Shown here: piece by piece, positions 1 to 58,627 of the stretch
Position numbering within the stretch: the first letter of the stretch is position 1
Layout of the letters: every line of letters begins with the position of its first letter
Assembly: GCA_026415985.1 (NCBI GenBank)
Contig: JAOAGA010000002.1
Location: 261 to 58,887 of the forward strand
Direction: 5' to 3'
Length of the DNA: 58,627 bases
DNA from: Pseudomonadota bacterium
GTDB taxonomy: Bacteria > CALINM01
Translations under genes and position numbers: made by a program
The notes under the pieces: generated by a model
The model's input: the letters and a program-made list of their open reading frames with translations, nothing else
Told to the model about the DNA's origin: nothing
Databases searched by the model: none

Positions 1-59
1 GTGGTCAATATGCCTATACCACGTGCCAAACATTAATAGTCAGAGATTTATTTTATTTC

Positions 60-89
60 TTGTAAAATTTGAACGTTTAACTATATAAT
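60..89 (+). promoter_or_regulatory. Candidate sigma70-type promoter upstream of aroA (TTGTAA-18 nt-TATAAT)
   Basis: TTGTAA at 60-65 and TATAAT at 84-89 read directly. It implies a very short 5' UTR, because the ATG is at 98 and no Shine-Dalgarno is visible. Confidence 0.25.
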
Positions 90-97
90 TTTTCACT

Positions 98-1381
98 ATG
101 ATATTTAAGAATATAAACAGACTTGAAGGTGAGATTTATTTTCCCGGTGATAAGTCAATTACTCATAGAGCTATTATGTTTGCGTCTCTTTCTAATGGAA
201 GATGTGAGATAAAAAATCTCGGTTTGGGAAGGGATAACTTATCTACAATAAGAATTTTTAGAGACTTAGGCATAGAAATAAAAAAAAATAAAGATAGGGT
301 AGTTATTTTTGGGAGAGGACTAAATGGATTAAAGGAACCGCAAAACATCCTTGATGCTGAGAACTCGGGAACAACCATAAGGATTTTATCAGGTATTCTG
401 TCAGCTCAACCCTTTTTTTCCGTTATAACAGGCGATAAATATCTTGTTAAAAGACCTATGAAAAGGGTCATAGAGCCCTTAAGTCTGATGGGAGCGGAGA
501 TTTCAGGAAGGGAGGGAAACAGATATCCGCCCCTTGCAATTAAAGGTAATCCAAAATTGAAGGCAATTGAATATGAGCTTTCTATAGCGAGTGCACAGGT
601 AAAGTCTGCCATTTTAATGGCAGGTATGTATGCAGAGGGAACTACTGTCGTTTCTGAACCATCAAAATCAAGAGATCATACTGAAAGATTTATGAAATCA
701 CTGGGGCTACCGGTTAAAGTTAACCAAAAAAAGGTCTCCATTTCAAAGGTTTCTGAAATACCATCTTTTGATATAGTTATACCCGGTGATATCTCTTCAT
801 CAGCCTTTTTTATGGTTGCTGGTTCTCTGATAAAAGGTTCTCATCTAATTCTTAAAAATGTCGGGATAAATCCAACAAGAACAGGAATTGTAGAAGTTCT
901 AAAAAAAATGGGTGCGGATATTAGTGTTTTCAATGAAAGATATATTAATGAAGAACCGGTAGGTGATATACTCGTCAAAGGAACAGGCTCTTTAAAAGGG
1001 GTTGAAATAAAAGGCGATATTATACCAAGACTTATTGATGAGATACCAGTTATTGCGGTGGCTGGTGCCTTTGCAGAGGGTGTAACGTTGATTGACGATG
1101 CCGAGGAGTTGAGGGTTAAAGAGAGCGACAGAATTAAGGCTATGGTGACTGAGTTAAAAAAAATGGGTGTTGATGTTGAAGAACTACCTAAGGGGATGTT
1201 GATAAAAGGTGGTAGAAAATATAAATGTGGGAAGATAAATACCTATGGTGATCATAGAGTTGCAATGGCAATGATCGTTTTTGGTCTTATTTCAAAGGAA
1301 GGTGTTATGACCGATGACAGAAGCTCTATAGAGGTATCTTTCCCAGATTTTATTCAAAAACTTAATGAGGTGATAAAATGA
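98..1381 (+). CDS. aroA: 3-phosphoshikimate 1-carboxyvinyltransferase (EPSP synthase)
   Basis: 427-aa ORF with EPSPS hallmarks (GDKSITHRA, ENSGTTIRIL, RVKESDRI, GDHRVAMA). ATGA stop/start overlap with cmk. Confidence 0.9.
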   Translation: MIFKNINRLEGEIYFPGDKSITHRAIMFASLSNGRCEIKNLGLGRDNLSTIRIFRDLGIEIKKNKDRVVIFGRGLNGLKEPQNILDAENSGTTIRILSGILSAQPFFSVITGDKYLVKRPMKRVIEPLSLMGAEISGREGNRYPPLAIKGNPKLKAIEYELSIASAQVKSAILMAGMYAEGTTVVSEPSKSRDHTERFMKSLGLPVKVNQKKVSISKVSEIPSFDIVIPGDISSSAFFMVAGSLIKGSHLILKNVGINPTRTGIVEVLKKMGADISVFNERYINEEPVGDILVKGTGSLKGVEIKGDIIPRLIDEIPVIAVAGAFAEGVTLIDDAEELRVKESDRIKAMVTELKKMGVDVEELPKGMLIKGGRKYKCGKINTYGDHRVAMAMIVFGLISKEGVMTDDRSSIEVSFPDFIQKLNEVIK

Positions 1382-2055
1382 TAGAGGTTGTAACCATAGA
1401 TGGTCCCTCAGGCTCTGGTAAAAGTACTGCTTCTAAATTAATAGCGAAAAAATTAGGATATAACTATTTGGATACAGGCGCAATGTACAGAGCTTTTGCA
1501 CTAATTGTACTTGAAAAGGGTTTCGAATATAATAAATCAAAATATGTTAAGCTGTTAAGGAATTTTGAAGTTGAGTTTAAAACAAGAAACAATAATCAAC
1601 GGGTCTATTGCGAGGAGAGAGACATTACTGAGGCTATCAGAATGCCGGATGTTTCTATGTGGGCATCAACCCTTTCTAAGGAAAAAGAAGTGCGTGATAG
1701 AATGTTTGTCCTTCAAAGAAAAATAGGTGAAAACGGAAAAATTGTTGCTGAAGGAAGAGACATGGGAACAGTTGTTTTTAAAGATGCCTTTGCAAAGTTC
1801 TTCCTAAATGCTTCATTGGAGGTTCGTGCAGAAAGAAGGTGGAAAGAGTTAAAAGAAAAAGGCATTAATCAATCACTTCAGGACGTTATAAATGATATCC
1901 AGAAAAGAGATGAACAGGATACCCACAGAGATATAGCTCCCCTTAAACCAGCAGAGGATGCGTTAATAATTGATACCTCAGAATTAACACTCGATGAGGT
2001 TGTATCAAAAATTTATGAGAATGTTATTCAGAAACTAAAAGTATGGAAATCTTAG
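1378..2055 (+). CDS. cmk: Cytidylate kinase
   Basis: P-loop IDGPSGSGKST followed by YLDTGAMYR. Sits in the conserved aroA-cmk-ispH-rpsA order. Confidence 0.9.
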   Translation: MIEVVTIDGPSGSGKSTASKLIAKKLGYNYLDTGAMYRAFALIVLEKGFEYNKSKYVKLLRNFEVEFKTRNNNQRVYCEERDITEAIRMPDVSMWASTLSKEKEVRDRMFVLQRKIGENGKIVAEGRDMGTVVFKDAFAKFFLNASLEVRAERRWKELKEKGINQSLQDVINDIQKRDEQDTHRDIAPLKPAEDALIIDTSELTLDEVVSKIYENVIQKLKVWKS

Positions 2056-2897
2056 TCGCCAAATCAGCGGGATTTTGCTATGGTGTAAAAAGGGCAATAA
2101 AAATGGCAAAAGATACCATAGAAAAATCTAAAGTAAACTGTTTTTCTTTAGGACCGATAATTCATAATCCCATTGTGGTAAGGGATCTTGAGAAAGAAGG
2201 TTTGAAAGTTATTGAAAACGTAAGAGATATTAAGAAAGGGACTCTTGTTATCAGGTCTCATGGAATATCAAAGGATGAGAGTGAGTATCTTAAAAAAAAT
2301 CCAAAAATATCCGTTGTAGATACAACTTGTCCTTTTGTTACTAAATCGAAGAAATTTTTGGTAAGACTTATAAGGGGTGGTTATAATATTTTTTTTCTCG
2401 GTGATAAAGACCATCCGGAGGTTAAAGGATTGCTGAGTTATATCAATAATAGGGCAGTTGTTTTCAAAGATCCCGATGAGCTTGAGATAAAAAACTATAA
2501 AAAAGTTGGGTTAATATCTCAGACAACCCAAAAGATAGAGCTTTTAAAAAAGGCTGTAGACAGATTGCTGTCAAGCACCGAAGAGTTAAGAGTTTTCAAC
2601 ACTATATGCAAAACAACCTCTATTAGACAAAAAGAAGCAGTAGAACTTGCTAAAAAGGTTGATTTAATGTTGGTTCTTGGTGGTAAGAATAGTTCTAATA
2701 CAAAAAAACTTTATGAGGTTTGCAAATCAGTTTTAAATAAAAGTTTTCACATCGAATCTCCCAAAGAGATAGATACAAGATGGCTTGAAGGGGTTAAAAA
2801 GGTAGGAATTACCGCAGGTGCCTCAACACCTAAAGAGCATATTAATGATGTAATTAAGTTTTTAAGAGATAACAGTACGGAGGAAAATAATGGATAA
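2043..2897 (+). CDS. ispH: 4-hydroxy-3-methylbut-2-enyl diphosphate reductase
   Basis: LytB/IspH motifs SAGFCYGVKRAI, IIHNP, TTCPFV and GGKNSSNT. 284 aa, immediately upstream of rpsA as in many bacteria. Confidence 0.9.
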   Translation: MEILVAKSAGFCYGVKRAIKMAKDTIEKSKVNCFSLGPIIHNPIVVRDLEKEGLKVIENVRDIKKGTLVIRSHGISKDESEYLKKNPKISVVDTTCPFVTKSKKFLVRLIRGGYNIFFLGDKDHPEVKGLLSYINNRAVVFKDPDELEIKNYKKVGLISQTTQKIELLKKAVDRLLSSTEELRVFNTICKTTSIRQKEAVELAKKVDLMLVLGGKNSSNTKKLYEVCKSVLNKSFHIESPKEIDTRWLEGVKKVGITAGASTPKEHINDVIKFLRDNSTEENNG

Positions 2898-4479
2898 TGA
2901 AAAGTTTGAAGATCTACTTAACCATAGCCTTTTTATGAAGAAAGAAGGGCTTGTTAAAGGGATAATTGTAAAAAAATTAAACGATGGTGTATTAATTAAT
3001 CTTGGTATAAAAACTGATAAGTTTATACCTAAGACAGAGTTCTTGGATGATGAATGGGACAGATTAAGTATTAATGATGAGATAGAAGTTGTTTTAAGGG
3101 GCGGAAATGTATCTTATAAAGAGGCAAGAAAAAGTATTGCCCTTGAAGAAATAAGTCAGGCCTATAAATCACAAAGCCCCATCAGTATAGTCATTAAATC
3201 TGAGACTAAAGGTGGGTATACGGCAGATTACAAAGGTTTTCAGATATTTGTTCCCGGTTCACAGGCTAAAGGTAAAAAGGATATACAATCAGGAGATACC
3301 TTCTTTGCCTTTATAAAAAAGTTTGAAGAAGGAGATAATAATATAGTCTGTTCCATTAGCGAGTATGAAAGTTATATGAAAAACAAAACCTTAGAAAATT
3401 TCTTTAGTAATTATAAAACAGGCGATGTTCTTGAAGGTGAGGTTAAAAATATAATTGATAAAGGAGTTTTTGTAAATATTGAAGGCGTTGAGGGTTTTAT
3501 ACCATTTTCTGAAATTACTCACAGAAGAATTAAATCGCCCGGAGAGTTTTTTAGTATCGGTCAAAAGATAAAGGTAAAAATAATAAGACTTGATAAGGAA
3601 AATAACAGGATTGTCATTAGTACAAAAGCCCTTGAACAAGATCCCTTTCAGGTTTTTACGGGTAAATATAAAGAAGGAGATAAGATTGATGGTATAGTTA
3701 GGAATATTATCGACAAGGGTGTATTTGTGGAGATTATGGATGGTCTTGATGGCTTCCTGCCCCTTTCAGAAATTTCATGGACAGAGAGAGTTAAAAATCC
3801 TGATAAATATTTTAAAATTGGCGACAAAGTTTCTGTAATAATTAAAAAAATAGACACAAAAGACAAAAAAATATCCCTTAGCTTTAAGGATTTGCTGAAT
3901 AACCCCTGGGACGAGTTTAAGGACAAAAATCCTGTTGGTTCTGTAGTTAATGCTGTTATTAAAGATATAGTAGAAAAAGGGTTAGTGGTTAATACCGATT
4001 ATAATTTAGAGGCCTTTATCCCCAATGAAAACATTGGTTATGGCAGGCTTTCTGAAGAAAAGAAGAACTATAAAAAGGGCGATAAGATAGAAGCGAAGGT
4101 AATTGAAATCGATTCTTCAAGAAGGAGGATAATTTTATCCATCAAGGAAATGCTTGATGATCCTTTTAATATAGCAATGGCAAATATAAAAATCGGTGAT
4201 GAGGTTAAGGGAAAAATTTCCGGATTTACTGAAAATGTTGTTTTTTTTGAGATAATGCCTAAGGTAGAAGGTATAGTAAAAAGACGGGAGTTTAAGAAAG
4301 AAGATTCTATAAAGATTGGTGATAGCTACTCACTTTTAGTTACTGATATTGACGATAAAAAAAGAAAGTTTGTTTTAAGCATCGAGGAGCTTAAAAAAAT
4401 TAATGAAAAAAGGGAGTTGGAGGATCATAAACAAAAAAATAAAGTAAATGTTACATTGGGAGATTTTTTTAAGAAATGA
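2890..4479 (+). CDS. rpsA: 30S ribosomal protein S1
   Basis: 529 aa made of about six tandem S1/OB repeats (recurrent G-x-V-x-G-x-V...KG-x-FV...GF-x-P-x-SE pattern). Confidence 0.9.
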   Translation: MDNEKFEDLLNHSLFMKKEGLVKGIIVKKLNDGVLINLGIKTDKFIPKTEFLDDEWDRLSINDEIEVVLRGGNVSYKEARKSIALEEISQAYKSQSPISIVIKSETKGGYTADYKGFQIFVPGSQAKGKKDIQSGDTFFAFIKKFEEGDNNIVCSISEYESYMKNKTLENFFSNYKTGDVLEGEVKNIIDKGVFVNIEGVEGFIPFSEITHRRIKSPGEFFSIGQKIKVKIIRLDKENNRIVISTKALEQDPFQVFTGKYKEGDKIDGIVRNIIDKGVFVEIMDGLDGFLPLSEISWTERVKNPDKYFKIGDKVSVIIKKIDTKDKKISLSFKDLLNNPWDEFKDKNPVGSVVNAVIKDIVEKGLVVNTDYNLEAFIPNENIGYGRLSEEKKNYKKGDKIEAKVIEIDSSRRRIILSIKEMLDDPFNIAMANIKIGDEVKGKISGFTENVVFFEIMPKVEGIVKRREFKKEDSIKIGDSYSLLVTDIDDKKRKFVLSIEELKKINEKRELEDHKQKNKVNVTLGDFFKK

Positions 4480-5381
4480 AAAAAAAGAGAATATTTATAG
4501 CCATTCTGGTAATTATTGTTTTAGTGGTGGTAATCACTTTAGCTGATAACTATTTGGGTGGAGGTTATGGCAAAGCTGTGTCAGGTGATAAGATAGGAGT
4601 TGTAGAGATTACTGGTGTTATAAAGTCTTCGGATGAGGTGGTTAAACAGCTCTCTGAGTTTGGAAGGGATAAAAAAATAAAAGCAATAATCGTAAGAATT
4701 GATTCTCCCGGTGGTGCGGTGGCACCTTCTCAGGAAATATATAGGGAGATAATGAAAGTAAGAAAGGAAAAACCCGTCATTGCTTCTATAGGGACTTTAG
4801 GTGCTTCGGGCGGTTATTATATAGCATCTGCTGCAACAAAAATTGTGGCAAGTGAAGGTTCTATAACAGGAAGTATCGGTGTTATAATTCAGTTTTTCAA
4901 TTTCCAGCAACTTTTGGGAAAGATTGGTGTGAAAGGTAATGTTATAAAAAGCGGAGAGTATAAAGATTCCGGTTCACCTATCAGAGATATGACAAAGGAA
5001 GAAAGGGAGCTTATTCAAGGTGTAATAGATGATGTCCATAATCAGTTTGTTGAAGCAATAGTTAAGGGTAGAGGACTTAAAAAGGATGAAGTTTTGAAGA
5101 TTGCCGATGGTAGAATAATTACGGGTAGATATGCTAAAGAGCTTAAATTGGTTGATGAACTTGGTAATCTCAGCGATTCTGTTGAGCTTGCCAAAAGAAT
5201 AGCCAAGATTGAGGGTGAGCCTAAGCTCATTTATCCAAAAAAGAAAAAGATCGGGTTTTTAGAGATTTTAAATGGTCTTTCTGAAAATGATGCAAGTTCA
5301 AAGCTTTACCTTCTACTTTCTGATATTAGAATTCCCTTTTTTATGTCTGATATAATTAATAAATTGGCAAATGAGCAATAG
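4476..5381 (+). CDS. sppA: Signal peptide peptidase SppA, 36K type
   Basis: N-terminal TM anchor and the motifs RIDSPGG, GASGGYY and GSIGV. ATGA overlap with rpsA. Confidence 0.85.
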   Translation: MKKKRIFIAILVIIVLVVVITLADNYLGGGYGKAVSGDKIGVVEITGVIKSSDEVVKQLSEFGRDKKIKAIIVRIDSPGGAVAPSQEIYREIMKVRKEKPVIASIGTLGASGGYYIASAATKIVASEGSITGSIGVIIQFFNFQQLLGKIGVKGNVIKSGEYKDSGSPIRDMTKEERELIQGVIDDVHNQFVEAIVKGRGLKKDEVLKIADGRIITGRYAKELKLVDELGNLSDSVELAKRIAKIEGEPKLIYPKKKKIGFLEILNGLSENDASSKLYLLLSDIRIPFFMSDIINKLANEQ

Positions 5382-5856
5382 AGTAATAACTATCGGGGTT
5401 GTTTCGGATACCCATCTTGATAGGGATGATGGGTCTTTTTTAAAACTCATAGAAAGATTTTTTAGAGATTGTCATCTGATTATTCATTGCGGAGACATAA
5501 CCAATGAGGACATTTTTTTGTCTGTTAAAAGGGATATTGTAGCAGTCAGAGGCAATATGGATTTAAACAGTAATTTACCAATAAAAAAAGAGCTAAATAT
5601 ATTGAACAAAAAAATCGGTATTATTCATGGCTATGGTTCTCCAACGGGTATCAGAGAAAGAATAAGGAAGGTGTTTGATGAGGTTGACTGCATCCTCTAT
5701 GGACATACTCATAATCCCTTTTGTGATTATGAAAAAGGAGTTCTTTTTTTTAACCCTGGGTCCGCCTTTGATAAAAGATGGGCGCCTAAAAGAACGATTG
5801 GCTATTTGATTGTAACAGAAGACAAGATAGATGGTAAAATAGTTGAAATCGACTGA
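5371..5856 (+). CDS. YfcE/MJ0936-family metallophosphoesterase
   Basis: Motifs SDTH, CGD, GNMD and GHTH in order within a 161-aa protein. Confidence 0.75.
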   Translation: MSNRVITIGVVSDTHLDRDDGSFLKLIERFFRDCHLIIHCGDITNEDIFLSVKRDIVAVRGNMDLNSNLPIKKELNILNKKIGIIHGYGSPTGIRERIRKVFDEVDCILYGHTHNPFCDYEKGVLFFNPGSAFDKRWAPKRTIGYLIVTEDKIDGKIVEID

Positions 5857-5920
5857 TTTAAAAGTAATGTCAGGTTGTTTTGGCTAAGACTTAACTTGAT
5901 TTTAATGGAGGTGGAAGGAT

Positions 5921-6421
5921 ATGGAACATATTTACGCGCCCTGGCGAAAGGACTTCATAGAAAAAAAAGAAAAGGAGGAAGGCTGTATATTCTGTAAAAG
6001 AAAGGATCTCGATATATCAATAGAAAGCTTGGTTATCTTCAAAGGTAAGCTAAGTTTTATATTGCTTAACAAATATCCATATAATAACGGACATCTTATG
6101 GTTGCTCCCTACTCTCATAAGGGCGATTTTACCGAGTTAGACGATGATGAAATAAACGATTTATCAAAAAATATTAAGTTTGCCCTGTCTGCTTTAAAAA
6201 AGGCATATAATCCGCAAGGTTTTAATATAGGAATGAATCTTGGTTCTGTGGCAGGGGCAGGAGTGGCAGATCATCTCCATTGGCACATCGTTCCAAGATG
6301 GGGTGGGGACACAAACTTTATGCCAGTAACAGGTGAAACTAAGGTTTTACACGAAATACTTTCAGATACCTTTGAGAGATTATTGCCGGTTATAAATGAT
6401 CTGAAGAACCATATAAAATAA
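5921..6421 (+). CDS. HIT-family nucleotide hydrolase/transferase
   Basis: Histidine triad HLHWHIVPRW. N-terminal YAPWR and CIFC. Strong RBS GGAGGTGGAAGG upstream. Confidence 0.75.
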   Translation: MEHIYAPWRKDFIEKKEKEEGCIFCKRKDLDISIESLVIFKGKLSFILLNKYPYNNGHLMVAPYSHKGDFTELDDDEINDLSKNIKFALSALKKAYNPQGFNIGMNLGSVAGAGVADHLHWHIVPRWGGDTNFMPVTGETKVLHEILSDTFERLLPVINDLKNHIK

Positions 6422-6453
6422 GCCATGATTGAAATGGTTTTAAATAAAAAGGA

Positions 6454-7437
6454 GTGAATATTTTGGATATAAAGAGATTAATAGAGGATGCCTTCGATAA
6501 AGACAAGGATATAATAGATTTTTTCATAGAGATTTCGAGCCTCTATTCCGAAACAGGAAATATTGACAAGGCAATAAACATTAAAGAACTGCTCTTGGCC
6601 TTACCTATCAATAAAGAAAAAAAAGAAGAAGTTATGCTTAACCTTGCGAAAGATTTTCATAGGGCTGGGATGTATGATAATGCTATCTCAGTTTTGGAAG
6701 ATCTTTTTTTAATAAGCGATAATAAAGACGAAATACTTGATATGCAATCTCATCTTTACTCGGAACTTAAAGAATGGAAAAAGATTCTTGATATACAAAA
6801 AATGAAAAAAGTTAAGGATCCTGATTTTATTCTCTTTGCCCTCTGCAACTTTTCAAAGGAAGTATTACTGGATGGTGATCTTAAAAAGGCACAGCTTCTT
6901 CTTAAAGAGGCAGAACTCATATCTAAAGATCATCCCCATATATTATTGCATTGGGTTGATGTTTTCGTTAAAGAGGATAATTGTAAAAAGATATTAGAAA
7001 TTGGTGAAAAGATAAGCAAAGATTGTCCCGACTTTTTTGGTATTTTTCTGGAAAAGGTTATCTCTTTGGCTGACAACAACTTTGACTCATTATTACAACT
7101 GGTTATTAACCACTTAAGATACAGGTCTCAAGATTATTATACAATTTATATCTTATCCGGTCATCTTTTCAAAAAAGAAAGGTTTCAGGATGTTGTAAAT
7201 ATATTGAAAGGTCACATTTCAAAGGAACTCAGGATTCCTGCCTTAATTAAGCTATTTATCCAAAGTTTGGAAAGAGTTGGTGGGGATATAGATAAGGTTT
7301 ACTTAAAATCTATTATTAACAATATTCCTGATCACACAAAGTGGTTTAGATGTTCAAATTGTGGTCAGGAAGTTGAGCTTTATTCCTTTAACTGTATCAG
7401 ATGTTCATCTATTAACAGTCTTAAGCATCTATGGTAG
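6454..7437 (+). CDS. LapB/YciM-like helical-repeat protein with C-terminal zinc ribbon
   Basis: Helical TPR-like body plus C-terminal CSNCGQEVELYSFNCIRCSS. No N-terminal TM helix. The GGAG at 6451-6454 fits a TTG start at 6463 better than the GTG at 6454. Confidence 0.5.
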   Translation: MNILDIKRLIEDAFDKDKDIIDFFIEISSLYSETGNIDKAINIKELLLALPINKEKKEEVMLNLAKDFHRAGMYDNAISVLEDLFLISDNKDEILDMQSHLYSELKEWKKILDIQKMKKVKDPDFILFALCNFSKEVLLDGDLKKAQLLLKEAELISKDHPHILLHWVDVFVKEDNCKKILEIGEKISKDCPDFFGIFLEKVISLADNNFDSLLQLVINHLRYRSQDYYTIYILSGHLFKKERFQDVVNILKGHISKELRIPALIKLFIQSLERVGGDIDKVYLKSIINNIPDHTKWFRCSNCGQEVELYSFNCIRCSSINSLKHLW

Positions 7438-9938
7438 AGACAATCAAAGATAAAATAACTCCCATGATGAGGCAGTATCTTGAAGTCAAGTCAAGATATA
7501 AAGACGCCTTTGTGTTTTTTAGGGTGGGGGATTTTTATGAACTTTTCTACGATGATGCGATCAATGCCTCCGCTATTTTGGGCATTGCCCTTACATCGAG
7601 AGATAAAAGTGAAAAAGATGCGGTCCCGCTATGCGGAGTTCCCTATCATTCCGTTGATAACTATATAAATAAGTTGCTCAGAGAAGGCCATAAGGTAGTC
7701 ATATGCGACCAGATTGAGGATCCAAAACTTGCCAAGGGAGTTGTGAAGAGAGAAGTCACAAGGGTCTTTACTCCCGGAACCGTCGTTGATATGGATAGGT
7801 TGGATCCGAAAGAGAGTAACTACATCTTTTCATTATATTTTTTGAATGAAAAAGAAGTCTCCGTGGCAATGGCTGATATCTCCTGTGGCAATGTGTTATA
7901 TTTTCTAACAGATGATATAGAAAAAGATGTGATTGAGAAAATGAAACCTAAAGAAATGGTTCTTTTGGAATCCCAAAGGGGTTTTCTGACTGATAACTTT
8001 CATAAAAAAAATTTACTTATAAGCTTTCTTAACCTTAGCGATGATGAGATTGTAAAAGATGAGACAGAAAAAATATCTCTTGAATTAATAAAAAAATACA
8101 TAAGAAATGTTATTCTTATCAGAGACTTTAATTTTCAAAACCCAAAAAAAATATCAGTTAAGGACTACCTTTATCTTGATGAGAATGCCATAAGAGATTT
8201 GGAAATTTTTGAACCAGTTTTGAAAGGCGAGAAAAACTCTTCTTTACTATCAGTACTTGACAATACAAAAACTTCCATGGGTGGCAGAAAACTAAGAGAT
8301 TTTCTGACTTTTCCTTTAACAGACAGGAAAGAGATAGCAAGAAGGTTGTCAATAGTTGAGGAGTTTATAAAAAATCCTCAAATTATTGAACCATTAAGAG
8401 GTGGACTTGCCAATATTTTAGATATTGAAAGGATTATAGGTAGTCTTCTAAATCTGAGTTTGTCTCCTAAGTATTTAATATCACTTAAAAATTCTCTAAA
8501 AGAATTGCCAAAAATCAAAGAGTTAATATTTCAGTATGATTTTTTTAAGGAGTTCTTTACTCTTGATGAGTTAAATGAGTTAGTCAGGCTCATAGAAGAT
8601 TCTGTTATGTCAGATCCGCCTTTTACGCTAAAGGAAGGGAATGTAATAAAAAGTGGCTATTCAAAAGAACTGGATGAGCTAAGAAACGTGGTGGAAGGTA
8701 ATACAAATTTTTTATTTGAATATGAACAAAAAGAAAGAGAAAGAACAGGTATATCATCTTTGAAGGTAGGTTTTAATAAAATCTTCGGATATTACATCGA
8801 AGTAACAAAATCTAATCTTAAAAACGTACCTCTAAATTATATCAGAAAGCAAACCCTTGTTAATGCGGAAAGATTTATCACCGACGAGCTTAAATCCTAT
8901 GAAGACAAGGTTCTTAGCGCCTCATCAAAGATAAAGGAGCTGGAAGAAAGCCTCTATAAAGAAATATTGGTTTCAATAAGGGAGTTTATACCTAAATTAA
9001 AGGAACTGGCTAATGAACTTGCTCTTTTGGATATTTTCAGTTCCTTCGCCCTTAATGCTATAAGATATAATTATTGCAGACCAGTCTTCAACGATGGAGA
9101 GTATATCTTAATTGAAGATGGAAGACACCCCTTTGTTGAAAGAAAGTTAAAGAACTTTGTCTCTAACGACCTGAAGCTTTCTAAAGATAGTTATAACATA
9201 ATGGTTATTACAGGACCTAATATGGCGGGAAAATCAACTTATATGAGACAAACCGCCCTCATTGCTATAATGGCTCAGATAGGTTCCTATGTTCCGGCAA
9301 AAAAGGCAGAGATTCCTGTTTTTGACAGGATTTTTACAAGAATTGGCAGTGCAGACTTTTTAGCATCCGGTAAAAGCACCTTTATGGTTGAAATGGTTGA
9401 AACTGCAAATATCCTGAGAGGACTTACAGAAAAGAGTTTAATAATCTTAGACGAAGTAGGCAGGGGAACAAGCACCTTTGACGGTATGTCCATAGCGGAG
9501 GCATTGCTTGAGTATCTTTCTGATAAAACAGAGAAACCTTACGTTCTTTTTTCCACCCATTACCATGAATTAACCGAGCTGGCAAAGAGGAGAAAAAATA
9601 TTAAAAACTTTACGATACCAGCCAAGGAATGGAAAGATGATATTATATTTCTTCACAAATTAACAGAAGGTGTCGCCAATAAAAGTTATGGTATTTATGT
9701 GGCCAAATTAGCAGGGCTTCCCGAAAAGGTAATTGCCCGTGCAAAGGAGATATTAGCGGTTCTTGAAAGGTCGGATATTAAAGGAGACAGAGATAATCTC
9801 TTTCCTTTAAAAAAACAACCCTCACTTTTTGAGGATAATGAGAAAAGGATAATTAAAGAGATTGAGGGTGTAAATATTGAAGAATTAACTCCTCTGCAGG
9901 CTTTTGATCTTTTAAGAAGATTAAAAAATATGCTATGA
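7431..9938 (+). CDS. mutS: DNA mismatch repair protein MutS
   Basis: N-terminal TPMMRQYLEVK...GDFYELF, Walker A GPNMAGKST, Walker B ILDEVGRGTST. 835 aa. Confidence 0.95.
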   Translation: MVETIKDKITPMMRQYLEVKSRYKDAFVFFRVGDFYELFYDDAINASAILGIALTSRDKSEKDAVPLCGVPYHSVDNYINKLLREGHKVVICDQIEDPKLAKGVVKREVTRVFTPGTVVDMDRLDPKESNYIFSLYFLNEKEVSVAMADISCGNVLYFLTDDIEKDVIEKMKPKEMVLLESQRGFLTDNFHKKNLLISFLNLSDDEIVKDETEKISLELIKKYIRNVILIRDFNFQNPKKISVKDYLYLDENAIRDLEIFEPVLKGEKNSSLLSVLDNTKTSMGGRKLRDFLTFPLTDRKEIARRLSIVEEFIKNPQIIEPLRGGLANILDIERIIGSLLNLSLSPKYLISLKNSLKELPKIKELIFQYDFFKEFFTLDELNELVRLIEDSVMSDPPFTLKEGNVIKSGYSKELDELRNVVEGNTNFLFEYEQKERERTGISSLKVGFNKIFGYYIEVTKSNLKNVPLNYIRKQTLVNAERFITDELKSYEDKVLSASSKIKELEESLYKEILVSIREFIPKLKELANELALLDIFSSFALNAIRYNYCRPVFNDGEYILIEDGRHPFVERKLKNFVSNDLKLSKDSYNIMVITGPNMAGKSTYMRQTALIAIMAQIGSYVPAKKAEIPVFDRIFTRIGSADFLASGKSTFMVEMVETANILRGLTEKSLIILDEVGRGTSTFDGMSIAEALLEYLSDKTEKPYVLFSTHYHELTELAKRRKNIKNFTIPAKEWKDDIIFLHKLTEGVANKSYGIYVAKLAGLPEKVIARAKEILAVLERSDIKGDRDNLFPLKKQPSLFEDNEKRIIKEIEGVNIEELTPLQAFDLLRRLKNML

Positions 9939-9945
9939 TAACTTA

Positions 9946-10701
9946 ATGTTTGCTAAATTACTGAGACTGTTTTTAAATCAGAGAGTTCCGAGAAGTAACA
10001 GTGAACTTCTCAACATCCTCTACGGAAGGAAATCCTGCAGGAATTTTAAAAATCAGGCGGTCTCGAAAGAGATAATTGAAGAGATCGTCAAAATCGGAGC
10101 CCTTACTCCATCTACCGTTAATCTCCAAACGTGGAGTTTTTTTCCATTTACAAAAGATGAATGGCAGGAAAAATTTCAAAGTCCCATTCCCTTTGGTGCA
10201 GGTGGTGCTATTATAATTTGTGCTGATCTGAAAAGATTAGAAGTTGTTGACACAGCTTTTAAGAGTTATCCACTCTTTTTTTATACCCTTGCGGTTATGA
10301 ACGCTTCCCTGTCTGCTATGAATATGACGTTAGCGGTAGAAGCTTTGGGTATGAAATCAATAATGCTTTCACAAACCGGAAGAACTGGTCTTTGTGATAT
10401 TAAATACCTTAAAGAAAAATTAGTACTACCTAAGATGGTGTTTCCTATTACAACCTTAGCTTTTGGTTATCCCGCTTCAGAAGTTCTTTTTTCACCGCCT
10501 AAGCTAAAGCCTTCCGTGGTATCACATACAAGAGAGTATCATCTTGATTCTGATGAGATGAAGAAATGGTTTGAAGATATGAATTTTGTTTGTAAAATGA
10601 TAGATAGAGAACATTTAACAGAGAAGTTTGAAAAATATCTAAAACTACTTCCTCAGGCAGAAAAGGAGTTAAATGCTGTACTCGAAGAAATTAAGGATTA
10701 G
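9946..10701 (+). CDS. Nitroreductase-family protein
   Basis: RKSCRNF and PSTVNLQTW motifs typical of the FMN nitroreductase fold. 251 aa. Confidence 0.6.
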   Translation: MFAKLLRLFLNQRVPRSNSELLNILYGRKSCRNFKNQAVSKEIIEEIVKIGALTPSTVNLQTWSFFPFTKDEWQEKFQSPIPFGAGGAIIICADLKRLEVVDTAFKSYPLFFYTLAVMNASLSAMNMTLAVEALGMKSIMLSQTGRTGLCDIKYLKEKLVLPKMVFPITTLAFGYPASEVLFSPPKLKPSVVSHTREYHLDSDEMKKWFEDMNFVCKMIDREHLTEKFEKYLKLLPQAEKELNAVLEEIKD

Positions 10702-12250
10702 CATACTTTTACTAATCTTTTTCATAATTTTTACCGGTGCTAAGGAAAGAAAACAGAAAAAAACACAAAGACTCTCTCTTTTTGAAAAGATTAAATCGGA
10801 ATATTTAATTTATAAAAACTCCAAAAATGAACTGAAAGATAATGTTTTGAAAGGATATATCCTTAAGTTTGACCGGTTCTCAAAGAGTGGTAAAGAGTCA
10901 GAAGTAGTTGCAAGTAAATATTTTAAGGCTGACATTAATGAAAAGCTCTTTGAAATAACAGGTGATAAATCTTATCTGGTTGAAGCTATTAAATTATATG
11001 AGGAAGTAAGTAAAAACAGAGGGACCAATCTTTCTCTTGCTGCCCAGAAAAAAATAGAGCTTCTGAAAAAGCCCTCAAATCAGGACGATCCTGAAGTTGT
11101 AAATACAGAAAAAAAGAAAGAAGATTTACCAGTTACTGGTCTTATTAATCTTACAAATATAAAATACTGGTCAGATAATAATTATACAAGGGTAGTAGTG
11201 GAACTTGAAAAACAAACGCTCTATGATATTAAAACACTCAAAGAAGATTATGAAAACAAAAAACCGCCGAGGATTGTAATAGATTTTAAAAATAGCATTG
11301 CCAACAAAGAACTTCTTAAAAATGCCATCGAGATTAACGATAATCTTCTTGAAAAAATAAGAGTCGGTCAGTATAGAGATGATCTGGCAAGGGTGGTATT
11401 AGATCTTAAGTCTATCGGTAAATATAACGTATTTAGTCTGACAGATCCCTTCAGGGTTGTGGTGGATATATATGCATCTGATAAGGGGGGTTCTGTTAAT
11501 TTGGTACCTCAGGACTCCAAAAAGATTCAGGAAAAAAAGATTGAAAGCAAGCATATATTTCATAATATTAAATCTATTGTCATCGATACAGGTCATGGTG
11601 ATCACGATCCCGGGGCTATAGGTATTGATGGATTAAGAGAGAAAGACGTAGTTCTTGACATTGGGTTAAGACTTGGCAGGCTTATAAAGGAATACTTTCC
11701 TGATATAAATATCTATTACACAAGGGACAGGGATATTTTTCTGCCTCTTGAAGAAAGGACAGCCTTTGCCAATTCCAAGAAGGCAGATCTGTTTATATCC
11801 ATTCATGCCAATGCGAGCAAGAACAAATCTGCCAGTGGAATTGAAACCTATTTTCTTAATTTTGCCAAGGAAAAAAGGGCTATGGAGGTTGTAGCAAGAG
11901 AAAATGCTACAACAATTGAAGGGGTCGATGAAGTTCAGACAATATTAAAAGATTTGCTTATAAGCAGTAAATACAACGAATCGAGCTTATTCGCATCGGT
12001 TATTCAGAAAAATCTTGTTTCAAGGTTATCTCAGGAGTATAACGATATTGTTGATTTAGGGGTAAAACAGGGTCCTTTTTATGTATTGCTTGGTTCTGCC
12101 ATGCCAAGTATCCTTGTAGAGGTTTCTTTTATTACCCATCCTACCGAGGGCAGAAGGCTTGCCAGTGAGTCCTATAGAGAGAAGATAGCAGAAGGAATAA
12201 TGAATGGTATTAAAGAGTATATAGAAAGAACTGCTTTGGTTAAAAACTAA
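10673..12250 (+). CDS. N-acetylmuramoyl-L-alanine amidase with AMIN domain (AmiC-like)
   Basis: N-terminal hydrophobic anchor, an AMIN-like segment (NIKYWSDNNYTRVVVEL...VIDF), and a C-terminal Amidase_3 domain (IVIDTGHGDHDPGA, SIHANA). Confidence 0.8.
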   Translation: MLYSKKLRISILLLIFFIIFTGAKERKQKKTQRLSLFEKIKSEYLIYKNSKNELKDNVLKGYILKFDRFSKSGKESEVVASKYFKADINEKLFEITGDKSYLVEAIKLYEEVSKNRGTNLSLAAQKKIELLKKPSNQDDPEVVNTEKKKEDLPVTGLINLTNIKYWSDNNYTRVVVELEKQTLYDIKTLKEDYENKKPPRIVIDFKNSIANKELLKNAIEINDNLLEKIRVGQYRDDLARVVLDLKSIGKYNVFSLTDPFRVVVDIYASDKGGSVNLVPQDSKKIQEKKIESKHIFHNIKSIVIDTGHGDHDPGAIGIDGLREKDVVLDIGLRLGRLIKEYFPDINIYYTRDRDIFLPLEERTAFANSKKADLFISIHANASKNKSASGIETYFLNFAKEKRAMEVVARENATTIEGVDEVQTILKDLLISSKYNESSLFASVIQKNLVSRLSQEYNDIVDLGVKQGPFYVLLGSAMPSILVEVSFITHPTEGRRLASESYREKIAEGIMNGIKEYIERTALVKN

Positions 12251-12252
12251 AA

Positions 12253-14817
12253 ATGATTAATAGGTTTATAAACAAGATAAATAATTTTTCCGGGCTTGAG
12301 AAAGATTTTTTTCTGAAGCATAAAAACTCCCTTTCTCTTCTTAAAAAAAGAACTGAGTTTTTTGATAAATTAATTTCAGATACTGTTTGTGAAATTACCG
12401 GAAACATTGGAAAAGAAAGATTTTTCATCTGTGCGGTTGGCGGATACGGCAGAAGAGAGTTGTATCCTCAGTCAGATATTGATATGGTAATAATCTCACA
12501 AAAGGAGTCTGAAGATTGTTTGAAAAATATTTATCAAAAAGTTATCGTTTCGTTACTTGACTCAAAAGTTGAGGTAGGGTATGCCTTCAGAGAGATTAAT
12601 GATTTACCTGATGACATTGAAAAAGATATAACCATAATAACGTCTTATCTAAACGCCAGATATCTTTGTGGCAATTATATGTTATTTGATAAATGGAAGA
12701 GAGAGTTTCTGTCTCCATATCTGAAAAAGATACGAATACCATATTTAAAGTCAAAACTAAAGGAGTACGACAAAAGGCTCTTAAAATACAATCAAAACCC
12801 CTATATATTAGAGCCGAACATAAAAGAAGGCATAGGTGGTCTCAGAGATTTTCATTATATAAACTGGTTAAGCAAAGTGGCGATAAAACAGGGTGATCCA
12901 TTAGGATTATATTATCTCAATATAATAAGCAAAAGAGAGCTTGAGGAGTTAAATAACGCCTATCAGTTTCTTTCAAAGATAAGATGTTATATCCATCTTT
13001 TCAAGTATATAAAAAAGGAAACACTTACTTTTGAGGTACAACAGGAGGTAGCGGAGTTTTTAAACTATAAGGATAGAGAAGATGCCTCCTTTGTTGAAGT
13101 TTTCATGCAGGATTATTATAAGCATACCAATAATGTATACATGATAACAAAAAAGGTCTTTCATAACCTCAACATACTGATGAGCAAGAAAAAAAATTTT
13201 GTGAAAAATGAAGTTGATGCAGGAATTTTTTTAGAAGGATTGGGTGGCGGAGAGATAAATATCAACCCCTTTAAGGCAGATAAAAATCCGAGAATAATTT
13301 TCAAAGTCTTTCTCTACAGCAAGAATCTGGAAAGACCGATATCTTTCAAATCCATTGACTTTATAAAAAATATTGCTGAAAACTTTAATATAAAAGTATG
13401 GGATGAAGAGCTAAGAAATATCCTTTTTCAACTGTTTACGCCATTAAAAGCAAATGATTTTAATGTAATAATGGATATGTATTACTCTAATTTTTTAAAG
13501 ATTATCTTTCCCGAGTTTGGAAATATTTATCATAAAATGCAGTTTGATGCCTATCATATATATACCATTGATATTCACTCTCTGTATTCCGTTAAAAATA
13601 TTTTTGATTATTTTCACAACGATAAAAATGGTATAAGAAAGAAAATCAGGAAGCCCCATATTCTTGCACTGGCAGGGCTTCTGCATGATATTGGCAAGGG
13701 GCTTGGCAAGGAACACTCGGAAAAAGGTGCTGTGATAGTAGATTCAATTTGCAAAAGACTCGGACTTTCAATAGAAGACAAGGAACTGTTGATTTTTTTG
13801 GTTAAAAACCATTTGCTTTTATCTAAGATAGCTCAGAGAAGGGATATTTCCGATTTAAAATTTTTAGCTAAAGTATATGAAGATGATATAAAAAGTAGAG
13901 ATAATTTTGAGTATCTTTATTTTCTTACATTGGCAGACCTGATGTCTGTGGGGGAGGGAGTTTTCAGTCAGTGGAAGGAAAATCTCTTCAACACACTGTA
14001 TCTAAATTTCGAAAGGGTTATCTCTTCGAGTAAAGAAGGCTTTGACTACATTGAAGAATATGGCAAATTAAAGAAAGCTGAGCTAATAGACTATTTGAAA
14101 AACAGAAAATTAGAGACATTAATCCCCTATGTTGAGTATCTGCCTGCTAATTATGTCATTACAAATAATTATGAGGATATCGAGAAACATCTTTATATTG
14201 ACAGGGAGTTTCATCTTTCAGGAAAAAAATATCTTACCAGTATAAAACCAAACCATGAAAATAAGGTTACAGAAATAATAATAGCAAGCGAAGATAAAAA
14301 GGGGTTATTCTATAAGTTAGCAGGTATAATGACTTACACAGGCTTTAATATCCTTAGCGCTAATATAAACACAAGAACTAATGGTTCCGTTTTAGATGTT
14401 TTTTATGTTGATCTGGGTAAAAGAGAATATGAGTTTGACGTACATTTAAATGAAAGATTAATTGAGCTTCTTGAGGAAGTTCTTGTGGAAGGAAAGGATA
14501 TTGATGAAAAGATAACAAAAAAGGTAAAAGCCTTTCATAGAAAAACGGTCTTTAAGGAAAAAGATGAGATTTATTTTGATAACACGAGTTCAGAAGATTA
14601 TACGATCATAGATATCTTTACAAGAGATCATATAGGACTTCTTTATGAGATTACGAAGAAGTTATATCAACTGAACTTGGATATTTATTTTTCCAAGATT
14701 GCGACCTTAGGCGAAAGGGCTATAGACGTATTTTATGTGCAGAAAAACGGAAAAAAAGTGGTTGAGCAACAGGAGCTGGAAAATATAAGGAATGCCCTTT
14801 TAAAAACACTTTCTTAG
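12253..14817 (+). CDS. glnD: [Protein-PII] uridylyltransferase/uridylyl-removing enzyme
   Basis: Nucleotidyltransferase GGYGRRELYPQSDID, HD domain LLHDIGKG, two C-terminal ACT-like repeats. 854 aa. Confidence 0.85.
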   Translation: MINRFINKINNFSGLEKDFFLKHKNSLSLLKKRTEFFDKLISDTVCEITGNIGKERFFICAVGGYGRRELYPQSDIDMVIISQKESEDCLKNIYQKVIVSLLDSKVEVGYAFREINDLPDDIEKDITIITSYLNARYLCGNYMLFDKWKREFLSPYLKKIRIPYLKSKLKEYDKRLLKYNQNPYILEPNIKEGIGGLRDFHYINWLSKVAIKQGDPLGLYYLNIISKRELEELNNAYQFLSKIRCYIHLFKYIKKETLTFEVQQEVAEFLNYKDREDASFVEVFMQDYYKHTNNVYMITKKVFHNLNILMSKKKNFVKNEVDAGIFLEGLGGGEININPFKADKNPRIIFKVFLYSKNLERPISFKSIDFIKNIAENFNIKVWDEELRNILFQLFTPLKANDFNVIMDMYYSNFLKIIFPEFGNIYHKMQFDAYHIYTIDIHSLYSVKNIFDYFHNDKNGIRKKIRKPHILALAGLLHDIGKGLGKEHSEKGAVIVDSICKRLGLSIEDKELLIFLVKNHLLLSKIAQRRDISDLKFLAKVYEDDIKSRDNFEYLYFLTLADLMSVGEGVFSQWKENLFNTLYLNFERVISSSKEGFDYIEEYGKLKKAELIDYLKNRKLETLIPYVEYLPANYVITNNYEDIEKHLYIDREFHLSGKKYLTSIKPNHENKVTEIIIASEDKKGLFYKLAGIMTYTGFNILSANINTRTNGSVLDVFYVDLGKREYEFDVHLNERLIELLEEVLVEGKDIDEKITKKVKAFHRKTVFKEKDEIYFDNTSSEDYTIIDIFTRDHIGLLYEITKKLYQLNLDIYFSKIATLGERAIDVFYVQKNGKKVVEQQELENIRNALLKTLS

Positions 14818-15497
14818 TCGTCTTTGTGTAACAAAGAATGGATCTTTTTCTCTAAAGGGTCTTTATAAATATAGATTATTAGCATAATTATACCAACCAG
14901 AACTGCAAGGGTAATGAAAGATTTATAATACTCATTTCTTATTAGTGTCCCTGCTACTGATAAAAGATAGGTACTGACAAGTCTTCCAAAGGTAGAGATT
15001 ATAAAAAAGACCCTCAATCTCATATTACTTAGACCAAGAATATAACATAGATAGTCCTTTGGAAAGCCGGGCATTAAAAACAGTATGGCAGAGATGGCGG
15101 TTCCTCTGTGGGTCATTAAATAATCGAACTTCTCGAGATATTTTCTGTTTACGAATAAAAGCACAAAGGGCCTTCCGAAAAACCTCGCCAATGAAAAAGC
15201 TACCATGGAACCTAAAGTAAGCCCTATGGTTGAATAAAAGGTCCCTAATATTACTCCGAAAAGGTAACCGCCAATAAATCCGGTAACCTCTCCGGGTATG
15301 AAGGCTATGGTTACTTGTAATATTTGTAATCCTATGAAAATGAATACAGAGAGTGTTTTGTATTTGTTAATAAAAGAAATTATTTGATTTTTATCAGAAA
15401 AAAACTGCCACAGCTGATATTTAAAGGTTAGATAAGTAGAGACCGAAAATATAAGAATGAGTAAGACTGCTTTTAAATAAATAATCTTTCTGTTCAT
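14814..15497 (-). CDS. DedA/TVP38 (VTT-domain) membrane protein
   Basis: Polytopic 227-aa protein with FIPGEVTGFIGGYLFG and FSLARFFGRPF motifs. Its stop codon overlaps the glnD stop codon. Confidence 0.7.
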   Translation of the reverse strand: MNRKIIYLKAVLLILIFSVSTYLTFKYQLWQFFSDKNQIISFINKYKTLSVFIFIGLQILQVTIAFIPGEVTGFIGGYLFGVILGTFYSTIGLTLGSMVAFSLARFFGRPFVLLFVNRKYLEKFDYLMTHRGTAISAILFLMPGFPKDYLCYILGLSNMRLRVFFIISTFGRLVSTYLLSVAGTLIRNEYYKSFITLAVLVGIIMLIIYIYKDPLEKKIHSLLHKDD

Positions 15498-15549
15498 TCG
15501 GTTAAATTAAAAGATTATATAAAAAAAGTTGTAATTACAAGTTTTTTCT

Positions 15550-16443
15550 TTGTTTTTTGGCAATGATTTAAAATATAATTTTCTTGTGGAGAGAGAGGTA
15601 GAAAGATTTCTTGAATACCTGAAAATAGAGAAAGGTTTATCAAAAAATACAATAGAATCTTATTACTTCGATTTAAAAAGTTTCTCTGAATACTTTAAAG
15701 GTAAAGAGGTTAAAGAAATTGGTTACAACGAGTTTCTCGACTATTTTGAGAGTCTCCATAGGGGAGAAAAAGAAATAACCACTATTATCAGAAATATAGT
15801 TACCATAAGAAGATTTACCAAATTCTTGCTGGCAGTGGGGTTGATTGAAAAGGATCCTTTAGCCAGTTTTGAACTTCCTAAGATGAAAAGGAGTCTTCCT
15901 CACTTTCTGTCGGAGGAAGAGGTGGAAGCTTTGATAAACTCTGTAGATATGTCGGAGAAAAATGCTTTAAGAGATAGAGTGATAGTAGAGCTTTTGTATG
16001 GTTGTGGTTTAAGGGTTTCTGAGCTTACAAGTTTAAAACTCAATCAGATAAACTTAAAATCTGGTTTTATAATAGTGTTAGGAAAAGGTAGTAAGGAAAG
16101 GGTAGTCCCAATGGGAGAAGAGCTTATTTTCTGGCTTAAGAAATATCTTGAAGATAAAGGTTATGGAGTATATTTGTTCCAGGGCAGAAACAAAAAACCT
16201 ATAACGAGGCAGTATGTATGGAAGATTTTAAAAAAACTTGCGTCTAAAGTAAATATAAACTATATAACTCCCCATACTTTAAGACATAGTTTTGCTACCC
16301 ATCTTTTACAAAGAGGTGCAGACTTACACACGGTTCAGCTGTTATTGGGACATTCAGATATTTCAACTACGGAGATATATACCCATATTACTATGGACAG
16401 ACTAAAAGAGGTTTATTACGAGTATCATCCGAGGGCTAAATGA
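15550..16443 (+). CDS. xerD: Tyrosine site-specific recombinase XerC/XerD
   Basis: Catalytic motifs GLRVSEL, HTLRHSFATHLL and LLGHSDISTTEIYTH. The start is uncertain: TTG at 15550, or in-frame GTG at 15586 giving the typical short N-terminus before FLEYL. Confidence 0.8.
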   Translation: MFFGNDLKYNFLVEREVERFLEYLKIEKGLSKNTIESYYFDLKSFSEYFKGKEVKEIGYNEFLDYFESLHRGEKEITTIIRNIVTIRRFTKFLLAVGLIEKDPLASFELPKMKRSLPHFLSEEEVEALINSVDMSEKNALRDRVIVELLYGCGLRVSELTSLKLNQINLKSGFIIVLGKGSKERVVPMGEELIFWLKKYLEDKGYGVYLFQGRNKKPITRQYVWKILKKLASKVNINYITPHTLRHSFATHLLQRGADLHTVQLLLGHSDISTTEIYTHITMDRLKEVYYEYHPRAK

Positions 16444-19073
16444 ATAAAAAAGAGCTAATTACTACCCATATAAATGCTGATTTTGATGCCATTGCCTCTC
16501 TTATAGGTGCGAAAAAACTTTATCCTTCCGCAACAGTTTTTTTCCCGGGGTCACAGGAGAAGTCTGCCAAAGATGATTTTGTCAGAAAAGTTCTTGAGGA
16601 TATTGATGCGGTTAAGCAGAAAAATATTAATCTCAGAGATATTAAGAAGATTATAATAGTAGATACGAGAAACCCGAAAAGGTTGGATATTCCCTCCGAT
16701 CTTTTTTCAAAAAAAGATGCAGAAATAATAATTTATGACCACCATCCTTATCAGGAAGGGGATTTGGTACCCCACAAACTTTTTTATCAAAAAACAGGTT
16801 CAACTACAACCATAATAACTTTAATACTGAGAGAAAAAGGTATATCTCTTACTCCAGATGAAGCAACTATTATGCTTACAGGAATATATGAAGATACAGG
16901 AAACCTGACCTATGAATCAACCTCTCCTGATGATTATTTAGCCTGTTCCTTTTTGTTATCTCAGGGAGGTAACTTGAAGATAGTGAGAAACCTTTTAAGC
17001 AGGGAGATTTCCAAAGAAGAGATAAAATTACTTAATGAGATGTTAAGTTCATTAAAGATTTATTCAATCTATGGGATAGATGTTGGGATATCAACAATTT
17101 TTAGTGAAGATTATATAAGGGACTTTGCGGTGATTGTTCAGAAGGTTAAGGATATTGAAAATCTCCCCGTAATGTTTGGTATAGGAAGTTTGGGTGATAG
17201 AATTATAGTTTCAGCAAGGAGCAGGTTGCCGGAAGTTGATGTGTCAAGAATACTTGCCAGGTTAGGCGGTGGTGGTCATGCCTTTGCAGGATCTGCTGTT
17301 GTTAAGGATTTAACAACAATTCAGGTGGAGGAGATAATTTTAACAGAGCTTAAGGAAGTTATTAAAAAACCCAAAGAGGCACGGGATATTATGTCTATGC
17401 CTGTTAAGTATATAAGTCCCGATACAACTATAATTGATGCGGAAGAGATTCTTACCAAATACAATATTAATATGGTTCCCGTTTGTGAGAACACCGGAGG
17501 TAAAAATAAGATTATAGGATTAATATCGAGACAAAATGTTGAAAAAGCAGATTTTCATGGTTTTGGTAAGTTACCGGTCAAAAACTTTATGACTACAGAG
17601 TTTTACACTGTCAAGCCCGGTTCTGACATCAAAGAGATAAAGGATCTTATTTTTAGAGGAAGACAGAGGCTTCTTCCCGTAATTAATGAGTATGAAGAGC
17701 CCATAGGTGTTATTACGAGAACCGATTTTTTAAGGATTCTTCAGGATGAAAAAATCATTACTGAAAAAGAGAGTGAACAAAAGGATGAATATTTCAAAAA
17801 TCTTCGTTCTCTAATGAAAGATCTGATTGATGAGAATATTTATGAAAGATTGGTTAAGATCGGAGAGGTAGCGGAAGCGCTTGGTTATAACGCCTTTTTG
17901 GTCGGTGGTATAGTAAGAGATCTGATTCTGAGGAAAAAGAATTTAGATATAGATATTGTAGTTGAAGGAGATGGTATCAGGCTTGCCAATACTGTATCAA
18001 AATTGCTTTCCGTTAAGGTTACGGAACACAAAAAGTTTGGTACAGCCCATTTGATTTATTCTGATGGTACCAAAATTGATATTGCAACGGCGAGAATTGA
18101 GTATTATCCTCATCCTGCAAGTCTGCCAACCGTAGAGAAGGGGTCACTGAAATTAGATCTTTACAGACGAGACTTTACTATAAATACACTTGCGGTGAAA
18201 CTAAATCCGAATGGTTTCGGTGAGCTTATTGATTACTTTGGCGGGTTGAGAGATTTGAAAGAGGGAATGATAAGAGTTCTTCACAACCTGAGTTTCGTTG
18301 AAGATCCTACGAGAGTTTTCAGGGCAGTTAGGTTCGAGGTCAGATTTGATTTCAAAATCAGTAAACACTCTTTGTATCTTATTAAAAATGCCATAAAGAT
18401 GAATGTCTTTGATATGCTTTCCGGTAACAGGCTTTTTAGCGAGCTACTCCTCATTCTTGAAGAAGAGTATCCTGAGAAGATATTTGACAGACTCGATGAG
18501 TTATCTCTTATTCAATATATCCATAGAGATTTAAAATGGAAGAAAATAAAATCACTTTTTATAAGGGCTAAAGAGATAATTAAATGGTATGAGTTACTTT
18601 ATACCGGGAGAGAAGTTGATAAAAGAATAGTTCTTTTTTCGGCGCTTTTTGACGGCATTGAGTACGCTATGTTGAAAGATTTGGTTCATAATTTTTCCAT
18701 AACCGGTCAGTTTGGGAAAAAGATTTTAGAGATTAAAAATAAAGAAAATCTGACCTTTGAAAAACTTTCAAAAATGTCCGATGAAAGCGATGTATATTTT
18801 ATATTCAGAGACTTATCTGTCGAAGCAATTATTTTTTATATGGCCAAGTTTAATGACAGCTCTGTAAAAAAGCTTGTTTCCCGGTATTTCAAAGAAATGA
18901 TTAATATTAAACCGGTGATAACAGGAGAAGATTTAATTGCCCTTGGGTTAAAACCGTCTGCGATATTTACGGAGATTTTCGAAGCACTGATAAGGGCTTA
19001 CATAAAGGGTGAGGTTAAAAACAGAGATGATGAGATAAATCTTGTAAAAAAAATGTTTCTAAAAAATCCTTAG
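16440..19073 (+). CDS. DHH/DHHA1 phosphoesterase - CBS pair - poly(A) polymerase/CCA-adding nucleotidyltransferase fusion protein
   Basis: NADFDA, IYDHHP and GGGGHAFAGSA (DHH/DHHA1 motifs), then two CBS-like repeats, then GGIVRDLILRKKNLDIDIVV (PolyA_pol head domain). 877 aa. Confidence 0.75.
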   Translation: MNKKELITTHINADFDAIASLIGAKKLYPSATVFFPGSQEKSAKDDFVRKVLEDIDAVKQKNINLRDIKKIIIVDTRNPKRLDIPSDLFSKKDAEIIIYDHHPYQEGDLVPHKLFYQKTGSTTTIITLILREKGISLTPDEATIMLTGIYEDTGNLTYESTSPDDYLACSFLLSQGGNLKIVRNLLSREISKEEIKLLNEMLSSLKIYSIYGIDVGISTIFSEDYIRDFAVIVQKVKDIENLPVMFGIGSLGDRIIVSARSRLPEVDVSRILARLGGGGHAFAGSAVVKDLTTIQVEEIILTELKEVIKKPKEARDIMSMPVKYISPDTTIIDAEEILTKYNINMVPVCENTGGKNKIIGLISRQNVEKADFHGFGKLPVKNFMTTEFYTVKPGSDIKEIKDLIFRGRQRLLPVINEYEEPIGVITRTDFLRILQDEKIITEKESEQKDEYFKNLRSLMKDLIDENIYERLVKIGEVAEALGYNAFLVGGIVRDLILRKKNLDIDIVVEGDGIRLANTVSKLLSVKVTEHKKFGTAHLIYSDGTKIDIATARIEYYPHPASLPTVEKGSLKLDLYRRDFTINTLAVKLNPNGFGELIDYFGGLRDLKEGMIRVLHNLSFVEDPTRVFRAVRFEVRFDFKISKHSLYLIKNAIKMNVFDMLSGNRLFSELLLILEEEYPEKIFDRLDELSLIQYIHRDLKWKKIKSLFIRAKEIIKWYELLYTGREVDKRIVLFSALFDGIEYAMLKDLVHNFSITGQFGKKILEIKNKENLTFEKLSKMSDESDVYFIFRDLSVEAIIFYMAKFNDSSVKKLVSRYFKEMINIKPVITGEDLIALGLKPSAIFTEIFEALIRAYIKGEVKNRDDEINLVKKMFLKNP

Positions 19074-19129
19074 CAAGATTGATTAATTGTTTTTTATTTA
19101 ATATAATTAAAGAAAAAATAGGAGGCTCT

Positions 19130-19870
19130 ATGAAAAAGTTTATTTTATCACTGTTTCTGATTTGTATTGTAGTAAACAAATCCTTTGCAATTGATGATAT
19201 TAAGTTTAGCTCAGGAATGACACAGGATCTGTTTAAGAAGTTTAGCGAAGAGATTGGCGTTGCCTTATCGTATAAACCTGTATCACCTGCAGAACCTTAC
19301 GGGCTAACTGGTTTTGACTTAGGAGTAGAGCTTTCTGCTATAAAGATTGATGATAAATATTGGAAAAATGCCCTTAAAGATCTTGATGCTCCATCATACT
19401 TGTTTGTCCCTAAGATTCACGCCATAAAGGGTCTTCCCTTTGGTATAGACATCGGTGCTGTCTATTCTCAGATTCCCGGTTCTAATGTGAAATATTTTGG
19501 CGGTGAGCTTAAATATGCAATAATTCAGGGGGGAGCGGTTTTTCCTGCTGTTGCTGTAAGAGGTACCTATACACAACTTTCTGGAGTAGACGAGCTTGAT
19601 TTTAAAACTTATGGTGCCGAGGCATCTATAAGTAAAGGTTTTGGTATCGGAGTTAAAATTACTCCCTATGCAGGTGTGGGCATGAACTATTTCAAAAGCA
19701 CACCTAAAGGTAACGCAAAGAATGTCTTAGGCTTGAAAGAGGAAACTTTTACCAAACCCAAAGCCTATCTGGGTGCAAGGTTAAATGTTCTTTTGCTGAC
19801 CGTAACAGGAGAAGTAGAGTATAATAATATTACACCTGTTTATTCAATTAAAGCGGGGCTATCTTTTTAG
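19130..19870 (+). CDS. Outer-membrane beta-barrel protein (unknown function)
   Basis: Start moved to the ATG at 19130, behind RBS GGAGG. Signal peptide MKKFILSLFLICIVVNKSFA, alternating amphipathic strands, C-terminal ...AGLSF ending in Phe. Confidence 0.5.
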   Translation: MKKFILSLFLICIVVNKSFAIDDIKFSSGMTQDLFKKFSEEIGVALSYKPVSPAEPYGLTGFDLGVELSAIKIDDKYWKNALKDLDAPSYLFVPKIHAIKGLPFGIDIGAVYSQIPGSNVKYFGGELKYAIIQGGAVFPAVAVRGTYTQLSGVDELDFKTYGAEASISKGFGIGVKITPYAGVGMNYFKSTPKGNAKNVLGLKEETFTKPKAYLGARLNVLLLTVTGEVEYNNITPVYSIKAGLSF

Positions 19871-19931
19871 TAAAATTTTCAACCTCTCATATCCTTAAAC
19901 AGGGGGAAATTCATCTTATAAGAGGTGAAAA

Positions 19932-21398
19932 ATGATAATTCAATGTGATAAATGTCAAAGTAAGTTTAAGATTGATGACTCGAAAGTTACGGTGAAGGGT
20001 GTAAAGGTAAAGTGTAAAAAGTGCGCTAATCTTTTTACTGTGTATCCGACAACCGGCGAAAAGATTGAGGAAAAACTTTTTGAGGAAAAACCTGAGATAA
20101 GGCAGGAACCTAAAAAAGAAGAAATATCTTTTGATCTACCTTCCTTCGAGTTTACCATGGAAGAAAAAAAGGAAGAGAAGACTGAGATTAAAGAAGAGAC
20201 TAAAGAAGAGTTTTCCTGGGATCAGTTTAATTTAGACATTTCAGAGAAAAAGCCTGAAACAACAGAGAAGGAGGAGGTTCCCCTCGGAGAGGAGTTAAAA
20301 TTTGATTTCGAAAGTACCCCTGAGCCAAAAAAAGAGAGTGAGGAAGTGGACCTTAGTTTTGACTTTGATAAACTTGAAACAGAGAAAAAAGATTTACCGG
20401 AAGAGACAGTGGCAAAGAAAGAACCATTAGAAGAGTTTATAAAATCAGAGGGAGAGTCTAAGGAGACCTTTGAGTTTAATTTTTCCTTTGAGGAAAAAAA
20501 GGAAGCGGAAGTTCCAAAAGAGTCAGAAAAGGAAACAGAATCATTTAGCTTTGATAGCTTTGGTTTTGAAGAAGATAAAAAAGAAGAAAAGACTGAGGAA
20601 AAGTCCTTTTTAGATGAATTCAAGTTTGAAGAAACGGAAAAAGAGCCGGAAGAGAGTTTTCAGTCCTTTGAAATCAAGAAAGAACCAGAGAAAGAAGAGA
20701 TCGAAGGTTCTCAAGGTTTTGATTTCGTTTTTCAGGAAGAAAAGCCTTCAGAAAAAAAAGAATCTAAGGAAGATTTAAGCTTTGAAGAAGACAGGACTCC
20801 TGATCATAAAGAAGAGCTAAACTTTACGTTCCTTGAAGAAGATAAGAAAATTTCTTTCCCTCAGGAAGAGTTTACTAAAACGGAGGAAGAGCCGAAACCA
20901 TTAATAACTGAAGAAGTCAAACCAAAATCAGGTATTCTTACCTTTGTAGTATCTCTTTTAATTATAATTCTTTTTTCCGGGACAGGGGTTGGTTTTGTCT
21001 GGTGGCAGAAAACCAAAATTCTGGAAACTGAAGGATCTTTTGGAATCAGCGAGGTTAAATCGGAGTTTTATGAAAGCAAGACTTTAGGCAATGTTTTTGT
21101 AGTTAAAGGTAAGATTACAAATGGGTATAGAGTTCCTAAAAGTTTTTTAAAGGTCAAATGTGTTCTATATGACAAAAGTAATAAAAAACTGGCAGAAAAG
21201 ATTGCCTTTGCAAGCAATGTTTTTACCAAGGACGAGATAAGAGAGTTAACCTATGCCGAGATAGAGAAGGGCTTAAATAATAAGATGGGTAAATCCATGA
21301 TGAATGTTGATGTCTCACCGGGTAAGGCTATCCCGTTTATGATAATATTTGATAAAATCCCTGAAGGGGTGAGTTATCTGGAAGTAGAAGCCATCTAA
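19932..21398 (+). CDS. MJ0042-type zinc-ribbon / acidic disordered linker / TM / DUF3426-like protein
   Basis: N-terminal CDKC...CKKC ribbon, about 290 aa of E/K-rich low complexity, one TM helix (ILTFVVSLLIIILFSGTGVGFVWW), and a C-terminal beta-rich domain of the DUF3426 type. Confidence 0.6.
   Translation: MIIQCDKCQSKFKIDDSKVTVKGVKVKCKKCANLFTVYPTTGEKIEEKLFEEKPEIRQEPKKEEISFDLPSFEFTMEEKKEEKTEIKEETKEEFSWDQFNLDISEKKPETTEKEEVPLGEELKFDFESTPEPKKESEEVDLSFDFDKLETEKKDLPEETVAKKEPLEEFIKSEGESKETFEFNFSFEEKKEAEVPKESEKETESFSFDSFGFEEDKKEEKTEEKSFLDEFKFEETEKEPEESFQSFEIKKEPEKEEIEGSQGFDFVFQEEKPSEKKESKEDLSFEEDRTPDHKEELNFTFLEEDKKISFPQEEFTKTEEEPKPLITEEVKPKSGILTFVVSLLIIILFSGTGVGFVWWQKTKILETEGSFGISEVKSEFYESKTLGNVFVVKGKITNGYRVPKSFLKVKCVLYDKSNKKLAEKIAFASNVFTKDEIRELTYAEIEKGLNNKMGKSMMNVDVSPGKAIPFMIIFDKIPEGVSYLEVEAI
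20064..20925 (+). repeat. Low-complexity coding repeat region (E/K-rich spacers punctuated by about 12 aromatic F-x-F motifs)
   Basis: Motifs ISFDLPSFEF, FSWDQFNL, LKFDFES, LSFDFDK, FEFNFSFEE, FSFDSFGFEE, FKFEE, FQSFEI, FDFVFQEE, LSFEE, LNFTFLEE and ISFPQEEF, read from the translation. The DNA is GAA/AAG-rich. Confidence 0.6.
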
Positions 21399-21430
21399 AG
21401 CTTAATAACTATAGAAAGGAATCGGAGAGA

Positions 21431-22312
21431 ATGCATAAAACCCTCGAAAAAATTTACTATGAGGTCAGAGAACCACAGATAGATTTTGATGATATCGGTG
21501 GGCTATGGGATGCCAAGAAAAAGGTAGATGAGTTAATAGTTTTTCCTCTATTGAAAGATAAAGAAATATCAAAAAGCGGTCTTGAGAAACCAAAGGGTGT
21601 ATTACTTTGGGGTCCCCTTGGTGTTGGAATGACCATGCTTGCCGAAGCGTCTGCTAAAAGGGCAAAGGTCCCCTTTGTTTATGTGTCAGGACAAGAAGTT
21701 CTCGGGAAAAAAACAGCCCTGAAAGAAGCAATCGATACCGCCATTGAGGAGAAACCTTGTGTTCTTTATATCTCCGATTGTGACTGGATCTGCCCGAGAC
21801 CTAATTGCAGTTACGAATGGAAAAGGGGAAACTTCAGGGGAAAACCACCTACCTTTGCCGATGATGATTTCAGAACTTTTTTTATTAGAGAGATCGACAG
21901 AGTTCAGGAATTCGATGAAGTTAGGTTAGTAGGTGGTTGTTACAGAGTTGATGTGGTAGATCAGGCTATAATCAAGGAAAAAAAACGGTTTAACAGAAAA
22001 ATTTTTTTACATCCTCCTGAATATGAAGATAGATTAGATATGTTAAAGATTTATCTCAAAAAGGTCAAAAATCTTGGAAAAGACGTTGATATTAAGATAC
22101 TTGCTCAAAAAACAAGAGGATATGTCGGCTGGGATATAGAAAGTCTTTATAAAAAGGCTGTTCTTTTTTCTATTATGGATGGGAAAAAATCAGTGGATAT
22201 GAAATCTTTTGAAAAGGCTTTGAAAGATATAGAGCCGTGGCTTTCCGAGGATATGATTATTGGCTATTATGATATCTATAACAAAGATTGTCCTCATCAT
22301 TATACCTTCTGA
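21431..22312 (+). CDS. Classic-clade AAA+ (CDC48/FtsH-like) protein with degenerate catalytic motifs
   Basis: Aligns by eye to DIGGL...KGVLLYGPPGTGKT...IIFIDEID...ATNR, but reads GPLGVGMT (Walker A Lys to Met, 21629-21631), YISDCDW (Walker B Glu to Cys, 21779-21781) and GGCYR (sensor-1 Asn lost). Confidence 0.7.
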   Translation: MHKTLEKIYYEVREPQIDFDDIGGLWDAKKKVDELIVFPLLKDKEISKSGLEKPKGVLLWGPLGVGMTMLAEASAKRAKVPFVYVSGQEVLGKKTALKEAIDTAIEEKPCVLYISDCDWICPRPNCSYEWKRGNFRGKPPTFADDDFRTFFIREIDRVQEFDEVRLVGGCYRVDVVDQAIIKEKKRFNRKIFLHPPEYEDRLDMLKIYLKKVKNLGKDVDIKILAQKTRGYVGWDIESLYKKAVLFSIMDGKKSVDMKSFEKALKDIEPWLSEDMIIGYYDIYNKDCPHHYTF

Positions 22313-22749
22313 TGAATAAAAGCGGGTTAAAGTTAGTATATTGGTTTCACGGTCACAGTTGCCCTATGTCTACCTTAGGGTATAGGGCAGGTGTTGTGGC
22401 AAAAAAGTTGCTTAAGGTTAAAAGGAAAGATTACTATAAAGTTTCTGTTAAAGTGTTTTTTAAAAGCTGTGCTGTTGACGGTATTCAGATAAGTTTTCCT
22501 GCTACCTATGCGAATGGTAATTTAACATTACAGGATGAAAAGAGATTTGCTTTTGAGTTTCTTGACAATGAAAAAAAGAGAGGCGTAAGCATAACATTCA
22601 ACAAACCATTGTTAGACTTTATGGAAAGATATGCCCATATAAAAAAAACAGAAAAAGATGAAAAAAAGATTATTGGTTTCTTTAAAAAATTTATTAAGTA
22701 TACCCAATCGGCAAAACTGAATGATATCTTCATTATAAAAGAGATTTAA
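22312..22749 (+). CDS. FmdE/FwdE-domain protein
   Basis: HGHSCPMSTLGYRAG motif. Start set at the ATG at 22312, which forms a TGATG overlap with the upstream stop. The ORF track begins at an upstream TTG at 22288. Confidence 0.6.
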   Translation: MNKSGLKLVYWFHGHSCPMSTLGYRAGVVAKKLLKVKRKDYYKVSVKVFFKSCAVDGIQISFPATYANGNLTLQDEKRFAFEFLDNEKKRGVSITFNKPLLDFMERYAHIKKTEKDEKKIIGFFKKFIKYTQSAKLNDIFIIKEI

Positions 22750-22763
22750 CTCTAAAATAATCT

Positions 22764-23714
22764 ATGCAGGAACTAATATCAAAATTTCTCAATATCATTT
22801 ACATAGAGATCTCCAAGATGTGGGTTTTTACCTTCATTAGTATAATTATTGCATCTTTGATAAAGACATATCAGATTGATTTAAAGATAAGGTTTCTTAT
22901 GCAGAAAAAGATTAAAACGGGTATTCTTTTTGCCACATTTGCGGGACTTGTGTCACCCCTTTGTTCCTGTGGAATTTTACCAATTGCCATCTCTCTTTCT
23001 GCTGCGGGAGTTCCATTGCCACCAATAACAGCTCTTCTTTTTACCTCGCCTGCTATGGGGCCGGAAGCTCTTGTGTTGACTTACGGAGGTCTTGGAATTA
23101 AGTATGCGTTAGTGAAATTAATCTTTGCTACTATTTTTGGAATTATAATTGGCTTTGTTTTTCTGTTTCTTCAGAGACTTAATTTCTATACCGAGGATGC
23201 CATAAGGATAAAACCGGTTTTTGATGAAAGGGGCGAGCTTTTATCGTCATACCAGATTGCCTGTGCTAATGATATTTCAATTAAAACTATGAATGTAATA
23301 CCAAGGGAAAGCAGATTTAGGTTTTTTCTTGACAGATTTTACGATATGGCTCTTTTTATTGGTGGGTTAACCTTCTTGGCGATAGTTATAGAAGCTTTAC
23401 TTCATATTTTTATAAGCCAGGATATTCTTAAAAGTTTACTCTCCTATAGTGGTATGTTTTCGGTATTAATTACCGCCTTTATAGGAGGGCTCATTCCCTT
23501 GAATCAGATTGCCTTTGTCCCCATAGCAAAGGGGCTTCAGTCTTTAGGAGCAAGTGATGCGGTAATAGTTACATTAATGTTTGCAGGCCCGACTATTAGT
23601 ATTCCATCTATAATTGTTTTATACAAGATGTTTAAATGGAGGGTTTTCATAACTTTTGTAACAGTTTCTTTTTTGCTTTCTTTGGTAGCAGGTTTAATTT
23701 TTCTCGTTATATAG
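22764..23714 (+). CDS. Polytopic permease with SPLCSCG motif (ArsP/DUF318-like two-repeat permease)
   Basis: About 8 hydrophobic helices. SPLCSCGILP at about 22953-22980. A cytoplasmic loop separates two halves. Confidence 0.6.
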   Translation: MQELISKFLNIIYIEISKMWVFTFISIIIASLIKTYQIDLKIRFLMQKKIKTGILFATFAGLVSPLCSCGILPIAISLSAAGVPLPPITALLFTSPAMGPEALVLTYGGLGIKYALVKLIFATIFGIIIGFVFLFLQRLNFYTEDAIRIKPVFDERGELLSSYQIACANDISIKTMNVIPRESRFRFFLDRFYDMALFIGGLTFLAIVIEALLHIFISQDILKSLLSYSGMFSVLITAFIGGLIPLNQIAFVPIAKGLQSLGASDAVIVTLMFAGPTISIPSIIVLYKMFKWRVFITFVTVSFLLSLVAGLIFLVI

Positions 23715-23852
23715 CGGAAATTAAATGTTAAATATTAGTAAAATGACGTAAAAAGAAAAAGTTGGTAATTTTATATCAGATTTATTTATTTTGTTTTAAC
23801 TTTTATCTTCATTAATTTTTTTAAGAGGCATATTTTTTGCATAATATTTAAC

Positions 23853-23881
23853 TTGAAATTACTAATTTTTAAAGATATAAT
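23853..23881 (+). promoter_or_regulatory. Near-consensus sigma70 promoter (TTGAAA-17 nt-TATAAT) for the FG-GAP/ASPIC gene
   Basis: TTGAAA at 23853-23858, TATAAT at 23876-23881, AT-rich UP-like sequence upstream, AAAGGAG RBS ending at 23904, ATG at 23912. Confidence 0.5.
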
Positions 23882-23911
23882 TTAAAAAACTCTAATAAAA
23901 GGAGTTAGATT

Positions 23912-25369
23912 ATGAAGGTTAAATTGCTTGCTTTTTTCTTAGTTTTATTACTTCCGGTTTTTGCATCTGCACAGAATGTTAAGTTTGAGGATTATTCTGA
24001 GAAGGCAGGTGTGGCTTTTAAAGGAAATGGAAAAGGAGTTGCTATAGCAGATTATAATAATGATGGCCTCCTTGATATCCTGATTTCTAACAAAGGTGGC
24101 GGGATCAGATTGTACAAAAATAATGGCAACGGCACCTTTTCCGATGTCACAAAAGCTGTTGGTTTAGAAGATCTCGGTTATTGTTTAGGCTCTGTATGGG
24201 GTGACATAGACAATGACGGGTGGGTTGATTTATACGTTCCCAAAGGTGGTGTTTATGAGGTGGAAACCAATAGGCTTTTTAGGAACGAAGGTGGCAAGTT
24301 TGTTGATATTACAGATAAGGCCGGTGTTGCAGGTATAGTAGATGGTAAACCCGCTTTTACTTATGGTGCCGCTATGGCTGATTACGATAAAGATGGCTTC
24401 CTTGATATCTATCTTGCAAATTACGGTGTAGGTGCAAAAAATATTCTCTATAGAAATAATGGTAATCTCACTTTTACTGATGTTACTGATACTGCAGGAG
24501 TTGGTGATAAAAGCTGGAGTTGGAGTGCCACCTTTGCAGATGTTAATGGAGATGGTTGGCCTGATATTTATGTAGCCAACGGAAGATATCCTGCTGGTGA
24601 GCCAAATAAGCTATATATTAACAAAGGTGACGGGACTTTCGTTGAAATGGCAGAAAAGTTAGGAGTTGCCGATGACAACTGGTCATTAGGGGCATCCTTT
24701 GCAGATATTGATAACGATGGAGACCTTGACTTGTATGTGTCTAACTATATCGGAGACAATAATCTTTATATAAACGACGGTAAGGGTAACTTTACTAAGG
24801 CGACCAAAAATATTTCAGGTGCGCCTAAAGATCATTGGGGTAAAGGACCAACCTTTGGCGATATTAACAATGACGGTCTTTTAGATTTATACGAAGGTGA
24901 TTGCAAGCTTGCAAATCAGTTATATCTTAATACAGGTGGCGGTAAGTTTAAGAATATTATAAACACTATGCCCGCTTTGAAGTGCGAAACCGTCAGGACG
25001 AAAGGAACGGTCTTTGCTGATTTTAATAACGATGGTCAGCTCGATTTATATGTAGTTAACTGGGGTGCGGCAAATAAACTTTTTATAAACAAATCTAAGA
25101 ATCCAAACTGGTTAGAAATCAAACTCGTAGGTAGCAAGAGTAATAAAGATGCAATAGGCTCAAAAGTCTATGTATACGATGAAAAGGGAAAACTTGTTGG
25201 TTTCAGAGAAGTTGTTACATCTTCCGGCTTCTGTACACAGCCACCAAAGGTACAGCATTTTGGTTTTGCAAAGGCTGGAAAATATGATGTTAAGGTATTG
25301 TTCCCATCAGGTAAATCTGTAGAAAAGAAAGCAGTTGCATTAGGTCAGATACTAACAATCAACGAATAA
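23912..25369 (+). CDS. Secreted FG-GAP/VCBS-repeat beta-propeller protein with C-terminal ASPIC/UnbV domain
   Basis: Signal peptide ending ...VFASAQ. Seven repeats of the (A/G)D-x-(D/N)-x-DG-x-x-D-(I/L)-(Y/L) type (ADYNNDGLLDI, GDIDNDGWVDL, ADYDKDGFLDI, ADVNGDGWPDI, ADIDNDGDLDL, GDINNDGLLDL, ADFNNDGQLDL), then NWLEIKLVG...AIGSKV. Confidence 0.8.
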   Translation: MKVKLLAFFLVLLLPVFASAQNVKFEDYSEKAGVAFKGNGKGVAIADYNNDGLLDILISNKGGGIRLYKNNGNGTFSDVTKAVGLEDLGYCLGSVWGDIDNDGWVDLYVPKGGVYEVETNRLFRNEGGKFVDITDKAGVAGIVDGKPAFTYGAAMADYDKDGFLDIYLANYGVGAKNILYRNNGNLTFTDVTDTAGVGDKSWSWSATFADVNGDGWPDIYVANGRYPAGEPNKLYINKGDGTFVEMAEKLGVADDNWSLGASFADIDNDGDLDLYVSNYIGDNNLYINDGKGNFTKATKNISGAPKDHWGKGPTFGDINNDGLLDLYEGDCKLANQLYLNTGGGKFKNIINTMPALKCETVRTKGTVFADFNNDGQLDLYVVNWGAANKLFINKSKNPNWLEIKLVGSKSNKDAIGSKVYVYDEKGKLVGFREVVTSSGFCTQPPKVQHFGFAKAGKYDVKVLFPSGKSVEKKAVALGQILTINE

Positions 25370-25385
25370 ACTAATGGACTAAGAA

Positions 25386-25409
25386 GGGGGCTTTAGCCCC
25401 CTTTTTTTT
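25386..25409 (+). terminator. Rho-independent terminator
   Basis: GGGGGC-TTTA-GCCCCC hairpin (25386-25401) followed by T8 (25402-25409), 17 nt after the stop codon. Confidence 0.8.
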
Positions 25410-25437
25410 CGGCTCATTTCTTGTTAATCACTAATTT

Positions 25438-26415
25438 ATGAAGTTTTTATTCTTTTTTTTGTTTCTTTTCCTTTCACAAAAGGTCTATTCAGTTGAAATT
25501 ACAGTAAAAACATCTTTTAACTCTCAAAACGTGGAAGGAGTTGATGTTTTAGTTTATAAGGCAGAAGAACATATATATAGAGATAAATATCTTTTTAGTT
25601 CTCAGACAGATAAAGAAGGAAATGCAAGATTTAGACTCTCCGAAGGCAAATATTTTTTAGCGGCAGAAAAAAAGCTGAAAGACGGGATTTTGTTTGGGTT
25701 TTACGGACTCAACCCTATTTATATAAGGGAACCACAGACGATTAATTTGATTCTCGTGAAATATGAAAAAGATTTTATCAGGGAGTTAAGGGAAAAAAGG
25801 ATAGAAGGTTTTGTCTTTTATGAAGGCAATCCTGTTGAAAATGCAGGAATTTACATCTATCTTGATCTTTCCACGGAACTTAAGGGCCCGCCCTATTTAT
25901 TTGCAGTTACAGATGAAAGAGGTTTTTTTTCGTTAGATATACCTGAAGGAAGTTATTATATTATTTTTAGGAAAAGGCAGAATTCTGGGTTTGGTCCGCC
26001 ATCTTCTGGGGATTTAATAGGCTTTTTCCCTCAATTTCCTCTTGTTATAAATAAAAAGGGTGTAAAAATTTCGACAAACCTTTTTAAGATTCCTGAAAAG
26101 AGAGACCTCTCGAAAAACAAGAATCTCTTTCTTATAAAAGGAAAACTTGTCCTAAAAGATGGTAACCCTGCAGAAAAATATTATGTTGGACTATACGATA
26201 ATAGGGAACTTTTAGGAAAACCAGTTTATGTATCGACTCAAACGGATAGTAATGGAAATTTTTCAGTATATGTTAAAGAAAAAGGAAAATATTATGTTGG
26301 TATAAGAAACAATCTTGGTGATACTCCCTCTGAAGACGAGGAAGTCTTTTATTTTAACGAAATAGATATCACTGATGCCAATAAGGAGATGTATTTTGAG
26401 ATTATTATTGATTAA
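25438..26415 (+). CDS. Exported protein with three carboxypeptidase-regulatory-like beta-sandwich modules (paralogue 1)
   Basis: Sec signal MKFLFFFLFLFLSQKVYS. Three modules with (T/S)D-x-x-G-x-F...L-x-EG-x-Y(Y/F) and G-P-x3-GD motifs. Paralogous to 30496, 31536 and 33858. Confidence 0.6.
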   Translation: MKFLFFFLFLFLSQKVYSVEITVKTSFNSQNVEGVDVLVYKAEEHIYRDKYLFSSQTDKEGNARFRLSEGKYFLAAEKKLKDGILFGFYGLNPIYIREPQTINLILVKYEKDFIRELREKRIEGFVFYEGNPVENAGIYIYLDLSTELKGPPYLFAVTDERGFFSLDIPEGSYYIIFRKRQNSGFGPPSSGDLIGFFPQFPLVINKKGVKISTNLFKIPEKRDLSKNKNLFLIKGKLVLKDGNPAEKYYVGLYDNRELLGKPVYVSTQTDSNGNFSVYVKEKGKYYVGIRNNLGDTPSEDEEVFYFNEIDITDANKEMYFEIIID

Positions 26416-28162
26416 GATTGGTCTTTTGTCAGTATTTTGCCTTATTTTAAATACTAAAAATCTACAGGCCGATGAGATACTCAAGAATACAATAATAAAA
26501 AACAACAAAACTATAAGTGGCAGAGTCATAATAGAAGGCAAGGTGACCGTTGAAAAGGGGGCTGTTTTATATATTCAGCCGGGCACACAGATATTATTTA
26601 AAAACCTTGATACTGATGGAGATGGTATTTCTGAAACTTCCCTTTGGATATACGGTAATATAATAGCAAAGGGCGAGAAGGGCAGAAAAATCCTTTTTAC
26701 TTCCTATGAAAAGGAGAAAAAATGGGGAGACTGGAAGGAAATACAGATTAATCATGTGAAGGGTTTTGTATTTGATTATGTTGAGATTCAGTATAGTGAG
26801 TATGGGCTTCATATTCATTTTTCTGAAGGAGAGATTACAAACTCTATATTCAGATATAACAATGATTGCACAAGATTGGGAAACTCAAAAATTTCTTTCA
26901 AAGACAATCTCTTTGAGAAAAATACCGGTAAGGCACTGAATTTCACTAATTGTAATATCCTATTTGAAAGAAATGTTGTAAGAGAAAACAGAGAGGGGAT
27001 TTTTGTATTTGAAAAGAGTGGTTTTGTAACGATAAGAGAAAACAATATTTATAATAATTTCAAAAATATAAAAACGGGAGATTTTTTTAAAGACAAACTT
27101 GTTTTAGAAAGAAATTTTATATATCCCGCAAATAATATCGAAGGTGAAGTAAGATTTGTCGCTGTTAATGAGCCATTTTACGGAATTCTTCCCGACGATA
27201 AAGATGCCTATATAAATTTTATTATCGAGACACAAGGATATGTTGATGGTGGCGGGGTAATAGATGGAGAGAGGTTATACTTTCCCTCCTTTGATGGCAA
27301 TATTTATGAGTATGATTTAAAAAATGGGTATGTCAGGAAATTTTTCATAGATGATTTTTCCGATGCTGTTCCTGTTCTTTATGGCAAAAAACTTTTTTCC
27401 CAAAACTGGCGGGGAGATATAGTTACCTTTGATTTACTTACAGGTAATAAAAAAATCATAGCGTCCTTTGACAAAACATTAAAAGATGATCACAGAAACC
27501 CATCTCCGGTGGTGTTTGATAATAAAGGAGTCTTTTTAAGCCCCGGTGGGAGCCTTTTAGTAATAAATCTTACTGACAATAAAGAATTATTCAGAACAAA
27601 ACTTAACGGAGAGTTCAGGGCAAAACCTTTATTAAATGGTGATCTTTTGTATATTCCTTCGGTAACAGGCGATATATATACGCTATCATTTATTGATTAT
27701 AGTTTAAATAAAGTAAGTTTTGATGGAAGTTTTTATTCCTCTCCTGTTTTTTATGAAGATTCTATAGTTATTCTGAGCAAAGAAGGAAAAGTTTTTTTTC
27801 TCGATAAAAATCTGATTGTAAAAAGAGTTGTCGATTTAAAAAGCTCTTTCAGATACCAATCTCCGATAGTCTTTAATGAAAGTTTATATTTATTTTCTCT
27901 TGATGGTAAAATATTTAAACTTAAGCAGAACGGAGAGCCTGTTCTTTTGAAAGAGACGGAAGAAATATTTACATCAACACCTATTTTATATAAAGGCTTT
28001 ATTGTTATACCGGGATTTTATGGTAATCTTTACTTCTATAGAGATGACAAAACGATAAGAATATCAAATCTGGGAGAGATGCAATTTTCTCCTTTAGTAT
28101 ATGATGATTTTATAATAATTGGCTCAAGGGCAAACAGGGTCTATGGAATTAAAATCTGGTAA
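26375..28162 (+). CDS. Exported right-handed beta-helix domain fused to PQQ-like beta-propeller
   Basis: Signal-like N-terminus. Beta-helix repeats (NSIFRYN, DNLFEKN, RNVVREN, ENNIYNN), then propeller blades (DGNIYEYDLKNG, GDIVTFDLLTG, GDIYTL, EGKVFFLD, DGKIFKL, GNLYFY). Alternative TTG start at 26396, behind AAGGAGA at 26383-26389. Confidence 0.6.
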   Translation: MPIRRCILRLLLIKIGLLSVFCLILNTKNLQADEILKNTIIKNNKTISGRVIIEGKVTVEKGAVLYIQPGTQILFKNLDTDGDGISETSLWIYGNIIAKGEKGRKILFTSYEKEKKWGDWKEIQINHVKGFVFDYVEIQYSEYGLHIHFSEGEITNSIFRYNNDCTRLGNSKISFKDNLFEKNTGKALNFTNCNILFERNVVRENREGIFVFEKSGFVTIRENNIYNNFKNIKTGDFFKDKLVLERNFIYPANNIEGEVRFVAVNEPFYGILPDDKDAYINFIIETQGYVDGGGVIDGERLYFPSFDGNIYEYDLKNGYVRKFFIDDFSDAVPVLYGKKLFSQNWRGDIVTFDLLTGNKKIIASFDKTLKDDHRNPSPVVFDNKGVFLSPGGSLLVINLTDNKELFRTKLNGEFRAKPLLNGDLLYIPSVTGDIYTLSFIDYSLNKVSFDGSFYSSPVFYEDSIVILSKEGKVFFLDKNLIVKRVVDLKSSFRYQSPIVFNESLYLFSLDGKIFKLKQNGEPVLLKETEEIFTSTPILYKGFIVIPGFYGNLYFYRDDKTIRISNLGEMQFSPLVYDDFIIIGSRANRVYGIKIW

Positions 28163-30512
28163 AAAGGCCTTTTATCTGATTTTTTTTGTTTCTTTTTCTG
28201 CCTTTACCTTTGAGCTGTTACTAACAAGAATATTTTCAGTTCTTATGTGGTATCATTTTGCTTCTCTCTCCATAGGTGTGGCAATGCTTGGACTGGGTGG
28301 AGGCGGTATTTTTTCTTATGTGATAAAAGATAAGTTAAAAGAACGAACTATCTATAATGTCCTTATCATTTACTTTTTATCCTTTATCCTGATACATAGC
28401 TTTTTTTTCTATTTTCAACATAGTCCGGAAAAGATAACCCCCTTTCTTGCCTTTTTTCATCAGCCCTATTTTCAGCCCTTTCAGAGAGGTGTGTTTTTTA
28501 GTTTTAATTTTTCAACACTTATTATATTAACAATTGCCTATATTGTTATTACAATCCCCTTTTTTTTAGCAGGTTTTGTAATTTCCTCACTTTTTAAGAT
28601 CCGCTCGAGAGAGATTAAAAGACTATACTTTTATGATCTTTTGGGTGCATCTTCAGGGGCACTTTTTGTTGCAGTTGTTCTTAACTATGTAAGTCCAATG
28701 GCTCTCTTTTCACTTATTGCCGTAATTGGTTTTGCTTTGTTGGCAAAAGAGATTAAGGTCTTATCTATTCCGTTTTTTATAATAGGCATTGTTTTTCTTT
28801 ATTTTAGCTTATTTCAGAAAAGTGATGAAATACCCATAGCAAGAGGTAAGGTAGCAAATGAGATAATCTGGGTTAAGTGGAATAATTTTTCAAGGGTGAT
28901 CCTCTATAATTTAAAAGAAGACGAGTGGTCAAGCCCCTTTGGGCAAAGTAAATATTACCATGGTTATGTTCCGAAACAGTGGGGACTTTTGGTTGATGAT
29001 ACTGGTTACACTGTAGCTTCAGAGTTTCCTGATAATAGAGATAAGTTGGAATTTTTCAGATGGAACATAATATCTTTACCATATCTTATTAATAATAACA
29101 GTGCTTTGATAATAGGTCCCGGAGGAGGAAAGGATATACTTTGTGCCATAGCTATGGGAGTTAAAAATGAAAATATCACTGCCGTTGAACTAAACCCCCT
29201 TATTGTGTCTGCGGTAAATGACGTTCTAAGCAAAGAGACAGGTAGGCTCTATGATAAGGTAAATACACATGTTTCTGAGGGGCGGAGTTTTTTAGAAAAA
29301 AGGGGTGGACAAACTAAGTTCGATGTTATACAGGCAACTTCAGTTTACGGAAGAATTCCACCTGCAGCGGGTATTTTTACCTTTGCTGAAGACAATCTCT
29401 ATACTAAAGAGGCCTTTAGAACCTATTTTTCTTCGTTAAGAGAAGGTGGGCTATTATCTTTATCGAGATTTATCTATGAACAAACTGTTCCTAAAATGAT
29501 TGCCCTTTCTATAACGGGGCTTAAAGATTGTGGGATAGAAGATTTTTCTAAGTCAATCTTTTTAGCTAAGGAAAGAGGTCTTGCAATGGTTCTTACTAAG
29601 AAAGGAATATTTACAAAAGATGAGATAGACATATTGATTAAATACTGTGATGAAAAAGGTTTTGATGTGTTATATTCACCATATTATGATTATGATAATC
29701 TTTACAGCAATTTAATTAAAAGCAGATATGAAGATATAAAAATACCCACCGATGATAGCCCCTTTTATTACTATAACTTATCTAAAAGGGATTTTTTGAA
29801 ATCCTTTTTTAGCCATAACGATAAATTTGAAGAGAGAGGTATGGAGATCTTAAAATTTTTTATTATCATAAGTCTTCTCTTTATATTTTTAATTCTTTTT
29901 TTCCCACTAATTCTTAGGAGAGATAAAAACTATGTCATAAATCGCAATAACTATCTTGTGGGATTATACTTTTTTTTAATTGGTGTTGGTTATATATTGA
30001 TAGAGATAATATTCATTAAGTCTTTCTCACTTTTTTTAGAGACTCCTATGTATTCCATGATCTTTGTTACCTCTGCTATGTTATTTTTTTCAGCACTTGG
30101 TTCTCTTTTTTCTATAAAAGTAAATGAAAGAAAATCTATGATAAAACTTTTTGTGGCATTGATATTGCTCTTATTTTTATTTGGATTTATGTTAGATTTC
30201 ATCAATAAGATTCTTTATCTCAATCTGTATGTGAAAATCGTTATAACATTAATATTCGTAGGTATTCCATCCTTTTTTATGGGGATGCCATTTCCTTATT
30301 TATTAAACTCTCTTGGCAAAAGAGATGAAGGACTAATCCCCTGGGCAATAGCGGTTAACAGCGGAGCCTCTGTTTTAGGAAGTTTTCTTTGTCTTATCAG
30401 TGTTGTAAACTTAGGTTTTAAAGGTTCCTTTTTTATAGGGGCGCTGTTATACATCTTTGTTTTTATAGTTTTTTTGTTAATAAAAGGTAGCGAAAATGAA
30501 AACTTTGTTTAG
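28143..30512 (+). CDS. Polytopic membrane protein with embedded spermidine-synthase/SAM-methyltransferase-like domain
   Basis: About 7 TM helices, then a soluble domain with LIIGPGGGKD (29115-29135), VELNP and GRSFLE, then about 7 more TM helices. Start set at the ATG at 28143 (MELKSGKK). Confidence 0.7.
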   Translation: MELKSGKKAFYLIFFVSFSAFTFELLLTRIFSVLMWYHFASLSIGVAMLGLGGGGIFSYVIKDKLKERTIYNVLIIYFLSFILIHSFFFYFQHSPEKITPFLAFFHQPYFQPFQRGVFFSFNFSTLIILTIAYIVITIPFFLAGFVISSLFKIRSREIKRLYFYDLLGASSGALFVAVVLNYVSPMALFSLIAVIGFALLAKEIKVLSIPFFIIGIVFLYFSLFQKSDEIPIARGKVANEIIWVKWNNFSRVILYNLKEDEWSSPFGQSKYYHGYVPKQWGLLVDDTGYTVASEFPDNRDKLEFFRWNIISLPYLINNNSALIIGPGGGKDILCAIAMGVKNENITAVELNPLIVSAVNDVLSKETGRLYDKVNTHVSEGRSFLEKRGGQTKFDVIQATSVYGRIPPAAGIFTFAEDNLYTKEAFRTYFSSLREGGLLSLSRFIYEQTVPKMIALSITGLKDCGIEDFSKSIFLAKERGLAMVLTKKGIFTKDEIDILIKYCDEKGFDVLYSPYYDYDNLYSNLIKSRYEDIKIPTDDSPFYYYNLSKRDFLKSFFSHNDKFEERGMEILKFFIIISLLFIFLILFFPLILRRDKNYVINRNNYLVGLYFFLIGVGYILIEIIFIKSFSLFLETPMYSMIFVTSAMLFFSALGSLFSIKVNERKSMIKLFVALILLLFLFGFMLDFINKILYLNLYVKIVITLIFVGIPSFFMGMPFPYLLNSLGKRDEGLIPWAIAVNSGASVLGSFLCLISVVNLGFKGSFFIGALLYIFVFIVFLLIKGSENENFV

Positions 30513-31542
30513 ATTAATGTTTTTATCATTACTGTTTCTTAGTGCCTGTGGTAAGGATGAGTTTTCGGTCAGAGGCAGGGTCTTATATAATGATAGGCCC
30601 CTGGAAGATGCTGAAGTATCGGTCTATCTCAAGTTAGAAAAGGACAAGGAAAGACCACCGGTAAAGGTTGTAGCTACTGATAAAAATGGTTTTTTTGAGG
30701 TGAGGCTTAAGAGAGGAAAATATTTTCTGACGGGGAGGAAAAGGTTAGAAGATCAGGGCGAGATAGATATGCTTGTCGGGAGTTACTCTGATACTCCCAT
30801 TGATGTAAAATCAGATCTGGTTTTAAAAGACTGGACCCTTCTTTCCAAAAAAAACAAGGAAGATTTCAAAAAAGGCACAGGAATTAAAGGTATTGTGAAA
30901 AATTTTAAAGATTTTAGAAAGGTAAGAGTCTATGCATATAAAGATACAAATAGCGGGCTTAAAGGTCCCGATTATATTTCCTTTAGTAAAATAGATAAAG
31001 ATGGACAGTTTCAGATGGATTTAAAAGAAGGTGATTTTTATATATCTGTCAGGGAGAGAAAAGGTAGTTTTGCAGGTCCACTGAAGGAAGGTGACAGGGC
31101 TTATGATTATCCAAATAATCCAATAAGACTAACCAAAGATAAATATTTAGATTTAGGTATCATGAATCTGAAAGAAGTTGATAGAAAAAAATTAGAGGAA
31201 CTTAGAAAGACAGGATATTTAAGGGAAGGGGCAATAACAATAAAAGGGGTTGTAGTCGATGAAAATAAAAAACCAGTCAAAAATGTTTATGTGATGATTT
31301 ACAAAGATAGTGAGATGATTGGCAGACCTTTTACAATATCGCTACCTTCCAAAGAAGACGGGACATTTACCATCACTTTGCCTGAGGAAGGTAAATATTA
31401 TGTAGGAGCAAGAACAAAGATCGGCGGGCCTGCGGAACCGGGTGAAAAAATTGGTTACATAAAAGGTTCATCCGATAAGTCAATAAGTGTCAAAAAGGGT
31501 GAGATAAAAAATATAATTATAGAGGTAAAGGAGATATGGTAA
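30496..31542 (+). CDS. Lipoprotein with three carboxypeptidase-regulatory-like beta-sandwich modules (paralogue 2)
   Basis: Lipobox LFLSAC. Modules with TDKNGFFEVRLKRGKYFL, IDKDGQFQMDLKEGDFYI and KEDGTFTITLPEEGKYYV. Loops GPLKEGD and GGPAEPGE. Confidence 0.6.
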   Translation: MKTLFRLMFLSLLFLSACGKDEFSVRGRVLYNDRPLEDAEVSVYLKLEKDKERPPVKVVATDKNGFFEVRLKRGKYFLTGRKRLEDQGEIDMLVGSYSDTPIDVKSDLVLKDWTLLSKKNKEDFKKGTGIKGIVKNFKDFRKVRVYAYKDTNSGLKGPDYISFSKIDKDGQFQMDLKEGDFYISVRERKGSFAGPLKEGDRAYDYPNNPIRLTKDKYLDLGIMNLKEVDRKKLEELRKTGYLREGAITIKGVVVDENKKPVKNVYVMIYKDSEMIGRPFTISLPSKEDGTFTITLPEEGKYYVGARTKIGGPAEPGEKIGYIKGSSDKSISVKKGEIKNIIIEVKEIW

Positions 31543-32573
31543 AAGCTCTGATTTTTCTTTTAAATTTTGTTTTCTTATCCACAATAATTCAGGCAGAAGA
31601 GTTTGGTACAGTTAAAGGCAGAACCGCCTATAAAGGTGAGGTAATAGAGAATGTTTCAATTCTTGTTTATAGAGATAGTGAAAATATCGACTTGAAAAAG
31701 CCGGATAGTGTCTCAGCTAAAACTGCCATTGACGGAACTTATGAGTTTAATTTAAAACCCGGAAAATACTATCTTATTGCCTTAAAAAAACAAGGAAACA
31801 ACAGTAACTTCATCCCGGAAACGGGCGATTATTATTGTTTTTATAGTGGAGCCCCCGTTGAGGTTGTTTCCGGAGGTATAAGTTATGTTGGTTTCAATCT
31901 TATAAAGGTTGGTAAGGAAGGACCAATAAAAAGGGTAAAGGGAGATGGCGGAATATATGGAGAGGTTTTTTTTGAAGGTAAAAGATTAGAAAAATCCTAT
32001 ATCTATGTATATAAGGATTTAAAAACAGGGCTTAGGGGGCCTGCGTATTTTGTCTATCCCTCAAAGGACGGCAGTTTTTCGATAAATCTGCCGGATGGTA
32101 AATACTATATTATCGCAAGAAAAAGAGCAAAAGGCGGGATGTATGGACCTGTGGAAGAAGGGGATTATTTTAATTTTTATTATGGAAATCCTGTAGAGAT
32201 AAAAAAGGGGCAGATGAAGAGTGTAAATATTGAGTGTGTTAAAAGGTTAAGTCAGCTTGAGGAGGGAGTGGGGTTTTCTGAGATTAGTGGCTATGTTAAA
32301 GATAAGAATGGTAACCCTGTAGCAGGTCTTTTTGTTTTATTTTATCAGAGTAAAAACATGCAGGGGAAACCTCTTTATATCTCAGCAAGAACTGACAGTA
32401 AAGGCAGATACTCTATGAAAGTTCCCAAAGGAACCTATTATTTATTGGCGAGAGAAAATATTGGCGGACCTCCCTCTTCAGGTGAGTGGTATGGTCAGTA
32501 TAAAGAAGCCATAACTGTAAAAGACAGTGAAAAGCTTGATTTAATCAACGTAATCATAGAGAGGGTAAAATAG
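31536..32573 (+). CDS. Exported protein with three carboxypeptidase-regulatory-like beta-sandwich modules (paralogue 3)
   Basis: Signal MVKALIFLLNFVFLSTIIQA. Modules with IDGTYEFNLKPGKYYL, KDGSFSINLPDGKYYI and TDSKGRYSMKVPKGTYYL. Loops GPVEEGD and GGPPSSGE. Confidence 0.6.
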   Translation: MVKALIFLLNFVFLSTIIQAEEFGTVKGRTAYKGEVIENVSILVYRDSENIDLKKPDSVSAKTAIDGTYEFNLKPGKYYLIALKKQGNNSNFIPETGDYYCFYSGAPVEVVSGGISYVGFNLIKVGKEGPIKRVKGDGGIYGEVFFEGKRLEKSYIYVYKDLKTGLRGPAYFVYPSKDGSFSINLPDGKYYIIARKRAKGGMYGPVEEGDYFNFYYGNPVEIKKGQMKSVNIECVKRLSQLEEGVGFSEISGYVKDKNGNPVAGLFVLFYQSKNMQGKPLYISARTDSKGRYSMKVPKGTYYLLARENIGGPPSSGEWYGQYKEAITVKDSEKLDLINVIIERVK

Positions 32574-32574
32574 A

Positions 32575-33861
32575 ATGAAAAAGATAGTTTTAATAATGGC
32601 TATTTTTCTATTATCTTTGGAAAACTCCTTTTCACAGCCTGTTTTGGAAGGAAAGGTAAAGATAGAGGGCAGGAAGGAGTTTGCTGAAGGGGCGTTAATA
32701 AAGTCCGGAACAGAGATAATTATTGAAAAGGATAGTGAGTTAGTATTTAAGGGAAAAGTTGAGTCACAAAATATAAAAAAGTCAGAAATAAAGATATTGG
32801 GGAAGGAAAACAGCAAAATATCTTTCGAGCAGGCGGGTGTAAACATTAATTATCTTTCAGTGGAAAATCTTGGCATTCTTGAATTTATAGAAAGTAATGT
32901 AAATTTAAAAAATGTAAAAATAGAAAGGGCTAAGGTTGGTTTGAAAGTTACAAAAAACACCACAGGCTTTATTGAGAATTTAAATATAAGGGATTCGGAG
33001 ATAGGGTTTGTAACAGAGCTAAAGGCAAAGGTTGTTGTTTTAAACAGTACCTTTAACAATAACCAAACAGCCTTTATAGCAGATCAGGCGGGAGTTGCCG
33101 AGATAAAGAACTCCAACTTTTTCAAAAATAATCTGGCCATAGGTGTAAATTTAGATGGGGGAATAAGGATTTTTAACTCAAATATCTATGAAAATGAGGC
33201 GGGAATTACCTTTGTAAAACATATCGGCAGTATTATAAACGAGAATACCTTTAAAAATAATAAAATGGCCATTTATGCTGAGTATATGACAAACATAAAT
33301 ATTGAAAAGAATCAGTTTTTAAAGAATGATACCGCTGTTAAGTTTTATCAGCTTGTTAACGGTAAAATAAGAGGAAATAATTTCAGCAAAAACAGGGAAG
33401 CACTGTGGATAGAGAAAAAATCAAATCCGGATATCCGGTATAATACCTTTACTGAAAACAAGGTGGGGATTTTCTGTGATTTCTCTTCCTATCCGACTAT
33501 AACTTTAAATAATTTTCTTAATAATGATCTTCATATTAAATTGGGTATATATCAATCAGCTGACTTTGAAAACACTACAAGCTCATTTCTGACACAGATG
33601 CAGGAGATGTTGACTCAACAAAGCAAGAGATTATCCCCAAAGGATCAGAAAAGAAAAAGGTATGTGGGAGAGATTTTTGCAAAAAAGAACTACTGGGATG
33701 AGAAAACAAGAAAAGAGATTGATACTAAAGAAAATGTCTCAACCATCTATGATGGATATGATATGGGTGAGGTTTCTTATGAAGGTTTTGGCGATACAAA
33801 ATATAAGGTTGACACAGTTGCCCTTAAACCCTATCTCACTGAGTTAGTCAAAGATAAATGA
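32575..33861 (+). CDS. Exported right-handed parallel beta-helix repeat protein (paralogue 2, longest helix)
   Basis: Signal MKKIVLIMAIFLLSLENSFS. About 10 repeats of roughly 22 aa of the N-x-F-x-x-N-x-x-(G/A)-I type (NSTFNNNQTAF, NSNFFKNNLAIG, NSNIYENEAGIT, ENTFKNNKMAIY, KNQFLKNDTAV, GNNFSKNREAL, YNTFTENKVGI, LNNFLNNDLHI). Confidence 0.6.
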   Translation: MKKIVLIMAIFLLSLENSFSQPVLEGKVKIEGRKEFAEGALIKSGTEIIIEKDSELVFKGKVESQNIKKSEIKILGKENSKISFEQAGVNINYLSVENLGILEFIESNVNLKNVKIERAKVGLKVTKNTTGFIENLNIRDSEIGFVTELKAKVVVLNSTFNNNQTAFIADQAGVAEIKNSNFFKNNLAIGVNLDGGIRIFNSNIYENEAGITFVKHIGSIINENTFKNNKMAIYAEYMTNINIEKNQFLKNDTAVKFYQLVNGKIRGNNFSKNREALWIEKKSNPDIRYNTFTENKVGIFCDFSSYPTITLNNFLNNDLHIKLGIYQSADFENTTSSFLTQMQEMLTQQSKRLSPKDQKRKRYVGEIFAKKNYWDEKTRKEIDTKENVSTIYDGYDMGEVSYEGFGDTKYKVDTVALKPYLTELVKDK

Positions 33862-34874
33862 AAAAACTGTTATTTTTTCTTTTCTTCTTTTTAATTTCAG
33901 AATCTTACGGAAAAGAAGGTAAAAATCTGTCTGGCAGGGTTTTGTTAGATAACTCTCCGGTTGGTAAGGGAGAGGTTATAGCACGGGAAATTGATAAAAA
34001 TGAAATATTTAAAACAGAGACCGATGAGAATGGTTATTATAATATTACACTCAAAGAAGGTGTTTACTCTGTTGAAGCCCAAAAAAGGATAGGTAACATT
34101 TTATATATCGGTTTTTCCGGCAAGAACCCTATCTTGTTAAAGGAAGATACCTATGCGGGAATAAAACTCCTTCCCCCATCTAAAATGACAAGAAAAAAAC
34201 TCAGCGATAGCAAAACAGAAATTGTATTAAAGATTTTATACAACGGAAAGCCTGTTTCTTCAGCGAGAGCCTATCTTTACTTAAAGGAAAAGGATATGAA
34301 AGGGATGCCCTTCTTTTATTCTGAACCTACAGATAAAAGCGGTATTATAAAAATCAGAAATATAATTGAAGGCAGTTATTATATCGTAGTTAGAAAGAAA
34401 AAAGACCATAAACCGTTAGGACCTATTTCAGAAGGTGATTTAATTGGGTTTTTTAGCCAAAATCCTTTAAATATAAAGGATGGCTACAGATATACCATTG
34501 AGATAAATATGTTTCAAAAGATACAGGATGAGATTACAAGCCCATTAGATATCCAAAATGTTAAAAAGATTACCGGGATAGCTCTCAGTGAAAGCGGTGA
34601 ACCTGTTTCAGGAGTCTATGCCTTTTTATATACAAAAAAAGAGATGGGCCATGAAAGACCTATATCTATATCCCGCAAAACTGGAGATGATGGAAAATTT
34701 GAATTATTAGCACCCTTTACAGGCAAGTTTTATTTAGGCGTAAGACAGTTTTACGGTGGAACACCGGTTCAGGGAGAGCTATACGGGTTGTATGATAAAA
34801 CTCATGATCATCATATTAATGTCTTTGATAATATAACAGGGATTATTATAAGGGTTAAAAAGATATTGAGATGA
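33858..34874 (+). CDS. Exported protein with three carboxypeptidase-regulatory-like beta-sandwich modules (paralogue 4)
   Basis: Signal MKKLLFFLFFFLISESYG. Modules with TDENGYYNITLKEGVYSV, TDKSGIIKIRNIIEGSYYI and GDDGKFELLAPFTGKFYL. Loops GPISEGD and GGTPVQGE. Confidence 0.6.
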   Translation: MKKLLFFLFFFLISESYGKEGKNLSGRVLLDNSPVGKGEVIAREIDKNEIFKTETDENGYYNITLKEGVYSVEAQKRIGNILYIGFSGKNPILLKEDTYAGIKLLPPSKMTRKKLSDSKTEIVLKILYNGKPVSSARAYLYLKEKDMKGMPFFYSEPTDKSGIIKIRNIIEGSYYIVVRKKKDHKPLGPISEGDLIGFFSQNPLNIKDGYRYTIEINMFQKIQDEITSPLDIQNVKKITGIALSESGEPVSGVYAFLYTKKEMGHERPISISRKTGDDGKFELLAPFTGKFYLGVRQFYGGTPVQGELYGLYDKTHDHHINVFDNITGIIIRVKKILR

Positions 34875-35704
34875 AGAAGATTTTATTTTTCCTTTTGTTT
34901 ATACCGTCTATTCTTTATTCAGGTGATATTAAGATATATGAGATTAATGGCGTAGAAATCTGGTCCGGTGAGAGGGTTATAGATGGGATTGTTGTAGTGA
35001 AAGAAGGCGCAAAACTTATAATAAAAGGGGGCACGAAGGTTTACTTTAAACCTTTTGATACAGATGGAGATGAGATAGGAGATGGCGAGCTTTATGTTGA
35101 GGGAGAAATATATGTATATGGCGAAAAAGATCAGCCCGTAATATTCACCGCTCTTGCTGACAGGGTAGAACCTAAGATGTGGAAATATGTTATGGTTAAT
35201 CATTCAAGGTATGCTCACATAGAGTATGCTATATTTGAAGGCGCTTTTTCAGGCCTTCAGGTACATTTTTCAAAGGCAAAAGTGAGAAATAGTATATTTC
35301 GAAATAATATTGATGGCTTTAGGTTTTCGACCGCTAATATTGATGTTTGCAATTGCGAGATGCGGGAAAATAAGTATGGCATTCGGTATGAAGAGAGAGA
35401 CTCAACAGGTATAATTCGCTATTGTAACATAACCGGTAACGAGGTTGGCATATTTCCTGTTACTAAAGCAGAAGGTAAAGTGATTTTTAGTTATAACAAT
35501 GTAGTTCAAAACGAGTATAATATAAGGATGGGCGAAGATCAGAAAAAAGATTTAGACTTTTCTAACAATTATTATGGTTTTACCAATGAGAGAGGTATAA
35601 GAAAAACCTTTTATGACAGAGGACGTGATAAAAATTTGTCCACCGTTAAAATAAGGTCTTTTTTAAAGAAAAAAGTTACTTTAGGAGAAGATAAATGTCA
35701 GTAA
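34871..35704 (+). CDS. Exported right-handed beta-helix protein (paralogue 3, short)
   Basis: Signal MKKILFFLLFIPSILYSG. The N-terminal segment GAKLIIKGGTKVYFKPFDTDGDEIGDGELYVEGEIYVYGEKDQPVIFTA is clearly homologous to the start of the 26375 product. Repeats NSIFRNN, NCEMREN, ITGNEVG, YNNVVQN. Confidence 0.6.
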   Translation: MKKILFFLLFIPSILYSGDIKIYEINGVEIWSGERVIDGIVVVKEGAKLIIKGGTKVYFKPFDTDGDEIGDGELYVEGEIYVYGEKDQPVIFTALADRVEPKMWKYVMVNHSRYAHIEYAIFEGAFSGLQVHFSKAKVRNSIFRNNIDGFRFSTANIDVCNCEMRENKYGIRYEERDSTGIIRYCNITGNEVGIFPVTKAEGKVIFSYNNVVQNEYNIRMGEDQKKDLDFSNNYYGFTNERGIRKTFYDRGRDKNLSTVKIRSFLKKKVTLGEDKCQ

Positions 35705-36234
35705 AAAAAATTTTTTTTACAGTTTTATTTGTGGTTCTTTTAATCAGAATTTCAGATGCCTGCGTTGGCAAGACAATTTATGTCGGCCATCTTTCCGGAA
35801 AGGGCGATGAGATTGTAGGAAATATATTGGCTCGGCTTATTACTGAAAGGACCGGTACCTCGGTAAAGTTAAAAAAATACAATGATACCAGCTCACTATT
35901 AAAGGCAGGCACAGGTGGAGAAGTTGATATTTTTGTGGTAGATGATAGGTTTATAGCTGAAACAACGGGACTTAAAAACCGAGACGAAGCAAAAAATATT
36001 TACAACGTTAACCATAATCTGATCTGGCTTAAGGCAATAAATGAAAAAGAAGACTTTTTAGCACCCGTTATAAGAAAAGATACGTTGAAAAAATTTCCCG
36101 CACTGCCAAGATTGCTGGAGAAATTAACAGGTCTTATAAATAATACACAGATAGAGGAGTTAAAGACTGAGGTAGAGAAGAAAGGTATGAAAGATACCAT
36201 AAAGGATTTTTTAAAGAAAAAGAGTTTAATTTAA
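35695..36234 (+). CDS. Exported, truncated OpuAC-like (glycine-betaine-type) substrate-binding domain protein
   Basis: Signal ending ISDA|C. GKTIYVGHL..GDEIVGNILARLITERTGTSVKL...LLKAGTGGEVDIF resembles the N-lobe of OpuAC/ProX binding proteins. Only 179 aa, and no ABC permease or ATPase nearby. Confidence 0.35.
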   Translation: MSVKKIFFTVLFVVLLIRISDACVGKTIYVGHLSGKGDEIVGNILARLITERTGTSVKLKKYNDTSSLLKAGTGGEVDIFVVDDRFIAETTGLKNRDEAKNIYNVNHNLIWLKAINEKEDFLAPVIRKDTLKKFPALPRLLEKLTGLINNTQIEELKTEVEKKGMKDTIKDFLKKKSLI

Positions 36235-36246
36235 AAGAGTAAAAAA

Positions 36247-37125
36247 ATGAACAGAAGAAACTTTTTAAAATATCTTGCCTTTTTAGGAGCCAATTTTGCC
36301 TTTACAAAGGATATTCTTGCCCAAAGTAAAAAAGAACTTGCTATTTCTGAGGGTAAGGATTATGAAAAAATAACCAAAAATGCCATTGATGCACTCGGTG
36401 GTATCTCGAAGTTTGTAAAAAAAGGAGATGTTGTTGTTATCAAACCCAACATAGGCTGGGACAGAAAACCTGAAGAAGGTGCAAACACCCATCCTCTTGT
36501 TGTTAAAGCTGTTACTGAAGAATGTTTAAAGGCAGGTGCCAGAAAGGTAAAGATTTTTGACAGAACCTGCAATGATCCGAGAAGATGTTACGTAAACAGC
36601 GGTATGGCTAATCTTTTACAAAACATAAAAGGTGTTGAACTTAAACACCTGGACAATGAAAAGTATAAGAATTATAAAATTAACGGTGTCTTTATTAAAG
36701 AATGGGAGCTTTATGAAGAGGCTATCAACTGTGATGTATATATAAATATCCCGGTGGCAAAACATCACGGATTGACAGGCTTGACTTTGGCGTTAAAAAA
36801 CATTATGGGAATTATGGGTGGTAACAGAGGATACATTCACAGAGAAATTGAAGAATCTCTTTGTGATTTTAATAGTTTTGTTAAAATTCATCTTCACATA
36901 GTAGATGCTACAAGAATATTATTAAGAAACGGTCCTCAGGGTGGGGGAGTTAAAGATGTTAAAATTTTAAACACGGTATTGGCATCTACGGATCCTGTTC
37001 TTGCAGATGCCTATGCGACAACACTATTCGGTATAAAGCCAGAGGAAATATCTATCACCAAAAGAGCCTATGAAAGAGGTTTGGGTGAGATAAATATCAA
37101 CAGGGCAAAAATAATAAAAGTTTAA
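36247..37125 (+). CDS. Tat-exported DUF362-family protein
   Basis: Twin-arginine signal MNRRNFLKYLAFLGANFAFT. The body (VVIKPNIGW, HPLVVKAV, KHHGLTGLTLALKNIMG) is typical of DUF362. Confidence 0.65.
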   Translation: MNRRNFLKYLAFLGANFAFTKDILAQSKKELAISEGKDYEKITKNAIDALGGISKFVKKGDVVVIKPNIGWDRKPEEGANTHPLVVKAVTEECLKAGARKVKIFDRTCNDPRRCYVNSGMANLLQNIKGVELKHLDNEKYKNYKINGVFIKEWELYEEAINCDVYINIPVAKHHGLTGLTLALKNIMGIMGGNRGYIHREIEESLCDFNSFVKIHLHIVDATRILLRNGPQGGGVKDVKILNTVLASTDPVLADAYATTLFGIKPEEISITKRAYERGLGEININRAKIIKV

Positions 37126-37126
37126 G

Positions 37127-38617
37127 ATGAAAATAACAATTCCCCGATTATCACAAATAGTCTTCTTTATAATTTTTCTGGTTCTTTTTATTAATACCGA
37201 TTACAGAGGCAAAGACGAGATTAATATTGCTATTAATAGCTTCTTTCGGGCAGATCCGCTTGTTCTTGTAACTTATATTCTTTCAACCTTTTCTTTCATT
37301 ACCCTGCTAATTCCTGCTCTTCTCATGGTGATAGCAACATTTTTCCTGGGAAGATTTTTCTGCGGATGGATATGTCCCCTCGGTGCTTTCCTGGATTTTG
37401 TGTCACTTAAGATAAAAAAAAACAGTCAGTTAAAAATATTTAAAGGAAAATTTAAATATTACTTTCTTTTTACACTACTTTTTCTTTCATTGTTTAATAT
37501 CAATTATGGCGGTGTTTTTGATCCCATTGCCATCTTTATACGGTTTCTTACCTTTTTTGTATATCCCTTATTCGGATATGTTGTTAAATCAGGATGGGGT
37601 TGGCTATACGGTATATTCGGAAACAAGATTGAGTTTGCAGAGGGTTTTTACAAAATTATCAAATATAACATTCTGCCTTTTAGGGATACCTTTTACCCCC
37701 TTGCCTTTTTATCAAGCTTTCTTTTTATACTTATAGTTTTCTTGGAAAGATATGAAAAGAGATACTGGTGTAGGCATCTCTGTCCTTTAGGCACACTTCT
37801 TGGGATTTTCAGCAAATTTTCAATATTTAAGAGATTGCCAAAAAAATTATGTTCCGACTGTGGTGAATGTAAAAACATCTGTCCAACAGCTTTCGACAGA
37901 GAGATTTTAAACGAGGAAAATTGTATTATCTGTCTTGATTGTCAGGTTAAATGTAAGTTTGGTAGGGTGAAGTTTAGTCCTTTTAAGTTTAACATTAAAT
38001 CTGCAAATCCTGATTTAAATAAGAGGTTTTTTATAAACTCTTTTATCTTTGGGTTTGTATTATCAAATATCTTTAAAAACGGAAATTACAATAACAAATT
38101 GCTTCGCCCCCCCGGCGTAGCCGATGAAAAAGAGTTTCTGAAAAAATGTGTCCGGTGTGGTGAGTGCATGAAAATTTGCCTTAAAAATGCCCTATATCCT
38201 TCCTATTTAGAGGGGGGTGTATATAGCTTATACACACCCATTTTAATACCAAGAAAAGGTTATTGTGAGTATAATTGTAGTCTCTGCGGTCAGGTTTGTC
38301 CTACAAAGGCTATACCTAAGCTACCTATTGAAGAAAAGAAAAAGCAGGTTATAGGAATTGCCCATTTTGACAAAAACCATTGTCTTCCCTATGCAAAGAA
38401 AACAAACTGTCTTGTTTGTGAAGAACATTGCCCGATTCCCGGTAAGGCAATAAAGATTAAAAAGAGAAGAGAAATAGGTTATAATGACAAAGCTTTTGAA
38501 CTATTGGAACCCTATGTTGATGAGAAGCTATGCAACGGTTGTGGTATCTGTGAGTATGTATGCCCCTTGACAGGAAAGTCAGGAATAGAAGTTTTCCGTG
38601 AGAAACACAGCTTTTAG
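37127..38617 (+). CDS. Membrane-anchored polyferredoxin (NapH/NosR/YccM-like)
   Basis: TM helices with CGWICPLG (37361-37384) and CRHLCPLG (37769-37792). Several 4Fe-4S motifs follow (CSDCGECKNICP, CIICLDCQVKC, CVRCGECMKIC, CSLCGQVCP, CLVCEEHCP, CNGCGICEYVCP). Confidence 0.7.
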   Translation: MKITIPRLSQIVFFIIFLVLFINTDYRGKDEINIAINSFFRADPLVLVTYILSTFSFITLLIPALLMVIATFFLGRFFCGWICPLGAFLDFVSLKIKKNSQLKIFKGKFKYYFLFTLLFLSLFNINYGGVFDPIAIFIRFLTFFVYPLFGYVVKSGWGWLYGIFGNKIEFAEGFYKIIKYNILPFRDTFYPLAFLSSFLFILIVFLERYEKRYWCRHLCPLGTLLGIFSKFSIFKRLPKKLCSDCGECKNICPTAFDREILNEENCIICLDCQVKCKFGRVKFSPFKFNIKSANPDLNKRFFINSFIFGFVLSNIFKNGNYNNKLLRPPGVADEKEFLKKCVRCGECMKICLKNALYPSYLEGGVYSLYTPILIPRKGYCEYNCSLCGQVCPTKAIPKLPIEEKKKQVIGIAHFDKNHCLPYAKKTNCLVCEEHCPIPGKAIKIKKRREIGYNDKAFELLEPYVDEKLCNGCGICEYVCPLTGKSGIEVFREKHSF

Positions 38618-38632
38618 TGGGAGGTGGAAATT

Positions 38633-39142
38633 ATGGCAGTTCTTGAGATATTAAAGGTTCCCGATAAAAGATTAAGAGAAAAGGCAAATGAAATAACAGT
38701 TATAGATGACAATATAAAAAGGCTTGCCTATGATATGATTGAGACAATGTATGCTGGAAGTGGCGTTGGTCTCGCAGGAACTCAGGTGGGTGTTCCTCTG
38801 AGAATTATTGTTATTGATGTGGACCAAATTGATGGTGAGCCTAATCCTATGGTTTTTATCAATCCTGAAATTCTTGAAGGAAGAGATAAAGTTGTTAAAG
38901 AAGAAGGTTGTCTCAGTGTTCCAGGATTTACCGCTAAAATAGAGAGGTTTGGATATGTGAAGGTAAGATATAAAAACTTAGATAATGAAACACAGGAAAT
39001 GTCGGCTGAAGGACTTCTTGCAAGGGCCTTTCAGCATGAGATTGATCACTTGAATGGTATCCTTTTTATAGATTATTTAAGCAAACTAAAAAGGGAGTTA
39101 TTCTTGAAAAAACTAAAAAAATCTCTGGAAAGAAGTTTATGA
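38633..39142 (+). CDS. def: Peptide deformylase
   Basis: Motifs GVGLAGTQVG, EGCLS and HEIDHLNG. Start set at the ATG at 38633, behind RBS GGGAGGTG. Confidence 0.9.
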   Translation: MAVLEILKVPDKRLREKANEITVIDDNIKRLAYDMIETMYAGSGVGLAGTQVGVPLRIIVIDVDQIDGEPNPMVFINPEILEGRDKVVKEEGCLSVPGFTAKIERFGYVKVRYKNLDNETQEMSAEGLLARAFQHEIDHLNGILFIDYLSKLKRELFLKKLKKSLERSL

Positions 39143-40071
39143 GTTTAAATATTGGTTTTTTTGGTTCTGCTGATTTTGTTGTTTCTTTTCTCGAAGCTAT
39201 TTATAACTCCAATCATAGGATAAATTTTATAGTAACCTCTCCGGACAAGCCGAAGGGTAGGGGAATGAAGCTAACACCACCCGAACCGAAAGTTTTTGCA
39301 GAAGAAAAAAAAATACCGGTATTTCAGCCGGAAAAGATCAAAGATGATAAAGTTGTCAGTATACTGAATAACTTCAACTGTGACATCTATCTTGTAATAG
39401 CCTACGGGAAGATATTGCCAAAAGAACTTTTATTTTATCCCAAGTCTGGCTCAATAAACCTACATTTTTCATTGCTTCCAAGATGGAGAGGGGCAGGACC
39501 TGTTAACTGGGCTATAATAAGCGGAGACAAGGTTACCGGTTTGACAATTATTGAAATGGATGAAGGACTTGACACCGGTGATATCCTTTTTCAGGAAGAG
39601 ATTATCATAGAAGAAGATGACAACACGATTACAATGTTTGAAAAGATGATAAATAAAGGCAAAGTTTTTTTGATAAACTCGCTAAATAAGATTGAAAAAG
39701 GTGATTTTATAGCAAAAAGGCAAGATAATAGTATGGCAACATATGCAAGAATGCTAAAAAAGGAAGATGGCCTTATAGACTGGAATGAATCTGCTGTTCA
39801 GATAAACAATAAAATAAGAGGACTTCAGCCCTGGCCATGTGCATATTCTTTCCTGGACGAAAAAAGGGTTCTTTTGTTAAAGGCGAAGGTTATGGAAGGT
39901 AAAGAAAGTCCCGGCTTAATTAAAGATTTTAAGGAAGAAGGGATTATAGCTGGCACCGGCGACGGGTTATTAAAGATCCTTGAGATAAAAGAAGAAGGGA
40001 AAAAGGTTTTGTCCGCAAAAGATTTTTATAATGGCAGAAAAGACATCATAGGTAAATTTTTCAAGAAATAA
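39139..40071 (+). CDS. fmt: Methionyl-tRNA formyltransferase
   Basis: N-terminal FFGS.DF, the HFSLLPRWRGAGP motif, and a C-terminal OB-like domain. Conserved def-fmt pair with ATGA overlap. Confidence 0.9.
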   Translation: MSLNIGFFGSADFVVSFLEAIYNSNHRINFIVTSPDKPKGRGMKLTPPEPKVFAEEKKIPVFQPEKIKDDKVVSILNNFNCDIYLVIAYGKILPKELLFYPKSGSINLHFSLLPRWRGAGPVNWAIISGDKVTGLTIIEMDEGLDTGDILFQEEIIIEEDDNTITMFEKMINKGKVFLINSLNKIEKGDFIAKRQDNSMATYARMLKKEDGLIDWNESAVQINNKIRGLQPWPCAYSFLDEKRVLLLKAKVMEGKESPGLIKDFKEEGIIAGTGDGLLKILEIKEEGKKVLSAKDFYNGRKDIIGKFFKK

Positions 40072-40072
40072 A

Positions 40073-40606
40073 ATGTTAAAAAAACTCTCTCTTTTGGTTA
40101 TTTACCCTATATCAAAATTTTTTTGTAGGATATTTGCAAAAAATAAGTTAGAAAATTTAGAAAGATTTTTTATAGATATAAACAACTGGTTGGTTATCAG
40201 AACAATCAGAAAAAAACCGGAAAAACTTTTACTTCTTATGCCTCACTGTCTTCAGTTTTCAGACTGTGAGTATAGGGTTACCGGAAAAGAGATAAAATGT
40301 AAGATGTGCGGAAAATGTGAGATAAAAGATCTAATGGATATATCAAAAAAGTATGATGTTAGACTCTCTGTTGCCACCGGTGGGACTATGGCAAGAAATA
40401 TAATAAAAGAGATTAAACCAGATCTTATTATTGCTACCGCCTGTGAGAGAGATCTTATTTCTGGTCTGAAAGACACTGTTTCTCTGCCGGTTATAGGAAT
40501 ATTAAATGAAAGACCGAACGGGCCCTGTATAGATACAAGGGTGGATCTGTGTAAAATTACAACTTTAATAGATTTTCTTAAGGGGTTAAGTTATGAAAAA
40601 AAATAG
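40073..40606 (+). CDS. DUF116-family Cys-rich protein
   Basis: LLLMPHCLQ..C....C..CGKC...ATGGT...ATACERDL pattern, as I recall it for DUF116. 177 aa. Confidence 0.55.
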   Translation: MLKKLSLLVIYPISKFFCRIFAKNKLENLERFFIDINNWLVIRTIRKKPEKLLLLMPHCLQFSDCEYRVTGKEIKCKMCGKCEIKDLMDISKKYDVRLSVATGGTMARNIIKEIKPDLIIATACERDLISGLKDTVSLPVIGILNERPNGPCIDTRVDLCKITTLIDFLKGLSYEKK

Positions 40607-41258
40607 TGTATTGATTGCTCCCTCAATGCTTTCGGCAGATTTCGCAAATTTAAAAGAAGAGATTGAAAAAATTGAGAAGGCTGGTGCTGATCTACTCCAT
40701 CTTGATATAATGGATGGTCATTTTGTTCCTAACTTAACTTTTGGCCCCTATGGTGTCTCCTGTATAAAAAAATATGCCACAAAGCCATTGGATGTTCATT
40801 TAATGCTTACGAATCCTGAAGATTTTATAAAACCCTTTGCAGATGCGGGAGCGAACATGATATCTGTTCATATAGAAGCGGTTCTGCATATCCAAAGAAC
40901 AATCGAGGAGATAAAAAACTTAGGTATAAAGGCAGGAGTGGCTCTCAATCCTGCCACATCTCTTGATACCTTAAAATACATAATCTCATACATTGATTTT
41001 ATTCTTATAATGTCTGTCAATCCCGGTTTTGGTGGACAGAAATTTTTAAAGCCTGTTTTAAAAAAGATAGAAGAGTGTAAAAAAATATGTCAAAAAGAAA
41101 ATCCTGAATGTCTTATTGAAGTAGATGGTGGTATTGATTTAAGTAACGTGAAAGAGATTAGAAAGGCAGGAACTGATATTGTTGTTTCCGGAAATACAAT
41201 TTTCAGAGAAAAAGATTATGGCAAAGTTATTAAAAAGATGAGAGATCTATGCAGGTAA
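40593..41258 (+). CDS. rpe: Ribulose-phosphate 3-epimerase
   Basis: APSMLSADF, LHLDIMDGHFVPNLTFG, MSVNPGFGGQKF and VDGGI motifs. Confidence 0.9.
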   Translation: MKKNSVLIAPSMLSADFANLKEEIEKIEKAGADLLHLDIMDGHFVPNLTFGPYGVSCIKKYATKPLDVHLMLTNPEDFIKPFADAGANMISVHIEAVLHIQRTIEEIKNLGIKAGVALNPATSLDTLKYIISYIDFILIMSVNPGFGGQKFLKPVLKKIEECKKICQKENPECLIEVDGGIDLSNVKEIRKAGTDIVVSGNTIFREKDYGKVIKKMRDLCR

Positions 41259-41902
41259 TGTTTTTAGATGAACTATTTAAATTAATCCTTTCTGCAACCT
41301 TAGGTGGATTAATTGGTTTGGAAAGACAGATACAGGGGCAGAAAGCGGGCTTCAGAACACAGTTGATACTATGTTTAGGCTCGGCCCTATATACAATCAC
41401 CTCTATAAAATTTTATGAATATTACGGAAAGGTTACCGATCCTTCAAGGATTTCCGCTCAGATAGTAGTAGGAATCGGTTTTTTAGGTGCAGGAGCGATT
41501 ATTAAATACAGAAACTATGTAAGAGGTCTTACAACAGCAGCAACTATCTGGGTGGTAAGTGCTATTGGAGTTGCTGTGGGACTTGGAGAGTATTTTATCG
41601 CTACAATTACAACCTTTATAGCCCTTTTTAACCTTATGTTGCTTAAAAAAATTGAATCTCTTCTCCCATCGGATCTTTATTCAAACATTATTATTACTAC
41701 ATACATAGACAGAGAGATTAATATCAAGGAAATTCTAAAATCAAGCAGACTTAGCCTGATTGAGTATAGAGAAAATTATCTCATAGATGAAAAAAAATCA
41801 GAGTATATAATGACGGTAAAATACAAAAACAGAAAAGAGCTTCTCGACTTCATAAATTGCTTGAAAACAAATAACAGCGTATTAAGGGTATATATAGATT
41901 AA
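41249..41902 (+). CDS. MgtC/SapB-family membrane protein with C-terminal ACT-like domain
   Basis: LGGLIGLERQIQGQKAGFRT motif, 4-5 TM helices, and a soluble C-terminal domain of about 80 aa. Confidence 0.75.
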   Translation: MQVMFLDELFKLILSATLGGLIGLERQIQGQKAGFRTQLILCLGSALYTITSIKFYEYYGKVTDPSRISAQIVVGIGFLGAGAIIKYRNYVRGLTTAATIWVVSAIGVAVGLGEYFIATITTFIALFNLMLLKKIESLLPSDLYSNIIITTYIDREINIKEILKSSRLSLIEYRENYLIDEKKSEYIMTVKYKNRKELLDFINCLKTNNSVLRVYID

Positions 41903-41981
41903 AGGATCATAAAGCCGACTAATTACATAGTTAAAATTTATAAACGTAATACCGGATAGACTATCCGGGTAAACCACTGCC

Positions 41982-42545
41982 TCAGGTACCTTCTTTGCAG
42001 GAAGAATTATCCTTCAGATTTTCCACATTTTCACCGAAAGGTAAATTAGCCACCGCATCTTTACCTGAAAGAATTAGATCAGCTGCTATTCCCGCTGCAT
42101 CAGTTATTATTTCTCTGCAGTGCAGGGCATGTTCTCTGCAAAGCCAGTTTTCTTGCCAGTTTATTGTGATCTTTCTACATAATGTTTCACCATATTTTTG
42201 CTTTAATCTATTTGGTATCTGATTAAATATCCTGTAAAGCCCGGGCTTACCATATAGTTCAGCAGCAGATAGTTTCATCGCCTCTTTCCCCTCACCTTCA
42301 GGTAGCTTTGACCTGCCATATACCGCACTTACGGAGAGAACCGCGCCTGTTAAAGCACCACAGGTGTCTCCAAAAAGTCCAACTCCTCCTCCAAAGCCTG
42401 TTGCAACTTTTAAAACTTCTTTTGGAAGTCCTGTATCAATGTAGTGAAGGACAGATTCAAAAACGCATTCTGAACAGTTATAACCTAAGGAAAAATTCTT
42501 CCTTGCCCGCTGTTTAATTGCTTCTACAAGTTTTTGTTTTTCCAT
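41982..42545 (-). CDS. C_GCAxxG_C_C-family redox-active protein
   Basis: GYNCSECVF and GDTCGALTGA motifs. Start moved to the internal ATG at 42545 (MEKQKLVEAI), which is preceded by GGGGAGAG on the minus strand. The ORF track extends to 42647. Confidence 0.7.
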   Translation of the reverse strand: MEKQKLVEAIKQRARKNFSLGYNCSECVFESVLHYIDTGLPKEVLKVATGFGGGVGLFGDTCGALTGAVLSVSAVYGRSKLPEGEGKEAMKLSAAELYGKPGLYRIFNQIPNRLKQKYGETLCRKITINWQENWLCREHALHCREIITDAAGIAADLILSGKDAVANLPFGENVENLKDNSSCKEGT

Positions 42546-42716
42546 ATTTTCTCTCCCCTTTTTAAAATCATTATAACACAATGTTTTAAAATAAAAAAAT
42601 TTTATGTTCTTTATTGTTGACTGAAAAATACTTTTTATTCTTATCATAATAACTGAGTTGACAAAAATAGTGAAAACAGTTTAATTTAATCGTAAAGAAT
42701 ATTTTAGGGGGATGTT

Positions 42717-43112
42717 ATGGAGAAAATAGCAATTAAAACTACAAAAAGGATGGAAATTGTTGACTTAACCAGTTCTGTAGTTTCAATTGTCCACAAAAGC
42801 GGCGTTAAGGATGGTATATGTGTAGTTTATTGTCCTCATACAACATCTGCAATTGCTGTTAATGAGAATGCAGACCCTACGGTTAAACAGGATATAATCA
42901 ATAAACTTGCTGAGATTGTGCCACAGAATGCCAACTACAGACATCTTGAGAAAAACTCTGATGCCCATATAAAAAATGTCTTAATAGGTCCTTCTATTAC
43001 CTTTATAGTTGAAAACGGAAAATTAGAATTAGGTACATGGCAGGGTGTTTTTTTTGTGGAGGGGGATGGTCCCAGAACAAGGGAAGTTTGGGTTAAAGTT
43101 ATGGCGGGATAA
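42717..43112 (+). CDS. YjbQ/UPF0047-family protein (secondary thiamine-phosphate synthase-like)
   Basis: 131 aa with HTTSAIAVNENADP and NSDAHIK motifs. RBS GGGGGA. Confidence 0.8.
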   Translation: MEKIAIKTTKRMEIVDLTSSVVSIVHKSGVKDGICVVYCPHTTSAIAVNENADPTVKQDIINKLAEIVPQNANYRHLEKNSDAHIKNVLIGPSITFIVENGKLELGTWQGVFFVEGDGPRTREVWVKVMAG

Positions 43113-43168
43113 TAAGAAAAGTTAATTTTTAATAGAAATTTACTGAAAATCTAACAAAAGGAGATGAA

Positions 43169-43612
43169 ATGAGTCTTAAAAAATCTATTGAAGATGCCAT
43201 GAAATCGGCACTTAAAGCAAAAGATGATCTTAAATTACAAACATTAAGGTTTTTGTTAGCCCAAATAAAAAACAAAGAGATAGATCTGAGAAGAGAGCTC
43301 AAGGATGACGAGATTTTCAAGGTAATACAGACACTTGTTAAACAAAGAAAAGAGGGAATAGAAATATTTGAGAAGGCAGGTAGAACAGAACTTTTGGAAA
43401 AAGAAAGAAAGGAGCTCGAGATATTAGAGTCCTATCTTCCTAAAATGCTTACTGATCAGGAAATAGAAAAAATTACCGAGGATATAATCAAAGAGCTTGG
43501 CGCAACCGGACAAAAAGACTTTGGGAGGGTTATGAAGGCAGTAATGTCAAAGGTTGCAGGAATGGCAGATGGTGGCAAGGTTAATGAGATAGTCAAGAAA
43601 AAGCTTGGTTAA
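43169..43612 (+). CDS. GatB/YqeY-domain protein
   Basis: 147 aa. MKSALKAKD...LRFLLAQIKNKEID...YLP pattern typical of YqeY. RBS AAGGAG. Confidence 0.8.
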   Translation: MSLKKSIEDAMKSALKAKDDLKLQTLRFLLAQIKNKEIDLRRELKDDEIFKVIQTLVKQRKEGIEIFEKAGRTELLEKERKELEILESYLPKMLTDQEIEKITEDIIKELGATGQKDFGRVMKAVMSKVAGMADGGKVNEIVKKKLG

Positions 43613-43620
43613 TTTTAATA

Positions 43621-45933
43621 ATGCCCCTTTTTGGTTTTGATAGAAGGGATTTAGATAAAGTTCTCTCAGATGTGGCGTTTTTTGCGGAAACTGCTTATGG
43701 TAAAGAGACAGTTTTAAAACTTCCTGTGCTCCAATCTCTTAATGATATTTTAAGAGAACAGGAAAGGCTTAAAAAGGTACAGGAGTTATTGGTAAAAAAT
43801 GCCTATCAGATACCCTATATTGACGATATTAGAGGTTATTTAGACAGAACAGAAAAGATAGATTTCTTAACAGAAGAGGAAGCAGGGTTTATTTATATAA
43901 ATTTGTCCGCTCTGGTATCTTTTTTTGAAAGATATGAAAATCTTAAGTTAGGTTCAGTTTTGGATTATGACTATCCTTATAAGACAAAACTTAAAGATGC
44001 TCAAAAAGATTTATCCGGTTATCTCACAGAAAGAGGAAAAATAAATATCAACTGCTCTGAGGAGTTAAAGAAAATCTTTATAGAAAAGGATTTTTTCAGG
44101 GAGAGTATTGTATCAAAGTTAGAGAAGTTAATGAATTTTAAAACCAAGATATTTCAAGATAAATATTATACGATAAGAGATGGTAGATATGTTTTGCCCG
44201 TAAAGGCTAATTTTAAAAAGGATATCAAAGGGACAATCAGGGATACATCTCAGTCGGGGGATACTTTTTTTATAGAACCGGAAATTATTTCAGATCTCAA
44301 TGATAAATTAGTTTTTGCTGAAAAAAGAGAAGAGATAGAAAAAAGAAAAATCTTGTTAAAAGTTACGGATATTATTAAAAAAAATCTTAGGGAGATAAGA
44401 GAAGGTTTATATTTTTTCGGTTATGTCGACAGTCTCATTGCAAGGGTTAAATATTTGTTAAGATATGATTTGTATCTTCCTGAGATTTGCGAAAACAGTG
44501 ATATTTCTCTTTACAATGCCTATCATCCTCTTTTTATCAGTAAAAGTGATGTAGTAAAAAATGATTTTGTATTACCAAAAGATAAAAAAATTTTTCTCAT
44601 TACCGGTCCGAATGGCGGTGGTAAGACAGTATCGATAAAAACGATTATGATGATAACATTGCTTACCCATATGGCTGTTCCTGTTTCTGCATCTGAAAAG
44701 TCAAGGGTCTCCTTTTATAAAAGATTTTGTTTTGATATGGAAGATAAACAAAGTATTGAGGCCGGCGTTAGCAGTTTTACATCGAAAATGCTTTTATGGA
44801 AGGATATAATTGACAACCTGTCTGAAGATACCATAGTTTTCATAGATGAGTTGGGCAACTTTACCAATCCGGAAGAAGGATCCGCTATCTCAATAGCTTT
44901 ACTGGATTATCTGGTAAAAAAGGGCGGTAAGGTTATAGCGGGAACTCATATAGACGAGATAAAGGAGTACGTCTTTTCGAGAGAGGATGGAATTGTTTCT
45001 TCTATGCTTTGGGATAACAGGGAACACAGACCTACTTACAAAATATCCTATGGATTTTATTCAGGGAGCTTTGCCATAGAAGTATTAAAAAAGTTAGGAT
45101 TTCAAAGAGATTTTATAGAAAGTTGTGAAAAAAACTTAGCCAATGATTATATTTATATAGAGGAACTTAAAAAGAAAAGAGAGAAAGAGTATTTAGACTC
45201 TTTAGAGCTAAAAGAAGCTTTGGAAAGTAAAAAAAAGGAGTTGGAGAAAATTGAGGCTGAAAGATTATCTTTATTAAAAAGGATCGAAGACGAGAAATAT
45301 AATCTTTTAAAAAAATCTGTTAAAGAGATTGAGTTATTGAAGAATAGAATTGAAGAAGAGATAAAAGCACTTCCAAAGGATAGAAAGCTGGCAAGAGAGT
45401 TTTATAAAGCCTTTTCAAAAGAAGGTGATGAACTTTTAAAAAAATTAAGCGAAGTAAATATTATAGATTTTGAGGATGAAACTTTAAAGGTTGGTGATGA
45501 GGTTCTTTTGGTTAATTTAAATGAAAAAGGCAAAATTATTGATATTGATGGGGATAATTATAATATTTTAACGGGCAAACTAAAGATATGGGTTAATAAG
45601 TCTGAGATAAGAAAGATTGATAAAGTTGAAAAAAAATCTGAACAAAACAAGATAAACTTATCTTACTCTCTTCCAAAGACAGATATTATACCGGAAATAG
45701 ATGTAAGAGGGAAAAGGGTTGATGAAGCACTGGGCCTTATAGACAAATTTTTAGACAGGGCAATTCTTTCCGGTCTTGATAGGATAAAGATAATTCATGG
45801 TGCAGGATTGGGAAAGTTAAGAGAGAGTATTCATCTTTTTTTAAAAGAATCTTCAGTAGTATCAAGCTACAAGTTAGGAGATGCCAAAGAAAAGGGCGGA
45901 AGTTACTATACTGTTGTAGAACTTAAGAAATAG
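43621..45933 (+). CDS. mutS2: Endonuclease MutS2 (MutS-family ATPase with C-terminal Smr domain)
   Basis: Walker A GPNGGGKT, Walker B FIDELG, a coiled-coil linker, and a C-terminal Smr domain (IDVRGKRVDEAL...IIHGAGLGKLRE). Confidence 0.85.
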   Translation: MPLFGFDRRDLDKVLSDVAFFAETAYGKETVLKLPVLQSLNDILREQERLKKVQELLVKNAYQIPYIDDIRGYLDRTEKIDFLTEEEAGFIYINLSALVSFFERYENLKLGSVLDYDYPYKTKLKDAQKDLSGYLTERGKININCSEELKKIFIEKDFFRESIVSKLEKLMNFKTKIFQDKYYTIRDGRYVLPVKANFKKDIKGTIRDTSQSGDTFFIEPEIISDLNDKLVFAEKREEIEKRKILLKVTDIIKKNLREIREGLYFFGYVDSLIARVKYLLRYDLYLPEICENSDISLYNAYHPLFISKSDVVKNDFVLPKDKKIFLITGPNGGGKTVSIKTIMMITLLTHMAVPVSASEKSRVSFYKRFCFDMEDKQSIEAGVSSFTSKMLLWKDIIDNLSEDTIVFIDELGNFTNPEEGSAISIALLDYLVKKGGKVIAGTHIDEIKEYVFSREDGIVSSMLWDNREHRPTYKISYGFYSGSFAIEVLKKLGFQRDFIESCEKNLANDYIYIEELKKKREKEYLDSLELKEALESKKKELEKIEAERLSLLKRIEDEKYNLLKKSVKEIELLKNRIEEEIKALPKDRKLAREFYKAFSKEGDELLKKLSEVNIIDFEDETLKVGDEVLLVNLNEKGKIIDIDGDNYNILTGKLKIWVNKSEIRKIDKVEKKSEQNKINLSYSLPKTDIIPEIDVRGKRVDEALGLIDKFLDRAILSGLDRIKIIHGAGLGKLRESIHLFLKESSVVSSYKLGDAKEKGGSYYTVVELKK

Positions 45934-45985
45934 ATAGTTCCGTTAAGATTTAGTTTCCTTCATAAAGATTTTGGAGAGTTAATGA

Positions 45986-47689
45986 TTGAAGATAAATAGA
46001 GAGCTTATAAAAGAAAAGATAAACATCGTTGAGTATATATCCCGTTATGTTTCATTAAATAAACGGGGTAAAAATTATGTGGGTCTATGCCCCTTTCATC
46101 AGGAAAAGACACCTTCTTTTACAGTTAGTGAGAATAAACAGATATTTTATTGCTTTGGATGTCATATTGGTGGAGATATATTAGAGTTTTTAAAGAGATA
46201 TCTCAAATTAGATTATCTTCAGATACTTGAAATTCTTGAAAAGGAAACAGGCTTAAAACTCTTTGATAGAGACAAAGAATACGACAAAAAATTAAAGGAA
46301 GCCAGAAAAATAACGGAGATTAATAAAAGAGCAACAGTTTTTTTTATAAATAATTTATATAAAACCAGTGACGGTGCCAAGGCATTAAACTATCTAAAAA
46401 ACAGGAACTTAACAATCGAAACTATAAAAAGATTTTATTTAGGCTACGGTGGGGCTGACTGGGACAGACTATACAGAACTCTTATCTCAGAGAACTTCGA
46501 TAGAAAAGATATAGAAAAAACAGGTTTGATTTCAGTAAGTTCAGGTGGTGTAAGGGATTTTTTCAGAAACAGAGTAATATTTCCTATTGTAAATATTAAA
46601 GGAGAAATCATAGCTTTTGGAGGCAGGTCCCTTGACAGTAGCTTACCTAAATATGTAAATTCCCAGGAAACGATAGTTTTTTCAAAAAGAAATACCCTTT
46701 ATGGAATAAATATTGCAAAGGAAAATTTAGAGAGGTCAAAAAGGGTTTATATAGTTGAAGGCTATATGGATTGCTTAATGATGCATCAGGCAGGTTTTAA
46801 CAATACCGTGGCTACCCTCGGAACCGCCATTACAGAAGAACATATAAAATTTTTAAAGCCTCTTGTTGAAGTGTTTTATCTAATCTACGATGGAGATGTG
46901 GCCGGAAAAAAGGCTGCATTAAGAGGGGTAGAACTTTTTTTGAATCTTGGAATAAATCCTCATATTGTTATTCTTCCTGAGGGAGAAGATCCGGATAGTT
47001 TAATAGCAAAGGGATTGGAAAGTGAGTTGAAGAATGCCATAGACTCCGCTAAAAATGGTATTGACTTTTTGATAAATTTTTATAAAATGTTATATTCTCT
47101 GTCTTCTGTTACGGGACAGAGGGCTTTTATCCTACAGATTAAAAAACATATTGAAAACATTACAAATCCTTTGGAGCGCGCACTTTTGATTAGGTCAGTT
47201 TCGGAACAAACGGGTTTTACTAAGGAAGAGATTTTAGATATCTTTCAAATAAAAGAAAAAAGTGATATAATAAATTTAGAGGTTAATAATACGCCAGAAG
47301 ATACGATAACCGCTATCTTGATAAAAAATCCAGAATATATTACCCAGATAGAAAATGAGATTTTGGCTAATTTCAGCAAAGAACATATCTCTGTTATAGA
47401 TAAGTTTGTTACATCAAAAAAAACCGATGACCTCTCTGATGTTGAAAGTCAGCTTTACTACAGGTTGACAATATTGTCTGATTCCTTTGATGAAAATACC
47501 AATAAAATTTTTTTTGATAACTTAATCTTCCTAAAAAAGAGGCATTATGAAAGGATTAACGAGGAACTGACAAACAAGATTAAAATTGCTGAAAAAAGCG
47601 GAGATTTTACCCGGGTAAAAGAGTTGTTGAGAAAAAAAGATGAGATAAAAAACAAACAAAAGGAATTATTAAAACTAAGGAGTAACTAA
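45986..47689 (+). CDS. dnaG: DNA primase
   Basis: Zinc ribbon [25 protein letters not shown], then RNRVIFPI and a TOPRIM segment ([17 protein letters not shown]). TTG start at 45986, behind GGAGAG. Confidence 0.9.
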
Positions 47690-47694
47690 AAGAT

Positions 47695-49422
47695 ATGAAA
47701 GGTAAGAAAAATCTAAAAGAAGACGTGATGATTGAAGAAATGATTGCTATGGGCAAGAAGAAAGGATATGTCACATACGATGATATTAACAACAAACTTC
47801 CGGAGGATTTTACCACTGATTACATTGATGAGGTCATAAGTATTTTTGAAGAGGTTGATATCCCTGTAGTGGATAATATAAGCAGTATGCCTGCCCGTAC
47901 CTATTTTGAAGAAGAAGTTGAATTGGAAGAGGGATATGAAGAGTTAGACGAGGAGCTTGCCAAGGGTAGTGACCCTGTCAGGTTGTATCTTAAAGAGATG
48001 GGAAGTGTTAATCTCCTTGACAGAGAGGGTGAGATTGATTTGGCGAAAAAGATTGAAAATGGTGATTTAAAAATTATTAAGGCTTTAATATCCTATACAC
48101 CTGTCTTTGAAGATTTCATTAAATTGGGGAGTCTGATAGAAAAGGGTGAGATTACAATTAAGGATGTAATAGGAGATTATGAGGAAGAGGAAGAAGAGGT
48201 TTACGAAGGGGAAGAAGTTGAGAGAGAGACCAATTACGGACATATAATAGAATATTTTAATACCTTACAGAAAAAATATGCTGAACTGAAGAAGGCAAGG
48301 AAAAGCAACAGTGAGAAGAAGATTAAAAAAATAGAACAGGAGATAATCGAAACAATTCTTGAGATGGATATTAATGAAAAGTTGATAGATACTTATCGCT
48401 TAAGAATGGAAGAAGATTACGAAAACTATTACAAAAAATACAAGGATTCGGCAATATCAAAGTTGAAAAAAGAGTTTAATCTGGATGATGAAAACTCTGA
48501 GATATTATATCAGTGTATCTTTAAGGGTGAACCCTTACCGAAGAAAAAGGTTACCTTACCAAAAGATGGTCTAACCAAAGCCAAAAAGCTTATAGCTACG
48601 GAGATTAAATCCATAAAGGATAATATTAACAAATTAGGAATCTATCCTGAGAATTTTGCAGAGTATTTACAATTATTAAAAGTCGGAGACGAAGAGAAAT
48701 CGAAGGCGAAAAAAAAGCTCATAGAAGCCAATTTAAGGTTAGTTGTAAGTATCGCAAAAAAATATACTAACAGGGGTTTGCAGTTTCTGGATTTAATTCA
48801 GGAAGGCAATATCGGTTTAATGAAGGCGGTAGATAAGTTTGAATATAAAAGAGGATATAAGTTCAGTACCTATGCTACATGGTGGATTAGGCAGGCTATT
48901 ACAAGGGCAATAGCTGATCAGGCAAGAACTATAAGGATACCGGTTCATATGATTGAGACCATAAATAAGTTAATCAGAGAATCCAGGGCATTGGTTCAGG
49001 AGCTTGGCAGAGAACCCACCGCAGAAGAGATAGCAGAACGGACCGAGTTACCTGTTGAGAAAGTCAGAAAAATATTAAAAATAGCCAAAGAACCGATATC
49101 ATTAGAGACACCAATCGGAGAGGAAGAGGATAGTCATTTGGGGGATTTTATTGAAGACAAGAAGAGCTTATCACCGGAAGACTCGGTAATTCAAAGTAAC
49201 CTGACGGAAACCGTAGCAAATGTCCTTGCTACTCTTACTCCCCGTGAAGAGAAGGTTATCAGGCTCAGATTCGGAATCGGGGAGAAATATGATCATACTT
49301 TAGAAGAGGTTGGACAGGAGTTTAAGGTTACCAGAGAAAGGATAAGACAGATAGAGGGTAAGGCACTAAGAAAGTTAAGGCATCCAATCAGAGCAAAGAA
49401 ATTAAAACCTTTTGTCGATTAA
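47695..49422 (+). CDS. rpoD: RNA polymerase primary sigma factor (sigma-70)
   Basis: Regions 1.2 to 4.2 recognisable: [73 protein letters not shown]. Confidence 0.95.
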
Positions 49423-49449
49423 TTAAATAAAAACTATGCGGGAGGTATT

Positions 49450-50013
49450 ATGGACGTTAAGATCAATTTTTCAAACCTGGAACATAGCGACGCTATCAGG
49501 GAGTATGCAGAAACTAAGATTGCCAAAAAGTTAAAGAAGTATGTAGAAGAGCCCATCAGCCTTCAGATAACTCTTTCTTTAGAAAAACTTTCCCATATTG
49601 TAAAGGTCAACTTAAATGCCAATGGTTTTCTCATCCATGTTGAAGAGAGGGATAATAATATATATTCAGCCATTGACTTGGTTTCTGATATTTTAGAAAG
49701 AAAGCTTAAAAAATATTTTGAAAAGATTAAAGACAAAAAAAACAAGAACAACAAAAATAATAAAAATAAAGGGCTCATGATAAGAGAAGAGGTTTTGAGT
49801 TTGCCGGAAGAGGGTGAGGCTCAGTCTAAGAGAGAAGTTATAAAGGTCAAAAATTATGAGATTAAGCCTATGGATATAGAAGAAGCGGTAATGCAGATGG
49901 ATTTACTAAACAGGGATTTTCTTGTATTTATTAACACAGAGACCGATAAAGTTAATGTAATTTATAAAAGAAGAGATAACAACTACGGTCTCATTGAGGC
50001 TACGAAAAAATGA
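49450..50013 (+). CDS. hpf: Ribosome hibernation promoting factor, long form
   Basis: N-terminal sigma-54-modulation/S30EA domain, a K/N-rich linker, and a C-terminal dimerisation domain (KPMDIEEAVMQMDLLNRDFLVFIN). Confidence 0.85.
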   Translation: MDVKINFSNLEHSDAIREYAETKIAKKLKKYVEEPISLQITLSLEKLSHIVKVNLNANGFLIHVEERDNNIYSAIDLVSDILERKLKKYFEKIKDKKNKNNKNNKNKGLMIREEVLSLPEEGEAQSKREVIKVKNYEIKPMDIEEAVMQMDLLNRDFLVFINTETDKVNVIYKRRDNNYGLIEATKK

Positions 50014-50041
50014 AAATCATGTAATTTCGGATATCAGTTCG

Positions 50042-50887
50042 ATGAAGGTTTTTCTCGTAACAGGCGTTTCTGGTGCAGGTAAAACAATTTTTGTAAAGGC
50101 TCTGGAAGATATCGGCTATTTTTGTGTGGATAATCTACCCGTTCCTTTACTTGATAGTTTTTTTGATCTGTTGAAAAAAGAGAAAAGATATGTCAAGGTA
50201 GCGGTCGTTGTAGATATCAGAGAAAAATTTTATCTCAATAAATCAGATTTGCTTTTAAAAAACATTAAAAAGAAGATACCATCCCTCAAGATAGTTTTTC
50301 TTGATGCCCGGGATGAAGTCTTAATAAGAAGGTTCAATGAAACGAGAAGGAAGCATCCTCTTAACTCCTTTGATATTATTTCAAGCATAGATGAAGAAAG
50401 AAAAATTCTTAGTCTTTTCAAAAAAGAAGCTGATTACATAATTGATACTTCAACAAGTAGCAACTATGATCTCAGGAAAAAGGCTGAGCTTATATCGGAA
50501 GGTCAAATTGAACCTCAGAGAATACAGTTGAAGATAATAAGTTTCGGGTTTAAGTTTGGTATCCCCATTGAGGCAGATAATATTTTTGATGTAAGATTTA
50601 TTCCTAATCCTTATTATGTGCAGGAACTAAAAGATAAGACAGGATTGGATAAAGATGTTATATCTTTTATAGAACAAAAAGGGGTTACCGCTGATTTTTT
50701 AAAAAAGCTAAGAACTCTTTTACCCTTTATGATAAAAAACTATGACAAGGAAGGTAAAAATTTTATATCTTTCGCCTTTGGCTGTACAGGAGGTAAGCAT
50801 AGATCAGTTTATATTGCCAATTATTTTTACGACTACCTGAGACAAAAATACAAAAATATCTCGGTTTTTCATCGGGATTTATCATAA
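50042..50887 (+). CDS. rapZ: RNase adapter protein RapZ (YvcJ family P-loop protein)
   Basis: MKVFLVTGVSGAGKT start (ATG at 50042, where the ORF track begins at TTG 49994), DNLP, and C-terminal CTGGKHRSV. Confidence 0.85.
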   Translation: MKVFLVTGVSGAGKTIFVKALEDIGYFCVDNLPVPLLDSFFDLLKKEKRYVKVAVVVDIREKFYLNKSDLLLKNIKKKIPSLKIVFLDARDEVLIRRFNETRRKHPLNSFDIISSIDEERKILSLFKKEADYIIDTSTSSNYDLRKKAELISEGQIEPQRIQLKIISFGFKFGIPIEADNIFDVRFIPNPYYVQELKDKTGLDKDVISFIEQKGVTADFLKKLRTLLPFMIKNYDKEGKNFISFAFGCTGGKHRSVYIANYFYDYLRQKYKNISVFHRDLS

Positions 50888-50889
50888 TT

Positions 50890-51360
50890 GTGGGAAAATT
50901 AACGATAAATTTTTTTTTGTTTATAAGGAAGTTTATAGTTTTTATTTTGTTTTTTTTACTCACAATTCAGCTAAGCTGTGCTCCTATCCCAGCGGACAAT
51001 AACTCTGTAATAAAACTAAAAAACCGACTGGCTTTTCCCTATGTTTTCCTTGATTTTAATAGTTTTTCTCTTGTCATCTCTGAAATTGACGGCCAAAAAA
51101 CAGCTAAATTTGGCTGGATTGAACTACCTGCAGGTAAACACAATATACTTTTAGAGGTTATGAAGGGTCCGACAGGATATTTGGGAACAGCCCCCTTAAA
51201 AGGAGTTTGTTATTCAGCCATTGAGTTTGAATTTAAGCCCAATACATCTTATTTGATGGAGTTTCATAGAGAAAATAAAGAGGAATTTGTATTTCTGATA
51301 GATAAAACAACAGGAAGGATAGTTCTTAAGTCAGAGTGTATATCTAAAAAAATTTACTAA
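50890..51360 (+). CDS. Small exported or lipid-anchored hypothetical protein
   Basis: GTG start. Hydrophobic N-terminus ending ...TIQLSC, and a beta-rich body. No motif recognised. Confidence 0.4.
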   Translation: MGKLTINFFLFIRKFIVFILFFLLTIQLSCAPIPADNNSVIKLKNRLAFPYVFLDFNSFSLVISEIDGQKTAKFGWIELPAGKHNILLEVMKGPTGYLGTAPLKGVCYSAIEFEFKPNTSYLMEFHRENKEEFVFLIDKTTGRIVLKSECISKKIY

Positions 51361-51395
51361 TACTAAAATTATTTTGCTAATAGTAAAAATTTTAT

Positions 51396-52427
<1,032 letters not shown>

Positions 52428-52432
52428 TCTTT

Positions 52433-53278
52433 ATGAGAAAAATAGGTAGTGATGAGATAACAAAAGCGGTAAAAAATCTGTTCCTGGAAGCGGGTAGAAT
52501 ATTACCCGAAGATGTAACCTGTGCCTTTGTTTCCGCCCTCGATAATGAAATATCTCCTCTTGGCAAGGCAGTTCTTGAACAACTTATTGAAAATAAAGAG
52601 ATTGCAAAAAAAGAAGGTCTTGCCCTATGTCAGGATACAGGCTTTGCTGTTGTTTTTGTAGAGTGGGGTGAAAAGGTTCTCTTTGAAGGTGAGAATCTTT
52701 TTGAGGCTATTAATCAGGGAGTAAGGTTAGCCTATGATGAAGGTTATTACAGGAAATCTATTGTATCGGATCCGCTTTTTGACAGAAAAAATACAGGAGA
52801 CAATACCCCTGCCTTAATTCACTTTGAGATTGTTCCCGGTGAAAAGGTAAAAATTACCGCTGCCCCTAAAGGCGGTGGCAGTGAAAATATGAGTGCCATC
52901 AAGATGCTTAAACCTGCCGATGGTGTTGAGGGCGTTAAGAAATTTGTTCTTGAGACGGTAGAAAAGGCTGGTGGCAATCCATGCCCGCCAGTTATTGTAG
53001 GGGTTGGGATTGGTGGAACCTTTGAAAAATCAGCACTTTTAGCAAAAAAGGCCCTGCTTAGGGAGTTGGGTTCAAAAAACAAAGATGAGAGATATGCCAA
53101 ACTGGAAGAAGAGCTGTTAAAAGAGATAAATAAATTAGGTATCGGGCCTATGGGATTAGGGGGACGTATTACCGCACTGGGGGTACATATTGAGTTTTAT
53201 CCCTGCCATATAGCCAGTTTGCCAGTAGCGGTGAATATTCAGTGCCATAGTGCAAGACATAAGGAAATAATATTATAG
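52433..53278 (+). CDS. Class I (Fe-S) fumarate hydratase, alpha subunit
   Basis: [20 protein letters not shown] and GVGIGGT motifs of the two-subunit FumA/TtdA family. Context is mdh plus frd. Confidence 0.85.
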
Positions 53279-53285
53279 AGGTTTT

Positions 53286-53837
53286 ATGGTAAAGAAGATA
53301 ACCACACCATTAACAGAGGAAGTAATTACAGGACTGAAGGCTGGAGATCTGGTTTCTATTACCGGTTATATATATACCGCGAGAGATGCGGCTCATAAAA
53401 GGTTGGTTGAGTTGGTCAGAAATGGTAAAGAACTACCTTTTGATATTACGGGATCGGTAATTTACTACGTAGGACCTACTCCTGCCCCGCCGGGTAAGGT
53501 AATTGGTTCTGCAGGTCCTACCACAAGTTACAGAATGGATAGTTATGCTCCGGTTTTAATAGAGATTGGTTTAAAAGGAATGATTGGCAAAGGAAAGCGT
53601 GCACCGGAAGTTCGCTCTGCTATGATTAAACACAAAGCGGTCTATTTTGCTGCTACGGGCGGTGCTGCTGCGCTGATTTCAAAACATATAAGATCTTCCG
53701 AGCTTATTGCCTATGATGACTTAGGTCCAGAAGCTATTAGAAGGCTTTATGTAGAAGATTTTCCCGCGATAGTGGTTAATGATGTTTATGGCGGGGATTT
53801 ATACGAAGAAGGTGTAAAAAGATACAGGATCGATTAG
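53286..53837 (+). CDS. Class I (Fe-S) fumarate hydratase, beta subunit
   Basis: GYIYTARDAAHKRL, GPTTSYRMD and GKGKR motifs of the FumB/TtdB-type C-terminal subunit. Confidence 0.85.
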   Translation: MVKKITTPLTEEVITGLKAGDLVSITGYIYTARDAAHKRLVELVRNGKELPFDITGSVIYYVGPTPAPPGKVIGSAGPTTSYRMDSYAPVLIEIGLKGMIGKGKRAPEVRSAMIKHKAVYFAATGGAAALISKHIRSSELIAYDDLGPEAIRRLYVEDFPAIVVNDVYGGDLYEEGVKRYRID

Positions 53838-53842
53838 ACATC

Positions 53843-54367
53843 GTGGAGAAAAAAATACAGTTTTATTTAAGAAGACTGCATGGGATAACGGGGATATTTC
53901 CCCTTGGTTATTTTCTTTTTTTTCATTTAAAAGAAGGTGATAGTTTTTCTTCAAGGGGCTTAATCTTTTCTTTAGTTTTTTTATGGATTCCCCTTTTGTT
54001 CCATAGTCTATACGGTCTTTATATAACCTATGAAGGCGGGATGAATCTTTGCTGTTACAGGCACCTGAGAAATATTATGTATTTTCTTCAGAGATGGAGC
54101 GGAATATTTTTGATAATTTTTCTTGGCTATCACATATATTTAATGAAATCAATGACATATAGCAATTTACCTCTTGAGAATTTTTTGCTTTTTTCCATTG
54201 TTGTAGTGTCTATTTTTCATTTTTCTAATGGTATATTTGGATTTTTAGTTGACTACGGAATTACTGTAGGAGAGAAAGCCCAATCAGTCGGTGTTTTAAT
54301 CAGCTTTATTTTTTTTATACTTTTCGGCATTTATGGAGTTATCAAATTTTTTAATTTTGTCGGTTAA
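53843..54367 (+). CDS. sdhC: Succinate:quinone oxidoreductase/fumarate reductase cytochrome b subunit (type B, single anchor)
   Basis: 174 aa with five predicted TM helices and His residues in helices 1, 2, 3 and 4 (FFHL, LFHSLYG, GYHIY, FHFSNG). Sits upstream of sdhAB. GTG start. Confidence 0.65.
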   Translation: MEKKIQFYLRRLHGITGIFPLGYFLFFHLKEGDSFSSRGLIFSLVFLWIPLLFHSLYGLYITYEGGMNLCCYRHLRNIMYFLQRWSGIFLIIFLGYHIYLMKSMTYSNLPLENFLLFSIVVVSIFHFSNGIFGFLVDYGITVGEKAQSVGVLISFIFFILFGIYGVIKFFNFVG

Positions 54368-54375
54368 GGGAGTTT

Positions 54376-56109
54376 ATGTCCTGTGAAATAATTATTATTG
54401 GCGGTGGGTTGGCAGGTCTTTCTGCTACTATCAGCGCCTGTGAAAAAAACTTAAAGGTTAAGCTCTTTTCAGTTCTCCCTGTCAAAAGGTCTCACTCTGT
54501 CTGTGCTCAGGGAGGAATAAACGCATCTGTCAACTCAAAGGGGGAAGGTGACAGCCCCTATATTCATTTTTATGAAACCATTTACGGCGGAGACTTCTTG
54601 GCAAATCAGCCACCTGTTAAGGCAATGTGTGAGAATGCTCCAAACATTATATACCTTCTTGACAGGATGGGGGTTATGTTCAACCGCACACCGGAAGGGT
54701 TTCTTGATTTCAGAAGATTTGGAGGAACCAAATACCACAGAACTGCCTTTGCGGGTGCAACAACAGGACAGCAGATATTATATGCTCTTGACGAGCAGGT
54801 TAGAAGGTTTGAGGCAAATGGGCTTGTAGAAAAATACGAAGGATGGGAGTTCTTAAGGGCGGTTATAGATAATAAAGGAGTATGCAGAGGTATTATAGCG
54901 GGCAATATTAATAATTTAGATATAAATTATTTCCCTGCCGATGCAGTAATAATTGCTACGGGTGGGATAGGAATGATTTTTGGTAAAAGTACAAATTCTT
55001 ATATTTGTAATGGCTCCGCTCAGTCGGTTCTGTATCAGCAGGGTGTTAAGTATGCAAACGGTGAGTTTATACAGGTTCATCCGACTGCCATAGCAGGATT
55101 AGATAAACTGAGGCTTATTTCTGAATCTGTAAGGGGAGAAGGGGGACGTATCTGGACCTATAAAGATGGAAAAAAATGGTATTTCCTTGAAGAAAAGTAC
55201 CCCAGCTATGGAAATCTGGTGCCAAGAGATATAGCAAGCAGAGAGATATTCAAGGTCTGTGTTGAGATGGGGTTGGGTATCGATGGCAAAAATCAGGTTT
55301 ATCTTGATGTAACACATATAGATAGAAAAACCCTCGAGTATAAATTAGGTGGTGTCCTTGAGATTTATCAAAAGTTTACCGGCGAAGATCCCTATTCAAA
55401 GCCTATGAAGGTCTTTCCTGCGGTTCATTATACTATGGGTGGTTTGTGGGTTGACTTTAAACAAATGACTAATATCCCCGGACTTTTCGCTGTGGGAGAG
55501 TGCGAATACCAGTATCACGGTGCCAACAGATTAGGGGCCAACTCTCTTTTATCCTGTATCCACGCAGGTTTATCAGTAGGTGATAATGTTCTGAATTATA
55601 TCAGTTCATTAAGTGAGAGATGTGAGGATATTCCACTAAAAATATTTGAATCAGAAAAATCCTTGGTTGTATCAAAGTTTGAACAGTATAAAAGACTAAA
55701 TGGAGCAGAAAATCCTTATCTTCTTCACCAGGAACTTGGTGAGATAATGACAGAAAATGTAACAGTTGTTAGATATAACGAAAGGGTTTTGGCAACAATT
55801 AATAAGATTAAAGAGATTAGAGAAAGGCTTAATAACGTTAATATCCTTGACTCATCTGACTTTGGTAATCAGACACTCTTTTTTGTTAACCAGCTTTATA
55901 ATATGATTGAGTTAGCCCTTGTTATTGCAAAGGGTGCCTATTTAAGGAATGAAAGCAGAGGCAGTCATTACAAACCAGAATATCCCCATAGAGATGATCA
56001 AAATTTTCTTAAAACAACCATAGCTCTTTACGATAAGGAAGAGCCCGTAATAACCTATGAAGATGTTGATTTATCAATATTAAAACCGGTAGAGAGGAAG
56101 TATCAGTAA
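54376..56109 (+). CDS. sdhA: Succinate dehydrogenase/fumarate reductase flavoprotein subunit
   Basis: FAD-binding IIIGGGLAGL, covalent-FAD His context RSHSVCAQGGINA, HPTA, HYTMGG, GANRLGANSLL. Confidence 0.9.
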   Translation: MSCEIIIIGGGLAGLSATISACEKNLKVKLFSVLPVKRSHSVCAQGGINASVNSKGEGDSPYIHFYETIYGGDFLANQPPVKAMCENAPNIIYLLDRMGVMFNRTPEGFLDFRRFGGTKYHRTAFAGATTGQQILYALDEQVRRFEANGLVEKYEGWEFLRAVIDNKGVCRGIIAGNINNLDINYFPADAVIIATGGIGMIFGKSTNSYICNGSAQSVLYQQGVKYANGEFIQVHPTAIAGLDKLRLISESVRGEGGRIWTYKDGKKWYFLEEKYPSYGNLVPRDIASREIFKVCVEMGLGIDGKNQVYLDVTHIDRKTLEYKLGGVLEIYQKFTGEDPYSKPMKVFPAVHYTMGGLWVDFKQMTNIPGLFAVGECEYQYHGANRLGANSLLSCIHAGLSVGDNVLNYISSLSERCEDIPLKIFESEKSLVVSKFEQYKRLNGAENPYLLHQELGEIMTENVTVVRYNERVLATINKIKEIRERLNNVNILDSSDFGNQTLFFVNQLYNMIELALVIAKGAYLRNESRGSHYKPEYPHRDDQNFLKTTIALYDKEEPVITYEDVDLSILKPVERKYQ

Positions 56110-56849
56110 TGGAAGTTATTGTAACAATTGAAAGAAGGAAAAGTCCTGTTGAAAGCAGTTATATCGAGACTTTTAGGGTAGATTTGCCTGATAGTGCCAA
56201 TGTGATTATGATCTTAATGGAGATCAGAAAAAAGCCAATCAACATAAAGGGAGAAAAGGTTTCACCTGTTGCCTTTGAATGTAGCTGTTTAGAAGAAGTT
56301 TGTGGTGCCTGTACAATGAATATTAACGGCAGGGCAAGGCAGGCTTGCAGTACCCTCCTAAGAGATTTGGGGGGAAAAATTAACTTGGCGCCCTTGAGAA
56401 AATTCCCGGTAATTAGAGATCTGATAGTTGACAGGAGAAAGATTTTTGATGCCCTGAAGAGAGTTAAGGCTTGGATACCTATTGATGGAACCTATGGGAT
56501 GGGTCCAGGGCCTAAGGTGCCGGAAAAGGTGCAAAGAATTGGTTATAAACTGGCCAGATGTATGAGTTGTGGCATTTGTATGGAAGCATGCCCTCAGGTA
56601 AACGACAGGTCAAATTTTATAGGTCCTGCAGTAATAGCCCAGACTTACCTATTTAATTTACATCCAACTGGTGCTATGATAGAAGAGGATAGATTAGAGA
56701 CCCTTTTGGAAGATGGCGGAATAGGTGAGTGCGGAAATGCTCAGAATTGTGTTAAAGTGTGTCCAAAGGGTGTACCTCTAACTTATGCGTTAGGCAAGTT
56801 AAACAGAGATACGTTAATCTATAGTATCAAGAGATTGCTCGATACTTAA
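56109..56849 (+). CDS. sdhB: Succinate dehydrogenase/fumarate reductase iron-sulfur subunit
   Basis: 2Fe-2S CSCLEEVCGAC...C, then CMSCGICMEACP and CGNAQNCVKVCPKG cluster motifs. TAATG overlap with sdhA. Confidence 0.9.
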   Translation: MEVIVTIERRKSPVESSYIETFRVDLPDSANVIMILMEIRKKPINIKGEKVSPVAFECSCLEEVCGACTMNINGRARQACSTLLRDLGGKINLAPLRKFPVIRDLIVDRRKIFDALKRVKAWIPIDGTYGMGPGPKVPEKVQRIGYKLARCMSCGICMEACPQVNDRSNFIGPAVIAQTYLFNLHPTGAMIEEDRLETLLEDGGIGECGNAQNCVKVCPKGVPLTYALGKLNRDTLIYSIKRLLDT

Positions 56850-56859
56850 GGGGGATCAG

Positions 56860-57273
56860 ATGTTGCTCAAACTTTCTAAAGATATAGTTAACAGCGAGTT
56901 ATTCAGATCTGTTTCAGAGATTTCTGCTCAAAAGATAATGAGTTGTTACCAATGCGGTAAGTGTACCGCTGGTTGTCCCCTTGCTGATAAAATGGATTAT
57001 GTTCCCAATGAGATGATGCGGCTTTGTATGTTAGGACAGATAGAGGATCTTCTTGATTCAAAGGCAATCTGGCTATGTACTTCCTGTTTTCAGTGCGGAA
57101 CAAGATGTCCAAAGGGTATAGAAGTTCACAGGGTCTTTGAGGCACTGCGTAGTTTAGCCCTAAGAGAAGGTAAAAATTATACCGATATAGAAGAACTACC
57201 AAAAGAGGTTCTCGATGAGATGCCTCAGCAGGCAATCATCGCAGGATACAGAAAGTTTGAGTCTCTGGAATAA
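56860..57273 (+). CDS. hdrC: Heterodisulfide reductase subunit C-like 2x[4Fe-4S] protein
   Basis: CYQCGKCTAGCP and CTSCFQCGTRCPKGI motifs in 137 aa, directly upstream of a CCG-domain protein. Confidence 0.7.
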   Translation: MLLKLSKDIVNSELFRSVSEISAQKIMSCYQCGKCTAGCPLADKMDYVPNEMMRLCMLGQIEDLLDSKAIWLCTSCFQCGTRCPKGIEVHRVFEALRSLALREGKNYTDIEELPKEVLDEMPQQAIIAGYRKFESLE

Positions 57274-57328
57274 GACTTATAAGCGATGATGGAACTAATG
57301 TTAACAAGAAAATAAAAAGGGGTTTTAG

Positions 57329-58213
57329 ATGATTAGTTATCCATACTTTCCCGGTTGTGCCCTTAGCACCAAGGCAAAAGCACTCGATATATCTGCCAGA
57401 GAGACCATGAAAGCGTTAGGCTATGAATTGAAAGAAATTGAAGACTGGACCTGTTGCGGTGCAGTCTTTCCCCTGGCAGAGGATGAACATATAAGGCTTG
57501 TCTCTCCTATGAGATCTATTTTTAAAGCAGGTAAAGATTCTGATAAGCTCATAACTCTTTGTTCCGCATGTTTTAATGTTTTAAGGAGAACACAAAGGCT
57601 TGTTAAGGAAAATAAAGTAAGAAGAGATAGAGTTTTTAACTATATGGAAGAGGAAGTTCCTGAAAATTTCAACGATAATGTGAAGGTGGTTCATCTTATA
57701 GAGATAATCAGGGATGAGATTGGTTTTGATAAGCTATCCGAAAGAATAAAAAAACCACTTACCGATTTAAAGGTTGCCCCCTTTTATGATTGCCTGACCT
57801 ATCGCCCACCTAAAGAGATGGAGTTTGAAGACCCTGAAAACCCTAAGATTTACACAAATTTAATTACTGCATTAGGGGGGATTAGCATAGATTTTCCCTT
57901 TAGAAGCGAGTGTTGCGGAGCCCATCTGTCGGTAAGTGACAGGTCTGCCTCTCTTGATTGTTCCTATAGAATTTTAAACTCTGCAAGATTAGCGGGAGCA
58001 GAGGCACTTCTTACCTCCTGTCCTCTTTGTCATTATAACTTAGACGCAAGACAACAGGAGATGATTGATAGTAAGGTTGGTTTTAAACCAATACCGGTTT
58101 TTTATCTGACTCAGATTATAGGTCTTTCCCTTGGTTTGGATGTCGAGTCTTTAGGTTTTGAGAAAAATAAAGTTTCGCCTGTTAATTTATTGAAAGAAAA
58201 GGGTCTTTTGTAA
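57329..58213 (+). CDS. hdrB: Heterodisulfide reductase subunit B-like protein (two CCG domains)
   Basis: Two cysteine-rich CCG repeats (FPGC...WTCCGA...CSAC and ...CCGAHL...SCPLCHYN). Confidence 0.75.
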   Translation: MISYPYFPGCALSTKAKALDISARETMKALGYELKEIEDWTCCGAVFPLAEDEHIRLVSPMRSIFKAGKDSDKLITLCSACFNVLRRTQRLVKENKVRRDRVFNYMEEEVPENFNDNVKVVHLIEIIRDEIGFDKLSERIKKPLTDLKVAPFYDCLTYRPPKEMEFEDPENPKIYTNLITALGGISIDFPFRSECCGAHLSVSDRSASLDCSYRILNSARLAGAEALLTSCPLCHYNLDARQQEMIDSKVGFKPIPVFYLTQIIGLSLGLDVESLGFEKNKVSPVNLLKEKGLL

Positions 58214-58223
58214 GGAGTAAGGG

Positions 58224-58627
58224 ATGAAAAAGATTGGTTTATATATCTGTCATTGTGGTAGCAATATTGCGGGAGTAGTAAACATAGAGAAGGTTAAAAA
58301 CTACTTTTCAGGTGTTGAAGGAGTTGAGATATCAGACGATTATAAATATATGTGTTCTGAGCCCGGACAGAAGAAGTTGAGAGATGCCATTGTTGAGAAG
58401 GGGCTTAATGGTGTGGTTGTTGCCTGTTGTTCTCCAAGAATGCATGAGATTACCTTTAGAAACGCTGCCTTATCAGCAGGGCTAAATCCCTATCAGGTAG
58501 AAATAGCAAATATCAGGGAACAGTGTAGCTGGGTTCATCAAAAAGACAAAGAAAAGGCCACCGATAAGGCTATAGAGATAATAAAGGTTATGCTTGAAAA
58601 GGTAAAAAAGGATGAGCCCCTTGAGCC
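58224..58627 (+). CDS. hdrA: Heterodisulfide reductase subunit A-like flavoprotein, 5' part (truncated by window end)
   Basis: The ATG at 58224, behind AAGGAG, opens a frame that runs to the window edge. MKKIGLYICHCGSNIAG...VVACCSPRMHE... matches the N-terminal region of bacterial HdrA-type proteins as I recall it. Not in the ORF track because no stop is present. Confidence 0.7.
   Translation, partial: MKKIGLYICHCGSNIAGVVNIEKVKNYFSGVEGVEISDDYKYMCSEPGQKKLRDAIVEKGLNGVVVACCSPRMHEITFRNAALSAGLNPYQVEIANIREQCSWVHQKDKEKATDKAIEIIKVMLEKVKKDEPLE

Follow-up and report, generated by a model that had tools for sequence, protein, structure and literature searches.

The accessory machinery of nitrous-oxide reductase combines an exporter with a beta-helix protein, a lipoprotein and electron input of the NapGH type. 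NapGH acts as a quinol dehydrogenase, and experiments have shown that Sec and Tat both take part in inserting polyferredoxins of this family (PMC5449189). Among permeases, a Cys-Ser-Cys (CSC) motif is the signature of SaoE and of the SO_0444 Cu/Zn efflux family (bioRxiv 10.1101/2022.07.06.499078). The locus described here follows a logic similar to that of the nitrous-oxide reductase machinery, but its target is different.

We analysed a 58,627-nucleotide stretch of DNA (the window), in which about 15 genes at 21431-38617 are a real, conserved and co-inherited set (Table 1). A sequence-only reading had proposed a single operon of eleven genes that began with CPD1. All eleven plus-strand open reading frames are present, and their junctions are as it gave them: -41 (or -20 from the TTG at 26396), -20, -17, -7, +1, -4, -4, -10, +12 and +1 nt. 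It was also right that the products have N-terminal export signals, including the LSAC lipobox of CPD2 and the MNRRNFLK of the DUF362 protein, and that no product has a CxxCH motif. However, its unit was too short at the 5' end, where four more genes (21431-25369) belong to the conserved set. They encode a degenerate AAA protein, an FmdE protein, an ArsP-type permease with the CSC motif and an exported FG-GAP/ASPIC propeller. A full-text literature search found no description of this gene combination, in line with the earlier claim that it is undescribed. Our best reading, to which we give a probability of about 40%, is that the locus encodes a modular envelope system, one co-inherited unit that would export a thiophilic cargo, draw electrons from quinol and include a scaffold of beta-helix and beta-sandwich proteins.

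Table 1. Genes and regulatory features of the cluster (positions in the window)
Feature	Position	Strand	Basis or details
Degenerate AAA protein, 293 aa	21431..22312	+	VAT/p97 D2-domain-like, PDB 5vc7 E=1e-63
FmdE-family protein	22288..22749	+	Pfam FmdE E=8e-24; PDB 2glz E=2.7e-12
ArsP_1-family permease, Cys-Ser-Cys motif	22764..23714	+	Pfam ArsP_1 E=1e-37
FG-GAP promoter region	23827..23881	+	Sigma-54-type motif, then sigma-70-like site
Sigma-54-type motif GGCAT-N5-TTTGCA	23827-23841	+	5' of FG-GAP gene
Sigma-70-like site TTGAAA-17-TATAAT	23853-23881	+	11/12 matches, best of the region
Exported FG-GAP/ASPIC (CRTAC1-like) beta-propeller	23912..25369	+	Pfam FG-GAP_3 E=9e-61, UnbV_ASPIC; Sec signal
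Intrinsic terminator	25381..25409	+	AAGAAGGGGGC-TTTA-GCCCCCTTTTT hairpin, then T-run; -20.1 kcal/mol, z=-2.8
CPD1, exported, three beta-sandwich modules	25438..26415	+	Pfam CarboxypepD_reg/DUF4198
Helix-propeller, beta-helix plus PQQ/BamB-like propeller	26375..28162	+	Pfam Beta_helix, NosD, Beta-prop_ACSF4
SpeE-TM membrane protein, 789 aa	28143..30512	+	7 TM, SpeE-fold domain (~residues 226-564), 7 TM
CPD2, lipoprotein, three beta-sandwich modules	30496..31542	+	LSAC lipobox; Pfam
CPD3, exported, three beta-sandwich modules	31536..32573	+	Pfam CarboxypepD_reg E=2e-16
Exported right-handed beta-helix protein, NosD domain	32575..33861	+	Pfam NosD, 67 bits vs cut-off 23.6
CPD4, exported, three beta-sandwich modules	33858..34874	+	Pfam
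Small exported beta-helix protein	34871..35704	+	Pfam Beta_helix
Half-size OpuAC-like protein	35695..36234	+	Pfam OpuAC, profile positions 202-256 of 257 only
Tat-exported DUF362 protein, LarA-like fold	36247..37125	+	Pfam DUF362 E=5e-53
Polytopic polyferredoxin, NapH-NapG fusion	37127..38617	+	NCBIfam NapG (residues 305-492), NapH; Fer4_5

Synteny carries the case for one system. Junctions of 12 nt or less make up 66% of those outside the unit as well, and nearly all window genes are on the plus strand. Because such tight packing is general in the window, junction spacing alone is weak evidence. The homologues, however, are syntenic rather than scattered. Dozens of Desulfuromonadales genomes have the same gene order. 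Between their clade and that of the window, protein identity is only 26-60%, and synteny extends beyond these two clades. The order is kept in Geopsychrobacter electrodiphilus, in one metagenome contig and in most of 72 genome loci, and the carriers are anaerobic bacteria of several phyla. Among 31 distant loci with sufficient downstream flank, beta-sandwich genes were found in 29-30, beta-helix genes in 27-28, DUF362 and polyferredoxin genes in 24 each and the OpuAC gene in 22. With sufficient upstream flank (again n=31), the helix-propeller gene was found in 21, the permease gene in 20 and the AAA gene in 18. Of 31 distant loci, 15 have the FG-GAP gene. Both the SpeE-TM subfamily and the degenerate AAA gene keep these neighbours from lineage to lineage, with wholly different flanking genes between lineages. 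We rejected the downstream genes def and fmt as members; only close relatives have them 3' of the cluster.

Variant forms occur in Deferrisoma camini (AAA-FmdE-permease-CPD-helix/propeller-OpuAC-DUF362-polyferredoxin, with no SpeE-TM gene), in Desulfuromonas versatilis (AAA-FmdE-permease-CPD-helix/propeller-NosD-DUF3467-OpuAC, with no DUF362 or polyferredoxin gene there) and in one Nitrospirae genome (AAA and exported genes). In divergent variants, the OpuAC, DUF362 and polyferredoxin genes still adjoin the rest, joined by genes for an EB_dh haem protein and one more NapH-like protein. Gene groups also remain adjacent in rearranged loci. Counting against our best reading, the FG-GAP, FmdE, SpeE-TM, DUF362 and polyferredoxin genes are each absent from some variants.

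The upstream genes suggest what the cargo might be. The AAA protein is probably not an ATPase, judging from its motifs: the Walker A Lys is replaced by Ile or Met in 29/29 orthologues (GPLGxG[IM]T), the Walker B sequence is SDC[ED]W and Tyr takes the place of the sensor-1 Asn (GSCYR). Cys is conserved where the nucleotide site used to be. C110, C117, C126, C170 and a C-terminal DCPHHY.F are conserved, and identity to Desulfuromonadales orthologues is about 55%. FmdE probably starts at the ATG at 22312, with a 1-nt overlap with the AAA stop codon. Its H21-G-H23-x-C25 and C61 are invariant (an FHGHxC motif plus Cys, the predicted metal site), and these residues make up a His2Cys2 Zn/Ni site (PMC2954224). 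FmdE genes usually adjoin metal transporters. C67 and C69 of the permease do not vary across 41 sequences, and its weak NCBIfam matches are to SaoE and to the Cu/Zn efflux family SO_0444, at 92 bits where the cut-offs are 300-325. Against our best reading, CSC permeases elsewhere are read as detoxifying efflux pumps, for which a scaffold would be unnecessary.

Gene content, synteny, motifs (regulatory ones included) and folds are observed; from these we infer a topology, cargo, direction of flow and product as follows. In the cytoplasm, FmdE and the Cys-rich AAA protein would probably pass a thiophilic cargo to the permease, which would export it; a soft metal ion is the likelier cargo, a sulfur species the less likely one. 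The periplasmic scaffold would comprise the beta-helix proteins (one with a propeller), the three-module beta-sandwich proteins, the OpuAC-like protein with its N-terminal Cys and an abundant FG-GAP propeller. The polyferredoxin, inserted by Sec and Tat, would take up electrons from quinol or from the cytoplasm and pass them to four [4Fe-4S] clusters in the periplasm, and from there to the DUF362 protein. In the full version of the cluster, a 14-TM protein would hold the SpeE-fold domain in the periplasm; this domain has lost the residues for aminopropyl transfer and would have another binding or catalytic role. The earlier reading suggested assembly or chemical modification of a periplasmic or cell-surface structure; the parts that we add to the cluster point more towards metal or sulfur handling and redox chemistry.

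Pfam matches bear out the scaffold families that had been read from the sequence: four proteins of three beta-sandwich modules, three beta-helix proteins (one with a PQQ/BamB-like propeller) and an OpuAC-like protein that matches the C-terminal fragment only. CPD1 to CPD4 are paralogues, mutually 28-35% identical (35% for CPD1 and CPD3). The three modules of CPD3 are alike among themselves, and the protein is about 44% identical to distant orthologues. C18 of CPD2 is conserved in 93% of sequences, and H265 and H318 of CPD4 are invariant. The beta-sandwich proteins match only the C-terminal sandwich of DUF4198. Because they have few conserved His or Cys residues and lack the Zcp His triad, metal binding by them is unsupported. 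For the helix-propeller protein, the likelier start is the TTG at 26396, with its AAGGAG Shine-Dalgarno sequence. Its BamB matches are weak, H146xH148 and D371-D-H-R are invariant, and in Desulfuromonadales it is a lipoprotein. The small beta-helix protein, in which H132 is invariant, is a paralogue of the N-terminal part of the helix-propeller protein (32% identical over 212 aa). The protein with the NosD domain scores only 38 bits against the 300 of the TIGR04247 NosD family. In the OpuAC-like protein, C23 is invariant in 34 sequences and lies at the signal-peptide junction (A-C|VGKT). Its gene is retained with the AAA-FmdE-permease genes in reduced variants.

The SpeE-TM protein has no Pfam match. 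It had been called a membrane SpeE-like enzyme, and the fold is confirmed: the family profile matches spermidine synthases (PDB 1inl, E=5e-9), and the AlphaFold model (pLDDT 82) matches SpeE structures. The enzyme part fares less well, because the domain lacks both catalytic Asp residues as well as the Asp that serves as dcSAM gatekeeper. In alignments, the DSTDP motif is replaced (DVIQATSVYGRIPP in the window protein) and GGGDG becomes GPGGGKD. The Gly-rich loop and the ribose-binding Glu (E349) are retained, and the domain is highly conserved. It is predicted to be periplasmic from helix counting and the positive-inside rule: over 19 homologues, inside loops have 18.5 K+R, vs 4.4 for outside loops. 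Our best reading gives this domain no concrete chemistry.

This domain also figures in a different proposal, in the direction of the earlier reading: assembly or modification of an envelope polymer, which we consider unlikely. Here the beta-helix and beta-sandwich proteins would bind or process glycan, peptidoglycan or a protein layer and, on the outward side of the membrane, the 14-TM protein would transfer an alkyl or aminoalkyl group or polymerise something. An amine or a sulfonium compound would be the ligand of the OpuAC-like protein, with reducing power from the redox pair. The retained loop, E349 and high conservation fit such a role, but the loss of both catalytic Asp does not, and SAM and dcSAM are not known to occur in the periplasm. 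By their Pfam names, CASH/NosD-type beta-helices and CarboxypepD_reg modules are frequent in surface proteins and in those that act on carbohydrates. The scaffold includes several lipoproteins, and a promoter and terminator of its own set off the FG-GAP gene, an arrangement often seen in genes that encode abundant structural subunits. However, the cluster has no glycosyltransferase, flippase, polymerase, ABC exporter or outer-membrane secretin or porin. The OpuAC-like protein is only half a binding protein, and reduced variants that lack the SpeE-TM gene retain OpuAC together with the scaffold and export genes. Nor would this proposal account for FmdE, the CSC permease or the Cys-rich AAA protein.

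The DUF362 assignment in the earlier reading agrees with Pfam. R3, R4 and F6 of the N terminus are invariant in 33 homologues, and H82, C93, C108, C114, H173, H174 and H198 are conserved. When its AlphaFold model (pLDDT 80.7) is compared with PDB by Foldseek, LarA-family structures fill all of the first 19 places (best E=7e-7). The polyferredoxin had been called NapH/NosR-like. The NapH part of that label stands, but we rejected the NosR part because the protein is a NapH-NapG fusion of the dual Sec/Tat type. Its NapH-like part has TM helices, two CX3CP motifs and two four-Cys motifs. The NapG-like part, with four four-Cys motifs, follows an internal KR/RR motif and a fifth hydrophobic helix. 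All Cys are invariant. Because the fusion and the internal twin-arginine-type motif match the known dual Sec/Tat type, its four Fe-S clusters should face the periplasm. The motif has RR in 22/26 orthologues; the window protein has KR, not RR, a point against our best reading.

With these two proteins at its centre, the cluster might instead encode a respiratory or detoxifying reductase in the periplasm, a possibility that we consider equally unlikely. DUF362 would be its catalytic subunit and the polyferredoxin its quinol dehydrogenase, in keeping with NapGH. The beta-helix, beta-sandwich and propeller proteins would capture an insoluble or unusual acceptor (S0/polysulfide, metal oxide, metalloid or organometal), and the CSC permease would export a toxic product or a cofactor. 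The Tat export of DUF362 and its conserved Cys3His4 set are consistent with this, as are the haem-b EB_dh and second NapH-like proteins of variant loci, and multihaem cytochromes that adjoin. The carriers also include cultured Fe(III)/S0 reducers of the genera Geopsychrobacter, Geothermobacter, Deferrisoma, Desulfuromonas and Geoalkalibacter. However, LarA-fold enzymes are racemases or epimerases rather than reductases, the cluster has no outer-membrane conduit, and the D. versatilis locus keeps its other genes without this pair. Conversely, the pair does without the other genes elsewhere: it is a separable module, found alone in Syntrophorhabdus and others. These lone pairs are 62-65% identical to the window pair, vs 47-51% for Desulfuromonadales cluster copies. 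Therefore, and against our best reading, the pair may serve as a redox unit of general use in the periplasm and only happen to lie beside the cluster.

The claim of a single operon did not hold. Because a terminator and sigma-54-type motifs are conserved, the cluster probably has three or more transcription units, and the FG-GAP gene, which encodes the cluster's most conserved protein (about 59% identical to Desulfuromonadales orthologues), is probably monocistronic. At the position of the window's strong terminator, between the FG-GAP gene and CPD1, both clades have a hairpin and T-run of other sequence, in 11 loci or more. In the Nitrospirae locus, there is a strong hairpin without a clean T-run. 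These boundaries, the tight same-strand packing, the autonomous DUF362-polyferredoxin pair and a wider SpeE-TM family (26-31% identity) with none of these neighbours would all suit unrelated small operons packed into a gene-dense region, but this is very improbable and is largely refuted by synteny, given the recurring neighbours amid wholly different flanks and the groups that stay adjacent in rearranged loci.

Control of the cluster is probably by sigma-54, to judge from its promoter motifs. The sigma-54 pattern occurs three times in the window vs 0.28 expected. AGGCAT-N5-TTTGC precedes the FG-GAP gene in the window and in 3/4 close relatives (the fourth, L006, has AGGTAT). TGGCAT-N5-TTGCT precedes the AAA gene in 18/24 distant loci and in the D. 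versatilis and Nitrospirae loci. A second motif lies 3' of the terminator in about eight loci. CPD1 has no Shine-Dalgarno sequence; upstream of it, TGGCTyA-N5-TTGw is conserved in five genomes and ends 12-14 nt from the ATG.

All eleven plus-strand open reading frames that the sequence-only reading had joined into one operon were found where it placed them. Their junctions (-41 or -20, -20, -17, -7, +1, -4, -4, -10, +12, and +1 nt) were also as it gave them. It had read the export signals correctly, including an LSAC lipobox in CPD2 (CPD, a protein of three beta-sandwich modules) and MNRRNFLK in the DUF362 protein. CxxCH is absent from every product, as it had said, and most of its content calls were upheld by Pfam and NCBIfam. 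For the second gene, a TTG codon at 26396 is the likelier start, as it follows AAGGAG, gives an N terminus like that of the closest relative, and sets the overlap at -20. The eleven genes are syntenic in other genomes, but the unit had been drawn too short, with four more conserved genes on its 5' side. The genes and other features are collected in the table.

Table. Features of the cluster and of the surrounding window
Feature	Window coordinates	Strand	Description
ORF	6454-7437		327 aa
VTT/DedA gene	14814-15497	-	
Fusion gene	16440-19073		877 aa; DHH/DHHA1, two CBS domains, and poly(A)-polymerase-type nucleotidyltransferase
ORF	19079-19870		263 aa
Gene 5' of cluster	19932-21398		N-terminal MJ0042-type zinc ribbon (weakly GltJ-like) and DUF3426; syntenic in window clade only
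Degenerate AAA protein	21431-22312	+	Pfam AAA and AAA_lid_3; VAT/p97 D2 domain, E = 1e-63
FmdE	start 22288/22312	+	
ArsP_1 permease	start 22764	+	
FG-GAP/ASPIC	start 23912	+	
Intrinsic terminator	25381-25409		strong hairpin and T8
CPD1	start 25438	+	
Helix-propeller	start 26375 (or 26396)	+	
SpeE-TM	start 28143	+	789 aa
Sigma-54 pattern	30155-30169		3' part of SpeE-TM
CPD2	start 30496	+	
CPD3	start 31536	+	
NosD-like	start 32575	+	
CPD4	start 33858	+	
Small beta-helix	start 34871	+	
OpuAC-like	start 35695	+	179 aa
DUF362	start 36247	+	
Polyferredoxin	start 37127	+	
C_GCAxxG_C_C gene	41982-42647	-	
ORF	50890-51360		156 aa

Tight packing alone is weak evidence for a unit, because 66% of the junctions outside it are also 12 nt or shorter, nearly all window genes are on the plus strand, and GC skew is positive. 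It is conserved gene order that makes the case for the unit. A search for homologues of SpeE-TM, the membrane protein with a SpeE-like domain, brought up Geopsychrobacter electrodiphilus, at 36% identity, and a metagenome contig. Both have the same genes in the same order, preceded, as in the window, by the AAA, FmdE, ArsP_1 permease, and FG-GAP/ASPIC genes, the last of which encodes an exported propeller. We then scanned one genome per species, which gave 72 loci. Most were from the Desulfuromonadales (Geopsychrobacter, Geothermobacter, Malonomonas, Trichloromonas, Desulfuromonas, and Geobacteraceae MAGs) or the Deferrisomatales, and the window organism falls in a close clade of "Proteobacteria/Deltaproteobacteria" MAGs. 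Among distant loci with at least 9.5 kb of downstream sequence (n = 31), beta-sandwich genes were present in 29 to 30, beta-helix genes in 27 to 28, OpuAC in 22, and DUF362 and polyferredoxin in 24 each. Among those with at least 8 kb upstream (n = 31), the helix-propeller gene was present in 21, the permease in 20, AAA in 18, and FG-GAP in 15. Identity between the window and Desulfuromonadales proteins ranges from about 27% (beta-helices) up to 55 to 59% (AAA and FG-GAP).

The flanking genes do not share this conservation. The def, fmt, DUF116, rpe, and MgtC genes were considered as members and rejected. They are downstream of the cluster in four close relatives only, and for this reason we place def, fmt, and DUF116 outside the system. 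The zinc ribbon/DUF3426 gene was also rejected, its adjacency to the cluster not being kept beyond the window clade (the close clade that holds the window organism). Apart from the cluster, the window is typical core chromosome, with aroA, cmk, ispH, rpsA, mutS, glnD, dnaG, rpoD, mdh, and a frdA-like gene. Strand bias is extreme over the whole window (1-58627), in which only the VTT/DedA and C_GCAxxG_C_C genes are credible minus-strand genes. GC skew stays positive from end to end, the pattern expected of a leading-strand stretch within one replichore.

The whole region is probably not transcribed as one operon. The terminator and the sigma-54-type motifs suggest that it is probably three units. 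The intrinsic terminator is directly 3' of the FG-GAP gene. It was found by reading and folding the intergenic sequence and was not listed by a consensus terminator scan. A hairpin and T-run of other sequence occupies the same place in at least 11 loci from both clades, and a Nitrospirae locus has a hairpin there. Before FG-GAP, the motif GGCAT-N5-TTTGCA scored in the window and three of the four close relatives (L006, a comparison locus from this clade, reads AGGTAT), and a good sigma-70-like site follows the sigma-54-type motif. Upstream of AAA, TGGCAT-N5-TTGCT (10 of 11 matches) is present in 18 of 24 Desulfuromonadales loci, as well as in Desulfuromonas versatilis and a Nitrospirae MAG. 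No sigma-54 motif was found 5' of the window's own AAA gene. After the terminator, about eight loci have TGGAAC-N5-CTGCT. The window clade keeps TGGCTyA-N5-TTGw, without the -12 GC, in the 28 nt between the terminator and CPD1. This motif ends 12 to 14 nt before the CPD1 ATG, which has no Shine-Dalgarno sequence. It may be a weak sigma-54 promoter, with an almost leaderless mRNA as the product, or the eleven genes may depend on read-through of the terminator. The sigma-54 pattern is matched exactly a second time (GGCATTGATATTGCT) about 340 nt before the lipoprotein gene, where it could be an internal promoter or a chance match. For riboswitches and other RNAs, the whole window had no Rfam match at the gathering score, with only subthreshold noise at 21200-25600.

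The 5' genes would form an export module. In the AAA protein, the Walker A Lys is replaced by Ile or Met (GPLGxG[IM]T) in 29 of 29 orthologues. These 29 also have SDC[ED]W at Walker B, Tyr in place of the sensor-1 Asn (GSCYR), and KEKKRFNRK in the Arg-finger region. C110, C117, C126, C170, and a C-terminal DCPHHY.F are kept among the orthologues. An active AAA unfoldase was rejected on the Walker and sensor motifs, and the protein is probably not an ATPase. The protein would be a nonhydrolyzing AAA fold with a Cys-lined pocket, and it may represent a metal- or cluster-binding pseudo-ATPase family confined to this cluster. An HSP20 gene is near or directly upstream of AAA in a Nitrospirae MAG (L079, 1727-2212) and in Deferrisoma camini (L080, 9488-9925).

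The FmdE protein (PF02663) scored 84.6 bits in Pfam against a cutoff of 22.9. It has the FHGHxC core and the second Cys, and H21, H23, C25, and C61 are invariant. In solved FmdE homologues this site binds Zn or Ni, and most FmdE genes adjoin metal transporters (PMC2954224). The permease matches Pfam ArsP_1 (E = 1e-37) and has an invariant C67-S-C69. Cys-Ser-Cys is a signature common to the SO_0444 Cu/Zn efflux proteins and SaoE (bioRxiv 10.1101/2022.07.06.499078). The cluster therefore resembles the ArsP/SO_0444/SaoE permeases and FmdE-family proteins in its ArsP_1 match, Cys-Ser-Cys motif, and FHGHxC site. However, at 92 bits its permease is under both NCBIfam equivalog cutoffs, 325 for SaoE and 300 for SO_0444. 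In the literature searched we found no description of such a permease and FmdE paired with a scaffold in the periplasm and a degenerate AAA protein.

SpeE-TM had been called a SpeE-like enzyme. The protein has no Pfam match, but its fold is that of spermidine synthase. The family profile matched 1inl (spermidine synthase) in the PDB with an E value of 5e-9, and with an AlphaFold model (pLDDT 82, pTM 0.85) the top 50 Foldseek matches were all SpeE structures. As in SpeE, the domain consists of a beta-hairpin N-domain and a Rossmann domain, and it retains the Gly-rich loop and the ribose-binding Glu. The catalytic features of SpeE are missing. GPGGGKD aligns with GGGDGG, which puts Gly at the position of the gatekeeper Asp that selects dcSAM. 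The catalytic loop DVIIIDS-TDP aligns with the family consensus DVIQASAVYGRIPP, where the window protein reads QATSV (QATSVYGRIPP) and the subfamily pattern is QA[ST][AS]V[FY]GR. The replacement of the DSTDP loop and of GGGDG removes the gatekeeper Asp together with the two catalytic Asp residues, and canonical SpeE activity was rejected for this loss.

The SpeE-fold domain also differs from SpeE in its setting, between two bundles of seven transmembrane helices. The Lys/Arg-rich loops are all on the side opposite the domain (18.5 versus 4.4 K+R by the positive-inside rule, 19 homologues), and therefore it is predicted to lie in the periplasm. This predicted topology would not provide the cytoplasmic location with access to dcSAM that spermidine synthase needs. 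An hhalign comparison of the two 7-TM halves was colinear and not significant as an internal duplication (E = 0.28), and literature matches for a membrane-bound spermidine synthase were all unrelated. The 7TM-SpeE-7TM architecture, of about 800 aa, is a very large uncharacterized family, with 5,147 representatives at an E value of 1e-30 or less. In most of the wider family one Asp is kept, in a VDTW motif that corresponds to V[FY]GR in the cluster subfamily. Around 73 more distant members (26 to 31% identity), the cluster neighbors were almost never present. Contexts in the wider family (metagenome loci L089 to L161) are varied, with dockerin, FAD oxidase, TPR, glycosyltransferase, MlaD, PCMT, and DUF488-like genes, and this heterogeneity led us to drop them as a functional clue. 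The cluster-linked proteins are one specialized subfamily.

The last two genes form a redox pair. The polyferredoxin has a Fer4_5 domain and NCBIfam NapH and NapG matches. Its NapH-like part has two CX3CP motifs (C79/C83P and C215/C219P) and two 4-Cys motifs, and its NapG-like part has four 4-Cys motifs. Each of these motifs is invariant but for the last 4-Cys motif (C469-C479), at 85%. Twin arginines just before a weakly hydrophobic fifth helix are present in 22 of 26 orthologues and in stand-alone copies; the window protein reads N-K-R-F-F-I, and KR variants can be functional in some Tat signals. Tooke et al. 2017 (PMC5449189) showed that the polytopic polyferredoxin PFD (Q1NSB0 of delta proteobacterium MLMS-1) is inserted by Sec and Tat jointly, with its NapG-like clusters on the outer side of the membrane. 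The cluster protein shares with PFD the NapH-like N terminus, a candidate twin-arginine-type motif, a fifth helix followed by positive charges, and the NapG-like part. It differs in that the window copy has KR rather than RR and two, not three, evident cytoplasmic 4-Cys motifs. By these features it appears to be a NapH-NapG fusion of the known dual Sec/Tat type. Unlike NapGH, it is partnered by the DUF362 protein and not by a nitrate reductase.

The DUF362 protein has an invariant RR signal and a conserved Cys3His4 set (H82, C93, C108, C114, H173, H174, and H198). Its top 19 Foldseek matches in the PDB are LarA-family structures (E values of 7e-7 to 1.7e-4), and a PDB sequence search gave no sequence-level match to solved LarA structures. 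Its Pfam match is DUF362, not DUF2088, the LarA N-terminal domain, which belongs to the same Pfam clan (PMC11770544). The protein therefore has a LarA-like fold, but it differs from the LarA nickel-pincer-nucleotide racemases and epimerases in length (about 290 versus 420 aa), Tat export, and the Cys3His4 set. A stand-alone DUF362-polyferredoxin pair is present in other anaerobes (L076 to L078, Syntrophorhabdus and other contigs). These pairs are 62 to 65% identical to the window copy, versus 47 to 51% for the cluster copies of Desulfuromonadales. The Tat-DUF362/polyferredoxin pair appears to be a widespread periplasmic redox unit in its own right.

The remaining proteins would provide a scaffold. 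CPD1 to CPD4 are 28 to 35% identical to one another, and the three beta-helix proteins include one with a PQQ/BamB-like propeller. Three of the four CPDs are above the DUF4198 Pfam cutoff, and all are periplasmic by signal, features shared with the zinc-buffering protein Zcp (PMC12663993). However, the match covers only profile positions 144 to 206 (approximately) of 209, each CPD has three modules, and the Zcp His triad (H29, H31, and H142; PMC12663993) has no counterpart, which rules out a Zcp-like DUF4198 identity. Family alignments of CPD1 to CPD3 had no conserved His. The beta-helix proteins match the generic Pfam NosD/beta-helix repeat, but with 38.4 and 16.8 bits against the TIGR04247 cutoff of 300 they are not true NosD. 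The OpuAC-like protein covers only the last 55 profile positions and has an invariant Cys at the signal junction; at half size it is not a full two-lobe OpuAC binding protein (about 260 aa). In Desulfuromonadales, lipoboxes are clear in the helix-propeller protein, the small beta-helix protein, and CPD2. No informative match came from PDB sequence searches with CPD3 or with the NosD-like protein.

Variant loci indicate how these parts are combined. In Trichloromonas, Geothermobacter, and related loci, OpuAC, DUF362, and polyferredoxin are on the opposite strand, beside the remaining genes. Extra genes in these loci encode an EB_dh protein (haem-b), a HEAT lipoprotein, DUF3467, and another protein of the NapH type. 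Deferrisoma camini has AAA-FmdE-permease-CPD-helix/propeller-OpuAC-DUF362-polyferredoxin without SpeE-TM, and D. versatilis has only AAA-FmdE-permease-CPD-helix/propeller-NosD-DUF3467-OpuAC. A Nitrospirae MAG has AAA followed by CPD-FG-GAP-CPD-helix/propeller-NosD-CPD-CPD, and some SpeE-TM-anchored variants have no export core. Judged by the gene sets retained, the core that holds together most tightly in AAA-anchored loci consists of the export genes and one beta-sandwich protein, along with the helix-propeller and OpuAC-like proteins. Two add-ons, the SpeE-TM block and the redox pair, usually accompany it. In the divergent unit (L012 3426-8008, L043, L069, and L038), the EB_dh protein is a lipoprotein that resembles the ethylbenzene dehydrogenase gamma subunit, and it is accompanied by the HEAT-repeat lipoprotein, a second NapH-like membrane protein, and DUF3467. 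At L012, a multihaem cytochrome c gene adjoins the cluster.

The operating logic of the nos accessory genes (NosD-NosFY-NosL with NosR, or NosG/NosH in clade II) is well established, and that of the cluster appears to mirror it. The similarities are a beta-helix protein with a Pfam NosD domain, lipoproteins, a membrane exporter proposed to carry a thiophilic species, and electron input through a NapG/NapH-like or NosR-like polyferredoxin. Yet the features that define Nos are all missing. No nosF, nosY, nosL, or nosZ was found among the scanned window genes or in loci L001 and L003. In place of the NosF/NosY ABC pair, the cluster has an ArsP-type permease as the exporter, and it also has beta-sandwich paralogues, FG-GAP, SpeE-TM, DUF362, FmdE, and the degenerate AAA protein.

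From the content, motifs, folds, synteny, and signals, we infer a mechanism in which thiophilic cargo, electrons, and a scaffold are brought together in the periplasm. This is the best-supported reading, with a probability of roughly 40%. The cargo would leave through the Cys-Ser-Cys permease; on the cytoplasmic side its donors would be the metal site of FmdE and the Cys-rich fold of the AAA protein. Electrons would pass along the NapH-NapG wire to DUF362. The scaffold would consist of the beta-helix, beta-sandwich, and propeller proteins, of which several are lipoproteins. Weak points are that the CPDs have no conserved metal ligands, that the redox pair is autonomous elsewhere, and that no chemistry is assigned to the SpeE-fold domain. 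A system that modifies an envelope polymer is an unlikely alternative, and a periplasmic reductase with capture proteins is just as improbable. Unrelated neighbors are very unlikely, with about 15 genes kept together across at least three phylum-level lineages.

A more specific form of the thiophilic-cargo reading is doubtful. It proposes a new envelope machine in anaerobes of several phyla, in which a transmembrane Fe-S wire inserted by Sec and Tat and a Cys-lined path for export, made up of FmdE, a ring of the degenerate AAA protein, and the Cys-Ser-Cys permease, would feed a lipoprotein scaffold of beta-helix and beta-sandwich proteins. The periplasmic SpeE-fold domain, no longer using dcSAM, would do new chemistry, and the product would be an extracytoplasmic metal or metal-sulfur redox structure or cofactor. 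If so, the cluster would bear on the way in which bacteria that respire metals and sulfur handle their substrates. The metal-plus-electron reading, if it holds, would make it a new route to build or service an extracytoplasmic metal center. Among the carriers are cultured members of Geopsychrobacter, Geothermobacter, Geoalkalibacter, Desulfuromonas, and Deferrisoma, which are studied for extracellular electron transfer and metal cycling.

No part falls outside the known folds and families, and the polyferredoxin is of a type already known. For the combination, we found no description in a limited full-text literature. We rate it a new kind of system because it is undescribed in the literature searched and departs from every compared system in that system's defining features. 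Its unusual parts are an AAA fold with conserved Cys residues in place of the nucleotide site, a Tat-exported LarA-fold protein, a spermidine synthase fold without catalytic residues predicted outside the membrane, and a NapH-NapG fusion with Fe-S clusters expected on both membrane sides. The cluster also places two large families in a functional context: the membrane SpeE-like proteins of about 800 aa, which number thousands of representative clusters, and the Tat-DUF362/polyferredoxin pair.

Elsewhere in the window, the three ORFs in the table matched no Pfam family at the thresholds used, and the L003 homologue of the 263-aa product is annotated DUF6588. The 877-aa fusion protein has a full-length match to the NCBIfam A-adding tRNA nucleotidyltransferase of 846 bits, below the cutoff of 1440, and the same fusion is present in L003.

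Follow-up and report, generated by a model that had tools for sequence, protein, structure and literature searches.

The seven-stranded sandwiches of the CarboxypepD_reg type (Pfam PF13620) and the prealbumin-like sandwich chains of tandem CnaB/SpaA pilins and B. anthracis TIE (6fwv) are the closest described relatives of the proteins studied here, and for gene organisation the comparison is with NosD and its associates NosL and NosFY, in which a periplasmic beta-helix carrier is likewise paired with a small exported or lipoprotein partner. The window, which is the whole stretch of 58,627 nucleotides that was analysed, carries four paralogous genes for a distinct, compact and unnamed family, a new variant built on this known fold, for which we coin the label T3 (A to D stand for T3a to T3d, and A2 for module 2 of T3a). 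T3 modules and PF13620 have in common the N-terminal 55-60 residues of every module, the D-G turn, the G-x-Y-Y strand and the seven-stranded fold, but the second half of the T3 module, with its Arg...Gly-Pro...Gly-Asp/Glu insertion, bulged F strand and N-P turn, lies outside what the PF13620 model describes and is absent from generic CarboxypepD_reg repeats. The pilins and TIE are the best structural matches, but identity is just 8-16%, and the T3 proteins have no sortase signal and are of the Gram-negative periplasmic or lipoprotein type. The likeness to NosD is one of organisation only: the T3 operon encodes a NapH/NosH-like polyferredoxin and one T3 fusion adjoins an ABC-2 exporter, as NosD does, but NosL is unrelated to T3. 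No dedicated model for the T3 proteins was found in Pfam or among curated family models, and the literature held no relevant paper on the cluster or its component parts. The four genes are the following:

25438 to 26415, + strand: T3a, Sec-exported three-module protein, 325 aa; modules at nt 25492-25773, 25792-26091 and 26122-26412 (from the ORF, Pfam and alignment)
30496 to 31542, + strand: T3b, three-module lipoprotein, 348 aa, lipobox LSAC; modules at nt 30559-30849, 30874-31179 and 31222-31539 (from the ORF, Pfam and alignment)
31536 to 32573, + strand: T3c, Sec-exported three-module protein, 345 aa; modules at nt 31599-31913, 31938-32246 and 32268-32570 (from the ORF, AlphaFold2 and Foldseek)
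33858 to 34874, + strand: T3d, Sec-exported three-module protein, 338 aa; modules at nt 33915-34181, 34206-34523 and 34557-34871 (from the ORF, Pfam and alignment)

A first-pass annotation of this DNA had described four colinear paralogues of 325-348 aa with twelve copies of one module, and this picture holds: the coordinates are exact for all four open reading frames, and the products align end to end at 29-36% amino-acid identity, with T3c the best conserved of the four. All four are predicted to be exported, T3a, T3c and T3d by Sec signal peptides and T3b as a lipoprotein whose lipobox is conserved in 35 of 52 sequences by a crude pattern. Split in three, the proteins yield 12 modules, all homologous and each about 100 aa long, and almost every pair of them is linked in an all-against-all BLASTP comparison (E-values down to 2e-19). 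The highest similarity is between same-position modules of different paralogues, and the triplication is therefore older than the gene duplications. The core signature reported for each module, D-G-x-[FY] ... G-x-[YF]-[YF], is present in 12/12, and its two Gly are the sole columns invariant across all modules. The (K/R)G-P-x-Y segment that had been assigned to modules 2 and 3 is found in module 2 only (KGPPY, KGPDY and RGPAY, with D2 reading KGMPF), while module 3 has G-(K/R)-P in its place. DNA identity between the paralogues is low, as had been noticed, at 46-49%, and the identity of 34-37% at third codon positions, where composition alone would give 29%, shows that these are nearly saturated. 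Since each paralogue also has a positional orthologue in Desulfuromonadales and in 'BMS3Abin14', the sequence comparison supports the earlier suggestion of old and maintained duplications.

The fold proposed from the letters alone, carboxypeptidase-regulatory-like or transthyretin-like, is borne out by agreement between Pfam, AlphaFold2 and Foldseek. The AlphaFold2 model of T3c (pLDDT 91.4, pTM 0.73) consists of three seven-stranded sandwiches, and Foldseek matches it with probability 1.0 to tandem CnaB/prealbumin-like structures (TIE 6fwv, Gram-positive pilins, SdrD and DUF3823). The predicted fold is thus a prealbumin-like, CarboxypepD_reg-type Greek-key beta sandwich, and the model suggests a fairly rigid chain of three. 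Whole-protein scores against PF13620 are 43.5, 49.7, 60.3 and 37.5 bits for A, B, C and D (gathering cut-off 32.3), with the best stretches covering model positions 1-56 of 82, short of a full-length match, and ending just before a loop between strands E and F. This E-F loop, G-P-x3-G-(D/E), sets the family apart, and its occurrences are as follows:

25969 to 26013, + strand: E-F loop of A2, RKRQNSGFGPPSSGD
31051 to 31095, + strand: E-F loop of B2, RERKGSFAGPLKEGD
31411 to 31446, + strand: E-F loop of B3, RTKIGGPAEPGE
32118 to 32165, + strand: E-F loop of C2, RKRAKGGMYGPVEEGD, between predicted strands 188-196 and 211-214
32451 to 32486, + strand: E-F loop of C3, RENIGGPPSSGE
34392 to 34439, + strand: E-F loop of D2, RKKKDHKPLGPISEGD
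34743 to 34778, + strand: E-F loop of D3, RQFYGGTPVQGE

All seven loops quoted in the first-pass annotation are present, but its idea of an acidic loop on every module is not upheld, as the loop occurs on 7/12 modules and in modules 2 and 3 only. It ends in G-D in A2, B2, C2 and D2 and in G-E in B3, C3 and D3; the A3 loop is degenerate (GDTPSEDEE), and module 1 has no loop in A, B and D and only IPETGD in C. The loop is an insertion of 10-14 residues with a Gly-Pro turn inside, and its constant core, an Arg ending strand E and a Gly-Asp (module 2) or Gly-Glu (module 3) opening strand F, is kept by about 98% of these modules in 158 relatives. Arg and acid occur together in 156/158 of modules 2 and 155/158 of modules 3, against 17/158 of modules 1. 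Few columns of the module are better conserved than those of the Arg, Gly/Pro and acid: in C2, R195, G204, P205 and D210 account for 4 of the 17 invariant columns (68 sequences), and in C3, R306 and G310 are invariant and G311, P312 and E317 at least 90% conserved. The middle positions are variable, and the x positions of the loop together with adjoining positions of strand F rank 2-6 of 99 as positions fixed within a paralogue group and differing between groups.

Sequence comparison also indicates that the loop is specific to the family and no generic feature of the fold, as had been proposed. When 1.84 billion proteins were searched, the only ones among the best 150 matches to carry the loop were three-module proteins of about 350 aa. 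In the giant multi-repeat CarboxypepD_reg proteins it is no commoner than expected by chance, and their generic repeats follow the T3 profile only as far as position 61 (median). Pfam and PDB matches to the modules likewise stop just short of the loop; the module profile finds only its generic first 60 positions in the PDB (NOMO, a phage tail-fibre N domain, pilin CnaB and PA1324), and the full-length family profile finds nothing significant among solved structures (best E = 0.016). That best match, a YkuD L,D-transpeptidase sharing 35 residues like 'PPGxYYLLARKRxKGGxYGP', was set aside as a local chance similarity to a protein of another fold, and the T3 proteins have no catalytic His/Cys motif.

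Several other families were considered as a home for T3 and rejected. The C-terminal sandwich of about 55 residues in DUF4198 (PF10670)/NikL resembles the first half of the T3 module, but only positions ~144-206 of 209 match; C scores 29.5 bits, below the cut-off of 34, and A, B and D pass only by summed partial matches. NikL, the periplasmic component of ECF Ni/Co transporters, scores 13-30 bits against a cut-off of 100, and no ECF transporter genes lie near the T3 genes. The radical-SAM-associated lipoprotein family TIGR04134 scores 33.2 (B) and 16.3 bits (C) against 39.8, and the cluster holds no radical SAM gene. SdrD_B (PF17210) gives partial matches of about 22 bits against 29.7, and matches to TTR-52 and DUF6795 are partial or below cut-off. 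Isopeptide chemistry of the CnaB kind was also rejected, since there is no conserved strand-A Lys and no Lys-Asn/Asp-acid triad in invariant or near-invariant columns.

The T3 genes are predicted to be translationally coupled to genes for NosD-like beta-helix (BH) proteins:

26375 to 28162, + strand: partner of T3a, next gene after it; exported right-handed beta helix fused to a PQQ/BamB-like beta propeller, 595 aa
32575 to 33861, + strand: partner of T3c, exported NosD-like beta-helix protein, 428 aa; start 2 nt past the T3c stop
34871 to 35704, + strand: partner of T3d, a short beta-helix protein of 277 aa, also exported; its start shares 4 nt with the end of T3d

A beta-helix gene directly follows the T3 gene in 109/118 labelled neighbour pairs (median gaps of 2 nt or less), and the order T3b-BH-T3c-BH-T3d-BH is kept in about 40 long loci and in 'BMS3Abin14'. 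T3b lacks a beta-helix partner gene in the lineage of the window, but it has retained both loops. Single-polypeptide fusions are known in both orders, T3 before BH and BH before T3, although they are single metagenome contigs and those with BH first may be frameshift artefacts of overlapping genes. Their contexts are unrelated: one lies beside the ABC-2 exporter, and others stand alone among housekeeping genes. The stand-alone T3+BH fusions (P0203 and P0205) do not have the strict loop motif, and the loop is therefore not needed for every T3-BH association. No further fusions were found among 39 homologues retrieved with a beta-helix partner as query. The partners themselves are not NosD: TIGR04247 gives 38.4 and 16.8 bits against a cut-off of 300, the NosD structure matches at E = 0.013, and there is no nosZ, nosF or nosY in the window and no nos gene among the neighbours.

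Together, these genes belong to a conserved 15-gene operon, about 17 kb long, which further comprises:

21431 to 25369, + strand: upstream conserved genes for an AAA ATPase, an FmdE-like protein, an ArsP_1 permease and an exported FG-GAP/ASPIC protein
28119 to 30512, + strand: SpeE-like membrane protein, 797 aa, with 7 TM helices, a spermidine-synthase-fold domain and about 7 more TM helices
35695 to 38617, + strand: downstream conserved genes for a short OpuAC-like lipoprotein, a Tat-exported DUF362 protein and a NapH-like membrane polyferredoxin

The operon is syntenic in Desulfuromonadales, 'BMS3Abin14' and the low-GC lineage of the window, and the core genes are present in a variant arrangement in cultured isolates such as Geoalkalibacter halelectricus and Geothermobacter hydrogeniphilus. 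In Geoalkalibacter, the operon adjoins a gene for a 2,715-aa multihaem cytochrome. The SpeE-like protein matches 1inl at the profile level (E = 2.6e-9), with a target-normalised TM-score of ~0.55-0.6 in Foldseek. Its 'GPGGGKD' aligns to 'GGGDGG', so that the nucleotide-binding (dcSAM) glycine motif is retained, but where SpeE has the catalytic DSTDP, this protein reads QAS. Its distant homologues in Hydrogenedentota and Anaerolineae stand alone, with neither T3 nor beta-helix genes, and therefore the SpeE-like protein by itself is no marker of the system.

For the role of the T3 proteins, we lean towards non-enzymatic periplasmic adaptors or scaffolds for the beta-helix proteins, with the loop as a structural clamp, and we put the chances of this reading at about even. 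Gene order and the few fusions suggest that each T3 protein would bind the NosD-like beta-helix protein encoded immediately downstream, and the two would act within the conserved operon, in the cell envelope. The Arg-acid pair would make contact and, with the Gly/Pro turn geometry, clamp the loop so as to hold a paralogue-specific surface at what strand order suggests is the C-terminal pole of modules 2 and 3, which would face the next module or the partner. What is conserved in the loop is Arg, Gly, Pro and one acid; Arg and acid co-occur almost perfectly, and there is no His, Cys or Met among the conserved columns of the family. This residue pattern fits such a clamp, or a surface for protein docking, better than a metal site. 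The loops kept by the partnerless T3b, and the stand-alone fusions that do without the strict motif, count against the adaptor reading.

The loops may instead be purely intramolecular, stiffening the module or packing on the following linker or module, with T3 a rigid spacer or stalk that has no ligand or partner-specific role; we regard this as possible, if on the unlikely side. A constant Gly, Pro, Arg and single acid around variable middle positions are typical of turn geometry and a salt bridge, and the motif-less fusions fit here as well. Confidence for the loops is high in the T3c model, where pLDDT averaged over 10-residue blocks is 87 (residues 201-210) and 94 (311-320), the pTM of that model over three domains suggests fixed packing between modules, and the linker after module 2 is nearly invariant (E233, R237 and E242). 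However, the module 3 loop lies at the free C-terminal end, with no next module to pack on, and a purely structural turn does not predict variable positions that are specific to each paralogue.

It is improbable that the acidic loops bind a cation, be it Ca2+ or a polyamine-like product of the SpeE-like neighbour, and that the T3 proteins are periplasmic carriers or sensors, a reading close to the ligand or metal site suggested in the first-pass annotation. The SdrD B domains, fold relatives of T3, bind Ca2+, and acids combined with aromatics occur in polyamine-binding sites; the invariant acid of the loops is followed by aromatics (GDYF, GEWYG and GELYG), and a membrane protein with a SpeE-like domain is encoded in the operon. 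However, each loop has one conserved acid, always with the conserved Arg, which favours charge neutralisation within the protein, and neither the conserved columns, devoid of metal-ligand His, Cys and Met, nor the below-cut-off SdrD_B match argues for a cation site; with DSTDP missing, a polyamine product is itself uncertain. Beta helices, FG-GAP, propellers and CarboxypepD_reg domains are common in surface glycan systems, but that the T3 proteins serve a secreted polysaccharide system as modules for carbohydrate binding or surface adhesion, with the beta-helix proteins as glycan-modifying enzymes like AlgG, is very improbable, as the matches behind it (the module profile to PA1324, annotated as a putative carbohydrate-binding protein, at E ~0.1, and the beta-helix partners to AlgG C5-epimerase and a xylosidase at E 0.012-0.04) are all non-significant, and the conserved cluster contains no polysaccharide-type glycosyltransferase, polymerase or exporter and instead holds redox components (DUF362 and polyferredoxin) and a permease.

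Extending the adaptor reading, the T3-beta-helix pairs could be an undescribed periplasmic two-component module organised like NosD and its lipoprotein partner, with the Arg...Gly-Asp/Glu loops as paralogue-specific docking sites, and three or four such pairs with the membrane-embedded SpeE-like enzyme and a quinol-linked polyferredoxin/DUF362 pair could form a new envelope machine in several lineages (Desulfuromonadales, including metal-reducing ones, 'BMS3Abin14' and that of the window). This is speculative, and we doubt that it will hold as a whole.

In conclusion, the T3 fold is among the commonest in secreted bacterial proteins, and our analysis defines within it a compact, unnamed family. 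Its diagnostic signature is a set of three modules, the second containing R-x(9-14)-G-D and the third R-x(9-14)-G-E. The family is also a marker of an uncharacterised envelope operon of 15 genes, in which exported beta-helix proteins are encoded alongside a spermidine-synthase-like protein embedded in the membrane and redox proteins directed to the periplasm. If the pairing of T3 and beta-helix proteins is physical, the family would offer a tractable entry point to this system, with small, well-folding proteins and cultured hosts.

The first-pass annotation had described four colinear genes for paralogous three-module beta-sandwich proteins, here called T3a to T3d, and all four are present as open reading frames with the following positions and product lengths:

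25438-26415, + strand, T3a, 325 aa
30496-31542, + strand, T3b, 348 aa
31536-32573, + strand, T3c, 345 aa
33858-34874, + strand, T3d, 338 aa

The four proteins share 29 to 36% pairwise identity from end to end, and the 12 modules of about 100 aa that result from cutting each of them in three (A1-A3 to D1-D3) are mutually homologous, with BLASTP E values down to 2e-19, and all carry the core D-G-x-[FY] ... G-x-[YF]-[YF]. The nearest relative of a module is always the module with the same number in the other paralogues, indicating that an ancestral three-module gene was duplicated and that independent triplications did not take place. These duplications are old, as had been suggested from the low DNA identity: the paralogues are 46 to 49% identical at the nucleotide level, and their third codon positions are 34 to 37% identical compared to the 29% expected from composition.

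A transthyretin-like or carboxypeptidase-regulatory-like sandwich had been proposed for the modules, and profile and structural comparisons agree on this fold. The Pfam model CarboxypepD_reg matches T3a to T3d at 37.5 to 60.3 bits (cut-off, 32.3), with partial matches also to DUF4198, SpaA, TTR-52, and similar models; of the 82 model positions, the Pfam matches span approximately the first 56, and all end exactly before the loop discussed below. The AlphaFold2 model of T3c (pLDDT, 91.4; pTM, 0.73) consists of three 7-stranded sandwiches with short linkers between them, and Foldseek against the PDB gave a probability of 1.0 to tandem prealbumin-like or CnaB-type proteins, namely the Bacillus anthracis TIE protein, Gram-positive pilins, SdrD, and DUF3823, with low overall TM-scores because the domain arrangements differ. 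Full-length T3 sequence searches of the PDB returned nothing significant, and module-level searches gave matches limited to the generic first half of the module. A weak local likeness (E = 0.016) was seen between the T3 profile and residues 79 to 113 of the L,D-transpeptidase YkuD of Bacillus subtilis, in the stretch at 32070-32170 (T3c residues ~179 to 212; TPTGEFYIINRQRNPGGPFGA against PPGxYYLLARKRxKGGxYGP). It is probably due to chance, since the folds differ and the catalytic motif is absent.

The conserved loop, G-[PT]-x3-G-[DE] in its strict form, lies between strands E and F of the module. It had been described as an acidic loop on every module, and this holds for 7 of the 12: A2, B2, C2, and D2, always with Asp, and B3, C3, and D3, always with Glu. 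The A3 loop is degenerate and module 1 lacks the strict motif, C1 having only a shortened P-E-T-G-D. Likewise, the (K/R)G-P-x-Y segment attributed to modules 2 and 3 is a feature of module 2, while module 3 has G-(K/R)-P instead. In the model of T3c, strand E of module 2 is G-K-Y-Y-I-I-A-R-K (residues 188 to 196) and strand F is Y-F-N-F (residues 211 to 214), resuming after a G-N-P bulge (residues 220 to 222), so that the motif falls in the E-F connection; the equivalent connections are residues 307 to 317 in module 3 and 85 to 98 in module 1. Since each strand of a 7-stranded up-and-down sandwich runs opposite to the one before it, the strand order would place this connection at the pole that also has the A-B turn, the C-D (T-D-x-x-G) turn, and the C terminus of the module. 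The loop of module 2 would therefore face the next module, and that of module 3 would lie at the free C-terminal end of the chain.

A scan of genomes yielded 57 related loci, in which, together with the earlier loci, the module HMM identified 188 proteins, of which 165 have exactly three modules. Of 158 unique three-module proteins, 3 have the strict motif in module 1, 107 in module 2, and 89 in module 3. Three elements are truly constant: the Arg that ends strand E (99% in both module 2 and module 3), the acid that starts strand F (Asp in 100% of modules 2 and Glu in 96% of modules 3), and the Gly preceding this acid (93% and 83%, respectively). Arg and acid occur together in 156/158 modules 2 and 155/158 modules 3 but in only 17/158 modules 1. 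Few columns of the module are as conserved as those of the Arg, the Gly, and the acid, and R195, G204, P205, and D210 are 4 of only 17 invariant columns in a full-length alignment of 68 sequences. The inner loop and adjoining strand F positions are constant within the orthologous groups T3b, T3c, and T3d and different between them; by mutual information, they rank 2 to 6 of 99 columns.

A search of 1.84 billion representative proteins with a profile built from the 12 modules returned 16,857 proteins at an E value of ≤1e-3 and 226 at ≤1e-30. The best 150 of the 16,857 matches belong mainly to two classes.

Two main classes among the best 150 matches to the 102-position module profile
Giant multi-repeat proteins (≥1,000 aa): 65 proteins, 507 modules; median match end, position 61; modules matched to position ≥85, 11%; motif frequency, 3%
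Three-module proteins (≤520 aa): 77 proteins, 234 modules; median match end, position 97; modules matched to position ≥85, 87%; motif frequency, 42% of all modules

The motif is no more frequent in the giant proteins than expected by chance (3.3 to 3.5%), and the loop is thus not a generic feature of the family in databases, in line with its having been set apart from the fold in the first-pass annotation.

All four T3 proteins have signal peptides, and T3b has a lipobox (LSAC) that recurs in most of its orthologues. The genes, with overlapping stop and start codons, belong to a compact operon of 15 genes in about 17 kb (21431-38617). T3a is followed by the gene of a beta-helix and PQQ-propeller protein, T3c by that of a 428-aa NosD-like beta helix, and T3d by that of a 277-aa beta helix. 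Of 118 labelled neighbour pairs in related loci, 109 have a beta-helix gene directly after the T3 gene, and the median gaps are ≤2 nt. The operon is syntenic in about 40 long loci from Desulfuromonadales, "BMS3Abin14," and the lineage of the window. The conserved order begins AAA - FmdE - ArsP_1 permease - (FG-GAP/ASPIC) - (T3) - beta-helix-propeller, continues with membrane SpeE-like protein - T3b - (beta helix) - T3c - beta helix - T3d - beta helix, and ends with OpuAC-like lipoprotein - Tat-DUF362 - NapH-like polyferredoxin. It is seen in Desulfuromonadales MAGs, and "Bacterium BMS3Abin14" and the low-GC relatives of the window match the order found here. Cultured isolates have a variant: Geoalkalibacter halelectricus keeps the core of FG-GAP, membrane SpeE-like protein, and three T3/beta-helix pairs, its 21-kb locus lacks the AAA, FmdE, ArsP, OpuAC-like, and DUF362 genes, and Geothermobacter hydrogeniphilus has a similar core. 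In G. halelectricus (CP092109), a gene for a 2,715-aa multihaem cytochrome follows the cluster (locus L002, 14820-21086), and EB_dh, a two-module CarboxypepD_reg protein, a HEAT-repeat protein, and a Fer4_5 protein are encoded upstream on the other strand.

The remainder of the window is ordinary chromosome, with aroA, rpsA, mutS, dnaG, rpoD, mdh, and sdhA-like genes. All 2-kb intervals have a positive GC skew (0.10 to 0.34) at a GC content of ~32 to 40%, 51 of the 55 open reading frames of ≥120 aa are on the + strand, and the whole stretch apparently belongs to the leading strand of a single replichore. At its listed start, the beta-helix-propeller reading frame shares 41 nt with the end of T3a (26375-26415); orthologous pairs overlap similarly (median, -45 nt by a crude start rule), and the true start may therefore be an internal codon.

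T3 and beta helix are also found as single polypeptides, with five fusions among the mid-sized profile matches scanned, in the order T3-beta helix in P0203, P0205, and P0151 and the reverse in P0235 and P0240. P0235 adjoins a BtuF-like binding protein, a NodI/NodJ-like ABC-2 exporter, and a PQQ propeller; P0203 stands alone among ffh, rpsP, trmD, rplS, and rnhB. The beta-helix-T3 polypeptide in the former setting, on a Logan SRR25638280 contig (L064, 1124-5811), has 770 aa, and the arrangement recalls NosD with NosFY. The stand-alone fusion on an ENA ERZ21838770 contig (L065, 5124-8002), a 675-aa T3-beta-helix protein without the strict loop motif, precedes a 284-aa CarboxypepD_reg protein and lies among ffh, rpsP, rimM, trmD, rplS, and rnhB; the strict loop is absent from such stand-alone forms. 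The occurrence of fusions in differing settings supports a functional T3-beta-helix unit that is mobile between contexts; some fusions could be frameshift artefacts.

The beta-helix partners themselves show no more than a general beta-helix character (E values of ~0.01 to 0.04 to NosD, AlgG, and a xylosidase; 38 bits to the NosD family model against a cut-off of 300), and they evolve faster than T3c (~28% versus ~43% identity between the window and Desulfuromonadales). The 797-aa SpeE-like membrane protein (28119-30512; AlphaFold2 pLDDT, 88; pTM, 0.90) has seven transmembrane helices, a soluble domain, and about seven further transmembrane helices. The soluble domain has the aminopropyltransferase fold and is homologous to SpeE by profile (E = 2.6e-9), keeping the glycine-rich nucleotide-binding motif; Q-A-S stands in place of the catalytic D-S-T-D-P, and the protein may therefore have a chemistry other than aminopropyl transfer. 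Its more distant homologues are encoded in settings that lack T3 and beta-helix genes. The DUF362 protein (36247-37125) has a twin-arginine signal (MNRRNFLKY...) and is thus probably exported folded with a cofactor. The 179-aa OpuAC-like protein (35695-36234), a lipoprotein with the lipobox ...ACVGK, resembles the glycine-betaine-binding domain over the last part of that domain only.

The T3 proteins are exported, rigid sandwich domains, cotranslated with beta-helix proteins, and have no recognisable catalytic motif. They are best read as the adaptor or scaffold members of pairs with beta-helix proteins, within an envelope system that would also include the SpeE-like membrane enzyme and periplasm-directed redox proteins. 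Metal binding by the loop ranks low, since each loop has one conserved acid, always paired with Arg, and no conserved His, Cys, or Met; partner docking or a structural role ranks well above it. In the simplest view, the Arg-acid pair and the Gly/Pro turns of the loop would together form a clamp that holds a paralogue-specific surface in place, and this surface may contact the next module, the beta-helix partner, or a small cation.

The T3 proteins have no Pfam or NCBIfam model of their own and are annotated at source as "hypothetical," "carboxypeptidase regulatory-like domain-containing," or "DUF4198 domain-containing," and we found no paper or description of the operon in the literature. In conclusion, the T3 modules vary a very common fold and are set in an uncharacterised conserved operon. 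The modules themselves are of moderate interest, and it is the operon that is of greater interest.
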